Shown here piece by piece: positions 1-64,000 of a DNA stretch of 64,000 bases. The notes under the pieces are model-generated. The model made no database searches. It saw only the letters and a program-made list of their open reading frames with translations, and was not told the origin of the DNA. This DNA comes from Patescibacteria group bacterium (GTDB lineage: Bacteria > Patescibacteriota > Patescibacteriia > Magasanikbacterales > GWA2-37-8). A program made the translations under genes and the position numbers. The stretch is from contig SCQK01000014.1 in the NCBI GenBank assembly GCA_004321885.1, positions 1 through 64,000 of the forward strand, written 5' to 3'. Positions within the stretch are counted from its first letter, which is position 1. Every line of letters starts with the position of its first letter.

Positions 1-118
1 CGGCACTTGCGAACGGCTAAATCTTTAATTGTAAGGAGCGCCTGCTTAATTCGTATGCGTAAAACCATTGCCTGTAAACCAAAAGTTTTTCAACCGAATT
101 AATTTAATCATCCCTTAT

Positions 119-985
119 ATGGTACAAGCTTCAGATGTTGTTAAGCTCCGAGAACTTACGGGAGCAGGAATGATGGACTGCAAAAACGCGCTGGAAGAAA
201 CCGGCGGTGATATGGAAAAAGCCGCTGATTTATTGCGCAAAAAAGGCATTGTGAAAGCGGCTAAGCGGGCCGGCAAAGTGGCGGCCGAGGGACTGGTCCT
301 GGTGAAAACCGCCGGGAATTTCGGGGTCGTGATGGAACTGAATTGCGAGACTGATTTTGTGGCCAAAAACGACGGCTTCAAGCAAACCGCCGCAGAATTC
401 TTAGATTATCTTTTGGAAAAAAGGCCGGCTAATTTGGACCAGGCCCTGGGCCAGCCAATGGGTAGCGCCACTGTGCGCGAGAATCTGGAAAGCGCCACGG
501 CGAAAATCGGCGAGAAAATTTTCTTGCGCCGCTTCGCGGTATTGGAAAAAGGCGGCGGCGAGACTTTCGGTGAGTATATCCACATGGGCGGCAAAATCGC
601 AGTGTTGGTTTTGCTTTCCGGCGCCGATGCCGATTTGGCGCGCGAAATCGCCATGCAGGCGGCCGCGGCCAATCCGAGATATTTAGACAGAAGCGAAGTG
701 CCGGCCGCGGATTTGGAACGGGAAAAAGCCATCCACGCGGACCAGCTCAAAGCCCAGGGCAAACCCGAGAGCATGATAGAAAATATTTTGCGAGGCAAGC
801 TGGAAAAATTCTACGAGGAGAACTGCCTGATTGACCAAGTATATATAAAGGATGAAAGCAAAAAAGTGCGCGACCTGCTTGGTACGGCGACAATAAAAAA
901 ATTTATCCGTTTTGAACTGGGCGAGGGCATAGAAAAAGAACAGAAAAATTTTGCCGACGAAGTATCAGAACAGTTGGGCGGATAA
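119..985 (+). CDS. tsf: Translation elongation factor Ts
   Basis: Translation MVQASDVVKLRELTGAGMMDCKNALEETGGDMEKAADLLRKKG is the canonical EF-Ts N-terminal UBA-like region; the ORF track starts at 68 but the conserved N-terminus begins at the ATG at 119. Confidence 0.88.
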   Translation: MVQASDVVKLRELTGAGMMDCKNALEETGGDMEKAADLLRKKGIVKAAKRAGKVAAEGLVLVKTAGNFGVVMELNCETDFVAKNDGFKQTAAEFLDYLLEKRPANLDQALGQPMGSATVRENLESATAKIGEKIFLRRFAVLEKGGGETFGEYIHMGGKIAVLVLLSGADADLAREIAMQAAAANPRYLDRSEVPAADLEREKAIHADQLKAQGKPESMIENILRGKLEKFYEENCLIDQVYIKDESKKVRDLLGTATIKKFIRFELGEGIEKEQKNFADEVSEQLGG

Positions 986-1034
986 AAGTTATCCACAGGG
1001 TCATGCGATCCTGCGTGCCGGCCGCGAAAATTTG

Positions 1035-1178
1035 TGGTATAATAACATCAGCTTAATTCCACAACATTCAAGATGAGTGTGAAGCTTGTCTCACGCATCT
1101 ATAAATAGTTGGTTTGGAAATGCTTTTAGCGAAGCCAAAATTTTTTGTTAAAAATTTAATTTAAGGAGAAAAAAATAT
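1035..1178 (+). promoter_or_regulatory. Extended -10 promoter (TGgTATAAT at 1035..1043), ~130-nt leader and AAGGAG Shine-Dalgarno (1163..1168) for the giant surface-protein gene
   Basis: TGnTATAAT match; SD spaced 10 nt from the ATG at 1179. Confidence 0.5.
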
Positions 1179-4100
1179 ATGGCCAAGAAAATCGTGCGCC
1201 ATCTGGCGAGCAAAAAAAGAGCCTACCTGCTGTCGCTGGCGGCAGTGGTGTTGGGCATGGGTTTTTATTTAGCTTTTTTCTGGAGCAACGGGGCCAAGGC
1301 CCTCTCCGGCGTAACGCTTGCCGATACAGATACGAGTAGTTTTGGTTTGGATGGGCGCGACTTTACCGTAACCTGGGCCCCGGGCGCCACTCCGACGGCT
1401 TATATTTACACCCAGGTCTACATTGTTACCAGCACGGCTGTTCTTACCTCCAACACGCTTCAAACCGCCTGTAACGGCGTATGCCAGCCGGTTAGTTATT
1501 TTACCCAGTGGAGCATGAATACCGTCACCCTGCCGCAATACAGGAACACGGATAGCTCCAATGTGGCCTGGACAACCACCACCCAGTATGTGGCCTGGGT
1601 ATTTGCTTCCACCACTAACCCAGTCGATTCCCTAATGGTTTCTTCATCGCCGGTTTCCACCACTTATGACGTTGCCTCCGACGCCATGGCCCCGAACATA
1701 GATCACATGTCGGCGCACGCGGCCACGCAAAGCGCCAACGCCCTTCTTTATGCGTTTGCTTTTGACGAGCAGACCACGGCGTCCCAGTTCGCTTCCACCA
1801 CCGACGGCGGAGCTGAATTTTTTACCCTCTTTTACACGCCCACCAACACGGCCTGGGTCCCGGCCAATCAAGCGACCGCCACTTCGGTAGCCGGAGATTT
1901 ATTCTTGTTCACAGTGCCATCCGAGGCAGTGCCGGCGGCCGGGGGTTCGTTTAAGTATTATTTGTCGGCCAGAGACAGAGCCGGCAACACTAAATTTTTC
2001 TGCGCCAATCCCAGCGCCATATCCGCGGCTGATTGCCAATCCAATGCTTTTATTGTCAATACGGTAGCGGCTGGCTCGCGCCAGGTTTCCGGCAAGATTA
2101 CGTCCGGGGGCGCTAATTTGGCCGGCGCCACAGTGTTTGCCGGCGGTTATGCCAAGGCGGCTGTCGCATCCGACGCTAGCGGCGATTACACCATTACCGG
2201 TTTGCCTGATAATGATGGGTTTGATTTCACCGCGACCAAAGCCGGCTATTGCAAGAACATCCGTTTTGAAAATATCGGCGCTACCAATAAAACCGGCGTG
2301 GACATGTCGCTTAACTCCGGCACTTGCGGCGGATACTATGGCGGAGGCGGGAGCGGTGGCGGCACGCCCATGGTGGTGTTTTCGGGTCCGCCGGAAGGTA
2401 TGAATAACGTGTTTCTTGGTGAAACAATGCGCATGGGCGTAAATCAGCCCCTTGACCAGGCCACCATTAACAGCACAAATGTCTACCTCACGACCGATGA
2501 TGGCACGACTAAGATCCCCGGCAGTGTAACATTCTGTTCCAATAATGCTTCGCCCGGTTGTTCTTCTCTTTTCGCGATGGATAATAATGTCGTGTTGTTC
2601 GTGCCCACGTCGCCGCTATCTTCCAGCACCTTTTATACTTATGTCATCACCGAAGGCGTTAAAAGCGCGAGCGGCCAGTCTATTACCGGCAACCGCGCCG
2701 GCGGCGGCCACAAGGTCAGCTTTACCACCTCGGGCGGCAATTACAGCGGCGGCGGTTATACCATGGGCAGCAGCGGCCAGTTCATGCCCCCTTATGTGAA
2801 ATCAATGAGTCCGGCCGGCGGCATGAGCGTGGCCCCGAACGTTAAATTAATTCTGGAATTCAACAAGGCAATGAGCGCGAGTACGGTAAACACCTCCAAT
2901 GTTATTCTGTGGAACACGACTTTAAATTCGGCTGTTACTTTAAGCAGTGTTACCTTGGACAACGCGGAAAGCCGCTTTGCGGTTATCACGCCCAGCTCAA
3001 TGCCGGCCGGCAATGACTATGAACTGCGCGTCAAGGGCGGGGTGCAAGATGCGAGCGGCGTGGGCATGCGTTCGCCGGCCGAGGCCTCGCAAACAGCTTT
3101 CAGCTCGTTTTTTAGCGTGGCTGGTTCAAACGACAACACCGCGCCCACGACTTATCCAATGACTGCTTCTGGCACCACCGGCGTTGCCACCAATAATCTT
3201 TTTGAGTTTGGTTTTAATGAACGGCTGGATACCCAGACCGTCAATTCCACCAACATCACCATGAGCCGCGGGGGCACGTCAGTCAGCATTGACGCCAAAT
3301 ATGACGGCACCAAGAACAGTATTTTGATTGTTCCCAGCTCGGCCCTGGCGGCAAGCACGGTCTACACCATTACCTTATCCAGAATTAAGGATTTGGCCAA
3401 CAACCAAATTGCCACTTCCACCTATACCTATACTACCGGCGCGGCCGATATCGCGGCGCCGGCAGTACAGAATGTGAGATGCGATGATTATACCTGCCGC
3501 ATATCGTTCAGCGAGCCTATGAACCACGCGACCAAGGTTGATTCCACCTGGGCGAGCAGTACCTTGAATCATTTGAATTTGAGCCTGACCCAGGGTGGGG
3601 CCGACAAAATAGTCACCACCACGGCGCTATCCTACGATTCAGTGGCCAAAGAATTGGTTGCCGAGGGCGTGGCCCTTACTTTTGGCGGAGCCAACTTCGC
3701 ACTGACAATCACTGGTGTTACTGATATTACCGGCAACATTATGCCGGTCGTTGCTTGGACAGGAGCAGTGGAAGACAGTAGAAAGACGTTTGGTTTTGGT
3801 GAAATGGGCATGTTTGGCCCGCCCACTACTGATATGATGGGCGGCGGGTCCATTGGCGGCGGCGAGTTCAAGCCCATGGGCTTTGGCTCGTTTACAGCCG
3901 ACCAGTTTGCCATGGGTCAGGCTGATATGGCTTTCCCGTTCAACCCCACTGTCAGCCAGGACGTCAATGTCTTTCATGTGGAATTAAATCCCAACACGGC
4001 CCTGCAAAACAACGATCAGGTGGCATTAACATTCCCGGATGGAGTCAACATTACGAACGCCGCCATGGATACCCTGTCTCCGTTTTTCGCGGACATGAAC

Positions 4101-7100
4101 CAGTTTGGAGCCGGCACTGTGACAGCCACTATTGCCTCGGTGAATACCAGCACCAATAAGATTACTCTTAATTTAGGCATTGTCGGCGGGCCCACTGGTC
4201 CGGGCGATCGTTTGTTCATTGATTTGCGCAAAATAATCAATCAGTCAACCCCGAACAATCCGTCCATTGGCGGAAGCAAACTTAGTATTAGTATTCTAAG
4301 AAGCAACGCGGTTCTGGCCAGCAAGACCACCATGGAATATTATGTCATGGCCGGCGGCACCAATACCTTAAATGTGGCCGTCATTGCCGGCAGCGCCACT
4401 TCTTCGCCGCAAAGCGGAGCAAACGGAACAGTTTATTTGCACGGAGGCGGCCCGGGCGGTCCGATGGATAAAACCCTGGTGCTCTTGAATGGTTCAATTT
4501 CCACTGTTGACGGGACTTCGGCAAATTCAATTTCTTTCACCAGCTTAAATAACGGCTGTTATTTCGTTGGCACTGACCCGTTCGTTAGTTTGGGCGGGGC
4601 TGATTACTTTGGCCAGGGCATGCCCGAACCAGTCTGCTTGAATGGCAGTGCATCAAGTACCAAATATATCTTGCTCTCTCCGGCCGCTGGTTCGGGCTCG
4701 GTGACAACCACGGTTAAATTGGCTGGCATCGCGAACTTTGGCGGCGCTGACATAGACATCTTTGCCGGGGGTCCGGGCCGATTTGTGGTCAAGACACTCA
4801 CGGCTTTGGGTGCGCCCGATGCCAATGGCTATAATTTGCAACTGCCGGCCAATGGCAACTGGTTTATCGGCGTGGGTCCGGCCATGCCCAAGGGCAGTTC
4901 CATGACCATGCCAAAGACATTGCCGGGCGTGCCTCCGGCTCCGATTGATGTGGCTGTGAGCGGCGTTGGTTCTGGTTCCCCCTCTGTTACCCGCAACAGC
5001 TTCATGCCTCTGCCTTCCAGCGTCAGCTTCAATGATACCTCGGATACGATTACCTTTACCTTTGCCACGGCTGATAAAATGGTAACCGGCACAGTGAAAG
5101 ACGGCGCTGGAAACGGGTTGGCGAATATTCAGGTATTCTTGCACCAGCAGGGGTTTGGCGCGCCAACATTTGGGCAGACCAATGCCTCGGGCACGTTTAC
5201 ATTGTCTGTGTCGGATTATGGCAGTTATGAAATCGGCGCGTTTAGAGATGGCATGCCGCCGGTGTTCAAGAGCCTGGAGATTAGAACCGACGGCGACGAT
5301 GCCGACAGCTTGGCTGACATCTATTATCAGGGCAAGTTGATTACCCAGGCCAACCCGCTGGTGCTGACGATGAAAAAAGCGGCCTATACTATTTCCGGCA
5401 AGGTGCTTGACGCGAGCAACAACAGCATAGACGGGGCTCCGGTGTTCGCGGTGGACGAGAACGGCAATAGCGCCATGGGCATGACAGCCTCGGACGGCAG
5501 CGGCTATTCCATATTTGTGGACGCCGGCACCTGGACAGTGCGCGCTGAATTGCCTCCGGATAAATCTGACACCTGCGGGTCTTTCTCCAAGAGTGTCGTA
5601 GTCACCAACGCCAGCAAGTCATTGCAAAACATCAGCCCGTCCACAGCCACCTGTATCACGCTTAGCGGCACGGCCAGCGCCGGCGGCACGGCCATTGCCA
5701 ACGCCCCTTTGTTTATAGAGGAATGGGACAACACCAACAGCCGGCCGGTGCAGGGCGGGGTAAAACGCGGCACGGCTACGGACAGCAATGGCGCCTATTC
5801 GGTGAAATTGGCCGGCAATACCACTTATCGCGTAGGCACCTGGAATCCGACTTATGGCGAGCTTAGCGCGGTCAAGGCGGTGCTGGCAATAGATGCCACG
5901 CAAAATTTGACTCTTTCTTCAACCAGCACGGTTACATTCAATTTCACCGGCGGTACCGCCAACATGAAGGCTTTTGTTGAATTGAAGAATGCCACTGATA
6001 AAATGAAAAGAATCGGCAAACAGGTAGAGTCGCTGGCCAGCGCCGCCACTGTTTCTGTTGAAGGCGGAGCAACCTACAATTACTTCGTTGACGTGTTCGG
6101 ATTTGGCAAGTTCACGGGTTCAGTGGCCGCCGGCGCTTCAGCCACGGTAGACGTTTCCACGGTCGGCTTTATCACGGTTTCCGGCACCATATACAGCGGC
6201 GCCGGCACGACCACGCCTGTGTCCGGAGCCCTCGTCACCTTTACCAATACCAGCACCGGCATAGTGCAAAGCGCGTCCACTAATGCCAGCGGCACGTATA
6301 GCGTGAAAATTAAAGCCGGTGATTACGCGGTAAGCGCCGGTCTAAATGAATATCTGCCCGGGCAAACCGCCGCGGTAGTTTCTTTCGCTACCACCACTCT
6401 GAATTATGATTTCGGCGGCGCGGCTCCGGACCAGGTGGCCATGGTCAGAGCAAATCGCACTATTGAAGGATTTATTTCCACTTCGGCCAGCGCTTCCACT
6501 TCCCAGGGATACGTCTGGGCCACTAACGCGTCGGGCACTGTCATCAGTGCGCCTATCAACGCGAATGGCACGTATTCATTGTCTGTCAACGACGGGTCCT
6601 GGACCGTAAAAGCGACCGCGCCCAGGCACGCGGAAACCACCAAGAGCGCCGCCGTAACAGTCTCGGGAAGTAATTCCACGGGCAACAACTTTACCCTTAC
6701 CGCTGATGCCACGCGCGTGCCCACCTCAACCTCGGGCATTGTGGCGGCCAATAGCGGCGGCTCGGTAAACGACAGCAACAATACCGGCATAAAAGTAGTA
6801 GCCGGCCCGGGCGTGCTTGAAGCCGGTTCTACCAATAATGTTACGGTTAGTCTGGAAAAAACATACAGCGCCCCGGCTTCCAGCGAATTCAACGCCTTAG
6901 GCAACGCGACTTACAGCATCACGGCCAAGACCACTTCCCAGGTTAAAGATTTGGTAGGCAATGCCGATATTCAGCTTGATTACACCAGCATGGTCGCGCA
7001 ATTGCCCACCGGAGTGACGGAAGCAGACCTGAAACTGATGTACTTGTCTTCTGAAACCGGCAAATACGTGTCAGTGGAAGGCGGCTATACCATAGACGCG

Positions 7101-8309
7101 ACCAACAACACCATTACAGGCCAGGTTGACCACCTCACGGACTTTGTTATCGCTTACTCGCCTCCGGCCGCGGCGGCCGCGCCCGCCTCGCCGGCTGCCT
7201 CGCCGACCACTGGTAGCGCGCCTACCAGCGACACTACTCCGCCGACCAATACTTCGGTGGTGATAGCGGGCGGCGCCACTACCACGGCCAGCGCCTCGGT
7301 TACCCTTACCCTGGCCGCCACTGGCGCCAGCCACATGATGGTATCCAATGTCGCGGCCTTTACCGGAGCGGCTTGGGAAACTTATGCCACTTCCAAGTCT
7401 TGGACCCTGGCCTCCGGAGCCGGCGTGAAAACCGTGTACGCGCGGTTCAAGGATTCATCCGGCAACATTTCCACGGCCGTATCTGATACTATACAACTGA
7501 CCGGCACGCAGACTACCCCGACTACGGATATTGTTGTGCCGGGCGTGGAAAATCTGGTAACGGGCGCTCCGACGGCCCCGGTAGTGGCGGTAGCGTATCC
7601 GGATTCGCTGGTGGAAATCACAAATATCCTCAAGGGTTCGTTTCAGCCAAGTGAAACGCTCAAGTTCGCCTACAAGTTCACCAACGAAAGCGCCAAGACC
7701 TTGAAGATAAAAATAGTGCGCCAGCTCTTAAATAGCAAGGGCAAAGTGATAAGCACTGCTTCCACGGTAAAGACCATCAAGGCCGGGCAGGCCTTTAATG
7801 CCGGCGTGAAACAAGCGCTGAACAAGAAATGGCCGGCCGGAGTCTATACCATGCGCGTGCGCGTGTACAACGCGGCCACGAACAAACTGCTGGAGCAGAA
7901 TAGCTTCCAGATTACGATTGAAAAGCTGAAAAAGAAGGTGTTCAAGCTTGGCGCGGCTCTTAGCGCTGATTCGGATGTCCAGTTTGACCAGGCCAGTCTG
8001 GCCAAAGTCAAATCCGGCGGCGGTTTGCCGGTGATTATCAAGGCCAAATACAGCTACACCAATAATACGGGCGCAAAGCATGTGGTGAAAATGGTGCGCG
8101 AGTTGGTGAATGGCAGTGGCAAAGTAGTTTCCACTTCCAAGGGCAAATGGACAATGGCTGTGGATGAAAAGTCCAGTCAATCCTTTACCCAGCCCGTGGC
8201 CGCCAATCTGGCGGCGGGCTCGTACGCAATGCGCGTTAAGGCCTATGATTGGACCAGCAACGAATTGTTGGCGGAAAATAGCTTGGGATTTGAGGTGGCG
8301 CTAAAGTAA
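1179..8309 (+). CDS. Giant (2376 aa) secreted/cell-surface protein with N-terminal signal/TM anchor, many Thr/Ser/Gly-rich Ig-like and carboxypeptidase-regulatory-like beta-sandwich modules, and a conserved C-terminal module shared with the next gene
   Basis: Single uninterrupted ORF; hydrophobic N-terminus (LLSLAAVVLGMGFYLAFFW); recurring segments such as VSGKITSGGANLAGATVFAGGY...SGDYTITGLPDNDGFDF typical of CarboxypepD_reg-like domains; AAGGAG Shine-Dalgarno 10 nt upstream; all antisense ORFs inside are short. Confidence 0.85.
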   Translation: MAKKIVRHLASKKRAYLLSLAAVVLGMGFYLAFFWSNGAKALSGVTLADTDTSSFGLDGRDFTVTWAPGATPTAYIYTQVYIVTSTAVLTSNTLQTACNGVCQPVSYFTQWSMNTVTLPQYRNTDSSNVAWTTTTQYVAWVFASTTNPVDSLMVSSSPVSTTYDVASDAMAPNIDHMSAHAATQSANALLYAFAFDEQTTASQFASTTDGGAEFFTLFYTPTNTAWVPANQATATSVAGDLFLFTVPSEAVPAAGGSFKYYLSARDRAGNTKFFCANPSAISAADCQSNAFIVNTVAAGSRQVSGKITSGGANLAGATVFAGGYAKAAVASDASGDYTITGLPDNDGFDFTATKAGYCKNIRFENIGATNKTGVDMSLNSGTCGGYYGGGGSGGGTPMVVFSGPPEGMNNVFLGETMRMGVNQPLDQATINSTNVYLTTDDGTTKIPGSVTFCSNNASPGCSSLFAMDNNVVLFVPTSPLSSSTFYTYVITEGVKSASGQSITGNRAGGGHKVSFTTSGGNYSGGGYTMGSSGQFMPPYVKSMSPAGGMSVAPNVKLILEFNKAMSASTVNTSNVILWNTTLNSAVTLSSVTLDNAESRFAVITPSSMPAGNDYELRVKGGVQDASGVGMRSPAEASQTAFSSFFSVAGSNDNTAPTTYPMTASGTTGVATNNLFEFGFNERLDTQTVNSTNITMSRGGTSVSIDAKYDGTKNSILIVPSSALAASTVYTITLSRIKDLANNQIATSTYTYTTGAADIAAPAVQNVRCDDYTCRISFSEPMNHATKVDSTWASSTLNHLNLSLTQGGADKIVTTTALSYDSVAKELVAEGVALTFGGANFALTITGVTDITGNIMPVVAWTGAVEDSRKTFGFGEMGMFGPPTTDMMGGGSIGGGEFKPMGFGSFTADQFAMGQADMAFPFNPTVSQDVNVFHVELNPNTALQNNDQVALTFPDGVNITNAAMDTLSPFFADMNQFGAGTVTATIASVNTSTNKITLNLGIVGGPTGPGDRLFIDLRKIINQSTPNNPSIGGSKLSISILRSNAVLASKTTMEYYVMAGGTNTLNVAVIAGSATSSPQSGANGTVYLHGGGPGGPMDKTLVLLNGSISTVDGTSANSISFTSLNNGCYFVGTDPFVSLGGADYFGQGMPEPVCLNGSASSTKYILLSPAAGSGSVTTTVKLAGIANFGGADIDIFAGGPGRFVVKTLTALGAPDANGYNLQLPANGNWFIGVGPAMPKGSSMTMPKTLPGVPPAPIDVAVSGVGSGSPSVTRNSFMPLPSSVSFNDTSDTITFTFATADKMVTGTVKDGAGNGLANIQVFLHQQGFGAPTFGQTNASGTFTLSVSDYGSYEIGAFRDGMPPVFKSLEIRTDGDDADSLADIYYQGKLITQANPLVLTMKKAAYTISGKVLDASNNSIDGAPVFAVDENGNSAMGMTASDGSGYSIFVDAGTWTVRAELPPDKSDTCGSFSKSVVVTNASKSLQNISPSTATCITLSGTASAGGTAIANAPLFIEEWDNTNSRPVQGGVKRGTATDSNGAYSVKLAGNTTYRVGTWNPTYGELSAVKAVLAIDATQNLTLSSTSTVTFNFTGGTANMKAFVELKNATDKMKRIGKQVESLASAATVSVEGGATYNYFVDVFGFGKFTGSVAAGASATVDVSTVGFITVSGTIYSGAGTTTPVSGALVTFTNTSTGIVQSASTNASGTYSVKIKAGDYAVSAGLNEYLPGQTAAVVSFATTTLNYDFGGAAPDQVAMVRANRTIEGFISTSASASTSQGYVWATNASGTVISAPINANGTYSLSVNDGSWTVKATAPRHAETTKSAAVTVSGSNSTGNNFTLTADATRVPTSTSGIVAANSGGSVNDSNNTGIKVVAGPGVLEAGSTNNVTVSLEKTYSAPASSEFNALGNATYSITAKTTSQVKDLVGNADIQLDYTSMVAQLPTGVTEADLKLMYLSSETGKYVSVEGGYTIDATNNTITGQVDHLTDFVIAYSPPAAAAAPASPAASPTTGSAPTSDTTPPTNTSVVIAGGATTTASASVTLTLAATGASHMMVSNVAAFTGAAWETYATSKSWTLASGAGVKTVYARFKDSSGNISTAVSDTIQLTGTQTTPTTDIVVPGVENLVTGAPTAPVVAVAYPDSLVEITNILKGSFQPSETLKFAYKFTNESAKTLKIKIVRQLLNSKGKVISTASTVKTIKAGQAFNAGVKQALNKKWPAGVYTMRVRVYNAATNKLLEQNSFQITIEKLKKKVFKLGAALSADSDVQFDQASLAKVKSGGGLPVIIKAKYSYTNNTGAKHVVKMVRELVNGSGKVVSTSKGKWTMAVDEKSSQSFTQPVAANLAAGSYAMRVKAYDWTSNELLAENSLGFEVALK

Positions 8310-8321
8310 TAGATTATAGGG

Positions 8322-8348
8322 CCCCGTTTAGAGCATTCTCTAACGGGG
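8322..8348 (+). terminator. Terminator-like hairpin after the giant gene (CCCCGTTTAGAG-catt-CTCTAACGGGG)
   Basis: 11-bp stem with one bulge, 13 nt after the stop; a sequence-related copy follows the next gene. Confidence 0.5.
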
Positions 8349-8353
8349 CAGGA

Positions 8354-8384
8354 ATTTCCATCTAAATTTTTTTTGGATGGAAAT
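8354..8384. promoter_or_regulatory. Perfect 8-bp inverted repeat TTTCCATC-(T-rich 12 nt)-GATGGAAA between the two surface-protein genes
   Basis: Palindrome read directly from the sequence; ~30 nt upstream of the 8415 ATG. Confidence 0.35.
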
Positions 8385-8414
8385 TTTTGCGGAAATTTAT
8401 TTATTAAATATAGT

Positions 8415-10847
8415 ATGGCAAAAAATATCTTCAAGTTTACGCTGTTTGTCGCGTTAGCGGTCGTGGTTTTACTCATAAGCGCGCAAAACGCGAGCGCGGC
8501 AGTAAACGCGCCGACCACGCCCACTTCCACCAGCAACATAACAGCCTCATCTATTCGGTATAATTGGACCTGGGGCGGAGGCGAGGAAGACCGGTGGGTT
8601 TTAGAGCGCTCAACTAATGGTAGCGACTGGACATTTGTCGCCACCACCACAGCGACCACCACGGCAAATTATACCTACACTGGATTAGCGACCAATACCC
8701 TTTATTATTTCAGAGTAGGGGCCGCTACCTCCACTTCCGTTACGTCAACTTATGCCACCTCTTCGGCTGTTTATACAGCTGTCGAGCAGGTGTCGGCTCC
8801 GACAATAGGAACCGCCAATACTTCTTCCCTACCCATAACTATCAATATTGGAGGCAACCCGGCGGCCACCACCTATGCCCTATACAACACCACCACGGCC
8901 AATTACCTTAACTCGGCCGGAGCAGTCACCACCACCCCGGTCTGGCAAACTACTTCCACCTGGGGCGCCAGCTTCGCGGCCACTGGTTTGAGTTTGAACA
9001 CTCTTTATCAATTCGCGGTTATTTCACGAAACGGAGACAATACCGAGGCTGCCACTTCCACGGTCAGCACGGCTAAGTATACTTTGGCCAGCCAAGCCAG
9101 CACTCCCACTATTGGCACTCCCACTGTTTCCACTTTGCCCGTCACCATCAATATCAACTCCAATCCGGCGGCCACTACCTATGCCTTGTATAATTTTACG
9201 TCAGGTAATTATTTAGCTTCCAACGGTTCATCCACTACCACTCCTGTTTGGCAAACCACTTCCACCTGGGGAGCGGCCTTTGCCGCTACCGGCCTTTCGG
9301 TCAACAGCGCTTACCAGTTTAATGTCATTGCCAGAAACGGAGACAGCGTGGAGGCCGCCACTTCCACGACCAGCACGGCTAAATACACCTTAGCCAACGC
9401 CGCTTCCGCTCCTACTATTGGCACAGCCGCCACTTCCAGCTTGCCTATCACTATCAATATCAACTCCAACCCGGCGGCCACCACCTATGCCCTATACAAC
9501 ACCACCACGGCCAATTACCTTAACTCGGCCGGAGCAGCCACCACCACTCCGGTTTGGCAGACCACTTCCACCTGGGGCGCCAGCTTCGCGGCCACTGGTT
9601 TAAGTTTGAACACTCTTTATCAATTCGCGGTTATTTCACGAAACGGAGACAATACCGAGGCTGCCACTTCCACGGTCAGCACGGCCAAGTATACTTTGGC
9701 TACCGCGCCGACAATGGGAGAAACCACCAACGTTGGCTCTTCAAACGCGACAATGAATTGGACCGGCAATGGCACCCAGTATTACGCTGAAAATACCAAT
9801 AACGGGGCGAATTCCGGATGGATAAGCGGCGTATCCAGCGCTTTCACCGGCTTGTCTTGTAATGTATCGTATATCTTTCGCGTAAAATCAAGAAATGGCG
9901 ACTCTACCGAAACCGACTGGAGCGCTTCTACCACAGTGTCTCTTACCAATTGCGGGGGCAGTTCGCCCGGTGGCGGCAGTCCCAGCCCCACTGTTACAAC
10001 GCCGGTTACCACCGTGGTAACTTCCACTATAGTCGCGCCAATTACAACGCCCGCTCCGGTTTCAGCGCCGGTTACGGCAACCACGCCGGTTTCGTCGGTG
10101 ATAACACCTGTTGCCACCGTGTCGGAAACCGCGGTACAAAATCCAGACTCCCTGGTGGTGATAGAAAATATCGCGAAGGTTTCATTCCAGCCCGGCGAGC
10201 CGCTTAAATTTACGTATAATTTTACCAACGACAATGACGCGTCCCTCAAAATCAAGATTGTCCGTCAGCTCTTAAGCAGCAAAGGCAAGGTCCTAAAGTC
10301 GGCTTCAGCGTTCAGAGTCTTGAAGTCCGGACAGACGGCGGTTGTTAAAGTGAACGAAACCATAGCCAAAAAACAAAGCCCGGGCAACTACACGGTGAAA
10401 GTGGCTGTCTACAACAGCCAGACCAGCAAACTGATTGACAGCAACAGTTTTGGCATCACAGTGGAAAAACTCAAGAAAAAGTTTTTGGTTCTGGGTGAAA
10501 ACATCTCCAGCGAGTACGCGGCCATTAAATTTGATTTGTCCGGCGTGAAAATCAGCGCTGGTCTGCCGGCAATGATAAAGGGAAAATACAACTACACCAA
10601 TCAGAGCGCGGACAGTCAGGCGATTAGAATGGTCAGAGAGTTGCAGGGTCCGGATGGCAAGGTTATCGCGAAAAAAATCGGCAAATGGACAATGACCGCG
10701 GGCGAGAGCTATTGGCAGGGCTTTACCCAGGCGGTGGGCGGCAATTTGGCCGCCGGTCCATATCTGATTTCCGTGAAAGCGTATGATTACGCCACGGGCG
10801 ACCTGTTGGAACAGAACAGTTTCGGCTTCAACGTGGTATTGAAATAG
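8415..10847 (+). CDS. Cell-surface protein with signal peptide, five fibronectin-type-III-like domains (three near-identical) and the same C-terminal module as the giant protein
   Basis: Signal peptide MAKNIFKFTLFVALAVVVLLISAQNASA; the W..Y..Y.FRV Fn3 pattern repeats every ~101 aa; C-terminal ~235 aa align with the C-terminus of the 1179..8309 product. The ATG at 8415 is preferred over the track start 8373. Confidence 0.8.
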   Translation: MAKNIFKFTLFVALAVVVLLISAQNASAAVNAPTTPTSTSNITASSIRYNWTWGGGEEDRWVLERSTNGSDWTFVATTTATTTANYTYTGLATNTLYYFRVGAATSTSVTSTYATSSAVYTAVEQVSAPTIGTANTSSLPITINIGGNPAATTYALYNTTTANYLNSAGAVTTTPVWQTTSTWGASFAATGLSLNTLYQFAVISRNGDNTEAATSTVSTAKYTLASQASTPTIGTPTVSTLPVTININSNPAATTYALYNFTSGNYLASNGSSTTTPVWQTTSTWGAAFAATGLSVNSAYQFNVIARNGDSVEAATSTTSTAKYTLANAASAPTIGTAATSSLPITININSNPAATTYALYNTTTANYLNSAGAATTTPVWQTTSTWGASFAATGLSLNTLYQFAVISRNGDNTEAATSTVSTAKYTLATAPTMGETTNVGSSNATMNWTGNGTQYYAENTNNGANSGWISGVSSAFTGLSCNVSYIFRVKSRNGDSTETDWSASTTVSLTNCGGSSPGGGSPSPTVTTPVTTVVTSTIVAPITTPAPVSAPVTATTPVSSVITPVATVSETAVQNPDSLVVIENIAKVSFQPGEPLKFTYNFTNDNDASLKIKIVRQLLSSKGKVLKSASAFRVLKSGQTAVVKVNETIAKKQSPGNYTVKVAVYNSQTSKLIDSNSFGITVEKLKKKFLVLGENISSEYAAIKFDLSGVKISAGLPAMIKGKYNYTNQSADSQAIRMVRELQGPDGKVIAKKIGKWTMTAGESYWQGFTQAVGGNLAAGPYLISVKAYDYATGDLLEQNSFGFNVVLK
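8793..9707 (+). repeat. Three tandem ~303-bp coding repeats (Fn3-like units); units 1 and 3 are nearly identical at nucleotide level
   Basis: Compare 8860..9090 with 9470..9700: only a few substitutions over ~230 nt. Confidence 0.85.
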
Positions 10848-10871
10848 GATAGGCCGTCAACGTTGAACTTG

Positions 10872-10908
10872 CCCCGTTAGAGAGCTTCTCTAACTGGGCT
10901 TGTTTTTT
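10872..10908 (+). terminator. Rho-independent terminator (CCCCGTTAGAGA-gctt-CTCTAACTGGG followed by TTGTTTTTT)
   Basis: Stem-loop plus U-tract; the stem sequence is homologous to the hairpin at 8322..8348. Confidence 0.65.
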
Positions 10909-10987
10909 GCCGGAAATTTGGGTATAATTTTAATACGCAAGCAATTTAACTTCCTAATTCGCTATTCTTAATTCTTTATTCTCGTAT

Positions 10988-11983
10988 ATGAACATCGCAA
11001 TCAACGGTTTTGGCCGCATTGGGCGGCAGGCGTTTAAGGTGGCTGTAACAAAGAAAAACATAAAGGTGGTCGCGCTCAATGATTTAACCGACACCAAGAC
11101 CATGGCGCATTTGTTAAAATACGACACGTCTTACGGCTCGTTTGATTTGCCCCTTTCCTTTGATGAGAAAAATTTAATCGTGAAAGGCAAAAAGATTCCG
11201 GTGCTGGCGGAAAAAGACCCGAGCAAACTGCCCTGGGGTGAAATGAAAGTGGCCGTGGTTTTGGAGTGCACGGGCCGGTTTACCAAAAAAGAAGACGCGG
11301 CTTTGCATTTGCAAGCGGGCGCGAAAAAAGTGATTATTTCGGCGCCGGCCAAGGGCGGCGGAGTGCCGACTTATGTGCGCGGGGTAAATTGCGGCCAGGT
11401 GGGCAAAGAGAAAGAAGCGATTATCAACAACGCCTCATGCACCACCAATTGCATCGCGCCGGTGATGGCGGTGCTGGATGAAAAGTTCGGCATAGAAAAG
11501 GCGTTTATGAGCACGGCGCACGGCTACACGGCCGACCAGAATCTGCAAGACGGCCCGCACAAGGATTTGCGCCGGGCGCGCGCGGCCGCCTGCAACATCA
11601 TTCCTACTACCACGGGCGCGGCCAAGGCCGTGGGCGAGGTGATTCCCAAATTAAAGGGTATTTTTGACGGGGTGGCTTTCCGGGTGCCGGTGCCGACTGT
11701 TTCTTTGTCCGATATTACCGCTGTCTTGAAAAAGAACGCGACTAAAGAAGAGGTGAATAAAGCGATTTTGGCGGCCGCGGGTACTTCGCGCTTCAAGGGT
11801 ATTTTGGCCGCCACCAGCGAGCCGCTGGTGTCTGCGGATTTTATCGGCAACACGCATTCCTCGTTTGTGGATTTGAGCTTGACCAGCGTGGTGGGAGGGA
11901 ATATGGTGAAAGTGGTGGCTTGGTACGACAATGAAGTTGGCTACGCCAATCGCCTGGTGGAACTGGCCGAGTTATTCGCGTAA
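10988..11983 (+). CDS. gap: Glyceraldehyde-3-phosphate dehydrogenase
   Basis: NGFGRIGR N-terminal NAD-binding motif and the active-site ASCTTNCIAPV. Confidence 0.9.
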   Translation: MNIAINGFGRIGRQAFKVAVTKKNIKVVALNDLTDTKTMAHLLKYDTSYGSFDLPLSFDEKNLIVKGKKIPVLAEKDPSKLPWGEMKVAVVLECTGRFTKKEDAALHLQAGAKKVIISAPAKGGGVPTYVRGVNCGQVGKEKEAIINNASCTTNCIAPVMAVLDEKFGIEKAFMSTAHGYTADQNLQDGPHKDLRRARAAACNIIPTTTGAAKAVGEVIPKLKGIFDGVAFRVPVPTVSLSDITAVLKKNATKEEVNKAILAAAGTSRFKGILAATSEPLVSADFIGNTHSSFVDLSLTSVVGGNMVKVVAWYDNEVGYANRLVELAELFA

Positions 11984-11987
11984 AATT

Positions 11988-12021
11988 TCTCTCCCCCTTT
12001 TTAAGGAGGAGACGAAGAGGG
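11988..12021. repeat. C-run/G-run palindromic intergenic element (family A), copy after gap
   Basis: TCTCTCCCCC-tttttaa-GGAGGAGACGAAGAGGG; the G arm provides AGGAGG before the next ATG. Confidence 0.45.
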
Positions 12022-12027
12022 TAAACA

Positions 12028-12618
12028 ATGCTTATGCTAAAAATTAAGAATGATGAACTGATAAAAGAATTAGTCGGTTCCGAGGCGGAATTTCCCAAAT
12101 ACGCTACCCAACTGATCAATCTTGCCAATCAAAACGCCCAGGGTACGAGACCAAAAGTTGTTGGTCAATTGTCCGAGTTGATTAATGAGTGCCCTAAGAA
12201 GACGTATGAGGGTTGGCGCGACTGGTACCTCGCCAAACATCCGGACGCGATCAAAAATGCCGTGGTAAAGATAAATCAGATGATGGAGAATTTTAAGTTG
12301 GCCATCAAATCCATCAATAAAAAAATGATTGAAAAATGGGTTAGGGATTTAGTACTGGAAAAAACTTATGTGGGGTTGAGATTCCAGGAAGCCATATTAA
12401 AAAAAGTGGCGCAAATCAAAAAAATAAGCTATCAATTATCAACCGCCCAAGAAGAATCCTGCGGGATAGACGGATATGTCGGCGGTGAAGCCGTCTCTGT
12501 TAAGCCTATGTCGTACAAGACAAAGGCCGCTTTGGGAGAAACATTAGGAGGAAAAATAATTTTTTACGAAAAGAAAAAAGACGGCTTAAACATAGACGCG
12601 GATTTGATATTAAAATAA
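12028..12618 (+). CDS. Candidate type II restriction endonuclease, partner of the adjacent methyltransferase
   Basis: 196-aa ORF ending 4 nt before the MTase start and co-oriented with it; no recognisable housekeeping domain. Assignment is by operon context only. Confidence 0.4.
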   Translation: MLMLKIKNDELIKELVGSEAEFPKYATQLINLANQNAQGTRPKVVGQLSELINECPKKTYEGWRDWYLAKHPDAIKNAVVKINQMMENFKLAIKSINKKMIEKWVRDLVLEKTYVGLRFQEAILKKVAQIKKISYQLSTAQEESCGIDGYVGGEAVSVKPMSYKTKAALGETLGGKIIFYEKKKDGLNIDADLILK

Positions 12619-12622
12619 TAAC

Positions 12623-13576
12623 ATGGGCACGAATCATAGAATAATTATTGGCGATTCGCGGCAGATGTCGGAGCTTAGCGACAAATCTGTCCATCTTATT
12701 ATAACCTCACCGCCTTATTGGCAGATAAAGGATTATGGCAGTGCCGATCAGATAGGTTTTAACGATACCTACGAGGAATACATAAAAAATTTGAATCAGG
12801 TGTGGTCCGAATGCGCGCGCGTTTTGCATGATGGTTGCCGCATGGTGATAAATATCGGCGATCAATTTGCCAGGGCCGTTACATACGGGAGGTATAAAGT
12901 GATACCCATTCGCGAAGAGATAATCAAATTTTGCGAATCAATCGGCTTTGATTATATGGGCGCGATTATTTGGCAGAAAGTGACGACGATGCACACTACC
13001 GGCGGCGCCTCAATTATGGGTTCTTTTCCGTACCCGAGGAACGGCATGATAGCGATAGATTATGAGTTCATATTGCTTTTCAAAAAGCTGGGCAAGGCGC
13101 CCAATAATGTGACTGCGGATATAAAAAAGAAATCAGAGATGACGAAAGAAGAATGGAGAGAATACTTTACCGGACATTGGAATTTTGTTGGCGAGAAGCA
13201 AAACGGCGGGCATATCGCGATGTTTCCCGAAGAGCTACCCAAGCGCATTATAAAAATGTTTAGTTTTTTTGGGGAAACGGTGCTTGATCCGTTTTTGGGC
13301 AGTGGCACGACAACAAAGACAGCCCGGGAGTTAGGCCGCAATTCTGTTGGGTACGAAATCAATAATGATTTTTTGTCGGTTATTAAGGAAAAAGTCGGCA
13401 TTAATAAAATGTCGCTCTTCAATCGCGATACGAAGTATGACGTCGTAAATCAGCAGAAAAATTACGGGCTGAAACAAAAAGGTATTGAAAAAAAAGATTC
13501 CATAATTAAAAATAGAGTTAACGATCCGAATTTTTGGAAATTATTAAAAGAGAAAAGATGCAAGGTCGTCACTTAA
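12623..13576 (+). CDS. DNA methyltransferase, beta-class amino-MTase (N4-cytosine or N6-adenine; SPPY catalytic motif)
   Basis: Motif IV LIITSPPYW near the N-terminus and motif I FLGSGTT near the C-terminus (circular permutation typical of the N6_N4_Mtase family). Confidence 0.85.
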   Translation: MGTNHRIIIGDSRQMSELSDKSVHLIITSPPYWQIKDYGSADQIGFNDTYEEYIKNLNQVWSECARVLHDGCRMVINIGDQFARAVTYGRYKVIPIREEIIKFCESIGFDYMGAIIWQKVTTMHTTGGASIMGSFPYPRNGMIAIDYEFILLFKKLGKAPNNVTADIKKKSEMTKEEWREYFTGHWNFVGEKQNGGHIAMFPEELPKRIIKMFSFFGETVLDPFLGSGTTTKTARELGRNSVGYEINNDFLSVIKEKVGINKMSLFNRDTKYDVVNQQKNYGLKQKGIEKKDSIIKNRVNDPNFWKLLKEKRCKVVT

Positions 13577-13582
13577 AGAATT

Positions 13583-14023
13583 ATGCAAAACTGTTGTAAC
13601 ATTTGGGAAGTTTTTGACGAGGAAAATAATCTGATAAAAGAATATCAGCATTGGAAGTTGTTGATAAAAAATAGGGGACCGAGGACTTTGGGAAATTCTG
13701 TCGCTGTATTAAAAAGACACATTTTAAGATTTTCCGATATTACAGATGAAGAAATGTTGGATTTCGCCAAACTCGTGCGTGAAACAGAAAACGCTTTGAA
13801 AAAATCCTTCAATTACGACAAAATTCATTGGCTGATGTACATGACTAAAGACCCGCACGTTCATTTTCACATTTTTCCAAGATACAATGAGGACAAAAAT
13901 TTTGGTGGTATCCAGTGGATGGATGGACTGCGAGAGCCAGACCCTCTAAAAATGGAACAAAAAAATCTGTCTCAAGAACAATTAAACGAAATAAAAGAGG
14001 AAATAAAAAAGAATTTCTTTTAA
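13583..14023 (+). CDS. HIT-family (Fhit-like) nucleotide hydrolase
   Basis: Histidine triad HVHFHIFPR matches the HxHxHxx motif of Fhit/Hint. Confidence 0.55.
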   Translation: MQNCCNIWEVFDEENNLIKEYQHWKLLIKNRGPRTLGNSVAVLKRHILRFSDITDEEMLDFAKLVRETENALKKSFNYDKIHWLMYMTKDPHVHFHIFPRYNEDKNFGGIQWMDGLREPDPLKMEQKNLSQEQLNEIKEEIKKNFF

Positions 14024-14026
14024 TAT

Positions 14027-14062
14027 GCCCCCCTTTAGGGGGAGGACAGAGGAGGGGGTTTT
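14027..14062. repeat. Family A C/G palindromic element
   Basis: CCCCCCTTTAGGGGGAGGACAGAGGAGGGGGTTTT. Confidence 0.5.
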
Positions 14063-14068
14063 CACGAT

Positions 14069-14419
14069 ATGTCTGAAATAAAAATAATTGACACAAAAAT
14101 TTCAATAGCCGAATTGAAAGAAGCCGCCGAACAGGTTTTTGGTGATTTTGTGAAAGTGGTGGTAGATTTGGAAAGAGTAAAAATGGCGATTGGCGGAGAA
14201 CTGCATGCCGACGAGGAGGCCGTACTTTTAGGGAACGGCTCCAAACAGGAAAATTTGTGGGGGATAAATTTGTATCCGGCTAATTTCGGCGGCGAAGATT
14301 TTATTGAGTTTGATTCAATGGTAAACATTAAGCCGGGCCTGGGCAATTTTTCGCGAGCAATAAAGAGCGAAGAAGTCAGAAAGAAAATAAAAGAGGCGGT
14401 GGCGAAGCTGGTTGGATAA
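14069..14419 (+). CDS. Hypothetical small protein
   Basis: 116-aa ORF in the co-oriented gene array, flanked on both sides by C/G palindromic repeat elements. Confidence 0.5.
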   Translation: MSEIKIIDTKISIAELKEAAEQVFGDFVKVVVDLERVKMAIGGELHADEEAVLLGNGSKQENLWGINLYPANFGGEDFIEFDSMVNIKPGLGNFSRAIKSEEVRKKIKEAVAKLVG

Positions 14420-14420
14420 A

Positions 14421-14458
14421 TCCCCCTCTCCTTTATTAAGGGGAGGGCGGGGGAGGGG
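14421..14458. repeat. Family A C/G palindromic element
   Basis: TCCCCCTCTCC-tttattaa-GGGGAGGGCGGGGGAGGGG. Confidence 0.55.
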
Positions 14459-14468
14459 TAGTTAGTTT

Positions 14469-14807
14469 ATGGCTGAATACATCCACCAAAATTTATCTGT
14501 CGGCCGATGGTTTGAACTTAGTTTATGTGAACAATTGGGCAATGTGGGAAGCGAAGTCGGACGCGCGGCCAATTGGCGACGGAAAAATCAGGGCGAGCAA
14601 TCGGAAAAGGCGATAGAGCGGGGGATGGAATTGCTGGATTTGACGATTGCGGACGCGCGTTGGGCGGGCGCGCGCAGAAAAGAGCTATGTCGCGCGCGAG
14701 AATTGATTAAAGACGTGTTTTACGGCGACAATCAATATCACGATTCGCCGGAAGCGCTGGAAAAATATTTTTTCCAGTTCGCGTTGGCGGCGAGAAGAAA
14801 CAATTAA
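14469..14807 (+). CDS. Hypothetical small protein, possibly an all-alpha NTP-pyrophosphohydrolase (MazG-like) fold
   Basis: Segments EQLGNVGSEVGRAA and MELLDLTIADARW loosely resemble the paired EExxE/ELGD helices of MazG-like proteins; the match is weak. Confidence 0.35.
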   Translation: MAEYIHQNLSVGRWFELSLCEQLGNVGSEVGRAANWRRKNQGEQSEKAIERGMELLDLTIADARWAGARRKELCRARELIKDVFYGDNQYHDSPEALEKYFFQFALAARRNN

Positions 14808-14826
14808 ATTGCGGCTTAAAAGCAGT

Positions 14827-16674
14827 ATGACAGAAGGAACAACTCTCAACCGCGCTATCAAAAATCAAGAAATTTGGAAGTTTAATGTTGAAAAAGATGG
14901 TCTCTATTTGATTACAATTAACGCGCGATGCAAAAATTGGCTTCAGAGTTTTCGGCGTCTATTCAACGACGATGATTTGGCGGTTCAAATTGATGATCAT
15001 TTGCTTGCTGAATTGGCGGGGAAAAAACGTGAATTCAATCAGCCGGGCGCTTGGAATGGGAACGACTTGAAAAACAATTTCAAAACCGTTCTGATGTTGC
15101 TCCCCTTAAAATCCGGCACCCACGAAATCAAATTTTGGACAGACGGGGCGCCATACGTGGAAACGCCGAAGATAAAAGAAATCAAATTAACGCGAGAAAT
15201 ATTGATTGACGCGCCGGATGCTAAAGCAGCGGACTTAATCATTAAAAATATTTTAGCGGAAAATGTAGAAGTTATCGGCAAGGGAGCGACAAAAAAGATT
15301 GAAGTGGTCTACGCGCAAGATAAAATTTTCGCCTCTCCCTTAAAGAGAATAAAAGATCAACCGATTTCTTCCGTTAAAATCCGGCTCAAAAAAGAGGAAT
15401 TAAAATACAAAGTCGGAAAAATCAAATTATACAAAGATTTAGTTCTGTCAGATGAGGTAAATTTACGCGCAAGGCCCAATGATGGTTCAGAAATAATCGC
15501 GCGCATTCCTGATGGGGAAGAAGTAAATATTATTAATGAACGGGCGATGGAAGACGACCGTCAAAAATCCTATATAGCTTCATATTCTTATATTTGGCAT
15601 GAAGTTCTTTGGCAAGACAAATTCGGACAAGAGAAGAGCGGGTATGTGCTTTCTTCTTTTGTGGAAATACAGGGACAAGAGAGACAGACGATAATAAATC
15701 TCATAACAACCAAAAGTCGCGAACAAGGCGTGGACCCAAATATAATGTTGGCGATCGCTGGGCAAGAGTCGCGCTTCAAGCCATTTGCTGTGCCATCGAC
15801 GGGGCCGAAGGGCGTTTTTCAACTATCAGGCGATACAGCCGAGCGGGTGGGTGTGAAAGATCAATTTAATTTTTTTCAAAACGTGGAAGGTGGCGTAAAA
15901 TATTACAAAATAATTGAAAATCAATTCGCTGGTCGCGGGAATGTTTTGGAAAGAAGATTGTTGGCTTGGCATGACGGGCCAAGCAAGATACCCGAAAGAG
16001 GAAAGGTTGATCTAAGTAAGTTCTCTGCCGAGTCGCAAAAATTTGTGAAAAATGTTTTGCAAAACATTAAACGGAAGGACTGGTTCCATCTCTCTTCTTC
16101 CGTTATAGCGATTTTATTCGCTATCGCCGGTTCTTTTGTGGGTTATTTACAACACGATATATCAAAATTTGAGGAAAGCGCGGCTATATCTGTCGCCCAG
16201 GCGGCCGAAAGCGACAATTTTAGAAAATTTATTTTTCACGATGAAGCCGTGCCTTTGATTGTCGTCAAAAGCATCGGTACATTTCGTCCATTTCCGAATT
16301 TTCGCGCTGATTTTTATTATAGAAATAGCTGGGGCATGTCGTTTCATGAAACTTTAGACGGCTATTTAGACGATGCCGGATGGACATATTTGGGAAGACA
16401 AAAACTAATTTTTTGGGTGAGGCGCGAAGAGGGTCATTATCTGCCTACTTCATTTTTTATGTTTGATAATAGCACGGAAACTTTTAAAATGATAAAGTTT
16501 ATCGATCGTGATGGTAGAATTTACAATGATGTCAGCGCGCCTTATGATATTTCAACAGAAGGCGACGAGAGCTTTCTGAGCAAAGAAATTCGGCAAACTT
16601 GGGGTGACGTAGGCAAACCCGAAGTGAAGGAGTATAAGTATGATTGGGAGAAGAATGTGTTTAATGAGATATAG
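14827..16674 (+). CDS. Membrane-anchored lytic transglycosylase (SLT domain) with an unrecognised N-terminal domain, an SH3b-like segment and a C-terminal domain beyond one TM helix
   Basis: SLT catalytic region AIAGQESRFKPFAVPSTGPKGVFQLS; TM segment WFHLSSSVIAILFAIAGSFVGYL; N-terminal ~130 aa are shared with the 44340..46337 paralog. The track start 14809 is TTG; the first ATG is 14827. Confidence 0.7.
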   Translation: MTEGTTLNRAIKNQEIWKFNVEKDGLYLITINARCKNWLQSFRRLFNDDDLAVQIDDHLLAELAGKKREFNQPGAWNGNDLKNNFKTVLMLLPLKSGTHEIKFWTDGAPYVETPKIKEIKLTREILIDAPDAKAADLIIKNILAENVEVIGKGATKKIEVVYAQDKIFASPLKRIKDQPISSVKIRLKKEELKYKVGKIKLYKDLVLSDEVNLRARPNDGSEIIARIPDGEEVNIINERAMEDDRQKSYIASYSYIWHEVLWQDKFGQEKSGYVLSSFVEIQGQERQTIINLITTKSREQGVDPNIMLAIAGQESRFKPFAVPSTGPKGVFQLSGDTAERVGVKDQFNFFQNVEGGVKYYKIIENQFAGRGNVLERRLLAWHDGPSKIPERGKVDLSKFSAESQKFVKNVLQNIKRKDWFHLSSSVIAILFAIAGSFVGYLQHDISKFEESAAISVAQAAESDNFRKFIFHDEAVPLIVVKSIGTFRPFPNFRADFYYRNSWGMSFHETLDGYLDDAGWTYLGRQKLIFWVRREEGHYLPTSFFMFDNSTETFKMIKFIDRDGRIYNDVSAPYDISTEGDESFLSKEIRQTWGDVGKPEVKEYKYDWEKNVFNEI

Positions 16675-16676
16675 GT

Positions 16677-17075
16677 ATGTCCAAATTCGCGGAAAAATTT
16701 TGGGGGGTGATGTTGAGCAAAAGCGTGTTGATTATCCTACAAATTTTATTGTGGATAGTAGCATTTGTTTTAATTTATTCAAGGATCTCTGGTGAATTAA
16801 CGCAACCCCTCGTATCTTTGCAAGTTTTTGTAATTTTTGTTTATTTATATCCGCTTAGTATTTTAGTATTCTTCAGCATGTTCAGTGCTGATTTTTCGCA
16901 GGCATCTGTTCTTCTTTTACTGGCTTATTATTTTTTGATGGTCTATTCCTTAACGAAGATAAATAAAGAGACTAGGTACAAAAAATATTTTGCATTTGCT
17001 TATTTACTATTTATGGTTTTGAGTTTTATAGGAGTAATTATATCTTATTTATCTCTCAATTTTGTTAGTATTTAA
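16677..17075 (+). CDS. Small polytopic membrane protein, hypothetical
   Basis: Four hydrophobic helices; start overlaps the upstream stop by GTATG. Confidence 0.5.
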   Translation: MSKFAEKFWGVMLSKSVLIILQILLWIVAFVLIYSRISGELTQPLVSLQVFVIFVYLYPLSILVFFSMFSADFSQASVLLLLAYYFLMVYSLTKINKETRYKKYFAFAYLLFMVLSFIGVIISYLSLNFVSI

Positions 17076-17078
17076 AAT

Positions 17079-18413
17079 ATGAGAATTTTAACAACGGAAA
17101 CGACAAAGAAGGTGGGGGAGGAAGTAATGTTAAAGGGCTGGGTGAACGCGCGCCGAGACATGGGCAAGGTGACGTTTTTGGATTTGCGCGACCGCAGCGG
17201 CGTGGTGCAAATTGTTTGCTTTCCGGCGGACCTGGACGAGCAGTCGCTCGCCATCGCCAAAGAAGCGCGCGGTGAATGGGTGCTGGAAATCCGCGGTATT
17301 GTGAACAAGCGCGGGGTCAAACAAATCAATCCTAATCTCGCCACCGGCGAAGTAGAAGTGCTGGCTAAGGAAATACAGGTTTTGGCCAAAGCCGAGGCCC
17401 TGCCCTTGGATTTGGCGGAAGAAAAAATCGGTTTGGACGTGCATCTGGATAATCTGCCTTTAACTTTACGCGCGCCAAAGTGGAGAGCCCTATTCAAAAT
17501 CCAATCCGAAATCGTGGAAGCCTTTCGCGCGTTTTTGCGCGGACAAGGGTTTACCGAATTTCAATGCCCCAAAATCGTGGGCGGCTCCACCGAGGGCGGC
17601 GCCAATGTTTTTAACATTGATTACTTCGGCCACAAAGCGTTTCTGGCCCAAAGCCCGCAATTTTACAAACAAATAATGACGGGCGTGTTTGAGCGCGTGT
17701 TCACGGTCGGTAATGTTTATCGCGCCGAGGAGCACGCCACCACGCGCCACATCAACGAATACACCAGCATGGACTTGGAGATGGCCATGATTAAAGACCA
17801 TACAGATGTGATGAAATTGGAAACGGAATTTTTGCGCTATCTGCTTGAGTATTTGAAAAAGACCGTATCCGAAGAATTGAAAGCGTGTAATTACGAAGAG
17901 CCGCTCTTACCCAAAGAGATTCCGGTTTTTACTTTGCGCGAAGTACAGAAACTTATCAAAAAACACACCAAGGTTGACCACATCGCCGAGCCGGATTTGG
18001 AACCGAACGAAGAAAGATGGATTTGCGAGTACGCCAAAAAAGAATTGGCTTCGGATTTTGTTTTTGTCACGCATTATCCGACCGCCAAGCGCCCGATGTA
18101 CACCTATCCGGATGAAAAAGACCCGGAAACGACCAAAAGTTTTGATTTGCTTTTTAAGGGCGTGGAAATCACCACCGGCGGCCAGCGCATTCACGATTAC
18201 CAGCAGCTTTTGGGCAACATCAAAAAGTGGGGGCTGAAGCCGGAAAATTTTTCTTTCTATTTGGAAGCGTTCAAATACGGTATGCCGCCCGAGGGCGGGC
18301 TGGCTATCGGGCTGGAACGGCTCACCGCGCGATTACTGGGGGTAGAAAATGTAAAAGAGGCGACATTGTTTCCCAGAGATTTGAACAGAATTGACTTACC
18401 GTTATCGTCGTAA
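17079..18413 (+). CDS. aspS: Aspartyl-tRNA synthetase, short archaeal/eukaryotic-type form
   Basis: N-terminal OB-fold GWVNARRDMGKVTFLDLRDRSG and class II core motifs (FKGVEITTGGQRIHDY, GMPPEGGLAIGLERL); ~440 aa length. Confidence 0.85.
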   Translation: MRILTTETTKKVGEEVMLKGWVNARRDMGKVTFLDLRDRSGVVQIVCFPADLDEQSLAIAKEARGEWVLEIRGIVNKRGVKQINPNLATGEVEVLAKEIQVLAKAEALPLDLAEEKIGLDVHLDNLPLTLRAPKWRALFKIQSEIVEAFRAFLRGQGFTEFQCPKIVGGSTEGGANVFNIDYFGHKAFLAQSPQFYKQIMTGVFERVFTVGNVYRAEEHATTRHINEYTSMDLEMAMIKDHTDVMKLETEFLRYLLEYLKKTVSEELKACNYEEPLLPKEIPVFTLREVQKLIKKHTKVDHIAEPDLEPNEERWICEYAKKELASDFVFVTHYPTAKRPMYTYPDEKDPETTKSFDLLFKGVEITTGGQRIHDYQQLLGNIKKWGLKPENFSFYLEAFKYGMPPEGGLAIGLERLTARLLGVENVKEATLFPRDLNRIDLPLSS

Positions 18414-18447
18414 TTGGAAATTGGTCATTGGAAATTTTAAATGTATG
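18414..18447 (+). promoter_or_regulatory. Family C motif TTGGAAATTGGTCATTGGAAATTTTAAATGTATG (direct repeats of TTGGAAATT flanking GGTCA), ending in ATGTATGTTT
   Basis: Shares the TTGGTCATTG core and the ATGTATGTTT start context with 43187..43228. Confidence 0.4.
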
Positions 18448-18729
18448 TTTTCCTCCTTGCAAAGAAATATTTTGAGAGAATGTTGCGGCGCCCCGAAGGG
18501 GGCCCTTCGGGCCAAGGGGGCGAAAGTTGACCGCAAAGTTTTTGACAAGCTCCGGCCGGTAAAAATTGTCACTAAAAGTTTGGAGCGGCTGATAGACAGG
18601 GGAGACCTGGTGGGCTATGGCGTGCGCACGCCGAAGAAATGGTTTATTAAAGAAGTGAAAGCGACCAGGCAGGGCTTGAAGGACTGGGTCAAGTTCATGG
18701 CCAGCAGACAAAAGAGATTGCCGTTGTGA
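18445..18729 (+). CDS. Hypothetical small basic protein (uncertain)
   Basis: Lys/Arg-rich ORF between aspS and scpA; the first ATG is 18445 and the track start 18391 is TTG. It overlaps GC hairpins at 18481..18520, so it may be non-coding. Confidence 0.3.
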   Translation: MFSSLQRNILRECCGAPKGALRAKGAKVDRKVFDKLRPVKIVTKSLERLIDRGDLVGYGVRTPKKWFIKEVKATRQGLKDWVKFMASRQKRLPL

Positions 18730-18731
18730 TT

Positions 18732-19460
18732 ATGCTGGAATTTAGACTGCCCCGACGTAAAGTCGGGGTCCCGACCGAAGCGTCGGGAGAAAAATTTGAA
18801 GGGCCGCTGGATTTGCTTTTGCAGTTGATTGAACAGGAAGAAATGAACATCAGCGAAGTGTCGCTGTCAAAAATTACCGAACAATTTTTTGTTTATCTGG
18901 ACAAGCTGGAGCAGGGGCGCTCGGAAGAATTGGCGGATTTTTTGGTTATCGGCGCCAAGCTGGTTTACTTGAAATCCAGACAGCTCTTGCCGGTTTTGCA
19001 TCCGGAAGAAGACGACGGCCCGTCCTTGGCCGACCAGCTCAAAATGTACAAGCAGTATGTTGAAGCGAGCAAGAAAATAAACGAGCTGTGGGAAGCGGGT
19101 AAAGTATCTTATGGGCGAATGGAGCCGCCGGTAAAGGCCCAAGGGTTTACGCTTCCGGCCAATGGCTGGCAAGACGACCTGTATCACGCGATGCATGAAC
19201 TGGTAAAGCGCTTGAAGCCCATAGACCCTTTGCCGGCCGCTACCATTGATTACAACGTGTCGGTAAAGCAGAAGATAGACAGCCTACGTTCGCTGTTAAA
19301 AAAAGGAAACGGCGTAAATTTTGTCCGGCTTTTGTCCGACGCCAAGAACAAAACCGAAGTGATAGTAAGTTTTTTGGCCGTGCTGGAATTAGTGAAAGAA
19401 AAATGGGCAAGCGTGAAGCAAAAAAACGCGTTTGGGGAAATGGTGGTTGAAAAAGTATGA
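18732..19460 (+). CDS. scpA: Segregation and condensation protein A (kleisin)
   Basis: LDLLLQLIEQEEMNISEVSLSKITEQF is the characteristic ScpA N-terminus; a GTG start at 18726 is also possible. Confidence 0.8.
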   Translation: MLEFRLPRRKVGVPTEASGEKFEGPLDLLLQLIEQEEMNISEVSLSKITEQFFVYLDKLEQGRSEELADFLVIGAKLVYLKSRQLLPVLHPEEDDGPSLADQLKMYKQYVEASKKINELWEAGKVSYGRMEPPVKAQGFTLPANGWQDDLYHAMHELVKRLKPIDPLPAATIDYNVSVKQKIDSLRSLLKKGNGVNFVRLLSDAKNKTEVIVSFLAVLELVKEKWASVKQKNAFGEMVVEKV

Positions 19461-19990
19461 TTGCAAAAATAGAAACAATTTTATTTGTCGCCTCCAAGCC
19501 GCTGGCGGTAAAAAAAATCGCCAAGGTTTTGGGCGCCAAAGAAGCGGAGATAAAGCGGGCGCTGGAGGAGCTTTGTTCAAAATACAATCATCCGGCGTCC
19601 GGCATAGCCATTTTGCGCAACAACGACGAATGGCAGATGGTTTCCAATCCGGATAATCGCGAAGCGGCCGAGGAATTTTTAAAAGCCGAGGTCTCGGGCG
19701 AGCTGACGCGGCCGCAGTTGGAGACCCTTACCGTCATCACTTACTGCGGGCCCATCACCAAGCCCGAGCTGGAGCAAATCAGGGGAGTCAACTGCGGCAT
19801 AATTTTGCGCAACCTGATGATACGCGGACTGGTGAAAGAAACCGAAGACAGCGCGAATCTCTTGCCGTCTTATGAAGTAACAATGGACTATTTGCGGCAT
19901 TTGGGCGTGGTTAGCGCGGCCGAGTTGCCGGACTATGAAATTTTACACAAGCATGAAAATGTAAGCGGAATTTTGAATCAAGAAATGTGA
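19457..19990 (+). CDS. scpB: Segregation and condensation protein B
   Basis: IETILFVASKPL...GPITKPELEQIRGVN winged-helix pair; ATGA overlap with scpA. Confidence 0.8.
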   Translation: MIAKIETILFVASKPLAVKKIAKVLGAKEAEIKRALEELCSKYNHPASGIAILRNNDEWQMVSNPDNREAAEEFLKAEVSGELTRPQLETLTVITYCGPITKPELEQIRGVNCGIILRNLMIRGLVKETEDSANLLPSYEVTMDYLRHLGVVSAAELPDYEILHKHENVSGILNQEM

Positions 19991-20979
19991 AACAAAAACT
20001 AAAAGAATTCTTGTTTTCCTATGGCCTGATAATCGCAGGCGTTTTTTTGCTTTTCGTCAGCACGCTCACTCTCGCCATTCCTTCCGAAGAAAATGAAAAT
20101 CTATCGCTGTTTAAGTTTCCACCCTACTCGGTCGCTTCCATCGGCGGCGATTTTTTCTCCCAAAAACCGCCTGTGCCCTTAGCGATGAATTCTTCCACCT
20201 TTGACGCGACCATGACGGCGTTTTCGGCTGTGGCCATGGATTTTGACAGCAAAGCCGTGCTGTTTTCCAAAAACGCGCGCGAAGCCCGCCCCCTGGCCAG
20301 TGTCACGAAACTCATGACCATGATGACTCTTTTGGATTTGCCCATTGACTTCTCGCGCACGGAAACAATTACCGAAGCGGATTCTGCCGGCGGCGACCAT
20401 CATTTGCAAACAGGCGAAAAATATTCTTTGGAGCAATTGTGGCAAGTGGCGCTGGTCGGTTCGTCAAACGTGGCCATCAACGCGTTGGTGCGCGCCAGCG
20501 GATTGAGCACGGAAGAATTTGTGGCAAAAATGAACAAAAAAGCCGGGGATTACAAATTGTCATCCGCTGTTTTCGTGGAGCCGACCGGATTGTCGGCGCA
20601 AAACATAGCCAGCGCTTTTGACGCGGCCAAGCTTCTGCGCGAATCATTGCGCTACGAGAAAATTTATCAAACTCTGCGCCTGCCCGAATACGCCGGGCGC
20701 ACCAAAGAAAAGGTTTGGAGCACCAACTGGCTTTTAACCGGCTGGATTCCGAATGATTTCGCCAGGGGAGATATTATCGGCAAGACCGGTTATATCCCGG
20801 GCTCGCGCTATAATTTCGCGGGCAATTTTATAGATGAAAAAGGGCGTTCACTTGTGACTGTGGTTTTGGGCGCCGATGCCAATGAAAGTCGTTTTACCGA
20901 GGCGCGCGATTTGGCGGATTGGGTTTTTGCCAATTATTTATGGCCGCGAGACGCGGGGTACGATGAGTTGGCGCGATGA
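19987..20979 (+). CDS. D-alanyl-D-alanine carboxypeptidase (S11 PBP5-like)
   Basis: SxxK active site in ASVTKLMTMMT; N-terminal TM anchor; GTG start overlapping the scpB stop. Confidence 0.75.
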   Translation: MKQKLKEFLFSYGLIIAGVFLLFVSTLTLAIPSEENENLSLFKFPPYSVASIGGDFFSQKPPVPLAMNSSTFDATMTAFSAVAMDFDSKAVLFSKNAREARPLASVTKLMTMMTLLDLPIDFSRTETITEADSAGGDHHLQTGEKYSLEQLWQVALVGSSNVAINALVRASGLSTEEFVAKMNKKAGDYKLSSAVFVEPTGLSAQNIASAFDAAKLLRESLRYEKIYQTLRLPEYAGRTKEKVWSTNWLLTGWIPNDFARGDIIGKTGYIPGSRYNFAGNFIDEKGRSLVTVVLGADANESRFTEARDLADWVFANYLWPRDAGYDELAR

Positions 20980-21210
20980 GGAGAAAAGTGATATAATATA
21001 TTGGAGATTTGCTATACAAATTTATGCTCAAATCCGTCCAGCTCAAACTGGCAAAGATAAAATACAGCGGCGATTCTATCGGAGATGACATTAGCGCGGC
21101 TGCATGACTATTATTGAAGTCAAGCGCTGGATGGAAATTTATGACGCTCTTATCAAAGCGCGCAAGGGCGATTTTATGAGCGTCGGCGTGCTGGAAATTG
21201 TGGATTAAGT

Positions 21211-21738
21211 ATGAGTTTTGTACGGCGTCACAGAGCTAAAGCGGTTTTTGCGCTTCTCGTGGCTATCATTGCCGGCGTCGGCATTTTTATTTGGCAAAAA
21301 TATCCTTTTGGCGTGAAGCAATACTATACCATTAAACTTGGAATGCCGGCCGCGGAAGGAGCCGGGAGCCGTACTCTTTGGAAGGAGCCGCTTTTTAATA
21401 AGGTATGGGAATCACAGTTTTATGTGTACGTGATTAATGACATTCCAAAGTGTATTGGTTCAAGTTGTGAACTTGGAGGAAAGTTTATTGAATGTCTCGG
21501 CGGCTGGATTTCGGCTTATAATATCGTAACAGAAGAATTTGATTATGGTCTTCGTGACGCTGGAGCTGACATGAGAAAATCCGTTATCACTATTGCCGAC
21601 AAAGACGCTAAGATAGTCGGCATTTATCCGGGCGCGCGTGTCAAAAATCTGCCGTATATTATGCGTAATCATCGTGACCTCGTGTCGGAGGAAGTATTTA
21701 ATGGGTGTTCGGGTGAATTGCCAGGGAGGTGGAAATGA
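21211..21738 (+). CDS. Hypothetical membrane-anchored protein
   Basis: N-terminal TM (AVFALLVAIIAGVGIFIW) followed by a Cys-containing soluble domain. Confidence 0.5.
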   Translation: MSFVRRHRAKAVFALLVAIIAGVGIFIWQKYPFGVKQYYTIKLGMPAAEGAGSRTLWKEPLFNKVWESQFYVYVINDIPKCIGSSCELGGKFIECLGGWISAYNIVTEEFDYGLRDAGADMRKSVITIADKDAKIVGIYPGARVKNLPYIMRNHRDLVSEEVFNGCSGELPGRWK

Positions 21739-21741
21739 AAT

Positions 21742-22920
21742 ATGCGCACTGTTAGGGACATCAAAAATTGGCGTGGGAAAAGAGCGCTCTTGCGGGCGGA
21801 TTTTAACGTACCCGTGGAAAAAGGGAAAGTAAAAGACGATTTCAAGATTCGCAAGAGCCTGCCCACTATAAAATATCTGCTTGCGCAGGGCGCCAAAGTT
21901 GTTTTGGTTTCCCATCTCGGCCGGCCAGGTGGCGTGGATAGAAAATTTACGCTTGAACCGGTGCGAAAAAGCCTGGAAGCCTTGCTTCAAGAAAAAGTCG
22001 GCTTGATAAAAATGAAAAAGCCGGAAAATTATTTTCGCGAGGCGGCCGCTGAAATTGATAAATTAAAAAACGGCAGGGCGCTTTTGCTGGAAAACATTCG
22101 CTTTTCCAAAAGTGAAGAAGAAAACAAAAATGATTTCAGCCGCAAGCTTTCCGAGTTGGCCGATATTTTTGTTTTAGACGGTTTCGCCGTGGCGCATCGG
22201 GACGCCTCTTCGGTATCGGGAGTGGCGCGCTATTTACCGGCCTACGCCGGCCTGCTTTTGGAAGAAGAAACGCGCGGATTGAGCCGGGTGGTGGAGGGCG
22301 CTGTTAAACCTTTTGTGCTGGTACTAGGCGGTGCAAAAATGGAAACCAAAATTCCGGTGCTAAAAAATTTAATGAGCCAGGCCGACCATATTCTTATCGG
22401 CGGGGGCATTGCCAACACCTATTTTTGGGCCAGGGGCTATGGCGTAGGCGCGTCTTTAGTTGATAAAAAATTCAAAGAAGAAATTTTGCGTTTGGGCGCC
22501 AGGGAAAAAGTGGTTATGCCAATAGACGCTGTGATTGGTTTAGAAAACGGCAAAAACGCGCAAGTTGTCAAAATGGCTCAGGGTGTTAAAATAAAAAATA
22601 GCGAAGGCATTTTTGATATCGGGCCAGCCACCATTCGCCTGTACGCGCGCTTTATAAAAAGCGCCAATACATTGGTCTGGAACGGGGCTATGGGCTATTT
22701 TGAAAAGCATCCGTATCAATACGGCACCGATGCCATCGCGCGACTGGTGGCGTCTCGCAGCAAAGGCAAAGCGTTTGGGGTGGCTGGCGGCGGTGAAACA
22801 GTGGAAGTGATAAGAAAGCTGGATTTGGCGCGCGACATTGACTTGGTTTCCACCGGCGGCGGAGCCATGCTGGAATTTCTGGCCGGCAAACAGTTGCCGG
22901 GCTTGAAAGCATTGAAATAA
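21742..22920 (+). CDS. pgk: Phosphoglycerate kinase
   Basis: RADFNVP...VLVSHLGRP N-terminal signature; GGGAGGTGG Shine-Dalgarno upstream. Confidence 0.9.
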   Translation: MRTVRDIKNWRGKRALLRADFNVPVEKGKVKDDFKIRKSLPTIKYLLAQGAKVVLVSHLGRPGGVDRKFTLEPVRKSLEALLQEKVGLIKMKKPENYFREAAAEIDKLKNGRALLLENIRFSKSEEENKNDFSRKLSELADIFVLDGFAVAHRDASSVSGVARYLPAYAGLLLEEETRGLSRVVEGAVKPFVLVLGGAKMETKIPVLKNLMSQADHILIGGGIANTYFWARGYGVGASLVDKKFKEEILRLGAREKVVMPIDAVIGLENGKNAQVVKMAQGVKIKNSEGIFDIGPATIRLYARFIKSANTLVWNGAMGYFEKHPYQYGTDAIARLVASRSKGKAFGVAGGGETVEVIRKLDLARDIDLVSTGGGAMLEFLAGKQLPGLKALK

Positions 22921-22926
22921 TATTTT

Positions 22927-23667
22927 ATGTTAGACAGTCTGATTCTAAATAAAAAGTCCATAGAGAGTATTTATAAAACTGTCAAAGATTTTCACGAAAA
23001 ATATTTGAAGAAGTTTGGCGTAAAATTGCCAAAACTATACAATTCCGGCGGAAAATTTTCTAAAGACGCGCTCGTTCTGGTTTATTTGACGTATGATTAT
23101 CCAAAAACAAGAAAAGTTTCAAAAGAAGAACTGACAAAATTCATAAGAAGCCACTATCCGGACACAAATGACGTACAGCAGGCCAGACATTTGGGGGCGC
23201 AAGCTGGCTGGTGGATAGTGGCCGGCGGGCGAGATAATATCGTTTTGGATATAAAGCGAGGATATTATCAACTTTATACCCTGGAGCAGCCTTACCCGGG
23301 ATTTAAGAAAGGCCATAGAATTTTAGAAACCGATAATTGGGCCGAAATAAAAGAAAAATACAATTTCCGTTGCGCCACTTGCGGTTCGCAGGAAGGGAAA
23401 CCCCATTTTCATTGGCCGGCGACAAAAACAATTTTGCAAAAAGCGCATATGGACCCAAACAAGCCGTTTGTTGCCGGAAATATAATCCCGCAATGTCAAA
23501 AGTGTAATATGGGCGATAGAAACAGGTGGGTTTATGATGATAAAGGAAGGGTTATAAAATTAGCAGATGCAAATTTTGTTAAAAATTTTGATAAGGATGT
23601 AAGGCAAAAAATTTACAAGATTTTATACAACGAATTTAACGGAAAAAAACCTAATTCCAAAAGATAA
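22927..23667 (+). CDS. Candidate HNH-family type II restriction endonuclease
   Basis: C-terminal CATCGS...HFHW...QKAHMDPNK...NIIPQCQKCN is a CxxC/H/N/CxxC HNH (beta-beta-alpha-Me) pattern; it sits immediately upstream of and co-oriented with a DNA MTase. Confidence 0.5.
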   Translation: MLDSLILNKKSIESIYKTVKDFHEKYLKKFGVKLPKLYNSGGKFSKDALVLVYLTYDYPKTRKVSKEELTKFIRSHYPDTNDVQQARHLGAQAGWWIVAGGRDNIVLDIKRGYYQLYTLEQPYPGFKKGHRILETDNWAEIKEKYNFRCATCGSQEGKPHFHWPATKTILQKAHMDPNKPFVAGNIIPQCQKCNMGDRNRWVYDDKGRVIKLADANFVKNFDKDVRQKIYKILYNEFNGKKPNSKR

Positions 23668-23670
23668 TTT

Positions 23671-24669
23671 ATGAAAAATAATAAGTTCATAAATAAAATT
23701 ATTTGTGCGGATACGTTAGAATTACTTCCCCAAATTGAGGATAATTCTATTGACGTTGTTTTGACCGACCCGCCGTATTTTTTGGACAAGCTGGATAATA
23801 ACTGGGATTACGAAAAAGTCTCCAATCAAAACAATCAATATGCTATAAAATCTTTGCCTGCCGGCATGAAATTTGACAGAGAGCAGGGGAAAAGATTTTA
23901 TGCTTGGTATTTAGATATTTCAAAAGAAATTTTTAGGATTTTAAAACCGGGTGGATTTTTCTTTTCATTTTCCAGTCCTCGGCTTTACCACCGAATGGCT
24001 TCGGCAATAGATGACGCAGGTTTTGAAATAAGAGACGCGTTTATGTGGCTTTATACTCAAAATCAAGCCAAAGCGATGGGCGTTGATCATTTTATTAAAA
24101 AAATGAATATAGACGAAAAGGCCAAAGAAAAAATCAAGGAAAAACTGAATGGCTGGAAAACCCCGCAAATAAAATCCTGTTTTGAACCAATCGCAATGGC
24201 GCAAAAACCCGCCGACCAGACATATTTAAGTAATATGTTGAAGCACGAAGTGGGTTTGTTTAACACAAACGTGCGGATTGGCGATAATATGTATCCGGCA
24301 AATGTTTTTACGATAGAAAGCATCAACGAACTAGTAGATAAAGCGTTTTTATTGCCAAAACCGACAAAGAAAGAAAAGGGAGAATACAACGACCACAAAA
24401 CCGTGAAGCCGTTGGCTATTTGCGAATATTTAATTAAACTTTCCGCTTTTGCAAAAAACGCGGTTGTCCTTGATCCGTTTGTCGGCAGCGGGACAACCGC
24501 GGTGGCGGCAAAAAAATTGGGTAAGAATTATATTGGCATTGACGCGAACGAGAAATACGTGGAACTTTCCGAGCGCCGGCTGAAAGATTTGGATGAAAAA
24601 CAGGATTTATTCCAGATTGTTGAGAGAGAGAAAATAAAAAATTTACAAATGGAATTACAAGTTTTATAA
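23671..24669 (+). CDS. DNA methyltransferase, beta-class amino-MTase (DPPY)
   Basis: Motif IV VVLTDPPYF near the N-terminus and motif I FVGSGTT near the C-terminus. Confidence 0.85.
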   Translation: MKNNKFINKIICADTLELLPQIEDNSIDVVLTDPPYFLDKLDNNWDYEKVSNQNNQYAIKSLPAGMKFDREQGKRFYAWYLDISKEIFRILKPGGFFFSFSSPRLYHRMASAIDDAGFEIRDAFMWLYTQNQAKAMGVDHFIKKMNIDEKAKEKIKEKLNGWKTPQIKSCFEPIAMAQKPADQTYLSNMLKHEVGLFNTNVRIGDNMYPANVFTIESINELVDKAFLLPKPTKKEKGEYNDHKTVKPLAICEYLIKLSAFAKNAVVLDPFVGSGTTAVAAKKLGKNYIGIDANEKYVELSERRLKDLDEKQDLFQIVEREKIKNLQMELQVL

Positions 24670-24685
24670 ATTAATTTTTAACTAT

Positions 24686-25522
24686 ATGCCAAAAATAAAA
24701 ACAGGGGCGGCGGAGGCGCCGGAAGAAATTAGAGAAATTTCGGCGCGAGAGCGCCAGCATTATTGTTGCGGCGCCGGCTTTGGAAAAAAAATAATCATGA
24801 CCCTGCTGGGCGTGCTCATCGTGTACGCGATATTTTTCCTGGGCACGGTGGTGCGCAACAACATACGAAAATATAATTTTATCGGCAAGGCCGATAAGAT
24901 GGAGCGCACTATTTCGGTGAACGGTTATGGAAAAGTAACGGGAAGCAACAATTTGGCCGTGACGACAATCGGTTTTTCCAACGCCGATAAAGATATTGCC
25001 CTGGCCCAGCAAGCCAATAAAAAAGTGATGGACGCGGCGCTCGCCGAGCTCAAAAAATTGGGCGTGGATGAAAAAGATTTGCAGAGCGATTACTCGGTTT
25101 ATCCGGAATATGATTATACCGAGAAGGTGAAGCAATTTAAGGGCTATCGCGTGTCGCATAATGTGACAGTCAAGATTAGAGACCTGACTAAAGTGGATAA
25201 AGTTTTGGGACTGGCCGGAAAATACGGCGTCAACGAGATTAGCGGTTTGACGTTCACCATAGACGATGTGGAAAGCTTAAAAGACCAGGCGCGCTCCAAA
25301 GCCGTGGCTGACGCGCAAAAGAGGGCGCAAGTATTGGCGCAAAGCCTGGGCGTGAAGCTGGTAGCCATGATTTCCTACTATGAATCTTCCGGCGATTATC
25401 TGCCGCTGATGAAGTACGGCGCCGAAGGAATGGGAGGAGGGGGAATGATGCCCGAAGTGGCCAGCGGCAGCAAAGACGTGGTCGTAAATGCCAGCGTTAC
25501 TTACGAGATTGCCCCACGATAA
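24686..25522 (+). CDS. SIMPL-domain (BP26/OMP28-like, DUF541) membrane-anchored protein
   Basis: The TM anchor is followed by ISVNGYGKV...DIALAQQANKK...VSHNVTVKIRDL...ARSKAVADAQKRAQVLAQSLGVKL, typical of the SIMPL family. Confidence 0.65.
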   Translation: MPKIKTGAAEAPEEIREISARERQHYCCGAGFGKKIIMTLLGVLIVYAIFFLGTVVRNNIRKYNFIGKADKMERTISVNGYGKVTGSNNLAVTTIGFSNADKDIALAQQANKKVMDAALAELKKLGVDEKDLQSDYSVYPEYDYTEKVKQFKGYRVSHNVTVKIRDLTKVDKVLGLAGKYGVNEISGLTFTIDDVESLKDQARSKAVADAQKRAQVLAQSLGVKLVAMISYYESSGDYLPLMKYGAEGMGGGGMMPEVASGSKDVVVNASVTYEIAPR

Positions 25523-25526
25523 AAAT

Positions 25527-26774
25527 ATGCGAATAAAAAATATTCAGGCGCGGGAAATTTTGGACTCAAGGGGTAATCCGACTGTTGAGGCCAAGGTAAT
25601 ATTGGAGAATGGAATAATTGGTTCGGCCAAGGCGCCATCGGGCGCTTCCACGGGCTCGCACGAAGCCCTGGAGCTTCGCGACGGCGGCAAGCGCTATGGC
25701 GGCAAGGGTGTGCTCAAAGCCGTAAAAAATGTGAGCGCCGAAATCGCGCCGGCTTTGCGCGGCGCGCCAGTTTTTGATTTGCCGGCGCTGGACAAAAAAA
25801 TAATAGAGTTGGACGGCACGCAAAATAAATCGCGGTTGGGAGCAAACGCAATGTTACCGGTTTCCATGGCGGCTGCGCGCGCCGGCGCTCTTTGCGCCAA
25901 GGCGCCGCTTTACAAATACCTCCGCCAGATATACAAAATTTCCGAGCGCGGGTACAGACTGCCGATTCCGACCATGAATATCCTAAACGGCGGGCGCCAC
26001 GCGGACAATGGCTTGTCGGTGCAAGAGTTCATGATTATTCCCCGGCATAAGCTTTTTCGCGAACGGGTGCGCATGGGCTCGCAAATTTTTCATGCCCTGG
26101 CCAGTTTGCTTAGTCAGAAAGGCTATGCCACGTCGGTGGGCGATGAGGGTGGCTACGCGCCCGAACTGCTCAACAACGAGCGCGCCCTAACGGTGATAAT
26201 GGAAGCAATAAAGTATTGCGGCTGGGAGCCTGGCAAACACGTATGGCTGGGGTTGGATGTGGCCGCATCGGAATTTTACCAGCGCGGCCAATATTATTTT
26301 ATCGGCAAAAAACAGGGCTGGCGTCCGGAAAAGATGCTCGCCACTTTAGCCCAGTGGGTAAAAAAATATCCGATTATTTCCATAGAAGACGGTTTAGCCG
26401 AAGATGATTGGGCGAATTGGCAAGAGCTGACGCGGCAGTTGGGCAGGAAAATCACGCTCATTGGCGACGACCTGTTTGTCACAAACAGCACGCGCCTGGA
26501 AAAGGGCATTCGGCTGGGCGTGGCCAACGCCATACTGATAAAATTAAATCAAATCGGCACCGTGAGCGAAACCATTGAAACAATAAAGCTGGCCAAGAAG
26601 CATAGCTACCAAATTTCCGTTTCGCACCGCAGCGGCGAAACTTCGGATACTTTTATTTCGGATTTAGCCGTGGCCGTAAACGCGGAATTTATCAAGGCCG
26701 GTTCGCTTTCACGTTCTGAAAGGGTGGAGAAATATAATAGGCTTATGGAAATAGAAGCCGAGTTGGGAATTTAA
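25527..26774 (+). CDS. eno: Enolase
   Basis: MRIKNIQAREILDSRGNPTVEA N-terminus and the SHRSGETSDTFI active-site region; the internal ATG at 25527 is preferred over the track start. Confidence 0.9.
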   Translation: MRIKNIQAREILDSRGNPTVEAKVILENGIIGSAKAPSGASTGSHEALELRDGGKRYGGKGVLKAVKNVSAEIAPALRGAPVFDLPALDKKIIELDGTQNKSRLGANAMLPVSMAAARAGALCAKAPLYKYLRQIYKISERGYRLPIPTMNILNGGRHADNGLSVQEFMIIPRHKLFRERVRMGSQIFHALASLLSQKGYATSVGDEGGYAPELLNNERALTVIMEAIKYCGWEPGKHVWLGLDVAASEFYQRGQYYFIGKKQGWRPEKMLATLAQWVKKYPIISIEDGLAEDDWANWQELTRQLGRKITLIGDDLFVTNSTRLEKGIRLGVANAILIKLNQIGTVSETIETIKLAKKHSYQISVSHRSGETSDTFISDLAVAVNAEFIKAGSLSRSERVEKYNRLMEIEAELGI

Positions 26775-26786
26775 TTTAAAAAATTC

Positions 26787-28331
26787 ATGCAGAAAAATAA
26801 AAAAACTACGTTACTTGTCATCATGGACGGCTGGGGGATAGCTGACCCAAAAAATAAAGGCAATCCCGTAACGCCCAAAACCGCGCCCAATTATTTTGCC
26901 TGGTTGAAAAAATATCCCAATACAAAATTGGACGCCAGCGGCGCTTCGGTGGGCCTGTTCAAAGGCGAAGAAGGAAACAGCGAAGCCGGCCATCTCAATT
27001 TGGGCGGGGGCCGCGTGGTAAGGCAAGACGCGCTGTATATTTCCGACGCCATTTCTGACGGCACTTTTTTCAAAAACAACGCCTTTGCCCAGGGCCTGCA
27101 CCATGTAAAAAAATACAATACCGCGGTTCACTTAATGGGTTTGCTTTCCAATCACAACAGCGCCCACTCCTCGCCCGAGCATTTGCTCGCGCTTTTAGAA
27201 TTATTCAGGCGGGAGAAAATAAAAAATGTATATTTGCATCTGTTCACCGACGGTCGCGACAGCGGCCAGCACGACGCGCCGGCGCATTTTGCCAAACTGG
27301 AAAAGCATTTGGGCCAGGCAGTCGTGGCCACGGTAATGGGCCGGTTTTATTCAATGGACAGAAACAAAAAATGGGAGCGCACGAAATTGGCGTATGAAGC
27401 GATGGCGCTCGGCAGGGGCCGGCCGGCCAAAAGCGCCCAAGACGCCATCGCCCAGGCGTACAATTTAGGCGAAACCGATGAATTCATAAAACCCACGGTC
27501 ATTATGTGCGGAGACAAGCCGCTCGCGACAATAAAAGACAATGACGTGGTCTTTTTTTTCAACTTGCGCAGCGACCGGGCGCGTCAAATCACCAAAACTT
27601 TTGTTCAGCCTAATTTCAAGCAGGCCAACCCGGGCGCTTTCGTCCGCGCCAATTTTCCCGGAAACACGCGCTTTGTGGCCATGACTGATTTTGGTCCGGA
27701 CTTGCCGGGAATTTTTACCGCCTTTCCCAGCCGCGATGTGGAAAACAGCCTTACGCAAATTCTTTGTCCCAGGCGTCAGCTTTACATCGCCGAATCGGAA
27801 AAATTTGCCCACATCACCTACTTTTTCAATGGCGGCTATGCCCAGCATTTTTGCGACGAGCGCTGGGTAAAAATAGAATCGCCCGAGGTGAACAGCTATG
27901 CTCAAAAACCCGAGATGAGCGCTAAAATCGTGGGCGATTATGTGGTCGGCGCTTTGGAATCCGGGGAATTTGAATTTATCGCGGTCAATTTTGCCAATCC
28001 GGATATGGTGGGCCACACCGGCAATTTTGAAGCCGGACAAATCGCCGTCAGTACAGTTGACAAAGAGGTGGCGCGGCTGGTAAAAATAGTAGAGAAAAAC
28101 CGGGGGCAAGCCCTGATAACGTCCGACCATGGTAACATAGAAGAGATGATTGATTTGGAGACTGGCGAAGTGGACACTGAACATTCCACCAATCCGGTGC
28201 CGGTTATTCTGGCCGGAACGCGCGCCCAGCGCAAATTGCCCAGGGGTAAATTGGCGAACGTGGCGCCGACAATTTTAAGAATGATGGACATAGATAAACC
28301 CGCCGAGATGAGCGGCAAGAGTTTAATTTAA
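26787..28331 (+). CDS. gpmI: 2,3-bisphosphoglycerate-independent phosphoglycerate mutase, copy 1
   Basis: LLVIMDGWGIADP...NSEAGHLNLGGGRVV and C-terminal ITSDHGN...EHSTNPVP metal-binding motifs. Confidence 0.85.
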   Translation: MQKNKKTTLLVIMDGWGIADPKNKGNPVTPKTAPNYFAWLKKYPNTKLDASGASVGLFKGEEGNSEAGHLNLGGGRVVRQDALYISDAISDGTFFKNNAFAQGLHHVKKYNTAVHLMGLLSNHNSAHSSPEHLLALLELFRREKIKNVYLHLFTDGRDSGQHDAPAHFAKLEKHLGQAVVATVMGRFYSMDRNKKWERTKLAYEAMALGRGRPAKSAQDAIAQAYNLGETDEFIKPTVIMCGDKPLATIKDNDVVFFFNLRSDRARQITKTFVQPNFKQANPGAFVRANFPGNTRFVAMTDFGPDLPGIFTAFPSRDVENSLTQILCPRRQLYIAESEKFAHITYFFNGGYAQHFCDERWVKIESPEVNSYAQKPEMSAKIVGDYVVGALESGEFEFIAVNFANPDMVGHTGNFEAGQIAVSTVDKEVARLVKIVEKNRGQALITSDHGNIEEMIDLETGEVDTEHSTNPVPVILAGTRAQRKLPRGKLANVAPTILRMMDIDKPAEMSGKSLI

Positions 28332-28335
28332 TTTA

Positions 28336-28379
28336 CCCCCTCCTGTCCCCCCCTTATTAAGGGGGAGGGAGGTTAGGGG
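28336..28379. repeat. Family A C/G palindromic element between the two gpmI copies
   Basis: CCCCCTCCTGTCCCCCCC-ttattaa-GGGGGAGGGAGGTTAGGGG. Confidence 0.55.
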
Positions 28380-28387
28380 TATATATT

Positions 28388-29965
28388 ATGTCTCGTCCAG
28401 TAGTATTGGCGATTTTAGACGGCTGGGGCGTGGCTCCGGCCAGCGAAGGCAACGCGGTAACGCGGGCGAACGCGCCCAATTTTTTGAAATACTTGAAGGA
28501 TTACCCCACCATGACCATTTACGCCGCCGGCAACGAGGTCGGTTTGCTTTTCGGCGAGATGGGCAATTCGGAAGTGGGGCATTTGAACATCGGCGCCGGC
28601 CGCGTTTATTATCAAACTTGCCCCCGCATCAACAAAGAAATAGCCGAGGGCGGTTTTTTTGAAAACCGCGCCTTTATGGCGGCCATAGAAAAAGTAAAAC
28701 AAACCAACGGGCGCCTGCACCTTATCGGCCTGGTTTCTTCGGGCAATGTTCATTCCAGCAACGAGCATTTGTACGCGCTTTTGGAATTGTGCCGTAGGCA
28801 AAAATTGGAGCAGACCCGGGTCGCGATTCACGTAATTTTGGACGGCCGCGATTGCACGTATAATTCTGGCAAGGATTTTGTGGCCGAGCTTAATAAAAAA
28901 ATGAAAGAGCTTAAAGTCGGTGTCATTGCCTCGGTCTGCGGCCGTTTTTTCGCCATGGACAGGGACAACCGCTGGGACAGGGTGGAAAAGGCCTACAAAG
29001 CGATGGCGAGCGGCGAGGCCGAAAGATATTCCGAAGACCCGCTGGAAGCGATAAAAATTTCTTATGAGCAAAAGAATTTTGACGAAGAATTCACGCCGAC
29101 CGTCATCGTGAAAAACGGCGAGCCGGCGGCGCCGGCGCGCGGCGGCGACGCGGCGATTTTTTTCAACTTTCGCGCCGACCGCGCGCGCCAACTCACGCAG
29201 GCTTTTGTGGTGCCGTCGTTTAACAAATTTCCCAAAAAACCCCTCAATGATTTTTTGTTTGTGACCATGAGCGAGTATGAAAAAGAAACGCCGGTGCTGG
29301 TGGCCTATGCCCCGCAGATAGTGCCGAATTGCCTGGCTGAGGTTATAAGTCGTGCCGGACTAAAACAATTTCATATAGCTGAAACCGAAAAGTACGCGCA
29401 CGTTACTTTTTTTCTGAACGGCACGGTGGAACAGCCCTTTCCGGGCGAAGAGCGTTTGCTGGTGCCGTCGCCGCATGTTTCCAGCTATGCCGAGGTGCCG
29501 CAGATGTCGGCCGTGGAAGTAGCCAAAGAAACAATAAAAGCCATTGCGAGCAAAAAGTATGATTTTATCGTGGTGAATCTGGCGAACCCTGATATGGTGG
29601 GGCACACTGGGGTGTTGGATGCCGGCATCAGGGCTTGCGAGGTGAGCGACAAGTGCTTGGGGGAAATCGCGGACCAGGCGCTGGCGCAAGACGGGATGCT
29701 TTTAATAACGGCGGACCACGGCAATGTGGAGGAGATGCTCAACTTGCAGACTGGGGAGATAGACAAAGAACATTCCACCAATCCGGTGCCGTTTATAGTG
29801 GTGGCCAAAGAATTTTTGGGCCAGGCCGGCTCATCCGGCGACGCGCCTGAGGGCGATTTGAGTCTAATGCATCCGGTGGGGGTCTTGGCCGATGTGGCGC
29901 CAACGATTTTGAAATTGATGGGGTTGCCCCAGCCGCCCGAGATGACTGGCCAGCCGTTAATCTAG
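28388..29965 (+). CDS. gpmI: 2,3-bisphosphoglycerate-independent phosphoglycerate mutase, copy 2 (divergent tandem paralog)
   Basis: VLAILDGWGVAP...NSEVGHLNIGAGRV and ITADHGN...EHSTNPVP; the same iPGM motifs as the preceding gene with clearly different sequence. Confidence 0.85.
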   Translation: MSRPVVLAILDGWGVAPASEGNAVTRANAPNFLKYLKDYPTMTIYAAGNEVGLLFGEMGNSEVGHLNIGAGRVYYQTCPRINKEIAEGGFFENRAFMAAIEKVKQTNGRLHLIGLVSSGNVHSSNEHLYALLELCRRQKLEQTRVAIHVILDGRDCTYNSGKDFVAELNKKMKELKVGVIASVCGRFFAMDRDNRWDRVEKAYKAMASGEAERYSEDPLEAIKISYEQKNFDEEFTPTVIVKNGEPAAPARGGDAAIFFNFRADRARQLTQAFVVPSFNKFPKKPLNDFLFVTMSEYEKETPVLVAYAPQIVPNCLAEVISRAGLKQFHIAETEKYAHVTFFLNGTVEQPFPGEERLLVPSPHVSSYAEVPQMSAVEVAKETIKAIASKKYDFIVVNLANPDMVGHTGVLDAGIRACEVSDKCLGEIADQALAQDGMLLITADHGNVEEMLNLQTGEIDKEHSTNPVPFIVVAKEFLGQAGSSGDAPEGDLSLMHPVGVLADVAPTILKLMGLPQPPEMTGQPLI

Positions 29966-29967
29966 AA

Positions 29968-29995
29968 TCCCTCCCAAGGGGAGAGAGGGTGGGGT
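29968..29995. repeat. Family A C/G palindromic element in the convergent gap between gpmI-2 and the DHH gene (probable bidirectional terminator)
   Basis: TCCCTCCC-aa-GGGGAGAGGGTGGGGTTTATT. Confidence 0.5.
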
Positions 29996-31141
29996 TTATT
30001 CAGCGGCTATTTGCCTTCTAATCGTTTCCATCACCTCTCTTTCCACCTCTTTCAACGTCTTGTTTTTGATAAAAAAGGAGGCGGTTTTATTGTTGCCGTC
30101 GGGCTTAAACGGCGCCAGGAGCTGTTTGGCGTTATACTGTTTGTCGGCGGTTAACGTCACTTTGTATTTGCCCACGCTTTCAGGCTCTTCGTAAATTATC
30201 AGAATCAGCCGCGCTTCGGGCGAGTTGGCGATGAGGTCCTCGGTTAGGCCGGTCAGCTCGTCGGGTGTGGCGCCCGAGCGGATAAATTCTTCGCGCGTGA
30301 CGTTGGTCCAGACCAACCCCAGGCGGCTGTCATTTTCCAGGTGCGACAAAGCTTGCCCCCACAGTTTGAGAGAGGAAAGCGGCTTGGCCAGATACAAAAA
30401 GCGGATAATTTTTTCCCGGTCCGCGCCCATATCTATCAGCTTGCTGGCCAAGCTTAAAGTATAGGGGGTAACGTTGGATGATTTGAAGCTTTGCGTGTGG
30501 GAAATCATTCCGGTAAGAAGGGCCGTGGCGATGTTCTCGTCTATGTAGGCTTCGCCCAATTTTTCCAAGGATTTATAGATGACTTCGCAGGTGGAAGTGG
30601 CGGTGATTTCCACGAAGTTCAGCTGGCCGAAGTGTTCGTTGGACGGGTGGTGGTCAAAGTTGACAATGGGCGCGGCGTAGAATAGGTCGGTGTTGCTAAA
30701 AAAAATCGAACCCAAAGATTCCAAGTCCTGGGCGCTGACCGCTATAATGGCGTCATATTTGAAAGCTGATTGCGCGGTACGCAGTTCGTTTTTGGTGATG
30801 ACGCCAGTTTTTGGCGTGAGGTAAATGGAAAGCCATTCGTCTTTTACGTCGTAGCTTATGGTGTCTATCTTGGCCTTGGAAACATCCACTTTGATGATAA
30901 ATTTTTGTAGGTTGGTGATTTCGTCCTTGATTTGTTCTATGCCGTGCAAAAAGCGCAAATTTTTGGGCGCGCTAAAATCCGAGGCCACTATGTCGGCCTG
31001 CTTGTTTTGTTTTTGCAGAAAATATTTCCAGGCCAGGGCGCCGCAAACAGCGTCGGTATTGTTTTTAGCGTTAAAAACAATCAGGAAGTGTTTGCTGTTG
31101 TTTATCAGCTGGTGTAGTTGTTGGATTTCATCAAAAGCCAT
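29996..31141 (-). CDS. DHH-family phosphoesterase (NrnA-like nanoRNase / pAp phosphatase)
   Basis: NFDHHPSN DHH motif with typical flanking architecture; it is convergent with gpmI copy 2. Confidence 0.65.
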   Translation of the reverse strand: MAFDEIQQLHQLINNSKHFLIVFNAKNNTDAVCGALAWKYFLQKQNKQADIVASDFSAPKNLRFLHGIEQIKDEITNLQKFIIKVDVSKAKIDTISYDVKDEWLSIYLTPKTGVITKNELRTAQSAFKYDAIIAVSAQDLESLGSIFFSNTDLFYAAPIVNFDHHPSNEHFGQLNFVEITATSTCEVIYKSLEKLGEAYIDENIATALLTGMISHTQSFKSSNVTPYTLSLASKLIDMGADREKIIRFLYLAKPLSSLKLWGQALSHLENDSRLGLVWTNVTREEFIRSGATPDELTGLTEDLIANSPEARLILIIYEEPESVGKYKVTLTADKQYNAKQLLAPFKPDGNNKTASFFIKNKTLKEVEREVMETIRRQIAAE

Positions 31142-31240
31142 GTATTTTTTAGCTAACTTAACACAAACTTCCCGCGCAAAGGCGAGAGAATATAGAAGTT
31201 TATCATAATAGAGCCAAAAGTCAACCTTGACACGATGTCG

Positions 31241-31342
31241 CTGGCTCCATGCTGTGCGTGGAGCCAGAGTGCATTACGGCTCCATAGTCCCCGACTTAGT
31301 CGGGGCTGTGGAGCCAGCGAAGAATGGCGCCCTGGGCGCCAT
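31241..31342. repeat. Cluster of three GC-rich hairpins with reused stem sequence (CTGGCTCCA/TGGAGCCAG twice; nested CCCCGAC/GTCGGGG; ATGGCGCC/GGCGCCAT)
   Basis: Perfect inverted repeats read from the sequence in the 330-nt gap between the minus-strand DHH gene start and the truncated MTase. Confidence 0.5.
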
Positions 31343-31471
31343 AAGCCGCTGCGAACACATCCAGTCCGCGCGAGCGCCGTTCAAATTTCTTCAGCCCGGC
31401 AATCACTAAGCATTTGCTTTTTTCCCTTTTTTTTAGTAAAATAAAGCCTACGAAATACAGTAATTCAACCT

Positions 31472-31861
31472 ATGGGAAAGGAAAATATTAAACCAAAAGC
31501 AGACAGGAATCGCACAATAACGTTAAATGATTTAGATGTCTGCTATCTTAAGAAGCGGTTAATAAAGCTGGATAAGCCCGTGTCTTTTTCGGAAATAGAA
31601 AATAAGACTATCCATCAAGATATATTTGAAGCCCTTGATTATCTGCCTGAAAAATTTGTCGATTTGGTTTTTGTTGATCCGCCATACAATCTCAATAAGA
31701 CTTTTAATTTTACCTCGTTTAAGGCGATGGATTCGGAAAAATACGAAGAATGGCTTGATTCTTGGTTAAAAAAAATTGTTCGTTTATTAAAACCGCACGC
31801 GTCGGTTTATATCTGTGGCGACTGGAAATCTTCGGGGGCGATTTTTAATGTGGCGAATTAA
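31472..31861 (+). pseudogene. Truncated N-terminal fragment of a beta-class DNA amino-methyltransferase
   Basis: Contains motif IV FVDPPYNL and the following helix, then stops after 129 aa; no FxGSGTT motif I occurs downstream in any frame. Confidence 0.6.
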
Positions 31862-31865
31862 AATT

Positions 31866-32537
31866 ATGAATAGTACAAACAAAAAATTGAGTTATACTGA
31901 TGCCGCGTACGAAATTCTCAAACAGACCAATGAAGCATTATCGTCAGTAGAATTAGTGGATATTGCCTTAACGAAAGGCACACTCGAAACAAAAGGGAAG
32001 ACGCCTGAAGCGACAATGGGTGCGTCTCTATATTTGGAGTGCCAAAGAAGAAACAATGAATCACGATTTGTTAAGGTGGGGAGAGATAAATGGGCTTTGT
32101 CGGAATGGGGTAAAAAAGCTATCCAAGTTGAAATTGAAAAATACGATAAGGCGACTCAAGAAATTCAATTAAAAATTCGTAAAACAATTGTTGGCGATCC
32201 GTTAAATTTTGACGGGCTACAATACGCGCCCATAAATGAACAAGGTGTGGTTTTTCTTTTTGGGAAGTTGCATAAGGAGTTGGGGATAATAGTTGAGGCG
32301 ATACAAACAGGATTCCCAGATGCAAAGGGACGTAAGAAAATACGAGCCGGTTGGCAAGAGATAGCAATTGAGTTTGAGTATCGCAGTTCTAATTTTTTGT
32401 CTCATAAGCACGAGATTCAACACTGTGATTTGATTGTATGTTGGATGCACGATTGGAAAGAGTGCCCGTTAGAAGTAGTTGAGTTGAAGTCAATTATTGA
32501 AAAGAAATTAAAAAATGGAGATGAACAAAATTTTTGA
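31866..32537 (+). CDS. HARE-HTH domain protein; likely the N-terminal part of a frameshifted restriction endonuclease
   Basis: N-terminus LSYTDAAYEILKQTNEALSSVELV...GKTPEATMGASLY...RFVKVGRDKWALSEW matches the HARE-HTH fold; its C-terminus overlaps the next ORF in another frame at an A6 run. Confidence 0.5.
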   Translation: MNSTNKKLSYTDAAYEILKQTNEALSSVELVDIALTKGTLETKGKTPEATMGASLYLECQRRNNESRFVKVGRDKWALSEWGKKAIQVEIEKYDKATQEIQLKIRKTIVGDPLNFDGLQYAPINEQGVVFLFGKLHKELGIIVEAIQTGFPDAKGRKKIRAGWQEIAIEFEYRSSNFLSHKHEIQHCDLIVCWMHDWKECPLEVVELKSIIEKKLKNGDEQNF

Positions 32538-33156
32538 AGAAAAATATAGGAAAAGAATTGAAGGAAATATCAAAAGGTTGCTTAATATTAATTTTAGTAT
32601 TCTCAAAATTGAACGACCATGGGCTGTTGGAGATTTTTTTGGAAATGACTTTGAAAAAATTTTTGGCAATTTAGGATTAAATTATTCGTTGTCTTTCGCC
32701 CGTCGCGCCATGGCCGATTTGGCGTTTACGGATAAAAACGGATTTTATTATGTCGTTGACGTAAAAACGCACCGGCTTGACACAAAATTCAATATGCCCA
32801 ATCTGACTTCGGTAGAACGGCTGGCGCGATTTTACGAGGAAGATGCCAATTATTTTTCTATCCTTAAGGTTGATTACCTTGCCAATGGAACGCGGGCTGA
32901 AATTAAAAAAGTCACTTTCGCGCCGATTGAATTTTTTGATTGGAGTTGTCTGACTATCGGCACGTTGGGATGGGGCCAAATTCAAATCGCGAACGCGAAT
33001 GTCGTAAAAATAGCACACAAAAACAGTCGGAAAAAATGGATGCTGGATTTATGCGATACGATGTTGGATTTTTATCCAAAGGAGATAGGAAAAATACATG
33101 AGAGGGTAGAACATTTCAAGAAAGTGAGGAAATTTTGGGAGAAGAAGACGAGTTAA
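32515..33156 (+). CDS. PD-(D/E)xK-type restriction-endonuclease-like protein (possible C-terminal part of a split gene)
   Basis: FTDKNGFYYVVDVKTH fits a PD...(D/E)xK core; the ORF overlaps the HARE-HTH ORF by 23 nt in a different frame. Confidence 0.45.
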   Translation: MEMNKIFEEKYRKRIEGNIKRLLNINFSILKIERPWAVGDFFGNDFEKIFGNLGLNYSLSFARRAMADLAFTDKNGFYYVVDVKTHRLDTKFNMPNLTSVERLARFYEEDANYFSILKVDYLANGTRAEIKKVTFAPIEFFDWSCLTIGTLGWGQIQIANANVVKIAHKNSRKKWMLDLCDTMLDFYPKEIGKIHERVEHFKKVRKFWEKKTS

Positions 33157-33172
33157 AAACGGAAATGCCAGT

Positions 33173-35869
33173 ATGAAAGAACTTCCAAAGGCCTACGAGC
33201 CGCGAAAATACGAGGATAAGATATATGAACGTTGGGAAAAGAGCGGGTTGTTCAACCCCGATGTTTGTGTGGAAAAAGGCGTTGCCGATAAGAAGGCGAA
33301 GCCGTTTTCCATTGTCCTGCCTCCGCCCAACGTGACCGGCACCTTGCATTTGGGCCAGGCCTTGATGCTGTCGGTGCAGGATTTGCTGGTTCGTTATCAC
33401 CGCATGAAGAGCGACAAGACCTTGTGGGTGCCGGGCACTGACCACGCGGCAATTGCCACGCAGACCAAAGTGGAGAAATTGCTGATTCAGCAGGGGGTGA
33501 AAGACCCGCGCGCTGAATTGGGCCGGGAAAAATTTTTGAAAGAAGTAAACAAATTCGCGCAGGAATCGCACGATATCATCGTGAACCAGTGCCGCAAAAT
33601 GGGCGCGTCCTTGGATTGGACGCGTGAGGCCTTTACTTTGGACGAGCAAAGAAATCTGGCCGTGCGCACGATGTTCAAGATGATGTACGACGACGGCCTT
33701 ATTTACCGCGGCCATCGCATTGTAAACTGGTGCCCGCGTTGTCATTCCACTCTGGCCGACGACGAGGTGGAGTACAAAGCCCAGGCCGGCAAACTTTACA
33801 CTTTTAGATACGCCGATGATTTTCCTTTTGCCATTTCCACCACCAGGCCCGAAACCAAGCTGGGCGATACGGCCGTGGCCGTAAACCCGAACGACGAGCG
33901 CTATAAAAAATATATCGGCAAAGTTTTTGAAGTAAAAAAATTCGCGGGCGGACCGGATTTGAAAATAAAAGTGATTGCCAGCGAAGACGTGGACACAGAC
34001 TTTGGCACGGGCGCGCTTGGCGTTACTCCGGCGCACAGCTTTGCTGACTATGAAATGGCGCAAAAAAATAAATTGCTGGTGATTAAAGTGATTGATGAAG
34101 ACGGGAAAATTACCAAAGAGGCCGGCAAGCATTATAAGGGGTTCACGGTTTTGGAAGCGCGGGCGCGGGTGCTGGAAAACCTGCGCGAATTGAATTTGCT
34201 GGAAAAAGAGGAAGATGTTTCCAATAATTTATCTGTTTGCTATCGCTGTGAAAGTCCGGTGGAGCCTATTCCCTCCAAGCAGTGGTTCATAGACGTGAAC
34301 AAGAAATTCAGAATCAAGAATGAAGAATTAAGAATAAAGGGATTGAAAGTGAACAGCGAAGTGACGTTGAAACAATTGATGTCGGTCGCGGTGAAAAATG
34401 GACAGATAGAAATTATTCCGGACCGCTTCAACAAAACTTATTTTCATTGGATAGACAATTTGCGCGACTGGTGTATCAGCCGGCAAATTTGGTACGGCCA
34501 CCAGATTCCGGTGTGGTACAAAGGCGAGGAAATTTTCGTGGACGTAGAGGCGCCAAAGGGCGATGGCTGGGCTCAAGACCCAGATACGCTGGATACCTGG
34601 TTCAGCTCTGGCCTGTGGACTTTTTCCACACTTGGCTGGCCCGACAAGACCGATGACTTGAAAAATTTTCATCCCACCTCGGTGATGGAAACCGGTTATG
34701 ATATTTTATTTTTTTGGGTGGCGCGCATGATTTTGATGACGACTTACGCGTTGGGCGATATTCCTTTTGAAAAGGTTTATCTGCACGGTTTGGTGCGCGA
34801 CGAGCAGGGGCGCAAAATGAGCAAATCGTTGGGTAACGCGATTGACCCGCTGGACATGATAAGAGAGTATGGAGCCGACGCCGTCCGCCTGTCGTTGCTT
34901 ATTGGCACCAGCCCGGGCAATGATATGAAGCTGTCGGTGGAAAAAATCGCTGGTTTTCGCAATTTCACCAACAAGCTGTGGAATATCTGCCGGTTTATGC
35001 TGATGAACATCGGCAAGGATGTCATTCTGACCCCGACTCAGTCGGGGGAAGAATCCCTTTCAAAAACCCTGGCCGACAAGTGGATTTTGAATCGGTTGCG
35101 CGCAGTAATTAATATTGTCACAGAAAATATTGAAAAGTTTAATTTTTCTTACGCCGGAGAGCGTCTGCGCGATTTCACCTGGGGCGATTTGGCGGATTGG
35201 TATTTGGAGGTCGCAAAAATAGAAGGTGATAAGTCGGAAATCTTAAATTACATTTTAAGCGTGATTTTGAGACTTTGGCACCCGTTCATGCCCTTTGTCA
35301 CCGAACAAATTTGGCAGGATATTTATGGGAAAGAAAAAATGTTGATGGTGGAAAAATGGCCGGAAAAAATTAAATCGTTAGTTGATTCTTCACTCATCGG
35401 GATGACTGATTTTGATTATGCGAGAAATATAATTTTTCAACTTCGCTCATTGCGAGCTGAATATAAAATTGAACCGACAAAAAAAATAAATGTCGCAATC
35501 AGCGCGGGCGCTAAAGAACAAATTTTGAAGGATAACAAGGAGATGATCGTTAAAATGGCTAAAATTGATAATTTGATAATTGGAAAAGAGGTAAAAAAAC
35601 CGATAAACGCAGTTACATTTTTTGAACCGCCATGTGTTACTGTTTTTATGGACCTGGCTGGTTCGGTGGATTTGGTCAAGGAAAAAGAACGGCTGAAAAA
35701 AGAAATTGAGCAAACGGAAAAATATGTGGAAATACAAAAGAAAAAATTAGCCAACAAAGAATTCGTGGCAAACGCCCCCGCAGAAATCGTGGAAAAAGAA
35801 CAGCAGAAACTTTCTGAATGTGAAGCGAAGCTGGGGAAATTAAAAAATCAATTGAAGAGTCTAAAATGA
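33173..35869 (+). CDS. valS: Valyl-tRNA synthetase
   Basis: PPPNVTGTLHLGQAL (HIGH region), KMSKSLGN, and a C-terminal coiled-coil. Confidence 0.9.
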   Translation: MKELPKAYEPRKYEDKIYERWEKSGLFNPDVCVEKGVADKKAKPFSIVLPPPNVTGTLHLGQALMLSVQDLLVRYHRMKSDKTLWVPGTDHAAIATQTKVEKLLIQQGVKDPRAELGREKFLKEVNKFAQESHDIIVNQCRKMGASLDWTREAFTLDEQRNLAVRTMFKMMYDDGLIYRGHRIVNWCPRCHSTLADDEVEYKAQAGKLYTFRYADDFPFAISTTRPETKLGDTAVAVNPNDERYKKYIGKVFEVKKFAGGPDLKIKVIASEDVDTDFGTGALGVTPAHSFADYEMAQKNKLLVIKVIDEDGKITKEAGKHYKGFTVLEARARVLENLRELNLLEKEEDVSNNLSVCYRCESPVEPIPSKQWFIDVNKKFRIKNEELRIKGLKVNSEVTLKQLMSVAVKNGQIEIIPDRFNKTYFHWIDNLRDWCISRQIWYGHQIPVWYKGEEIFVDVEAPKGDGWAQDPDTLDTWFSSGLWTFSTLGWPDKTDDLKNFHPTSVMETGYDILFFWVARMILMTTYALGDIPFEKVYLHGLVRDEQGRKMSKSLGNAIDPLDMIREYGADAVRLSLLIGTSPGNDMKLSVEKIAGFRNFTNKLWNICRFMLMNIGKDVILTPTQSGEESLSKTLADKWILNRLRAVINIVTENIEKFNFSYAGERLRDFTWGDLADWYLEVAKIEGDKSEILNYILSVILRLWHPFMPFVTEQIWQDIYGKEKMLMVEKWPEKIKSLVDSSLIGMTDFDYARNIIFQLRSLRAEYKIEPTKKINVAISAGAKEQILKDNKEMIVKMAKIDNLIIGKEVKKPINAVTFFEPPCVTVFMDLAGSVDLVKEKERLKKEIEQTEKYVEIQKKKLANKEFVANAPAEIVEKEQQKLSECEAKLGKLKNQLKSLK

Positions 35870-35895
35870 TGGGTTTATAAGTTTGGATATTTTTT

Positions 35896-37086
35896 ATGAA
35901 AATCAACACAGACGCCAAAAAAATAGAAGAATTTTTAACGCGGGGAGTGGAGGCGCTCTATCCCAGCAAAGAGGAGTTTAGGAAAATACTTTCTTCCGGA
36001 AAACGATTGCGCGCTTATCAGGGTTTTGACCCGACCGGTCCATATTTGCATGTTGGCCATGCGATTGGCATCCGGGCGCTGCGTATTTTACAGGAGCTGG
36101 GACATGAAGTGATTTTTTTGGTAGGCGATTTTACGGCAACCATAGGAGACCCCGATAAGGATACGACAAGAGAAATGCTTACTGATGAGCAGATTGAAAA
36201 AAATATGTCCGGGTGGAAAAAGCAAGCTTCACAGTTGATTGATTTTAGAGGAAAGAATCCGGTACAATTCAAACGTAATTCGGAATGGCTCGAAAAATTG
36301 CGTTTGAGAGACGTTCTCCGGATGATGTCAAAAACAACTTTACAAAGAACCATGGAAAGAGATTTGTTTGATAGACGTTTGAAAGCTGCGGATCCGATCC
36401 GCTTGCATGAGGTGGCGTATCCCGCGATGCAAGGTTATGACGGAGTGGCGATGGACGTTGACATAGAGATTGGAGGAGCCGATCAGACTTTTAATATGTT
36501 GACTGGTCGTGTTTTGACCAAGGCATATTTAAATAAGGAAAAATTCGTGCGGGCTAATAGAATGATGAACGCGCCGGATAAAATTACAATGAGTAAAACC
36601 AAGGGTAACGGCATAAATTTATCCGATGAACCGAAGGATATGTACGGCAAGGCCATGTCTTATGCTGATAGTGAAATAATTAATGGTTTGGAATTGTTGA
36701 CTGAATTGCCAATGGCTAAAGTTGAAGAAATTAAACAATCTTTAGAAAGAGGAGAGAACCCCATTAAATACAAAAAACTGATGGCTTTTGAGATAGTAAA
36801 AATTATCAAGGGCGAGCAGACGGCTCTGAAAGCCCAGCAACATTTTGAAAGCGTTTTTCAAAGCAAGGCTAAACCGGAAGGGATGCCGGAAGTGAAGCCG
36901 AGCGTTTATGATATTATCGCGGTGCTCGTTGAATCAAAAATATGTCCGAGTAAAGGAGAAGCTCGGCGCGTCATCGCCCAGGGTGGAGTAAAAATAAACG
37001 ACAAAAAAGTTGAAGGGATTGAGGCGAGAGTGAAAGCGGGGGATGTGGTGCAGAAGGGGAGCCGGTGGTTTGTGAGAGTTCTATGA
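35896..37086 (+). CDS. tyrS: Tyrosyl-tRNA synthetase
   Basis: GFDPTGPYLHVGH, a KMSKS-like MSKTKG, and a C-terminal S4 domain (GEARRVIAQGGVKINDKKV). Confidence 0.85.
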   Translation: MKINTDAKKIEEFLTRGVEALYPSKEEFRKILSSGKRLRAYQGFDPTGPYLHVGHAIGIRALRILQELGHEVIFLVGDFTATIGDPDKDTTREMLTDEQIEKNMSGWKKQASQLIDFRGKNPVQFKRNSEWLEKLRLRDVLRMMSKTTLQRTMERDLFDRRLKAADPIRLHEVAYPAMQGYDGVAMDVDIEIGGADQTFNMLTGRVLTKAYLNKEKFVRANRMMNAPDKITMSKTKGNGINLSDEPKDMYGKAMSYADSEIINGLELLTELPMAKVEEIKQSLERGENPIKYKKLMAFEIVKIIKGEQTALKAQQHFESVFQSKAKPEGMPEVKPSVYDIIAVLVESKICPSKGEARRVIAQGGVKINDKKVEGIEARVKAGDVVQKGSRWFVRVL

Positions 37087-38822
37087 AGATAATTACAGAC
37101 AAAATTGAGAAGTTTTTAACGGAAGCCGGAATCGTCGGTGAAATTAAATTTAAAAAACCCGATCCAAAAATATTGGATGTTTTTGATTACGATATTGCTA
37201 TTCCTTGTTTTAATTTAAAAACGAGGGTGCAAGATAACGCGGAAGGGGTCATGGTTGCGCAAAGGATTGTTGGTAGTTTGAAAAGCGCAAGGACAGAGCT
37301 GCCGTTTTTAGATGAAGTTAAACAAGTAAGTTCATACGTTAATATTACGTTAAATGCAGGCGAAATAGCTAATTTAGTTTTGCGGCAAGCCACAAAAAAA
37401 GATTTTGGCGCCAGCAAAACGGGCAAAGGAAAGAAAGTAATGGTGGAGTTCGCGCATCCCAACACGCACAAGCAATTTCACATCGGCCATTTGCGCAATA
37501 TCTGCACCGGCGAAAGCGTGGCGCGTATTTTGGAAAACGCCGGCCACAAAGTTATCCGCGCGAACTATCAGGGCGATGTGGGGATGCACATTGCAAAATG
37601 CCTGTGGGGCATTTTGAAATTTCCAATTTCCAATTTTCAATTTCCAAAAGCGATTGACGAGCGGGTGAAATTGCTTGGCGAAGCGTACGCGAAAGGGGCG
37701 CTGGCTTACGAAGAAAGCGAACTGGCCAAAAAAGAAATTGAAGTCATCAATGAAAAAATTTATTCTAAAAAAGATAAAGATATAAATAAACTTTACAAAG
37801 AAACGCGCGAATGGAGCTTGGAATATTTTGGTAAAATTTACAAACGAGTCGGCAGTAAGTTTGACCGGCTGTATTTTGAATCAGAGACATTCGCGCCGGG
37901 CAAGGACATAGTGCTGGTCGGTTTGAACAAAGGGATTTTCAAGGAAAGCCAGGGCGCGGTAATTTTTGAGGGAGAAAAATACGGCTTGCACAATCGCGTG
38001 TTTTTGAACAGCCGCGGCTTGCCGGTTTACGAAGCCAAAGATTTGGCGCTGGCGAGACTGCAATTTCAGGAATACAAACCAGAATATATTTTACACGTCG
38101 TGGCCAAAGAACAGACAGATTATTTCAAGGTTGTTTTCAAAGCCATGGAGTTTACTTTGCCCGAGAGCAAAGGCCGGGAAAAGCATTTGGTCTATGGCTG
38201 GGTGAGTTTGAAAGAAGGCAAGATGAGTTCGCGTTCGGGCAACGTGGTTTTGGGCGAGTGGCTTTTGGATGAAGTAAAAAAGAAAGTGGCTGAAGCAATG
38301 AAAGAGCACAATGTGCGGGATAGGGAAGGGGTGCTGGAAAAAGTGGCTATGGCCGCGGTGAAGTATGCTTTCCTGCGAACAAGCATCAGCAACGATATTG
38401 TTTTTGATATAAACCAGTCGGTGAGTTTAACCGGGGACAGCGGGCCGTATCTGCAATACATTGTCGCGCGCATTAGTAGCATCCTCAAAAAAGCAGGCAG
38501 GGGTTCGTTTGGTCTCCCCTTTAGAAGGGGAGATGCCCCGCAAGGGCAGAGGGGTATTGAACCGGCAGAAAAATCACTCCTTCTTTCTCTTTCCGAATTT
38601 CCCGAGGTCGCCCAAAGCGCGGCCGAAGAAACAGACCCGTCCAAAATCGCGCATTATCTGCTGGGACTGGCGCAATCATTCAATAGTTTTTACGGCCAGT
38701 GTCCGGTATTACCGGCCGATGAAGAAATGAAAAAATTCAGATTAGCGATAATTAGGGCGGTAAAAAATGTAATGGAAAAAGGATTGCGTTTGCTCGGCAT
38801 TGAGAGCGTGGAAGAGATGTGA
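37083..38822 (+). CDS. argS: Arginyl-tRNA synthetase (carries an in-frame ~27-aa insertion derived from a repeat element)
   Basis: FHIGHLRN...NYQGDVG HIGH region and a C-terminal DALR anticodon-binding domain ending GLRLLGIESVEEM; ATGA overlap with tyrS. Confidence 0.85.
   Translation: MKIITDKIEKFLTEAGIVGEIKFKKPDPKILDVFDYDIAIPCFNLKTRVQDNAEGVMVAQRIVGSLKSARTELPFLDEVKQVSSYVNITLNAGEIANLVLRQATKKDFGASKTGKGKKVMVEFAHPNTHKQFHIGHLRNICTGESVARILENAGHKVIRANYQGDVGMHIAKCLWGILKFPISNFQFPKAIDERVKLLGEAYAKGALAYEESELAKKEIEVINEKIYSKKDKDINKLYKETREWSLEYFGKIYKRVGSKFDRLYFESETFAPGKDIVLVGLNKGIFKESQGAVIFEGEKYGLHNRVFLNSRGLPVYEAKDLALARLQFQEYKPEYILHVVAKEQTDYFKVVFKAMEFTLPESKGREKHLVYGWVSLKEGKMSSRSGNVVLGEWLLDEVKKKVAEAMKEHNVRDREGVLEKVAMAAVKYAFLRTSISNDIVFDINQSVSLTGDSGPYLQYIVARISSILKKAGRGSFGLPFRRGDAPQGQRGIEPAEKSLLLSLSEFPEVAQSAAEETDPSKIAHYLLGLAQSFNSFYGQCPVLPADEEMKKFRLAIIRAVKNVMEKGLRLLGIESVEEM
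38514..38554 (+). repeat. Family A-like C/G palindromic element located inside the argS coding sequence, in frame
   Basis: CTCCCCTTTAGAAGGGGAG followed by GC-rich sequence; it encodes GRGSFGLPFRRGDAPQGQRGIEPAEKS at a position where ArgRS proteins normally have no such segment. Confidence 0.5.
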
Positions 38823-38837
38823 CATGCCATATAATAT

Positions 38838-38872
38838 TCCTCTCCCTCTTAGGAGGAGGATAGAATAGGGGG
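38838..38872. repeat. Family A C/G palindromic element after argS
   Basis: TTCCTCTCCCTC-tta-GGAGGAGGATAGAATAGGGGG. Confidence 0.5.
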
Positions 38873-38877
38873 TATTT

Positions 38878-38898
38878 GGGCAATCCACGCCCTTTTTT
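38878..38898 (+). terminator. Small intrinsic terminator (GGGC-aatccac-GCCC plus T6)
   Basis: 4-bp GC stem followed by TTTTTT, 56 nt after the argS stop. Confidence 0.4.
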
Positions 38899-38920
38899 AA
38901 TTTATCCGCAACTTATCAAC

Positions 38921-38957
38921 TGTACACCTTGACAGTACACCTAACGAGGTGTACTAT
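38921..38957 (+). promoter_or_regulatory. Sigma70-type promoter for the TA operon (TTGACA 38929..38934, 17-nt spacer, TACTAT 38952..38957) with an embedded operator palindrome AGTACACCT-aacg-AGGTGTACT plus direct repeat TGTACACCT
   Basis: Consensus -35, near-consensus -10 and a perfect 9-bp inverted repeat in the spacer; the antitoxin ATG lies 7 nt after the -10, so the mRNA is probably leaderless. Confidence 0.6.
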
Positions 38958-38963
38958 TTATCT

Positions 38964-39185
38964 ATGAAAATCACTATCCACGGTATGTCTAAGATAATAA
39001 AAGAAGAAGGCGTTGAGAGAGTGACTCTTAAACTACCAAAAAGCGTGGCAGTGTATTTTCGCAAAGCTTTTCCGCACGGGAAGCGCAGCGATTTTGTGGC
39101 GCGGCAAATTTTGCGATACAAGCACGAACGGGAAGTGGGCGAGATTGAAGAAAAATTGCGCGAGGCCAGCGCTGGAAGGCAATAA
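38964..39185 (+). CDS. Ribbon-helix-helix type antitoxin (MazE/PemI-like role)
   Basis: Beta-strand-like ERVTLKLPKS then a helix; it sits 7 nt upstream of the PemK/MazF toxin gene and is directly preceded by a promoter-operator palindrome. Confidence 0.55.
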   Translation: MKITIHGMSKIIKEEGVERVTLKLPKSVAVYFRKAFPHGKRSDFVARQILRYKHEREVGEIEEKLREASAGRQ

Positions 39186-39191
39186 TAATTT

Positions 39192-39563
39192 ATGACAAAT
39201 GAATCGGAAAATATGTATTGCGGGGCCATAAAAAGGGGCGAGGTTTTTATCTGCGACCTGGCCGGCAAAAAAGCGTGGGCGCTTGTTCTGCAAGACAATG
39301 TTCTAAACGGCTGTTTGCCCACCGTGGTTTGCGCGCCGATAGAGCCGAGAAAAAAGACAGACAGGTTGTATATCAACGAAGTGGTTTTGCCGGGCGTGGA
39401 GACCGGCTTGGGCAAAGACGGCATTTGCCTGCCTTATAAAATAATTAGTATTGACCGCCGGCGGATTATCGCGAAAAAAGGCGAAGTTTCCAAAGAAAAA
39501 ATGGCAGAGGTTTATCAAGCGCTGGATATTACGTTGGGAAGGTTTAGGGATAAAAAATTTTGA
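39192..39563 (+). CDS. PemK/MazF-family toxin (mRNA interferase)
   Basis: GEVFICDL...KAWALVLQDN...TVVCAPI...LPYKIISIDRRRI aligns with the MazF/PemK fold along its whole length. Confidence 0.7.
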   Translation: MTNESENMYCGAIKRGEVFICDLAGKKAWALVLQDNVLNGCLPTVVCAPIEPRKKTDRLYINEVVLPGVETGLGKDGICLPYKIISIDRRRIIAKKGEVSKEKMAEVYQALDITLGRFRDKKF

Positions 39564-39675
39564 CGTTCTTTCCAGTCGCTCCTTTGATTTTGAGGCTGAA
39601 ATTCGGCGTCAGAATTGAAGGAGCGATTTTTTCGCTCTTTGACAAGTTACACAAACCATCTGGAAGGATGAATAA

Positions 39676-40857
39676 ATGAACCGGGAAAAAAATCTGAAGA
39701 CCATGCCGCGTGCGATTTTCGTATCGCACGCATTGCTCCCCGACTACAAGTCGAGTGAGCTCATCAGCCGCCGGCTCAAAGAACTCGGCCAGGGGTGGCC
39801 GGAAAAGGGGAAAGAGCCGGGGTTTATCCACTGGCTAACCTTCCCGGTGGTTCCGCCCCAGGAGAGTGGCGGTCGGCCGATTCTCGTGGATTTTCTTATC
39901 ATTCCGCTTTTCGCCGACGCCTACTTCAGGGCTATCGCCAGCGGCAAGGCCTATGTTTGGGCCTGCGAGGCTGTGGAAAGGGCCGTTGAGAACGCGCTCT
40001 TGGACGGCGTGTCGCCTGACGATATCTGGGTTGGTTGGGGGGCGTTCACTAAGATAGCCACTCATCACGGGAAGCTATTTTTGGAGAACAACCCCAAGTT
40101 CTCCTCAAATTCAACCCATGGAGACGCTGGCACTGGCGCGTTGGTGATAGAAGCTATCCTAGAAGCCGGCTTCAAGCCTGGCTTTAAGGTAGCGGTAATC
40201 GGCGCCAATGGGGCCATTGGTGACGCGGTTAGTCGCGTTCTTCCTTCCCTATCCCCGGCGAGTATCATGCTTGTGGGCAGGGAAGACGCGCCCGGGCAGG
40301 ACCGCAATTTTCTGCGTCTGCGGGAATTGGGCGTGTGCGTGGCGCAGAAAGTGAACGGCGGCCAAACCAAAGTCACCACGCACCAGGACAAGCGCACGGC
40401 CTGTCTGGAACAGGGAAGCGACCTGGTCATAGTCGCGACAAGCGGCAGTACGGTCGTTCGTCCCACTGAAGTTCCACATGGCGCGCTGGTGCTGGACATC
40501 ACGACGCCGAGCGCGTGCGGAACAGATCCGCGCGGGTGGGAGGGCAAGATGGTAGTTTTGGCCGGTTGCGGACAGTTTCTTCCGGGTGTTCTCCCGCTGG
40601 TCTTCGGCGAGACTGGCGGCGAGCCCATACTTGACGTCGGCGCCGGCGGCGCACTCTGCTTGTGGGGTTGCACGGGCGAAACAATCTCCCGTGCGGTTTT
40701 TGGGGTTCGCGGTCATCTCGCCGGACCCGAGATCCCCTTGGAAGCGGTTACGCAATGCGCCGAGCACTTTAGGGGGCTCGGCTTTGCGCCCCAGCCTTTC
40801 ACGGCGTTCGGAAAGTCCGTCGCGACCGACGCCGTGCGCCAGTTCGTCGCCGCGTAG
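39676..40857 (+). CDS. NAD(P)-binding (GxxGxxG Rossmann) protein of unknown function; compositionally foreign (GC-rich)
   Basis: KVAVIGANGAIGDAVSRVL in mid-protein; AAGGA RBS upstream; strong intrinsic terminator downstream; GC content is visibly higher than the flanks, with many spurious overlapping ORFs on both strands. Confidence 0.5.
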   Translation: MNREKNLKTMPRAIFVSHALLPDYKSSELISRRLKELGQGWPEKGKEPGFIHWLTFPVVPPQESGGRPILVDFLIIPLFADAYFRAIASGKAYVWACEAVERAVENALLDGVSPDDIWVGWGAFTKIATHHGKLFLENNPKFSSNSTHGDAGTGALVIEAILEAGFKPGFKVAVIGANGAIGDAVSRVLPSLSPASIMLVGREDAPGQDRNFLRLRELGVCVAQKVNGGQTKVTTHQDKRTACLEQGSDLVIVATSGSTVVRPTEVPHGALVLDITTPSACGTDPRGWEGKMVVLAGCGQFLPGVLPLVFGETGGEPILDVGAGGALCLWGCTGETISRAVFGVRGHLAGPEIPLEAVTQCAEHFRGLGFAPQPFTAFGKSVATDAVRQFVAA

Positions 40858-40896
40858 CGGCAGAAAGGGGGGCATTGTCGTTCATTGTGAGAAATG

Positions 40897-40932
40897 GCCT
40901 TGCGACCGTCGTGTCGCAAGGCATTTTTTTTT
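40897..40932 (+). terminator. Strong rho-independent terminator (GCCTTGCGAC-cgtcgt-GTCGCAAGGC plus T9)
   Basis: Perfect 10-bp GC-rich stem followed by nine T, 40 nt after the stop of the GC-rich gene. Confidence 0.8.
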
Positions 40933-40960
40933 CAACAAAATTATGTTATAATATCCATGT

Positions 40961-42619
40961 ATGGTTATAGACTTCTATTCAATCCTGCCCCTCACCTGCG
41001 CTATCTTCGTTGCTTCATTCGGCCTTTTTATTTTAGTAAAAGATTTGCGCTCAAGAATGAACCAGTTGCTGTTTGGTTTTAGCATGAGCATGTTTTTCTG
41101 GATGTTTGGCACGTTTATGATGTTCGCGACAAGAGGCGATCTGGCCGCTTCTGTTTTTTGGGATCGTTTTGTTTACGCTGGGGTGGTTTTCATGCCGCCT
41201 TTCATGCATCACTTTAGCCTGCTTTTCACGAAAAAAATCGGTAAACAAAAATTTCTTTTATTTCTAAATTATTTTTTAGCTTTCGTTTTTCTTTTCGCTA
41301 GCAGGACAGAATATTTTGTTGATGGTCTTTATTATTATTCCTGGGGAGTTCATACGCAGGCCAGGATACTTCACCATTTATTTTTAGCGTGGTTTTTTTG
41401 GGGGACAGGTCTGTTCTTTGTGAACATGATGAATTTTTACCGGAAATCAGCCGATGCTTTGGCAAAATTGCAGACAAAATACGTGTTCGTGGCTTTTGGC
41501 TGTGTGATATTTGTCGGCGGCTCGGCCTATCTTTTTGCCTACGGCATAGATACGAAGTTTCCGTTTTCCTATGTTTCCGGCTTGGTATTTCCGATAATGC
41601 TTTTTTACACGGTGAGCAGGCACCATCTTTTAAACACTAAAGTCATTACGACTGAAGTATTGGTTGGTTTGACGGAATTTTTGCTCGTCATGCAGATATT
41701 TTTTTCCAAATCCGCGTTTGATATTTTTGTCAGGGTTGTTTTCTCCTTGATAGTGGCTTTGATAGGCGTGCTGTTGATACAATCGGTGCGTCGGGAAATA
41801 AAACGCCGCGAAGAAGTGGCCAGCCTGGCCTTCTCTCTGGAAAAAGCCAACATCCGCCTCAAAGAGCTGGACCAGCAAAAGACCGAGTTTCTTTCCATCG
41901 CCTCGCACCAGTTGCGCACCCCGCTCACCGTACTCAAGGGTTACGTTGAGTTGGTGATGGATGGCGCTTACGGCAAACCCACCGCCGGCATTAGAAAAGT
42001 GATGGGTGACATAGACACCAGCAATGAACACCTGGTGAAATTGATAGACGAGTTTTTGGATATTTCGCGCATAGAGCAGGGGCGCGCCAAATACAATTTT
42101 GTCGGCGCCGATATGGTCAAAATCGTGGGCGGCATTGTGAACGAACTGCAGGAAAAAGCCAAAGCCAAAAAATTGCGGCTGACCTGGGACCCGGACGGGG
42201 TGAAAGAAAAAATTTGCGTTGACGAGGAAAAAATCAGGCACGTTATCTTTAATTTTGTGGACAACGCCATCAAGTATTCGGACAAGGGAGCAATACAAGT
42301 ATTGCTGGAGCGCGATGACGGCGGCTTGACGGTGAGGGTGCGAGACAGCGGCATCGGTTTCGGCAAAATAGACGAGGCCAGCTTTTTTCAAAAATTTTAT
42401 CGCGGCGAAAACGTGAAAGCTAAAAACGTTACCGGCACCGGCCTGGGCCTCTATGTTTGTCGCAAGTTCATAGAAGCGCACGGCGGCCGCATTTGGGCCG
42501 CGAGCCAAGGGCTGGGCGCGGGTAGCGAGTTCGGGTTCTGGGTTCCGAACAAACGAAAACCCGAAGCACCCGGTCTTAATCCGCAAAATGTAAATGTCAG
42601 TTGCGGTGTCGGCCGGTAG
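40961..42619 (+). CDS. Sensor histidine kinase with a polytopic N-terminal membrane domain
   Basis: H-box LSIASHQLRTPLT and HATPase_c G-box GTGLGLYVCRKFIEAHGG; ~7 predicted TM helices; no response regulator adjacent. Confidence 0.8.
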   Translation: MVIDFYSILPLTCAIFVASFGLFILVKDLRSRMNQLLFGFSMSMFFWMFGTFMMFATRGDLAASVFWDRFVYAGVVFMPPFMHHFSLLFTKKIGKQKFLLFLNYFLAFVFLFASRTEYFVDGLYYYSWGVHTQARILHHLFLAWFFWGTGLFFVNMMNFYRKSADALAKLQTKYVFVAFGCVIFVGGSAYLFAYGIDTKFPFSYVSGLVFPIMLFYTVSRHHLLNTKVITTEVLVGLTEFLLVMQIFFSKSAFDIFVRVVFSLIVALIGVLLIQSVRREIKRREEVASLAFSLEKANIRLKELDQQKTEFLSIASHQLRTPLTVLKGYVELVMDGAYGKPTAGIRKVMGDIDTSNEHLVKLIDEFLDISRIEQGRAKYNFVGADMVKIVGGIVNELQEKAKAKKLRLTWDPDGVKEKICVDEEKIRHVIFNFVDNAIKYSDKGAIQVLLERDDGGLTVRVRDSGIGFGKIDEASFFQKFYRGENVKAKNVTGTGLGLYVCRKFIEAHGGRIWAASQGLGAGSEFGFWVPNKRKPEAPGLNPQNVNVSCGVGR

Positions 42620-42665
42620 AGCCCGTCCAGTAGCTTTTTTTCAAAAAATGTTGTAAAATATATTA

Positions 42666-42689
42666 GATTCCAGCGTTCGCTGGAATGAC
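42666..42689. repeat. Family B hairpin (inverse orientation): GATTCCAGCG-ttc-GCTGGAATGAC, overlapping the bactofilin start codon
   Basis: Its reverse complement GTCATTCCAGCGAACGCTGGAATC matches the consensus of the 62324 and 63209 copies; the ATG at 42685 lies in the 3' arm. Confidence 0.5.
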
Positions 42690-43179
42690 AAGTAAAAATA
42701 TTATGATTTTTCAAAGAACTCCCAAATATCAGGAAGCCGAGGAAAGTTTTCAAAACGAAGAGGCGGCCGCGGGCGCCGATAACGTGGAAACCGTGGTGGG
42801 GCCATCGGTAAACGTGGAGGGCGATTTTTCATCCGAGGGCAATATCGTGGTGAAAGGCACGGTGGCCGGCAGTGTGCACACCAGCAAGCATTTGTCCGTG
42901 GAAGAGGGCGCCAAGATAATGGCCAACGTCAAAGCCGGCAGCGCGCGCGTTGCGGGCGAGGTAAAGGGCAATATGAAAATAAAAGAAACTTTGGAGCTGA
43001 CCGCCTCGGCCCGGGTGCTGGGCGATATTGAGGTGAAGACCATACAGATAGAATCTGGCGCCTTGCTTTACGGGCGAATAATCATGCCCGGCCTGGAGGG
43101 AATGGAACCGAAAACTTCGCGTCAAAAATACACGACCCGCAAGAACGATTCCTTGCCGGCAGAGAGTTTGCTGAATTAA
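42685..43179 (+). CDS. Bactofilin-like (beta-helical cytoskeletal) protein
   Basis: Repetitive V/G-rich beta-strand repeats (NIVVKGTVAGSVHTSKHLSVEEGAKIMANVKAGSARVAGEVKGNMKI) typical of the bactofilin DUF583 core. Confidence 0.65.
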   Translation: MTSKNIMIFQRTPKYQEAEESFQNEEAAAGADNVETVVGPSVNVEGDFSSEGNIVVKGTVAGSVHTSKHLSVEEGAKIMANVKAGSARVAGEVKGNMKIKETLELTASARVLGDIEVKTIQIESGALLYGRIIMPGLEGMEPKTSRQKYTTRKNDSLPAESLLN

Positions 43180-43186
43180 AAAGTTT

Positions 43187-43228
43187 TTGGAATTTGGTCA
43201 TTGAATTTTGGGGCTTTTCAGTTTTATG
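43187..43228 (+). promoter_or_regulatory. Family C motif TTGGAATTTGGTCATTGAATTTTGG...TTTTATGTATGTTT upstream of and including the start of the DAGK-like gene
   Basis: TTGGTCATTG core and identical ATGTATGTTT start context. Confidence 0.4.
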
Positions 43229-43987
43229 TATGTTTACTTGTACGACAACTTTTTGCGCAAAGATAAATTTTCTTCCACAGTCAAAGCCATGGAAGTGCGG
43301 CTGACGGACTATGGCATTGCTGGCAAAATTTTGCGCCTGAACAATTATATAGACGCCAAGCAGGTGGTGGATGACGAAATCAAAAGAGGCGCCAAGACAG
43401 TGGTGATAGCGGGCAACGACGCCACTTTCGGCCAGATACTTTCGCGCAGCGCCACGTGCGACTGTATTTTCGGTTTTTTGCCGGTTGGCCCGGGCAACAC
43501 CATCGCCGAGGTTTTGGGCATCCCAGCCGGAGTAGAAGCCTGCGCAGTACTTTCGCGCCGCCTGAAAGAACGGCTGGACGTGGGCTGGGTAAACAGCCGT
43601 TATTTTGTCTCGCAATTGCACGTGCCGCCGGCCAAAATAGAAGTGATTTACGATGAAAAATTTAAGGTCTCCAGCGTTGATAAGATGGAAGTGGTAGTTT
43701 GCAATTTACAGCCGTATTTTTGGCAAGACGGCAAAAACGCGCCGCGCCGGGTGGTGCATCCGCAAGACGGCAAGTTAGAAGCCTTTTTGCGGCCGTTGAC
43801 AAAAAAGGGCTGGTGGGGGTATAAGTACGAGGAACCGAGCGTTTTTCCCTTTGAGGAAATGGAAATTGTGGGGCGCGAGGCCTTTGCCGTGCGGGCCGAC
43901 GGCAAGGTTTCCAAAGAAGTAAAGGTAAAAATCAAGCTGGCGCGCAACAAGGTGCGGATGATAGTGGGAAGGGAGAGAAAATTTTGA
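43226..43987 (+). CDS. Diacylglycerol-kinase-catalytic-domain-like lipid kinase (YegS/BmrU family), divergent
   Basis: VIAGNDATFGQIL (degenerate GGDGT) and LPVGPGNTIAEVLGIP (equivalent to PLGTGNDFAR). Confidence 0.5.
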   Translation: MYVYLYDNFLRKDKFSSTVKAMEVRLTDYGIAGKILRLNNYIDAKQVVDDEIKRGAKTVVIAGNDATFGQILSRSATCDCIFGFLPVGPGNTIAEVLGIPAGVEACAVLSRRLKERLDVGWVNSRYFVSQLHVPPAKIEVIYDEKFKVSSVDKMEVVVCNLQPYFWQDGKNAPRRVVHPQDGKLEAFLRPLTKKGWWGYKYEEPSVFPFEEMEIVGREAFAVRADGKVSKEVKVKIKLARNKVRMIVGRERKF

Positions 43988-43996
43988 AATAGAGAA

Positions 43997-44083
43997 GCCC
44001 GGGTGGCGAAACTGGAAGACGCATATCCTTGAGGTGGATACGGCCGCAAGGCCTTGGAGGTTCGAGTCCTCTCCCGGGCACCA
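43997..44083 (+). tRNA. tRNA-Leu (anticodon GAG), class II with long variable arm, CCA encoded
   Basis: Acceptor stem GCCCGGG/CCCGGGC, anticodon stem TATCC/GGATA with loop TTGAGGT, variable arm CGGCCGCAAGGCCTTG, T-arm GGAGGTTCGAGTCCTCT, and 3' ACCA. Confidence 0.85.
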
Positions 44084-44092
44084 AATAAACTT

Positions 44093-44335
44093 ATGCGCAT
44101 CATTATTGGCATCATCATGGCGCTCGCGGGCGTGCTCGTGATAATAAAATCCGAGTGGTTTATCGCGAACTTCGGCGCCAGCGCCTGGGCCGAAGAAAAG
44201 CTGGGCACGAGCGGCGGCACGCGCCTAATGTACAAGCTGTTGGGGCTATCTTTTATTTTTATCGGCTTCCTTTTGATTACAAATTTAATCGGCGGATTTT
44301 TGATGGCGACAGTGGGCAGATTGTTTATCAGATAG
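44093..44335 (+). CDS. Small two-TM membrane protein, hypothetical
   Basis: MRIIIGIIMALAGVLVII...; the track start 44054 lies inside the tRNA, so the first ATG after the tRNA is used. Confidence 0.4.
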   Translation: MRIIIGIIMALAGVLVIIKSEWFIANFGASAWAEEKLGTSGGTRLMYKLLGLSFIFIGFLLITNLIGGFLMATVGRLFIR

Positions 44336-44339
44336 TAAT

Positions 44340-46337
44340 ATGATTCTGATAAAAAAAGACGACGAACTTGACATCGCGATAAGGAAAAGTCACAGTTACG
44401 CATTTTCAACGCCCCATAGCGGGTTGCATTTAATTGAAATCGTCGCGAAAGCCAATAGTTGGTGGCAAAATTTGAAAAGTTTTAAGTCATTTTTAAACGA
44501 CGATGATTTGGTGGTGAAAATAGATGAAACGGAATTTCCAAAATTAAGCGGCCGGAAGGGGTTATTCAATGGAGAGGCGGCGTGGAACGGCGACAACCTG
44601 AAAGGAAATCTAAAGACGGGAATATTTTTGGTTAGTTTGGCATCGGGCGCTCACGTGATAAATTTTTTCGCCGATCAAAAGCCGGTGTTAAAAGGTGTAA
44701 GAATTTATAAAATCGAGCAGGGAGAACCGTATGTGCCGGAAAAAAATAATCCGCCACAAGACGGAGACAGGCGGCAGTGGATGACAATCGCCCTGATTGA
44801 TTTGAGTTTGAAAAGTTTGTTTATCAGCGCTGTCGTTGGCGCTCATCAGAGAGATGACAGCGATATCAAGTTGATTGTTGACGGAAAAATTATACAAAAT
44901 GAGCAAAAAAATTCACACAAGAATTGGTTTTGGTGTGGTAATTTATCAAAAGGAGAACCAAGGGAACTCAACAAAGAGTTGAATCTGCCGAAAGGGTTGC
45001 ATTATGTGGAATTATGGGCGGACAAGACGCCAAAGTTATTGGAATTAAGAATCAATGTCGATAAAGATGATTCCAGAATTAAAGCCAAAATTATTTGGCA
45101 AACCGCCGCGTTAAGGAGAGAGCCAAATCAAAAGGCAGATACTGTAGCTGAGATTTCCGAAGGCAAACAAGTAATAATATTAGAAAAGGCGGTTTTGGGG
45201 AAAAGACCCGCGAACGTAAATGGCGTGTTACTTTCTTCCGACCGTTGGCACAAGGTTGAGTATGAAAACAATGTCGGGTATATTTATTCGGAGGCGGTAG
45301 AGATTGAGGGAGAGGATCCAAAAACGATTGAAAAATTTATTTTGAGCAAAGCCGAAGAAGTGGGAGCAGACGGATGCCTGATGGCGGCGATTGCCAAACG
45401 TGAATCGCATTTTTTCCCCTATGCGGTTTCCGGCGCTGACGCGAAGGGTTTGTTTCAAATGGTAAAAACGTCCCTGACCGATGTAAACGATATTTTTGAC
45501 AAAAAAATTGATAATCTTTTTAATATCGCGCAATCTACAGAAGCGGCAATTTTGTATTTTACAATAATTAGAGAAAGATATAAAAATAAGAACGATTTCC
45601 TTAGAAGATGCTTAGCCGCATGGAATTGGGGCAAAGGAAACGTTGATCCAGGTAATTCATTTTTAATGAAAAAATTGCCTGGCGAAACCCGGATATTTAT
45701 CAACGAGGTTCTAAAAAATTATAATGATTGCAAAAGTAGGTCTGTTTTAAAAGGAAAAATAAATTTATTATTCTTATTGATGAGCGGTTTTTTTATTTCC
45801 GCGATATTATTATCGTTTGCCATTTTTTTTGCTTTCGATGACAAAAATTATAAAGAGCCGCCGTCATATTATGGCGACAATTTTGTTTTAGCCGAGCATG
45901 AAATAGACGTGGATGGCGATGGAACAAAAGAAAAACTGGTCGTCATTAGAGACAAATTAAACTCAACATTTGGCATGACAAGAAACATTTTAGTGAGAAG
46001 TAACGGAAGGTTGCGTGAGTTGTCAAAAGAGGAGGGAAATTTTCTTTGGTGGAAGGTGGGCGATTTCAACGATAACGGCAAAGTTGATATCGCAATTCAT
46101 TATGGATATACCGGTAGCGGTGAGTTTGGAAAGTTTTATTTACAAGAGTGGAACGGAAAAGATTTTACGACTGTATTTATCAGAGAAGATGTTGACAATA
46201 AAGTAAATTTTGTTGATTTGAATCACGATGGAATGGAAGAGATTATTTATACTTATCGGCTGTCAAAGTGGAAGCCAGATAGGTATGATATTTATCAGTG
46301 GAATGCTTTTTCTTCCAAATTAATCCTATATAAGTAA
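44340..46337 (+). CDS. Membrane-anchored lytic transglycosylase (SLT domain), paralog of 14827..16674, with FG-GAP-like C-terminal repeats
   Basis: SLT region MAAIAKRESHFFPYAVSGADAKGLFQM; TM LLFLLMSGFFISAILLSFAIFFAF; C-terminal DVDGDG, DFNDNGKVD and DLNHDGMEE motifs; N-terminal domain shared with the paralog. Confidence 0.7.
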   Translation: MILIKKDDELDIAIRKSHSYAFSTPHSGLHLIEIVAKANSWWQNLKSFKSFLNDDDLVVKIDETEFPKLSGRKGLFNGEAAWNGDNLKGNLKTGIFLVSLASGAHVINFFADQKPVLKGVRIYKIEQGEPYVPEKNNPPQDGDRRQWMTIALIDLSLKSLFISAVVGAHQRDDSDIKLIVDGKIIQNEQKNSHKNWFWCGNLSKGEPRELNKELNLPKGLHYVELWADKTPKLLELRINVDKDDSRIKAKIIWQTAALRREPNQKADTVAEISEGKQVIILEKAVLGKRPANVNGVLLSSDRWHKVEYENNVGYIYSEAVEIEGEDPKTIEKFILSKAEEVGADGCLMAAIAKRESHFFPYAVSGADAKGLFQMVKTSLTDVNDIFDKKIDNLFNIAQSTEAAILYFTIIRERYKNKNDFLRRCLAAWNWGKGNVDPGNSFLMKKLPGETRIFINEVLKNYNDCKSRSVLKGKINLLFLLMSGFFISAILLSFAIFFAFDDKNYKEPPSYYGDNFVLAEHEIDVDGDGTKEKLVVIRDKLNSTFGMTRNILVRSNGRLRELSKEEGNFLWWKVGDFNDNGKVDIAIHYGYTGSGEFGKFYLQEWNGKDFTTVFIREDVDNKVNFVDLNHDGMEEIIYTYRLSKWKPDRYDIYQWNAFSSKLILYK

Positions 46338-46338
46338 T

Positions 46339-46887
46339 ATGTCTCACTCCGGCACGGCGCTTCTCAATCCATACAAGATTTTCGCGGACATCAAATTGGC
46401 CAAGGGCATGCGCGTGGCTGATTTGGGTTGCGGCCGCACCGGTCATTTTGTTTTTCCGGCGGCCAAGACCGTGGGCGACACCGGCATTGTTTATGGAGTG
46501 GACGTGATGAAGGATGTCCTGGAAAATATTAAGAGCACGGCGCGCGCCGAGGGTTGCGCCAACGTGCAAACTGTCTGGTCCGACCTGGAGCGCGCGGGCA
46601 AGACGCCTCTGCCTCCGGCCAGCGTGGATGCGTGTTTTTTCGTCAATGTTCTGTTCCAGGTAAAAGACAAACGTTCCGCCATTGCCGAAGCGGCCCGCTT
46701 GCTCAAAAAACAGGGCCATCTGGTGATAATTGACTGGCAAAAAAAATTGGGGATGTTGGGTCCCGCGCCAGGGCAAATGTTAATTATTGACACGCTCGTT
46801 GACTTGGCCGGCCAGAGCATGTTAAAATTGGCCAAACAATTTCAGGCCAGCGATTATCATTTCGGCTTAATTTTCGCAAAGGAATAA
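46339..46887 (+). CDS. Class I SAM-dependent methyltransferase
   Basis: Motif I VADLGCGRTG and motif post-I VYGVDV. Confidence 0.7.
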   Translation: MSHSGTALLNPYKIFADIKLAKGMRVADLGCGRTGHFVFPAAKTVGDTGIVYGVDVMKDVLENIKSTARAEGCANVQTVWSDLERAGKTPLPPASVDACFFVNVLFQVKDKRSAIAEAARLLKKQGHLVIIDWQKKLGMLGPAPGQMLIIDTLVDLAGQSMLKLAKQFQASDYHFGLIFAKE

Positions 46888-46893
46888 AACCTC

Positions 46894-46932
46894 GCCCCAC
46901 CCCTCTTAATCAAGGGGAGTGAGGGGGAGGAG
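46894..46932. repeat. Family A C/G palindromic element
   Basis: CGCCCCACCCCTC-ttaatcaa-GGGGAGTGAGGGGGAGGAG; a GGAGG lies 9 nt before the downstream ATG. Confidence 0.55.
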
Positions 46933-46939
46933 TAAAAAC

Positions 46940-47338
46940 ATGTCTTGGAAAAATTTATTTGATACTCATTATTGGTTCAGCCAGCCTTATATCGCGCATG
47001 GAAAAGCGCTGTGGTTGCTGGTGGGTTTGTGCCTACTACATATTGTAGTAGGCCTATTTTTACGGGCTTTTTCATACTACCAAAAAGATAAAGTCAACGC
47101 TTCTATTTGCAAACGTTTCAGTTCACTGCTCGCGACAACGGGCGTTTTGGGCGTAATCTGGCTGTTTTTACGTCAGGAGCGCATTCCTTTTTTGGCCTGG
47201 CGTTTTTGGCTGCTGATTTTGGCCGGCATATACGTCTGGTGGCTGTCGTCGGTTGTACGTTTTGCTGTAAAAAGAGCGCCGCAAATACGGCAGGAGCAAG
47301 AGCAGCGGGCGCGGTTGGGGAAGTATTTGCCTAATTAG
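46940..47338 (+). CDS. Membrane protein, hypothetical
   Basis: Three hydrophobic helices; a GGAGG from the upstream repeat element sits 9 nt before the ATG. Confidence 0.45.
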   Translation: MSWKNLFDTHYWFSQPYIAHGKALWLLVGLCLLHIVVGLFLRAFSYYQKDKVNASICKRFSSLLATTGVLGVIWLFLRQERIPFLAWRFWLLILAGIYVWWLSSVVRFAVKRAPQIRQEQEQRARLGKYLPN

Positions 47339-47340
47339 CT

Positions 47341-47697
47341 ATGCCGTCAAGAAATCAGAAACTGGGTCAGTGGGGAGAAGAGCAGGCCTGCGCTTTCCTG
47401 CGCCGAAACGGATTCAGAATCATTGAAAGAAATTTTCACGCCACGGTCGGAGAAATAGACGTCGTCGCCGCGCAGGGCGGCGATTATTATTTTATAGAAG
47501 TAAAGACGCGCGAGACACCGGAGATGGCCACGGATTTGGCGGTGACGGAGCTGAAAAAGCACAAGCTGGAGAAGACCATGCGCCATTATTGCTATCGCCG
47601 CGACATCAAAAATGTTTCGCTCATCATGGCCGGCTTGCTCGTGGAAATCAGGCGGCCGGAAAAGAAGCTGTTTTTTCGTTTTTGCGTGTATTATTGA
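47341..47697 (+). CDS. YraN-family (UPF0102) endonuclease
   Basis: LGQWGEEQACAFLRRNGFRIIERNFHATVGEIDVVA...YYFIEVKTR is the YraN signature. Confidence 0.75.
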   Translation: MPSRNQKLGQWGEEQACAFLRRNGFRIIERNFHATVGEIDVVAAQGGDYYFIEVKTRETPEMATDLAVTELKKHKLEKTMRHYCYRRDIKNVSLIMAGLLVEIRRPEKKLFFRFCVYY

Positions 47698-47753
47698 CGA
47701 AAAAAGTTTTTTCTGTTATGATGGCGTCAAATAATTAAAATAACTTTTTACGT

Positions 47754-48332
47754 ATGGATTTCAAAAAAGAAAAAACATTCGTGATGATAAAACCAGACGG
47801 CGTGAAGAAAGGTCTGATTGGAGAAATAATCGGACGTTTTGAACAGCGCGATTTGAAGGTAGTGGCTTTGGAGATGTTTCAGCCCACGACCGAGCAAATA
47901 GACGAACACTATCCAAAAGAGGAAGCCTGGATAAGGCGTCTGGGCCAAAAAACCTTGAGCACCTATGAAAAATACGGCCTTGACCCGATGAATGATTTGG
48001 GCACGGCCGATGATTTGGCCATCGGCCAAATGGTGCGCAAGTGGGTGATAGACTATATGACTTCGGCCCCGCTCGTGCGCCTGGTGGTGGAAGGCGTGCA
48101 CGCGGTGGATATGGTGCGCAAAATTTGCGGCGTCACTTTGCCGAACTTGGCTGACGCCGGCACTATCCGCGGCGATTACTCGGTGGATTCTCCGGCCGTG
48201 GCCAACATGGAAAAACGCGCGGTCATGAACCTGGTGCACGCGTCCGAAACCGCGGCCGAGGCCGAGCACGAGATAGGGCATTGGTTTGGGAGCAGGGAAG
48301 TGATATTTGACTACAAGAGATTTACCGACTAA
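47754..48332 (+). CDS. ndk: Nucleoside diphosphate kinase (long form with insertion)
   Basis: TFVMIKPDGVKKGLIGEIIGRFE...GTIRGDYS...H at the expected position; ~40 aa longer than canonical NDK. Confidence 0.75.
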   Translation: MDFKKEKTFVMIKPDGVKKGLIGEIIGRFEQRDLKVVALEMFQPTTEQIDEHYPKEEAWIRRLGQKTLSTYEKYGLDPMNDLGTADDLAIGQMVRKWVIDYMTSAPLVRLVVEGVHAVDMVRKICGVTLPNLADAGTIRGDYSVDSPAVANMEKRAVMNLVHASETAAEAEHEIGHWFGSREVIFDYKRFTD

Positions 48333-48337
48333 AAAAA

Positions 48338-48361
48338 CGGCGCCCAAAGCGCCGCTTTTTT
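48338..48361. terminator. Bidirectional-type intrinsic terminator (A7-CGGCGC-ccaaa-GCGCCG-T6) after ndk
   Basis: Perfect 6-bp GC stem flanked by an A-run and a T-run, 6 nt after the stop; a TATAAT at ~48384 then precedes gpsA. Confidence 0.7.
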
Positions 48362-48417
48362 AATTGAAAATAAATAAAGAAGAGAGTATAATGTTTTCAT
48401 AACAGTAACATACGGGT

Positions 48418-49419
48418 ATGCCAAAAAAAGCAAAAATCGCGGTGTTGGGGGCCGGCAATATGGGCACGGCCATGGCCCAGGTGCTGGCCAAAAATGGCCA
48501 TCAAGTGTATCTGTGGAATCACGAGGGCGACCGGGAGCCGCTGGAGCAGATAAAGCGCTGGCGCGAGAACAAAAAATATTCTCCTGGTATAAAGCTGTCG
48601 CCAAAGATTGTGCCGGAGAAAGATTTGCGCGCCGCGGTCGCGGACGCGGAAATTATTTTTTTCGCGGTGCCCAGCAATTTTATGTCGGCTGTGGTCAGGC
48701 GCTCTGTCGCGTTTTTAAAAAAAGACGCGGTTTGCGTGGATGTTTCCAAGGGCCTGGACGAAAAGACCATGACGATAATTCCCCGGGTCATGCAAGGTTG
48801 TTTGCCAAAAAATTTGAATGCCAAAGTGGTTTCTATTTCCGGCCCGGCCATTGCCAACGAGCTCGCCGCGGGCGGGTTCACGGCCATGAATATCGCGGGC
48901 GCGGACAAAGCGGCCGTGGCCAAAGTCAAGCGCGCCATGGAAAGCAAAAATTTGCGCCTGCGCGCCTGCGCGGATATTCTCGGCGTGGAAATCACCGGCT
49001 CTTTCAAGAATGTTTACGCCATTGCCATGGGCGTCTGCGACGGCCTGAAAATGCCGCTCAACACCAAGGCCGCTCTTTTGGTGCTGGCGCTTAAAGAAAT
49101 CGGCCGGCTGATAAAAAAGATGGGCGGCCGGGCCGAGACGGTTTACGATTTGGCGGGCCTGGGCGACGTGGTGGGCACGGGTTTGTCTTACATCAGCCGC
49201 AACCGCAGATTTGGAGAATATCTGGCGCGCGGCTTAGCGGCCAAAAGCGCCCTCAAAAAAGTGGGCCAGACGGTTGAAGGCCTGGGCGCCAGCCGGGCTT
49301 TGATTTGTTTGGCCGGAAAATACCGGTTGAAAATGCCTTTTGCCGAGACAATTTTTCAAATTACCGAGGGCAAGGCGAAAGCGAAAGCGGCAATGGCAAA
49401 ACTGCTGGCGCATTATTGA
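48418..49419 (+). CDS. gpsA: NAD(P)H-dependent glycerol-3-phosphate dehydrogenase
   Basis: KIAVLGAGNMGTAMAQVLA N-terminal Rossmann motif and a GpsA-like C-terminal domain. Confidence 0.85.
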   Translation: MPKKAKIAVLGAGNMGTAMAQVLAKNGHQVYLWNHEGDREPLEQIKRWRENKKYSPGIKLSPKIVPEKDLRAAVADAEIIFFAVPSNFMSAVVRRSVAFLKKDAVCVDVSKGLDEKTMTIIPRVMQGCLPKNLNAKVVSISGPAIANELAAGGFTAMNIAGADKAAVAKVKRAMESKNLRLRACADILGVEITGSFKNVYAIAMGVCDGLKMPLNTKAALLVLALKEIGRLIKKMGGRAETVYDLAGLGDVVGTGLSYISRNRRFGEYLARGLAAKSALKKVGQTVEGLGASRALICLAGKYRLKMPFAETIFQITEGKAKAKAAMAKLLAHY

Positions 49420-49432
49420 AAACGTTAAAGCT

Positions 49433-51151
49433 ATGCTCGCAAGGAAAGAAGACCGCTCGTTAAAAATTATTTCCGGTCTTTTGGTTTTGGCGGCCTTGCT
49501 AATTGTTTGGAAGCTCTTTTTACTGCAGATTTTAAGCAATGATTTTTACGCGGCCTTGGCCCAAAACACGCACGAGATTTACCGCCAGCTCAATCCCAAG
49601 CGCGGCAACATTTATTTTTCCGACGCGCGCGGCCGGGCCGAATATCCGGCCGCCATCAGCCGGCTCTATTATCTGGTTTACGGGGTGCCGCGCGATATTT
49701 CCAGAGCCGACGTCGCTTCCACCGCGGTATATTTAGCCGGCTTGCTCAAATTTGACCCCGACGAAGCCAAAGAGCTGGAGGGTAAATTGAAAAAGGCCGA
49801 CGACCCCTACGAACCGATCGCCTCCAAAGTGGAGATGGATGTGGTAGATAAAATTAAAGACGCGAATTTGAAAGGAATTAATTTTGCCGGCCGCGAGTAT
49901 CGCTATTATCCGGAAAAAAACAGCGCGGCGCATGTGCTTGGGTTTGTGGGCGCAAACGATGTCGGCGATTTGACGGGGCGTTATGGCTTGGAGGGCGCGT
50001 GGGACAGCGAGCTGGCCGGAAGGAGCGGATTTTTGGCCGGTAGCGCCGGAGCCCTGGGCGGCTGGATACCCCTGGCCGGCCGCACCTTAAGAAAGGCGGT
50101 CAACGGCACGGATTTTGTTTTAACGGTTGACCGCGCCCTGCAGTATCGCGCCTGCGATAAATTGCGCGCCGGCTTGGAAGAGTTTAAGGCCAAAAGCGCG
50201 GCTTTGGTACTCATGGAAGCGAAAAGCGGGGCCGTGCTGGCCATGTGCAGTTTGCCGGATTTTGACCCGAACGATTATGGCAGCGTGAAAGATGTTTCTT
50301 ATTTTAACAACACGGCGATTTTCACGGCCTATGAACCGGGTTCGGTTTTCAAGCCCGTTACCATGGCCATTGGATTGGAACTGGGCCTGGTGGAGCCGGA
50401 AACGGTTTTTACGGACCCGGGCGAGCGGGTGATAAATGATTTTAAGATACACAACGCCCTGAACAAGAAATACGGCACGGTAAGCATGACAAAAGTTTTG
50501 GAAAATTCCATCAATACAGGCATGATTTGGGTGGAAGAAAAAATTGGCCCGCTCCGGTTCAAGGAATATGTGGAAAAATTCGGCTTTGGCGCGAAGACCG
50601 GCGTAAACCTGGACACCGAGTCGGCCGGCGATATTTCGTCGTTTGACAAGAAGGCCCCGATTTACAATGCCAACGCCTCGTTTGGCCAGGGATTTACGGC
50701 CACGCCCATTCAGTTGGCCGCGGCTTACGCGGCGCTGGCCACCGGCCGTTTGCCCCGACCCAACGTGCTCAAAGAAACGCGGGCCGAGAACGGCAAGATT
50801 GACCGGCCGGAAAGAGAGAGCGCAGCCGTTATATCGGCGCGCACGCAAAAACTCATTACGGCCATGCTGATTTCCGTGGTGGAAAACGGCAGTGGCTACA
50901 AAAAAGCCAAACTAAACGATTATTTCGCGGCCGGCAAAACCGGCACGGCCCAGATAGCGCGTCAGGGCAAATACGGCGAGGAGAGCAACCATACTTTCGC
51001 CGGTTATTTTCCGGCCACTGACCCCCGTTTTGTGCTGGTGGTAAAATACGAAGCCCCGCAAAGGCAATGGGCCGAATCCACCGCCGCGCCGGTCTTTCGC
51101 GAGGTGGCCAAACTCACGCTTGAATATTTCGGAATCGCGCGCGATAAATAA
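49433..51151 (+). CDS. Class B penicillin-binding protein (PBP2/FtsI transpeptidase)
   Basis: SVFK (SxxK), SIN (SxN) and KTGTA (KTG) in the correct order; N-terminal TM. The ATG at 49433 is preferred because the track start overlaps gpsA. Confidence 0.85.
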   Translation: MLARKEDRSLKIISGLLVLAALLIVWKLFLLQILSNDFYAALAQNTHEIYRQLNPKRGNIYFSDARGRAEYPAAISRLYYLVYGVPRDISRADVASTAVYLAGLLKFDPDEAKELEGKLKKADDPYEPIASKVEMDVVDKIKDANLKGINFAGREYRYYPEKNSAAHVLGFVGANDVGDLTGRYGLEGAWDSELAGRSGFLAGSAGALGGWIPLAGRTLRKAVNGTDFVLTVDRALQYRACDKLRAGLEEFKAKSAALVLMEAKSGAVLAMCSLPDFDPNDYGSVKDVSYFNNTAIFTAYEPGSVFKPVTMAIGLELGLVEPETVFTDPGERVINDFKIHNALNKKYGTVSMTKVLENSINTGMIWVEEKIGPLRFKEYVEKFGFGAKTGVNLDTESAGDISSFDKKAPIYNANASFGQGFTATPIQLAAAYAALATGRLPRPNVLKETRAENGKIDRPERESAAVISARTQKLITAMLISVVENGSGYKKAKLNDYFAAGKTGTAQIARQGKYGEESNHTFAGYFPATDPRFVLVVKYEAPQRQWAESTAAPVFREVAKLTLEYFGIARDK

Positions 51152-51162
51152 TTTTATAACTT

Positions 51163-52458
51163 ATGCTCCGTTCCATTGTTCAATATCTTTTACGTTGGTT
51201 CGCCAAGAAAATCGTAAAAAAATACAAACCCGATATCGTCGGCATTACCGGCTCGGTGGGTAAGACCTCGGCCAAGGAAGCGGCCGCGGCCGTGCTGGCG
51301 CGGCGGTTTTCCGTGCGCCGCACTGTCAAAAATTACAACAATGAGATCGGCGTGCCGCTCACGATTTTAGGTTTTGACAAAACCCCGGGCGCTTCGGTTT
51401 GGGGCTGGTTGAAAGTTTTTAGTCGGGCACTGGCCTTGCTTTTCGCGCGCGACAAAAATTATCCGGATATTTTAGTTTTGGAAATGGGCGCGGACAAGCC
51501 GGGCGACGTGCAGTATCTGGTGGACATGGCCCCGTGCAAAGTGGGCGTGCTGACTTTTATTTCCCACGCGCACACCGAGTTTTTTAAGACCATCAAGAAA
51601 ATCGCCCAGGAAAAGAGGATCATTATTTCGCATTTGAACCGCGACGGTTTCGCCGTGCTGAATTTTGACAGCGAACTCGTCATGCAAAACGCCTCCGCCA
51701 CCAAAGCGGAAATTGTCACCTATGGCTACAAAGAAGGGGCGGATTTGCGCGTGACGGATGTAAATTTGATTAAGGATGAAATTACCGGCTGGCCCACAGG
51801 CATGAATTTCAAGGTCATTTTCAAGGGCAGCGTCATTCCGGTTTTTCTGCCGCGCGCCATTGCCAAAAGTCCGCTCATTTCGGCCGCGGCCTGCGGGCTG
51901 GCCATTGGCACGGTGTTTGGGGTGAATTTGATAGAGGGCTCGCAGGCTTTAAGCGAGCTGGAGCCCCTGGCCGGACACATGTGTCTGCTTCCCGGAATCA
52001 AGGAGACTTTGATTGTTGATGATACGTATAATTCCAGCCCCGAGGCCGTCAAAGCCGCGCTGGAATCCTTGGCCCAGATAAGCATTGGGCTGGAAGGGGC
52101 GCGTTATGCTGTTTTAGGCGATATGCTGGAACTGGGCGCGGAAACCGAAAACGCGCACCGCGAACTGGGCTTTCTGGCGGCCGGGTTGGGGATAGACCAT
52201 TTGTTAACAGTCGGCGTGGCGGCCAAGCATATGGCCGCGGCTGCGCGCGAGGCCGGTCTGAACACGGATAAAATTTTCAGTTTTGACCAATCCGGCGAGG
52301 CTGGCAAATTTTTGCAGGAACGGATGAAAAGAGGAGACGTGATTTTAGTCAAGGGTTCGCAAAGCATGCGCATGGAGCGTATTGTTAAAGAAATCATGGC
52401 CGAGCCGGCCCAGGCCGAGAAGCTTTTGGTGCGCCAGGGCAAAGAATGGCAAAATTGA
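51163..52458 (+). CDS. murF: UDP-N-acetylmuramoyl-tripeptide--D-alanyl-D-alanine ligase
   Basis: GITGSVGKTS P-loop and YNNEIGVPLT motif. Confidence 0.8.
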   Translation: MLRSIVQYLLRWFAKKIVKKYKPDIVGITGSVGKTSAKEAAAAVLARRFSVRRTVKNYNNEIGVPLTILGFDKTPGASVWGWLKVFSRALALLFARDKNYPDILVLEMGADKPGDVQYLVDMAPCKVGVLTFISHAHTEFFKTIKKIAQEKRIIISHLNRDGFAVLNFDSELVMQNASATKAEIVTYGYKEGADLRVTDVNLIKDEITGWPTGMNFKVIFKGSVIPVFLPRAIAKSPLISAAACGLAIGTVFGVNLIEGSQALSELEPLAGHMCLLPGIKETLIVDDTYNSSPEAVKAALESLAQISIGLEGARYAVLGDMLELGAETENAHRELGFLAAGLGIDHLLTVGVAAKHMAAAAREAGLNTDKIFSFDQSGEAGKFLQERMKRGDVILVKGSQSMRMERIVKEIMAEPAQAEKLLVRQGKEWQN

Positions 52459-52504
52459 CTTTTGCGCTTCCTTAATATAACATTATCTCCATAACATTTC
52501 CCGT

Positions 52505-54589
52505 ATGCAAAAAACATTAACTGGCGCGGTAAAATTTTTTATTTATCTCACTTTTTTCGTGCCGCTCGTGGTCGTGCCCGGTTCGTTTATCTTTCCCTTT
52601 ATCGTGCCCAAGATTTTGCTCTTGCGCTCGCTCATTATTTTGATGCTGGCGGGCTATATGCTGCTTCTGGCCGTGAATTGGTCAGAATTTCGTCCGCGCC
52701 TCACCGTGCTTAACATCGCCCTGTTGGCTTTTTTCATCAGTTTCGCGATTTCCACTTTCACGGGCGCCGACCCCTACCACAGTTTTTGGGACAATCACGA
52801 GCGCATGCTCGGGTTGTTTACTATTTTTCATTATTTCGCCTACTATTATATTTGCTCCGGCGCGTTAAAGTCGTGGACCGATTGGAAATGGGCCATGAGA
52901 ATTTTCTTACTCGCCGGGTCCATTGTGATGATTGTGGGCCTGGTGCAGACCCAGAATCCCAATTTATTGCTTAACCAGGGTTCGGACCGCGTGGCCAGCA
53001 CCCTGGGTAACCCCATCTATGTCAGCGGCTATGGATTGTTTCTGGCCTTTTTGGCTTTTCTGCTTTTGATGAGGGAAAAAAATAAAATTTGGCAATGGAT
53101 AAATTCCGTTCTGCTGGTTATTTCAATATTGGGCATGTTTTACGGCGGCTCGCGCGGCGCAGTGCTCGGCCTGCTGGTCGGCATTGGGGCCGCGGTGCTG
53201 GGCTATATTATTGTGCTGAAAGAATACAAAAAAACGCGCATTAGTTTGGCGGCCATTGGGCTGGCTGTCGTGCTGGCCGTCGTTGTTTTGTACTTAAACC
53301 GGCAGAGCGCGTTTGTGCAAAAAATTCCAGCCGTGGGTAGAACAGTGAACACGACCTTTACTGTGTTGAAAGACACTCCGCGCTGGCTGGCCTGGGAGCT
53401 GGCCATAGAGAGTTTTTTGGACCGCCCGGTGTTCGGCTGGGGGCCCAATAATTTTTTCTACGCTTTCAACTGGCACTTCCGCGCCCGTTCTTTGGAGTAT
53501 GGCTATGGCGAAACCTGGTTTGACAACGCCCACAATATTATCGTCAACACATTGGCTGTGCAGGGCGCTTTCGGCCTGGCCTCTTACTTGTTTATTTTCG
53601 CTGGCGGCTGGTGGACTTTGTGGCGCGCCTACAAGAAAAATAATCTGAACAAGCACGTGGCGGTCGTGGGCTCGGCCTTTTTGGTGGCGCATCTGGTGCA
53701 AAACATCACGGTGTTTGAAAACCCGACCTCGTATTTGTATTTTATGTTTTGGCTGGCCATGCTCAATAGCCTATCCCTTTCAGCCGCGCCGGCCCTGCAG
53801 TCGGCCAAAGCAGCTGCTGGCAGAACTATCGGCATCGGCGCCCTGTCCGCGGCCGGCGTCGCGGTTTTTATCGTCATTTTTATTTTCAACATCCAGCCGG
53901 CGCGCGCCAACACGAGAACCCTAAACGCGCTGAAAGCGATGAGCATGCTGCAAGACGCCAGGCTTTCGGGGGCGCAGATGACCCAGGTGGCGGAGCGGGT
54001 AATAGAAGCGATGGAGAGCGCGTTGTCCTTTCGTTCGCCGCACATAGACGACATCAGAAGCGACATCGGGCGCACGGCCGGCCAGATACTGGGTTCGCAA
54101 TACCAAAAATTGGACAGGTTATCGGCTACCAGGATTTTTGAACTGGCGTATTCCGAGACCGGAAAAAATTTGAACCTGCACCCGCTGGACATTCGCAATC
54201 ATTTGATTATGTCCCAGCTGGCCCAGACCGGCGCGATGATTTACAATGACGGCTCGTATTTTATCCAGGCTGAAAAGGTTTTGGAAGACGCACTGGCCAA
54301 TTCGCCAAAGCGCCAGCAGATAGCATACAATCTCGCCAACATTAAATTTCAAATTGGGAAAAAAGAAGAAGCGGAGGCATTGTTGCGGCAAACAATAACA
54401 GATGACCCAAAAATCGGGGAGGGTTATTGGCGCCTGGCTTATTTATACAAGCTGTCGGGTGAAATGAAAAAAGCTAAGGCTGTGTTCGCGGAAGCCGAGA
54501 AAAATAACGCCATCGGCGAAGGCGACCGCAACGGCATTTGGTCGCAGATATTGGCCGAAGAGAAAAAACCGGCCGCGATAAAGAAATGA
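52505..54589 (+). CDS. O-antigen-ligase-like (Wzy_C) polytopic membrane protein with C-terminal TPR repeats
   Basis: More than 10 TM helices, [14 protein letters not shown] Wzy_C motif, and a TPR-like C-terminus. Confidence 0.6.
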
Positions 54590-54593
54590 CCCT

Positions 54594-55619
54594 ATGAAAA
54601 AAGCGCTTATTACCGGCATTACGGGCCAAGACGGCTCGTATCTGGCGGAATTGCTTTTGGAAAAAGGCTATGAGGCGCACGGCATTATCCGCCGTTCCAG
54701 TTCTTTTAATACCGGGCGCCTGGACCATATTTATCAAGACCCGCATGAAAAAGGAGCGCGTCTTTTTTTGCATTACGGCGACCTTACCGACGGCAGCAAC
54801 ATCAGCCGGATATTGGACAAGGTGCGGCCCGATGAAATTTATAATCTGGGCGCGCAAAGCCATGTGCGCGTCAGTTTTGAGACCCCGGTTTCCACGGCCA
54901 ACGCCGACGCCCTGGGCCCCTTGCGCCTGCTGGACGCCATCAAAGAGGAGGGCCTGAACGTAAAATTTTATCAGGCCGGTTCATCGGAAATGTTCGGCAA
55001 GGTTTTGGAAACCCCGCAGAGAGAAACCACGCCGTTTTATCCGCGCAGTCCGTACGGCTGCGCCAAGGTTTTTGCCCACCATGTCGCCGTGAATTATCGC
55101 GAGTCGTATGGTATGTTTGTGTGCAACGGCATTTTGTTCAACCACGAAAGTCCCCGCCGCGGCGGCACTTTTGTGACCAAAAAAATCACCAACGGTTTGG
55201 CGAATATAAAAGCGGGCCAACAGGAAAAGCTGTATGTCGGTAACCTGGAAGCCCGGCGCGACTGGGGTTTTGCCAAGGAATACGTGGAGGCGATGTGGCT
55301 GATGCTGCAGCAGGAAAAACCGGATGATTTTGTGATTGCCACCGGCGAATCCCACAGCGTGCGCGAGTTTGCCGAAGAGGCGGCGCGTTATTTTGGCATG
55401 GAATTGGAATGGAGCGGCTCGGGTTTGGCCGAAAAAGGCGTGGACAAAAAAACGGGCCAGACCATAATTGAAATTGACCCGCGTTATTTCCGTCCGGCCG
55501 AGGTGGATTTTCTTCTGGGCGATGCCGCCAAGGCCAAAAGAATTTTGGGCTGGGAGCCGAAAGTCAGGTTCAAGGATTTGGTGAAATTGATGTGCGAAGC
55601 CGAGGTTAGCTCACACTAA
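54594..55619 (+). CDS. gmd: GDP-mannose 4,6-dehydratase
   Basis: [28 protein letters not shown]...[15 protein letters not shown] is a near-consensus Gmd N-terminus. Confidence 0.9.
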
Positions 55620-55631
55620 GCATGTTCGCCA

Positions 55632-55907
55632 TTAGGCGACAATACTAACGTATTTCGCCATCTTTAAGTTGCCGTCAAAACGGCGCCTTTTATGAGCGCT
55701 GAATTTTACTTTGCCGGCGGACAAAGCAAAGAGCGTATCGTCTTTGCCTTGGCCCACGTTTTTGCCTGCGTGAAAGCGCGTGCCGCGCTGGCGTACGATA
55801 ATCATGCCCGGTTTGATAGCCTGGCCGTCGTGCATTTTCACGCCCAGCCGCTGGGCGTTTGAGTCGCGGCCCAGCCGCGTGGAGCCGCCCGCTTTTTTAT
55901 GAGACAT
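55632..55907 (-). CDS. rpmA: 50S ribosomal protein L27
   Basis: [24 protein letters not shown]...[17 protein letters not shown]; it is the only clear minus-strand housekeeping gene in this half of the window. Confidence 0.9.
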
Positions 55908-55935
55908 ACAAAGTTATTAAAGTTAATTTTGACTT

Positions 55936-55964
55936 ATTGTAGATAAAAAAAGTGATATTGTCAA
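55936..55964 (-). promoter_or_regulatory. Sigma70-type promoter for rpmA on the minus strand (TTGACA, 17-nt spacer, TACAAT)
   Basis: Reverse complement of 55959..55964 is TTGACA and of 55936..55941 is TACAAT, ~30 nt upstream of the rpmA start at 55907. Confidence 0.55.
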
Positions 55965-56022
55965 GGGGTCTAAAATTTGATAACATTAATAAATCCCCAA
56001 GTCTCAATGCCTAATGCCAATT

Positions 56023-56065
56023 CGTTTTGGTCATTGGGGTTTGGTCATTGTAATTTTAAGTTATG
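56023..56065 (+). promoter_or_regulatory. Family C motif, tandem: TTTTGGTCATTGGGGTTTGGTCATTGTAATTTTAAGTTATG
   Basis: Two direct copies of TTGGTCATTG spaced 14 bp apart, ending at the ATG of the 56063 membrane-protein gene. Confidence 0.4.
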
Positions 56066-56416
56066 TTTTACTCGCTCAAGCTTTACAGCCGCGACCCATG
56101 GATTTTTGTCCCGGCTGTTTTGCTCTTGGCCGCGCAGGCGCTGATTTGGTTTTTCCTGCTGACGAGCATCAAGCCCGATTCCGAGCAGATTTTTTTGCAT
56201 TATAATATAATTTTCGGCATTGACCTGGTGGGGGATTGGTGGAAAATATTTTATTTGCCGCTCGCGGGATTGGGGGCACTGGTGTTGAATTACTGCCTGT
56301 CGTTCGCGTTTTACGGCAAGGATAAATTCGTGGCGCGCCTGCTCGTTGGCTGGGCTGTTTTCATACACGTTTTTCTGCTGCTCGCGGCGATATTGCTGTC
56401 GCGGCTAAACGGCTAA
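56063..56416 (+). CDS. Membrane protein, hypothetical (3 TM)
   Basis: Hydrophobic 117-aa ORF immediately upstream of ftsW/rodA (1-nt gap). Confidence 0.45.
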   Translation: MFYSLKLYSRDPWIFVPAVLLLAAQALIWFFLLTSIKPDSEQIFLHYNIIFGIDLVGDWWKIFYLPLAGLGALVLNYCLSFAFYGKDKFVARLLVGWAVFIHVFLLLAAILLSRLNG

Positions 56417-56417
56417 T

Positions 56418-57506
56418 ATGCGTCAACGCACGGACCGTTTTTTTCTGGCTTCGGTATTTGTTTTGGTGATTTTCGGCTTGATGGCGCTTACCTCGGCCTC
56501 GGCGCCTTTGGGTTTTGCCAAATTCAACGACAGCTATTTTTTCATCAAAAAACAACTGTTGTTCGGCCTGGCTCCGGGCGTGTTGCTCTTTTTTTTATTG
56601 GCGCACGCGCGCTATGAGATTTGGAAAAAATTGGCCTGGCTCGTGTACGCGTTCTCTATTATATTATTGCTCTTGGTTTTTATTCCGGGCGTTGGTCTGG
56701 TAATCAATGGCGCGCACAGCTGGCTCGGAATTTTTGGTTATACTTTTCAGCCGGCCGAATTCGCCAAGCTGGCGATGATAATAATGCTGGCCGGTCTGCT
56801 GGCCGAGCCGCGTAAAGACTATGCGGATTTCAAAACCGGACTCCTGCCGATTTTAGCGGTTATCGCGCCCATTCCGCTGCTCATTTTGCTTCAGCCCGAC
56901 GTGGGCACCCTCTCCATTGTGGCGGTGATTATTTTTGGCATGCTGTTTGCGGGCGGCATCAGGCGGGCGCATCTCTTTGTTTTGGGCGTTGTGGCTGTTT
57001 TGGGTCTGGTGGCATTGCTGGTCGCGGCGCCCTACCGTGCCACGCGTCTCACCACCTTTTTGCATCCGGAGCTGGACCCAAAAGGCGTGGGCTACCAAAC
57101 AAACCAGGCGCACCTGGCCATCGGCTCCGGCGGCTGGTGGGGTTTGGGGCTGGGGCATTCGCGGCAAAAGTTCCAATATCTGCCTGAGGTGCACGCTGAT
57201 TCCATTTTCGCCATTATCGGCGAAGAGATGGGTTTTATCGCCACCACGATTTTTGTGGTGTTGCTGGCGGTTATCGGTCTAAAAGGTCTTAAAATCGCCC
57301 AAAGGGCGCCCGACCCATTCGGCCGTTTACTTGTCTCGGGCATTATGGTATGGTTTATGTGGCAGTCTTTTTTGAATATTGGCGGCATGGTGGGGCTCTT
57401 GCCTATCACGGGCGTGCCCCTGCCTTTTGTCAGCAGTGGCGGTTCGGCGCTGGTCGTGGCCCTTGCGGCCATGGGCATTGTGGCGAGCGTCAGCAGAAAT
57501 TCGTAA
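56418..57506 (+). CDS. SEDS-family peptidoglycan glycosyltransferase (FtsW/RodA)
   Basis: Ten TM helices and the GSGGWWGLGLGHS...PEVHADSIFA signature. Confidence 0.8.
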   Translation: MRQRTDRFFLASVFVLVIFGLMALTSASAPLGFAKFNDSYFFIKKQLLFGLAPGVLLFFLLAHARYEIWKKLAWLVYAFSIILLLLVFIPGVGLVINGAHSWLGIFGYTFQPAEFAKLAMIIMLAGLLAEPRKDYADFKTGLLPILAVIAPIPLLILLQPDVGTLSIVAVIIFGMLFAGGIRRAHLFVLGVVAVLGLVALLVAAPYRATRLTTFLHPELDPKGVGYQTNQAHLAIGSGGWWGLGLGHSRQKFQYLPEVHADSIFAIIGEEMGFIATTIFVVLLAVIGLKGLKIAQRAPDPFGRLLVSGIMVWFMWQSFLNIGGMVGLLPITGVPLPFVSSGGSALVVALAAMGIVASVSRNS

Positions 57507-57508
57507 AT

Positions 57509-58513
57509 ATGCGCGTCTTAGTCACCGGCGGGGCAGGATTCATGGGTTCTCATTTCGTAAAATATTTGTTAAAAAATTACCCGGATTACAAGGTGGTGAA
57601 TTTTGATAAGCTGACCTACGCCGGCAACCCGGACAACTTAAAGGAAGTTGAAAAAAATCCCAATTACGTTTTTGTCAAAGGCGATATCTGCGACGCGGGC
57701 GTTTTGGAAAAGGCGATTAAGGACAATAAGATTGAAGCGATTGTAAATTACGCGGCCGAGACCCACGTGGATCGTTCCATCATGGACCCGACGGTTTTTT
57801 TACGCACCGACATCTTTGGCGTTTACAATTTGCTGGAAGCGGTCAGAAAATTCGGTTTGAAAAAAATGGTGCAGATTTCAACGGACGAAGTGTTTGGCAG
57901 CGCGCGCGAGGGGAGCTTCACCGAGGATTCGCCCTTCGCGCCCAACAGCCCCTACGCTTCTTCCAAGGCCGGCGGCGACCATCTGTGCCGCTCTTATTGG
58001 GTTACTTATCAAACGCCGGCGGTGGTCACCCACAGTTGTAATTTTTACGGTTCCAATCAATTCCCTGAAAAAGTGATTCCCTTGTTTATTACTAATCTTT
58101 TGGAGGGTAAAAAAGCGCCGCTTTACGGCGACGGCCAGAATGTGCGCGAATGGATACACACGAGCGATCATTGCGCGGCCGTGGACGCGGTTTTGCACCA
58201 GGCCGAAGCGGGCGCGGTGTACAACATCGGTTCAGGCGACGAAATCAAGAACATTGAATTGGTGGAAAAGATATTGAAAATAATGGGATTGGGAAAAACG
58301 ATGATTGAATACGTGAAAGATCGGCCGGGTCATGACAGACGCTATTCCATCAATCACAAAAAAATCAGCCAAGAGCTGGGCTGGAAGCCGAAGATGTCTT
58401 TTGATGAAGGGCTTAAAGCCACGATTGACTGGTATCGCGCCAATGAGTGGTGGTGGAAGAAATTGAAGAGCGGGGAGTATCTGGAATATTACAAGAAGCA
58501 ATATAGCGTATGA
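57509..58513 (+). CDS. rfbB: dTDP-glucose 4,6-dehydratase
   Basis: MRVLVTGGAGFMGSHF and the YASSKAGGDHL catalytic YxxxK; the ATG at 57509 follows the ftsW stop. Confidence 0.85.
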   Translation: MRVLVTGGAGFMGSHFVKYLLKNYPDYKVVNFDKLTYAGNPDNLKEVEKNPNYVFVKGDICDAGVLEKAIKDNKIEAIVNYAAETHVDRSIMDPTVFLRTDIFGVYNLLEAVRKFGLKKMVQISTDEVFGSAREGSFTEDSPFAPNSPYASSKAGGDHLCRSYWVTYQTPAVVTHSCNFYGSNQFPEKVIPLFITNLLEGKKAPLYGDGQNVREWIHTSDHCAAVDAVLHQAEAGAVYNIGSGDEIKNIELVEKILKIMGLGKTMIEYVKDRPGHDRRYSINHKKISQELGWKPKMSFDEGLKATIDWYRANEWWWKKLKSGEYLEYYKKQYSV

Positions 58514-59340
58514 AGATTTTAATCATCGGAAATGGATTTTTAGGAAAGCGATGCGCGCAGGAATGGCCCGACGCTTTTTTGTCCGACAAGTTTATAAAGA
58601 CCACGGAAGATGTTTTGACTTTGCTTGACGAGCACCAGCCCGACTCCGTGCTCAACGCGGCCGGAGTAGTAGGCAAGCCCAACGTGGATTGGTGCGAGAC
58701 GCATCAAACTGAGACCATCGCCGGAAACACTATTTTACCTTTGCTTATCGCCGAGGCCTGCCAGAAAAAAGTCGTGTATTTTTTGCATATGGGTACTGGT
58801 TGCGTGTTTTACGGTAAGTCGCCGAAAAGAGGCGGCTGGCGCGAAAATGACTATGCCAATCCAGTGGCTGTCTACACCCGCACCAAATACGCGGCTGATT
58901 TGGCGCTTTCCACTTTGCCCAACATCGGCATCGCGCGTATACGCATGCCCATAGACAGCGTTCCTTCACCGGCCAATCTCGTCACCAAATTGGCGTCGTT
59001 TGAGCAAGTGGTTGACGTGGAAAACAGCGTGACGGTGGTGGATGACATGATAAAAGCATTTCGCGCGTTGTTGGAAAAAAAAGCGGTCGGGATTTTTCAC
59101 GTTACCAATCCGGGCAGTATTAAACACAAAGAAATAATGGCGATGTATAAAGAATTTGTTGATTCGCGGCATACCAACGGGTGGATAAGCGAGCGTGATT
59201 TGGTAAAAACCGGCATCGCGAAAAAAATGCGTTCCAACAACATAATGGCGTCGGAGAATTTGGAGAAACTGGGGATAAAGATGAGGCCGATAAAAGAGGC
59301 GCTAAGGGATACGTTGAAAAAATATGCAAAAAATTTATAG
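58510..59340 (+). CDS. rfbD: dTDP-4-dehydrorhamnose reductase-like (RmlD family)
   Basis: MKILIIGNGFLG...VLNAAG...YTRTKYAADLA matches RmlD N-terminal and catalytic regions; ATGA overlap with rfbB. Confidence 0.65.
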   Translation: MKILIIGNGFLGKRCAQEWPDAFLSDKFIKTTEDVLTLLDEHQPDSVLNAAGVVGKPNVDWCETHQTETIAGNTILPLLIAEACQKKVVYFLHMGTGCVFYGKSPKRGGWRENDYANPVAVYTRTKYAADLALSTLPNIGIARIRMPIDSVPSPANLVTKLASFEQVVDVENSVTVVDDMIKAFRALLEKKAVGIFHVTNPGSIKHKEIMAMYKEFVDSRHTNGWISERDLVKTGIAKKMRSNNIMASENLEKLGIKMRPIKEALRDTLKKYAKNL

Positions 59341-59352
59341 ATTAATTTTTTT

Positions 59353-60426
59353 ATGCAAAATATTTTAGATAATCTGGAAGAAATAAAAAAAATAGACAGC
59401 CAGAATATGCTGGGGAGTTTGGAATTGTTGGGGAAACAGGTGGCGCAGATAGATGGACACGCCAAAGAGGTAAAGATGCCCAAAGCATACGGAGCAGTCA
59501 AAAATATTGTTATTTTGGGTATGGGTGGTTCGGCTTTGGGTGCTGACATAATAAAAAGCGTTTTTAATGATGAATTGAAAGTCCCACTGGAAGCCGCGCG
59601 CGATTATCATTTGCCGGGTTATGTTGACGCGAATTCGTTTGTAGTTGTTTCCAGCTATTCGGGGACAACGGAAGAATGTTTGGCGGGGCTATCCGAAGCA
59701 AAAAAGAAAAAAGCCAAGCTGGCGATAATTTGTTCCGGAGGGGTATTGGCGCAAGAAGCGAAGAAAAACAAAATACCGGCCCTGGTTTTTTCCACGGAAA
59801 ATAATCCCTGTGGCTCGCCGCGCATGGGTTTGGGCTATTCCATCGTCGGCTTGTTGGTTGTTCTTCATAAAGCCGGTCTGGTTGATCTGAAAAATAGCGA
59901 CATAAAAATGATGAAAGATGTGGTGGATAAATATCAAAAAAAATTCAGCGCCAGTTCGCCGGGTTCGTCCAATTTGGCCAAACAATTCGCCGAGAAAACC
60001 CAACGTAAAAGCGTCTGGTTCGTGGCTTCCGAGCATCTGGCCGGCAATGCCCATGTGGCAGCCAATCAGACCAATGAAAACACCAAACGTTTTGGCGGAT
60101 ACTTTCTTATTCCGGAGTTGAACCACCATCTGATGGAAGGAATGATGAACCCGGAAAGCAACAAAGACAATTTGCTGTTCGTATTTTTTGAATCGCTTTT
60201 GTATGACAAGCGCGTGCAAAAGCGCTACGAGGTGAGCAAAGAGGTATTGAACAAAAATAGTGTTCAATGGGTTTCATACGTTTGCGAGGAGAAAGACAGG
60301 TTGTCGCAGGCATGTGAACTTTTAGTATTCAGCGGTTATTTGAGTTTTTATAGCGCGATGCTGGCGGGCATAGACCCGACCGCCATACCGTTCGTGGATT
60401 ATTTTAAGGAGCAGTTGAAAAAGTAG
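59353..60426 (+). CDS. SIS-domain bifunctional phosphoglucose/phosphomannose isomerase (archaeal-type PGI/PMI)
   Basis: IVILGMGGSALGADI...VVVSSYSGTTEE SIS motifs; ~350 aa two-SIS architecture. Confidence 0.65.
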   Translation: MQNILDNLEEIKKIDSQNMLGSLELLGKQVAQIDGHAKEVKMPKAYGAVKNIVILGMGGSALGADIIKSVFNDELKVPLEAARDYHLPGYVDANSFVVVSSYSGTTEECLAGLSEAKKKKAKLAIICSGGVLAQEAKKNKIPALVFSTENNPCGSPRMGLGYSIVGLLVVLHKAGLVDLKNSDIKMMKDVVDKYQKKFSASSPGSSNLAKQFAEKTQRKSVWFVASEHLAGNAHVAANQTNENTKRFGGYFLIPELNHHLMEGMMNPESNKDNLLFVFFESLLYDKRVQKRYEVSKEVLNKNSVQWVSYVCEEKDRLSQACELLVFSGYLSFYSAMLAGIDPTAIPFVDYFKEQLKK

Positions 60427-60427
60427 T

Positions 60428-61273
60428 ATGGATTTATCGGTAATTACCGTTACCTGGAACGCGGAAAAAGAAATCGCCGAGCAAATTCGCTCGGTGTTTT
60501 CCGGCTGTGAGAAGAGCAGCGTGGAAGAAATTATCGCTGATAATGGTTCGGCCGACCAGACCATACGGCTTATTAAAGAAAATTTTCCGCAAGTAAAACT
60601 GATTGAGAATGGCGCCAATCTGGGTTTTGGCGCGGCCAACAACGCGGGCCTGCGCCTGGCTAACGGCGAGTTCGTGCTTTTTCTCAATCCGGATATGAAG
60701 GTTTTTCCGGGCTCGTTGGATAAAATGGTTGAATGGATGAAGGCGCGTCCGGAAGTCGGGCTGGCTGGATGCAGGTTGGTTGATGAAAACGGCGATTTGA
60801 ATCAAGAGGCCAAGCCGCGACGTTTTCCCGGATTGTGGGACCAACTGGCCTTGGTGTTAAAGATTCCTCATTTATTTCCTTCAATTTTGAACCGCTATCT
60901 GTGGAAAGATTTTAACGGCGACAAAGAACAAGAGGTTGATTCAGTGCGCGGGGCTTTTATGCTGGTGCGGCGCGAGGTCTGCCAGAAACTCGGCTGGGGT
61001 TTTGATCCGCGTTATTTTTTTTGGTTTGAAGATGTTGATTTGTGCCGCGAAGTGAAACGGCTGGGATATAAAGTGATATATACGCCGATCGTTTCTTGCC
61101 TTGACCGCGTGGGGCAGAGTTTCAAAAAACGCGCTTCTCTCTGGAAACAAAAACAATTCACCAAAAGCATGATTCAATATTTTCGCAAGTGGGAACCGTG
61201 GTATAAGTGGATTATAATTGCCGCGTTTAGACCGATTGGTATTGCTTTGGCGTGGTTAGCAAGTCTTGTATGA
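60428..61273 (+). CDS. Family 2 glycosyltransferase
   Basis: VITVTWNAEKEI...IIADNGSAD...NLGFGAANN. Confidence 0.75.
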   Translation: MDLSVITVTWNAEKEIAEQIRSVFSGCEKSSVEEIIADNGSADQTIRLIKENFPQVKLIENGANLGFGAANNAGLRLANGEFVLFLNPDMKVFPGSLDKMVEWMKARPEVGLAGCRLVDENGDLNQEAKPRRFPGLWDQLALVLKIPHLFPSILNRYLWKDFNGDKEQEVDSVRGAFMLVRREVCQKLGWGFDPRYFFWFEDVDLCREVKRLGYKVIYTPIVSCLDRVGQSFKKRASLWKQKQFTKSMIQYFRKWEPWYKWIIIAAFRPIGIALAWLASLV

Positions 61274-62316
61274 CGAAACTCTCCGTGCACCTGGTCGCCT
61301 GGAACGGCGCGAAATATATCCCGCATTTGTTTGAGTCCTTGAGAAAACAGACCTTCAAGGATTGGTTTTTGCTGGTTATAGACAACGGTTCGGAGGACAA
61401 CGCGGTTGAGTTAATTGAAAAAGAGTTGGCGAATTTTGCGCAACCGCACCGTTTGATAAAAAACAAAGAAAACATCGGCTTCGCGGCCGGTCATAATCAG
61501 GCGTTTCGCGAAACCGAGAGCGAATATTTTTTGCCTCTTAACGAAGATATGTATTTGGCGCCCGACTGTTTGGAAAAAATGGTGTTGTTTATGGAACAAA
61601 ACTCCGACGCCGCGGCCGTGGCCCCTCGTTTGATGAGATGGAATTTCCCCACGGCTTTTTCCACCCAAGTGGACGCTTTGGGCATGAAAATTTTGCGCAA
61701 TCACCGGGTGGTGGAGCAATACACACGTCGCGAATGGAGCGAAGCGTATGAATTGGTGAAAAATAAAATTATTAGCCGCGGCAACGAGCGCGTTTTGGAG
61801 GTCTTTGGCGTTTCCGGAGCGTTTCCGCTTTTGCGACGTAGCGCCATAAAAGAAATTTTGCTGGAAGGCCAGATTTTTGACGAAAGTTATCATTCTTATA
61901 AAGAAGACGTGGATTTTGCCTTGCGTTTGGCGTCGGCCGGGCACAAGTCGTTTGTTTTGCCCGATGCCGTGGCCTATCACGACCGTACCGGCGCCGGCCC
62001 GGCCGAGCTAAGCGACGCCGCGGCGCTGGCTAACAAGAAAAAACAGCCCCCCCACGTCCGTTATCACAGCTACAAGAACCATTTGATGTCCTTGTACAAA
62101 AATGAGTACTGGCAGAATTTCACCCTTGATTTTCCTTTCATTTTGTGGTATGAAATCAAGAAGTTCGTTTATTATCTTTTCGCTGAACCAAAGGTTTTAA
62201 CCGGTTTGGCCGAAATCTGGCGCGCCCGGCGCGGTTTGCGGCAGAAAAGGAAAATTATAAAGAGTTTAAGGAAAATTGACTGGCGCGAAATGAGGCGCTG
62301 GTGGACCAAAATGTAG
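61270..62316 (+). CDS. Family 2 glycosyltransferase
   Basis: LSVHLVAWNGAKYI...LVIDNGSED...NIGFAAGHN; ATGA overlap with the previous gene. Confidence 0.75.
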   Translation: MTKLSVHLVAWNGAKYIPHLFESLRKQTFKDWFLLVIDNGSEDNAVELIEKELANFAQPHRLIKNKENIGFAAGHNQAFRETESEYFLPLNEDMYLAPDCLEKMVLFMEQNSDAAAVAPRLMRWNFPTAFSTQVDALGMKILRNHRVVEQYTRREWSEAYELVKNKIISRGNERVLEVFGVSGAFPLLRRSAIKEILLEGQIFDESYHSYKEDVDFALRLASAGHKSFVLPDAVAYHDRTGAGPAELSDAAALANKKKQPPHVRYHSYKNHLMSLYKNEYWQNFTLDFPFILWYEIKKFVYYLFAEPKVLTGLAEIWRARRGLRQKRKIIKSLRKIDWREMRRWWTKM

Positions 62317-62323
62317 GATAAAT

Positions 62324-62350
62324 GTCATTCCAGTCCGGGAACTGGAATCC
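62324..62350. repeat. Family B hairpin GTCATTCCAGT-ccggga-ACTGGAATCC between GT2 genes
   Basis: 8-bp perfect stem; ends 10 nt before the ATG at 62360. Confidence 0.5.
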
Positions 62351-62359
62351 AGTCGCATT

Positions 62360-63202
62360 ATGAAGGACATCAACATTGTTTTCGTGAATTATCTGATGAA
62401 AGACGACATCTTGAATGCCGTTTCCAGTATCTTGAAAGATATCGCGGGCGCTTCTTGTGATGTCCAAATTACGGTTGCTGACAATTCGGAAAATAAAGAC
62501 GGAATCAAGGAAGAGTTGGCGACAAAATTTCCACAAATAAAATACGTGAATAGCGGTGGTAATGTCGGGTTTGGTAAGGGCAATGTCGTGGGATTTAAAG
62601 ATACTCCGGCCCGCTATTATTTCGCTCTTAATCCGGACACGGTTATTCCGGAAAATTCCCAAACAATAGAGCGGATAATTAAATTTATGGATGCCAACCC
62701 AAAAGTAGGTTGTATAGGCCCGAAGATGGTAAATGTCGAGGATAATTCCCTGCAACATTCGTGCTATCGTTTTGATTTGCCGTCCATACTGATAAAACCG
62801 CTCAAGCAGATGAATTTTGACAGAAAATATGAGTGGGTGAAAAAACACGCGGACCGTTTGCTGATGAAAGATTTTGACCACAACGAAACAATGCCCGTGG
62901 ATTGGGTGCTCGGCGCGGCCATGGTGGTGAGAAAAGAAGTGACCGACGCCATTGGCTGGTTTGACGAAAGATATTTCATGTACATGGAGGACTGCGACTG
63001 GTGCCGCGTCATGTGGGAAAATGGCTGGCCGGTTTATTATGTGCACGACATAGTAATCACCCATAAACACGAAAGGGCTTCGGCCAAAGTGCCCGGCGTT
63101 TTCAAGGCCTTTATAAAAAACAAGCTGGCCAGAATACATTTTTACAGCTGGCTCAAGTACATGTGGAAATGGCGCGGCAATCATAAATATTACGCCTATT
63201 AG
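62360..63202 (+). CDS. Family 2 glycosyltransferase
   Basis: NIVFVNYLMKDD...VADNSENKDG...NVGFGKGN. Confidence 0.75.
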   Translation: MKDINIVFVNYLMKDDILNAVSSILKDIAGASCDVQITVADNSENKDGIKEELATKFPQIKYVNSGGNVGFGKGNVVGFKDTPARYYFALNPDTVIPENSQTIERIIKFMDANPKVGCIGPKMVNVEDNSLQHSCYRFDLPSILIKPLKQMNFDRKYEWVKKHADRLLMKDFDHNETMPVDWVLGAAMVVRKEVTDAIGWFDERYFMYMEDCDWCRVMWENGWPVYYVHDIVITHKHERASAKVPGVFKAFIKNKLARIHFYSWLKYMWKWRGNHKYYAY

Positions 63203-63208
63203 TCAACC

Positions 63209-63233
63209 GTCATTCCCGCGAAGGCGGGAATCC
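63209..63233. repeat. Family B hairpin GTCATTCCCGC-gaag-GCGGGAATCC between GT2 genes
   Basis: Same flanks as 62324; the stem is changed by compensatory substitutions (AGT/ACT becomes CGC/GCG); ends 7 nt before the ATG at 63240. Confidence 0.5.
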
Positions 63234-63239
63234 AGGTTT

Positions 63240-64000
63240 ATGCCCAAAGTCGCTATAATATATTTGTCATTCCACTCCGAGCAGTATTTGGATGACGCGG
63301 TCTCGGCCTTGAAAAAAATGACATATCCCAGGGACCGGGCGGCCTTTGTGGTGGTTGACAACCCGCACCCGGAGTATGGTTCGTCCGTGCGCGCAGCGGA
63401 AGAGACCCTGTTGCCTTTGTCCGAGAAAGAAATCCCGCGTGTGGTGATTTTGCCGCAGGAAAAAAATCTTGGGTTCGCCGGGGGCAATAACGTTGGCATG
63501 CAGTGGGCGCTTGACAATGGTTTTGATTTTGTCTTTTTGCACAACGACGACGGTTTTATGGCTTCTGACTGTTTGGAGCGGTTGGTGGAAGTCATGGAAA
63601 AAGACAAAACAATCGGGGCGGCGCAGTCCTTGCTGTTGATGCATCCGGAAACCGAATTGATAAACAGCGACGGCAACTCTTTTCATTATTTGGGTTTTGG
63701 TTTTTGCAATCATTTGCGGGTTCCCAAAAGCGAGATTAAAATTGACTCAATCAAAGATATTGGTTACGCCAGCGGGGCCGCGGTTTTGATGAGGGCGGAT
63801 TTATTAAAACAACATGGCCTGTGGGATGATGATTTTTTCTTGTATCACGAGGACTTGGAATATTCCTTGCGCTTGAAACAACGGGGGTACCGCGTGGTTC
63901 TGGCGCCCGCGTCGGTTTTTTATCACAAATATAACTTCGGGCGAAACACCAGCAAGTATTATTACATGGAGCGCAATCGTTATGGCGTGATGCTGATGTA
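63240..64000 (+). CDS. Family 2 glycosyltransferase (3' partial, runs off the window)
   Basis: MPKVAIIYLSFHSEQYL...VVVDNPHPE...NLGFAGGNN with an open frame to the window end; absent from the ORF track because it has no stop. Confidence 0.7.
   Translation, partial: MPKVAIIYLSFHSEQYLDDAVSALKKMTYPRDRAAFVVVDNPHPEYGSSVRAAEETLLPLSEKEIPRVVILPQEKNLGFAGGNNVGMQWALDNGFDFVFLHNDDGFMASDCLERLVEVMEKDKTIGAAQSLLLMHPETELINSDGNSFHYLGFGFCNHLRVPKSEIKIDSIKDIGYASGAAVLMRADLLKQHGLWDDDFFLYHEDLEYSLRLKQRGYRVVLAPASVFYHKYNFGRNTSKYYYMERNRYGVMLM

Follow-up and report, generated by a model that had tools for sequence, protein, structure and literature searches.

The window, by which we mean the whole 64-kb stretch of Candidatus Magasanikbacteria DNA analysed here, contains three short hairpins, each placed between genes that run in the same direction. 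The first lies on the minus strand at 42666–42689 (GTCATTCCAGCGAACGCTGGAATC), in the 83-nt spacer between the stop of a histidine kinase gene (40961–42619, plus strand; Pfam HisKA_7TM, HisKA and HATPase_c) and the true start of a bactofilin gene (42703–43179, plus strand; Pfam PF04519). The other two lie on the plus strand among GT2 glycosyltransferase genes. The hairpin at 62324–62349 (GTCATTCCAGTCCGGGAACTGGAATC) sits in a 43-nt spacer between a gene ending at 62316 (61252–62316, plus strand; Pfam PF00535), whose start is uncertain (the call in Logan contig L001 is at ~61270), and the ATG at 62360 of the next (62360–63202, plus strand; Pfam), the first residue of which is conserved across 80 orthologous loci. 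The hairpin at 63209–63232 (GTCATTCCCGCGAAGGCGGGAATC) occupies the 37-nt spacer from the stop of this second gene (63202) to the ATG at 63240 of a third (63240–64000, plus strand; Pfam and orthologues), which runs past the end of the window. The gaps to the two downstream GT2 starts are 10 nt and 7 nt, respectively, exactly the 7–10 nt range given in the first-pass annotation. A scan for intrinsic terminators (a GC-rich stem and then a run of T) gave no site at these hairpins, the 3′ flanks of which read CAGTCGCA, CAGGTTTA and, for the third copy on the mRNA strand, AAGTAAAA.

The bactofilin had been thought to start at an ATG within the 3′ arm of its hairpin (42685). In an alignment of 16 orthologues, an N-terminus of the type MIFQ, MMFQ or MFQ, corresponding to ATG 42703 (MIFQRTPK...), is present in all 15 aligned orthologues and is the called start in 13, while the remaining two have short called extensions, of which the closest one repeats the MTSK extension of the window. 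The database call at 42685 is, judged from these orthologues, an annotation artefact with six spurious residues (MTSKNI) read from the arm GGAATGAC, and the real start lies 13 nt past the hairpin.

The three copies form a real family, as first proposed. Oriented hairpins built as GTC-ATTCCNNN-loop-NNNGGAAT-C number exactly three in the window against a chance expectation of ~0.01, and the pattern GTCATTCC-N6-20-GGAATC likewise has three matches versus 0.01 expected, a number reached in none of 100 shuffles. We also trained a covariance model on 25 copies, taken from the window and its relatives; run on the window with filters off, it recovered all three (E = 4e-12, 3e-11 and 5e-7), and its only other matches below E = 1.3 were the opposite strands of two of them. 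The copies scored 47.8 bits (63208–63235), 44.8 bits (42663–42690) and 31.6 bits (62323–62352, E = 5e-7); the named strand reached 45–48 bits versus 11–13 bits for the opposite one. The GTC head and C tail are retained in all three window copies, including the one on the opposite strand, and both flanks are invariant across the 25 copies.

Stem covariation and folding

The inner three stem pairs differ between the copies (AGT/ACT, CGC/GCG and AGC/GCT) and are complementary in every case, which confirms the compensatory changes described earlier. Each copy is predicted to form an 8-bp stem without mismatches, whether folded as RNA or DNA. In the 25-copy alignment 98% of stem cells are paired and double changes are found at 5/8 pairs, and among copies picked on their flanks alone all six of six inner pairs form in 21/125, compared with 0/372 in shuffles. 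The first-pass annotation had taken such covariation as a sign of selection on RNA structure, and a cis-acting hairpin in a polycistronic mRNA, serving intercistronic processing or stability or occluding the initiation of downstream translation, agrees with the placement of all three copies in short spacers of co-directional genes, 7–13 nt before real start codons. The RNA folds give a mixed picture: two copies are stable (−18.4 kcal/mol with z = −4.6 for the 63208 copy, and −11.9 kcal/mol; z about −3 to −4.6 for the pair), whereas the fold of the 62324 copy (−9.5 kcal/mol, z = −1.15) is no better than that of shuffled sequences. An Rfam search at gathering thresholds returned no match to the window hairpins. 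The predicted DNA folds of the 8-bp stems amount to −5.7, −10.5 and −6.8/−7.0 kcal/mol, the value of −10.5 belonging to the 63208 copy.

G-U wobbles are nearly missing as intermediates, with one in 200 stem cells against 20 double changes over the 25 copies. Every copy keeps its GTC and C flanks regardless of strand, even where it lies antisense to the mRNA, which would make little sense for an mRNA element. This scarcity of G-U intermediates, together with flanks kept in both orientations, is consistent with a signal read on a single DNA strand. The covariation of the stem would then arise from the need for a hairpin with strand-specific flanks in DNA and not from an RNA function.

Orthologous junctions and GIY-YIG genes in relatives

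At the two GT2 junctions no such hairpin is found in ~40 relatives, in which the spacers measure 0–10 nt or the genes overlap; L004, at an amino-acid identity of 80%, shows a 14-nt overlap between its two GT2 genes. Because the hairpins are absent from these ~40 orthologous junctions with abutting or overlapping genes, the GT2-junction copies are, to judge from this comparison, lineage-specific insertions of about 30–40 nt and not conserved regulators. At 63203–63239, the 37-nt spacer with a new ATG apparently took the place of an ancestral 14-nt overlap. The bactofilin junction offers a different comparison, as its hairpin is present in one of three relatives examined and absent from the two more distant ones. 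In the closest relative (L164) the 42666 copy is identical and the spacer otherwise matches at 67/68 positions, while the coding flanks are far less alike (78% identity for the bactofilin protein; a mean column identity of 83% across the full alignment). This conservation counts in favour of an RNA role, and the near-identical spacer hints at constraint or recent exchange, neither of which is required if the hairpins are repeats of the kind described below.

A motif search in the relatives yielded 35 GTCAT-type hairpins in 2.2 Mb versus 3–6 in shuffles, about 1 per 63 kb compared with 3 per 64 kb in the window. In a few relatives, hairpins of this superfamily stand at the same GT2 junctions: other GTCAT-type hairpins in L002, L003, L030 and L074, an NTS-type +/− hairpin pair in L092 and L097, and, at the second GT2 junction of L024, a GIY-YIG gene flanked by hairpins. 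We examined five small GIY-YIG genes of the relatives (PF01541, about 100 aa). Four of them (L029, L034, L074 and L127) have a GTCAT-type hairpin 8–25 nt upstream of the ATG, a position that makes a role in expression conceivable, and in L024 a hairpin without the GTC head lies about 40 nt upstream. An inverted copy is also found downstream of the gene in L029, L127 and L024. Hairpins further occur as head-to-head (+/−) pairs without any gene, and as pairs of about 66 nt lying in frame within GT2 ORFs (L080 and L097), where they add peptides such as VIPAKAGIQ...DSRLRGND.

Likeness to the NTS/SRM repeats of Neisseria

These arrangements resemble those of the Ssn system, published in Nat Commun in 2025, in which the Neisseria Transformation Sequence (NTS), an ssDNA hairpin, is the substrate that the GIY-YIG nuclease SsnA binds and cleaves (PMC11893778). 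The copy at 63208–63235 (plus strand; CGTCATTCCCGCGAAGGCGGGAATCCAG, with stem 63212–63219/63224–63231 and loop GAAG) is identical to the NTS consensus CGTCATTCCCGCGMAVGCGGGAATCYRG at 28/28 positions. It is also the only place in the window that fits exactly the degenerate Ssn-related motif (SRM) HGTCWYN(0-2)YYVSBRHN(0-5)WNVSBRGN(0-2)RNCYNB, for which shuffled windows average 0.4 exact matches. The copy at 42663–42690 (TGTCATTCCAGCGAACGCTGGAATCTAA on the minus strand) is one substitution from the SRM motif and four from the NTS consensus, two of these forming a compensatory pair; one mismatch to the consensus was tolerated in the original work (PMC11893778). The copy at 62323–62352 (plus strand; TGTCATTCCAGTCCGGGAACTGGAATCCAG, stem ATTCCAGT/ACTGGAAT) is two substitutions from the SRM motif, and its longer, 6-nt loop prevents an alignment with the NTS consensus. 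The interval 63212–63231 in addition fits the definition of dRS3, a repeat of pathogenic Neisseria (ATTCCC-N8-GGGAAT), whereas the 42666 and 62324 copies lack this core and read ATTCCA...TGGAAT instead. The definition of dRS3 contains no oriented flanks, which are the conserved feature of the window family.

In Neisseria, the GTC 5′ of the palindrome matters most for Ssn cleavage and the C after it is most crucial for binding (PMC11893778). The window family shares this GTC head, C tail and predicted 8-bp stem-loop, its copies are intergenic and lie among surface-polysaccharide genes, and the relatives' hairpins on both sides of small GIY-YIG genes resemble the NTS-ssn-NTS layout. An ssn gene encodes a single GIY-YIG domain of about 94–100 aa (cd10448), and in the L029 protein the catalytic residues Y10/Y21/E68 have the same spacing as Y6/Y17/E64 of SsnA; NCBIfam and PDB searches on this likeness gave no matches. 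The differences lie in the low density, in contrast to pathogenic Neisseria, in whose genomes dRS3 is described in hundreds of copies (PMC11893778), in the two copies with ATTCCA/TGGAAT, in the lack of an ssn gene in the window, and in the host, a CPR lineage that is absent from the main text of PMC11893778. In the 64-kb window neither a GIY-YIG/ssn gene nor a transposase, integrase, recombinase or prophage gene was detected.

SsnA binds and cuts NTS solely as ssDNA, not as RNA or dsDNA (PMC11893778), and this DNA repeat is found again in several phyla. Since SsnA binding is confined to ssDNA, the junctions in relatives lack the hairpins, the flanks are tied to one strand, G-U pairs are scarce, and copies serve as inverted ends of GIY-YIG genes, form +/− pairs or lie inside ORFs, selection on RNA structure is not supported, and we regard a cis-acting RNA element as improbable. 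The motif has essentially turned out to belong to a longer known repeat, NTS/dRS3/SRM, the type of result (an IS terminal repeat was the example) that the first-pass annotation had named as speaking against its own reading. What stands of that reading is a real, co-varying hairpin family and, among the roles it listed, a protein-binding hairpin; the proposed RNA-level roles are not supported.

A second alternative is that the hairpins are REP-like elements or miniatures mobilised by a Y1/HUH transposase of the RAYT or IS200/IS605 type, which also acts on ssDNA hairpins. The general resemblance to REPs and BIMEs is strong, as both are short, imperfect intergenic palindromes with an oriented head that occur in inverted pairs and presumably spread via ssDNA hairpin recognition. 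Two related loci do carry such genes, a tnpA of the IS200 type and an ORF resembling RAYT, and the analogy is drawn by the Ssn paper itself (PMC11893778). The gene bracketed by hairpins in the relatives, however, encodes a nuclease of the GIY-YIG kind instead of an HUH/Y1 transposase. The single IS200 copy (L021) ends in hairpins of another sort, and a further gene lies between it and the GTCAT pair. The head of REPs is GTAG-like, not GTC; REPs can affect the stability or translation of neighbouring cistrons. Searches of the window using phmmer with RAYT, IS200 and IS110 queries, a weak test, found nothing, and altogether we hold this origin to be very improbable. Least probable of all is a target site for a site-specific recombinase or phage, for which the dRS3 core of 63212–63231 could speak, since a specific phage recombinase acts on dRS3 in Neisseria (PMC11893778), but which is at odds with the missing core in two copies, with the lack of anything integrated at any copy and with the gene content of the window.

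Probable solo copies of an Ssn-type repeat

We consider it likely that each of the three hairpins is a solo member of the NTS/SRM repeats, at which single-domain GIY-YIG ssDNA endonucleases of the Ssn type recognise their target. The family would take the form of an oriented 24–30-nt palindromic DNA repeat, [C]GTC followed by an 8-bp stem, a 4–6-nt loop, the returning stem and C[YRG], which contains the Neisseria dRS3 core. By analogy with Neisseria, the GTC...C strand would fold into a hairpin whenever the DNA is single-stranded, as during transformation uptake, replication or repair, and Ssn would contact both stem and 3′ C and nick a few nucleotides 5′ of GTC, an activity that may lower the recombination of incoming repeat-bearing DNA (PMC11893778). 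The window copies may be relics or satellites that are not autonomous and derive from an Ssn-hairpin unit, the nuclease gene being elsewhere in the genome or lost. Because they would be transcribed inside operons, the copies probably also alter, as a by-product, the context in which translation of the downstream genes begins.

A bolder and more doubtful extension is that the Ssn-hairpin unit is an active, uncharacterised CPR mobile element, the only protein of which would be the ~100-aa GIY-YIG ssDNA nickase encoded between ATCCAG-type and ATCTAR-type hairpin ends. Solo hairpins and gene-less +/− pairs would then be its non-autonomous derivatives, and the repeated hits on the same glycosyltransferase junctions and the in-frame insertion into ORFs would be traces of its movement. 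The window copies would have been retained as spacer and start context of the downstream genes, and these copies might also gate recombination at surface-glycan loci in naturally DNA-scavenging CPR cells.

Both the solo-copy reading and this extension would extend the range of the Ssn/NTS system to Candidatus Magasanikbacteria (Patescibacteria/CPR), with one copy identical to the Neisseria consensus. One gene junction offers a clear natural series, from empty to solo hairpin, hairpin pair and a putative ssn gene between hairpins, which is informative on the spread of these repeats. The ~66-nt pairs inserted in frame in protein-coding genes of the relatives recall Rickettsia palindromic elements (RPE) in their mode of insertion; the window copies are intergenic and solo. 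Rickettsia is listed among the SRM-rich genomes (PMC11893778).

The repeat also has consequences for annotation. It creates false start codons, as in the bactofilin with its MTSKNI, an extension shared by the protein of the closest relative, it places peptides of the VIPAKAGIQ and DSRLRGND type into ORFs, and its stem covariation can pass for an RNA signature. Assemblies may break at it as well: Logan contig L001, from the window's own sample, stops 2 nt past the 63209 hairpin, the canonical copy, which hints at repetition in the sample and is as expected of a contig end at a repeat.

Sequence and fold of the hairpin family

The three hairpin copies described in the first-pass annotation were recovered at the positions it gave, namely GTCATTCCAGCGAACGCTGGAATC at 42666-42689 on the minus strand, in the spacer between a histidine kinase and a bactofilin gene, and GTCATTCCAGTCCGGGAACTGGAATC (62324-62349) and GTCATTCCCGCGAAGGCGGGAATC (63209-63232) on the plus strand, each in a spacer between two glycosyltransferase (GT2) genes. 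The GT2 ATGs that follow the two plus-strand copies do lie 10 and 7 nt away, as annotated, and the genes neighbouring all three copies are co-directional on the plus strand. The pattern GTCATTCC-N6-20-GGAATC matched three times in the window against 0.01 expected, every copy forms a perfect 8-bp stem whether folded as RNA or as DNA, and the GTC and C flanks are kept in all three. A generic scan of the window for GTC-stem-loop-stem-C gave eight matches compared with 4.2 in shuffles; within it, a perfect 8-bp stem with a GTCAT head occurred in the three known copies only. A chance origin of the three hairpins is ruled out. One further candidate, at 40712-40734 (GTCAT head, 7-bp stem, one mismatch), falls within a gene, and we regarded it as a chance match.

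We then searched the window, with filters off, using a covariance model trained on 25 family copies, which recovered exactly these three. The remaining matches below E = 1.3 were the opposite strands of two of the same copies, scoring 35 bits lower, and the family is therefore strongly oriented. A weak match at 55955-55978 (E = 1.3) resembles the flanks without the hairpin. Rfam gave zero matches across the whole window at gathering thresholds, and neither a terminator nor a sigma-70 promoter was predicted at the hairpins when the surroundings of each copy were scanned.

Ssn nucleases were described in 2025, together with the Neisseria Transformation Sequence (NTS; consensus CGTCATTCCCGCGMAVGCGGGAATCYRG), within which the older dRS3 repeat (ATTCCC-N8-GGGAAT) is contained, and the degenerate Ssn-related motif (SRM) (PMC11893778). 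Positions 63208-63235 of the window have no mismatch to either NTS or SRM, while the minus-strand copy is one substitution and 62323-62352 two substitutions away from the SRM. Judged by sequence, the window hairpins are shown to be members of the NTS/SRM family, two of them as near matches. The lineage is a new host for this system of repeat and nuclease, first described in that year. The first-pass annotation was accurate in its observation of a hairpin family but mistook a DNA repeat for an RNA motif.

The plus member of a hairpin pair usually ends in ATCCAG or ATCCAT and the minus member in ATCTAR, which suggests two distinct end types. The 62324 and 63209 copies carry the first type and the 42666 copy, on the minus strand, the second.

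Covariation of the stems

We counted 35 GTCAT-type hairpins in 2.2 Mb of relatives, where shuffled sequence yields 3-6; they comprise at least 12 distinct stems. In an alignment of 25 copies, 98% of cells are paired, five of the eight pairs show changes on both sides, and G-U occurs in one cell only. Because these 25 copies had been picked as hairpins, selection by the flanks alone (GTCAT-N16-ATC) provides the unbiased test; its outcome was bimodal, with the six inner pairs complementary in 21/125 cases compared with 0/372 in shuffles. This covariation does not speak for RNA: the scarcity of wobble intermediates, the retention of the flanks on either strand and the frequent plus/minus pairs all suggest that what is constrained is a DNA palindrome recognised on a single strand.

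A single orthologous hairpin copy, located some 540 nt before the GT2 orthologue, is common to five related loci (L010, L052, L054, L056 and L057) and shows in-situ changes from ATTCCCGT/ACGGGAAT to ATCCCCGT/ACGGGGAT, with a single-mismatch variant in three of the five. A separate GTCAT subfamily has a 5-nt loop and a stem of ATCCTGAA/TTCAGGAT or ATGCTGAA/TTCAGCAT, and forms tight plus/minus pairs (L021 17665-17720, L075 2354-2405 and L084 2311-2391); no nuclease gene was found near these pairs in the stretches examined.

GT2 and bactofilin junctions in relatives

Orthologues of the GT2 gene at 62360-63202 occur at 80 genome loci, nearly all from Candidatus Magasanikbacteria or Patescibacteria MAGs, the best being 80% identical. 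In about 40 relatives the genes at the two GT2 junctions overlap or are 0-10 nt apart, and no such hairpin is present. In the relative L004 the two GT2 genes overlap by 14 nt (ATGCCGCAACCTAA); at the equivalent place in the window the old ATG is ACG, followed by a 37-nt hairpin spacer and then the new ATG. The hairpins are therefore lineage-specific insertions, and the insertion character of the window copies is shown. The GT2 spacers, initially about 0-10 nt, would have expanded to 43 and 37 nt, with the loss of a gene overlap. Many MAGs titled 'uncultured Gammaproteobacteria bacterium' (L002, L003, L007 and others) carry a Magasanikbacteria-type GT2 cluster at 65-80% identity; the taxon given in these titles seems to be wrong.

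One hot spot is the junction orthologous to window 63203-63239, which is empty in most relatives. In L024 a complete hairpin-GIY-YIG-hairpin unit (10850-11310), the GIY-YIG gene having its own hairpins on either side, is inserted precisely between the two GT2 genes. An NTS-type plus/minus pair occupies the junction in L092 (2150-2230) and L097 (600-712), with CAAC...CCAGGTT flanks as in the window, and another hairpin type is found in L074 (10830-10980), which, like L002, L003 and L030, carries other subfamilies of the GTCAT...ATC superfamily at the GT2 junctions. This series at one junction, from empty through solo and paired to ssn-bearing, is to us the most interesting residue of the analysis. 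The Logan contig L001 (SRR8426592) is identical in sequence to the window and stops 2 nt past the canonical NTS copy (its 3463-3488 being window 63209-63234), an assembly break that is expected if that sample contains the 28-mer more than once.

Hairpin pairs of about 66 nt also lie in frame within GT2 coding sequences of relatives (L080 7267-7332, L097 1203-1288 and L092 within 2229-3041), where they add 18-24 residues, giving peptides such as NVIPAKAGIQKSLAMDSRLRGNDS or VIPAKAGIQ...DSRLRGND and variants, and resemble Rickettsia palindromic elements. Together with the junction series, these insertions would support Ssn-hairpin units as mobile elements in CPR bacteria. That the hairpins are RNA regulators is unlikely, since a cis-regulatory RNA would not form in-frame pairs inside coding sequences; the RNA fold of the 62324 copy is no better than that of shuffles (z = -1.15).

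At the bactofilin gene, the start codon that had been placed inside a hairpin arm proved to be an artefact, as orthologues put the start at ATG 42703, 13 nt beyond the hairpin. The matching MIFQ/MMFQ/MFQ N-terminus is present in 15/15 aligned orthologues and forms the first residues in 13 of them. The MTSKNI extension of the identical database protein P0001 is a translation of the hairpin arm GGAATGAC (window 42685-42705), and a spurious MTSK extension is also found on P0002, the bactofilin of the closest relative. The bactofilin locus is not among the 80 GT2-centred loci. In the closest relative (L164; 78% bactofilin protein identity) the junction carries an identical hairpin, which is absent from two relatives at about 65% identity. 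Over the 68-nt spacer, hairpin included, window 42631-42698 and L164 about 467-534 agree at 67/68 positions, and the coding sequence on its flanks is much less similar (83% mean column identity for the 285-column stretch as a whole). From this alignment the spacer would appear to be either constrained or recently exchanged. A scan found no plus-strand promoter in it.

GIY-YIG nucleases and a proposed mechanism

SsnA is a 94-aa single-domain GIY-YIG protein that binds and cuts the NTS hairpin only as ssDNA, with no action on RNA or dsDNA; binding depends critically on the C that follows the palindrome, cleavage on the three bases that precede it, and ssn genes in various phyla are typically flanked by such hairpins (PMC11893778). 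From related loci we examined five genes for small GIY-YIG proteins (PF01541, about 100 aa). Four of these (L029, L034, L074 and L127) have a plus-oriented GTCAT-type hairpin 8-25 nt upstream of the ATG, the fifth (L024) is preceded at about 40 nt by a hairpin that lacks the GTC head, and an inverted copy lies just downstream of the gene in L029, L127 and L024. An association of the hairpins with GIY-YIG genes is shown within the clade. The two hairpin ends in L029 read CGTCATCCCCGCGCAAGCGGGGATCCAG and, inverted, GTCATTCCCGCGTAAGCGGGAATCCAC, and the encoded protein has its GIY Tyr, YIG Tyr and REK Glu spaced as Y6, Y17 and E64 of SsnA, the residues mutated there (PMC11893778). Its family is very large, with at least 8000 homologues scored; the best 120 of these are mostly 65-74% identical to it, many lie on contigs <1 kb, and the few that are organism-named span several phyla. 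The L029 protein had no matches among NCBIfam and PDB sequences. No GIY-YIG gene was detected in the window by phmmer with three query sequences or by Pfam on about 50 ORFs.

By extension from the Neisseria experiments, the hairpin would form in ssDNA, binding by Ssn would rely on its stem and 3' C, the nick would fall 5' of GTC, and recombination of incoming repeat-bearing DNA would be reduced. The three copies in this genome are probably solo satellites or relics, and any translation effect on downstream genes would be a by-product. It is very improbable that the hairpins are a REP/RAYT-type element, as a weak search with RAYT, IS200 and IS110 queries matched nothing in the window and the IS200 of L021 is unrelated to the hairpins. 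A recombinase target is more improbable still, and the window holds no transposase or integrase.

Elsewhere in the window, an MjaI-type restriction endonuclease and an N6/N4 DNA methylase occupy a low-GC (about 40%) segment at 12028-13576, with a second DNA methylase further on at 23671-24669. Cofactor-independent phosphoglycerate mutase is present as two tandem paralogues (26787-28331 and 28388-29965), and an SH3 + SLT transglycosylase as two paralogues (14809-16674 and 44340-46337). A small gene pair at 38949-39563 on the plus strand probably forms a toxin-antitoxin module; its second gene (39192-39563) has a PemK toxin domain as called on the identical Logan contig L163.
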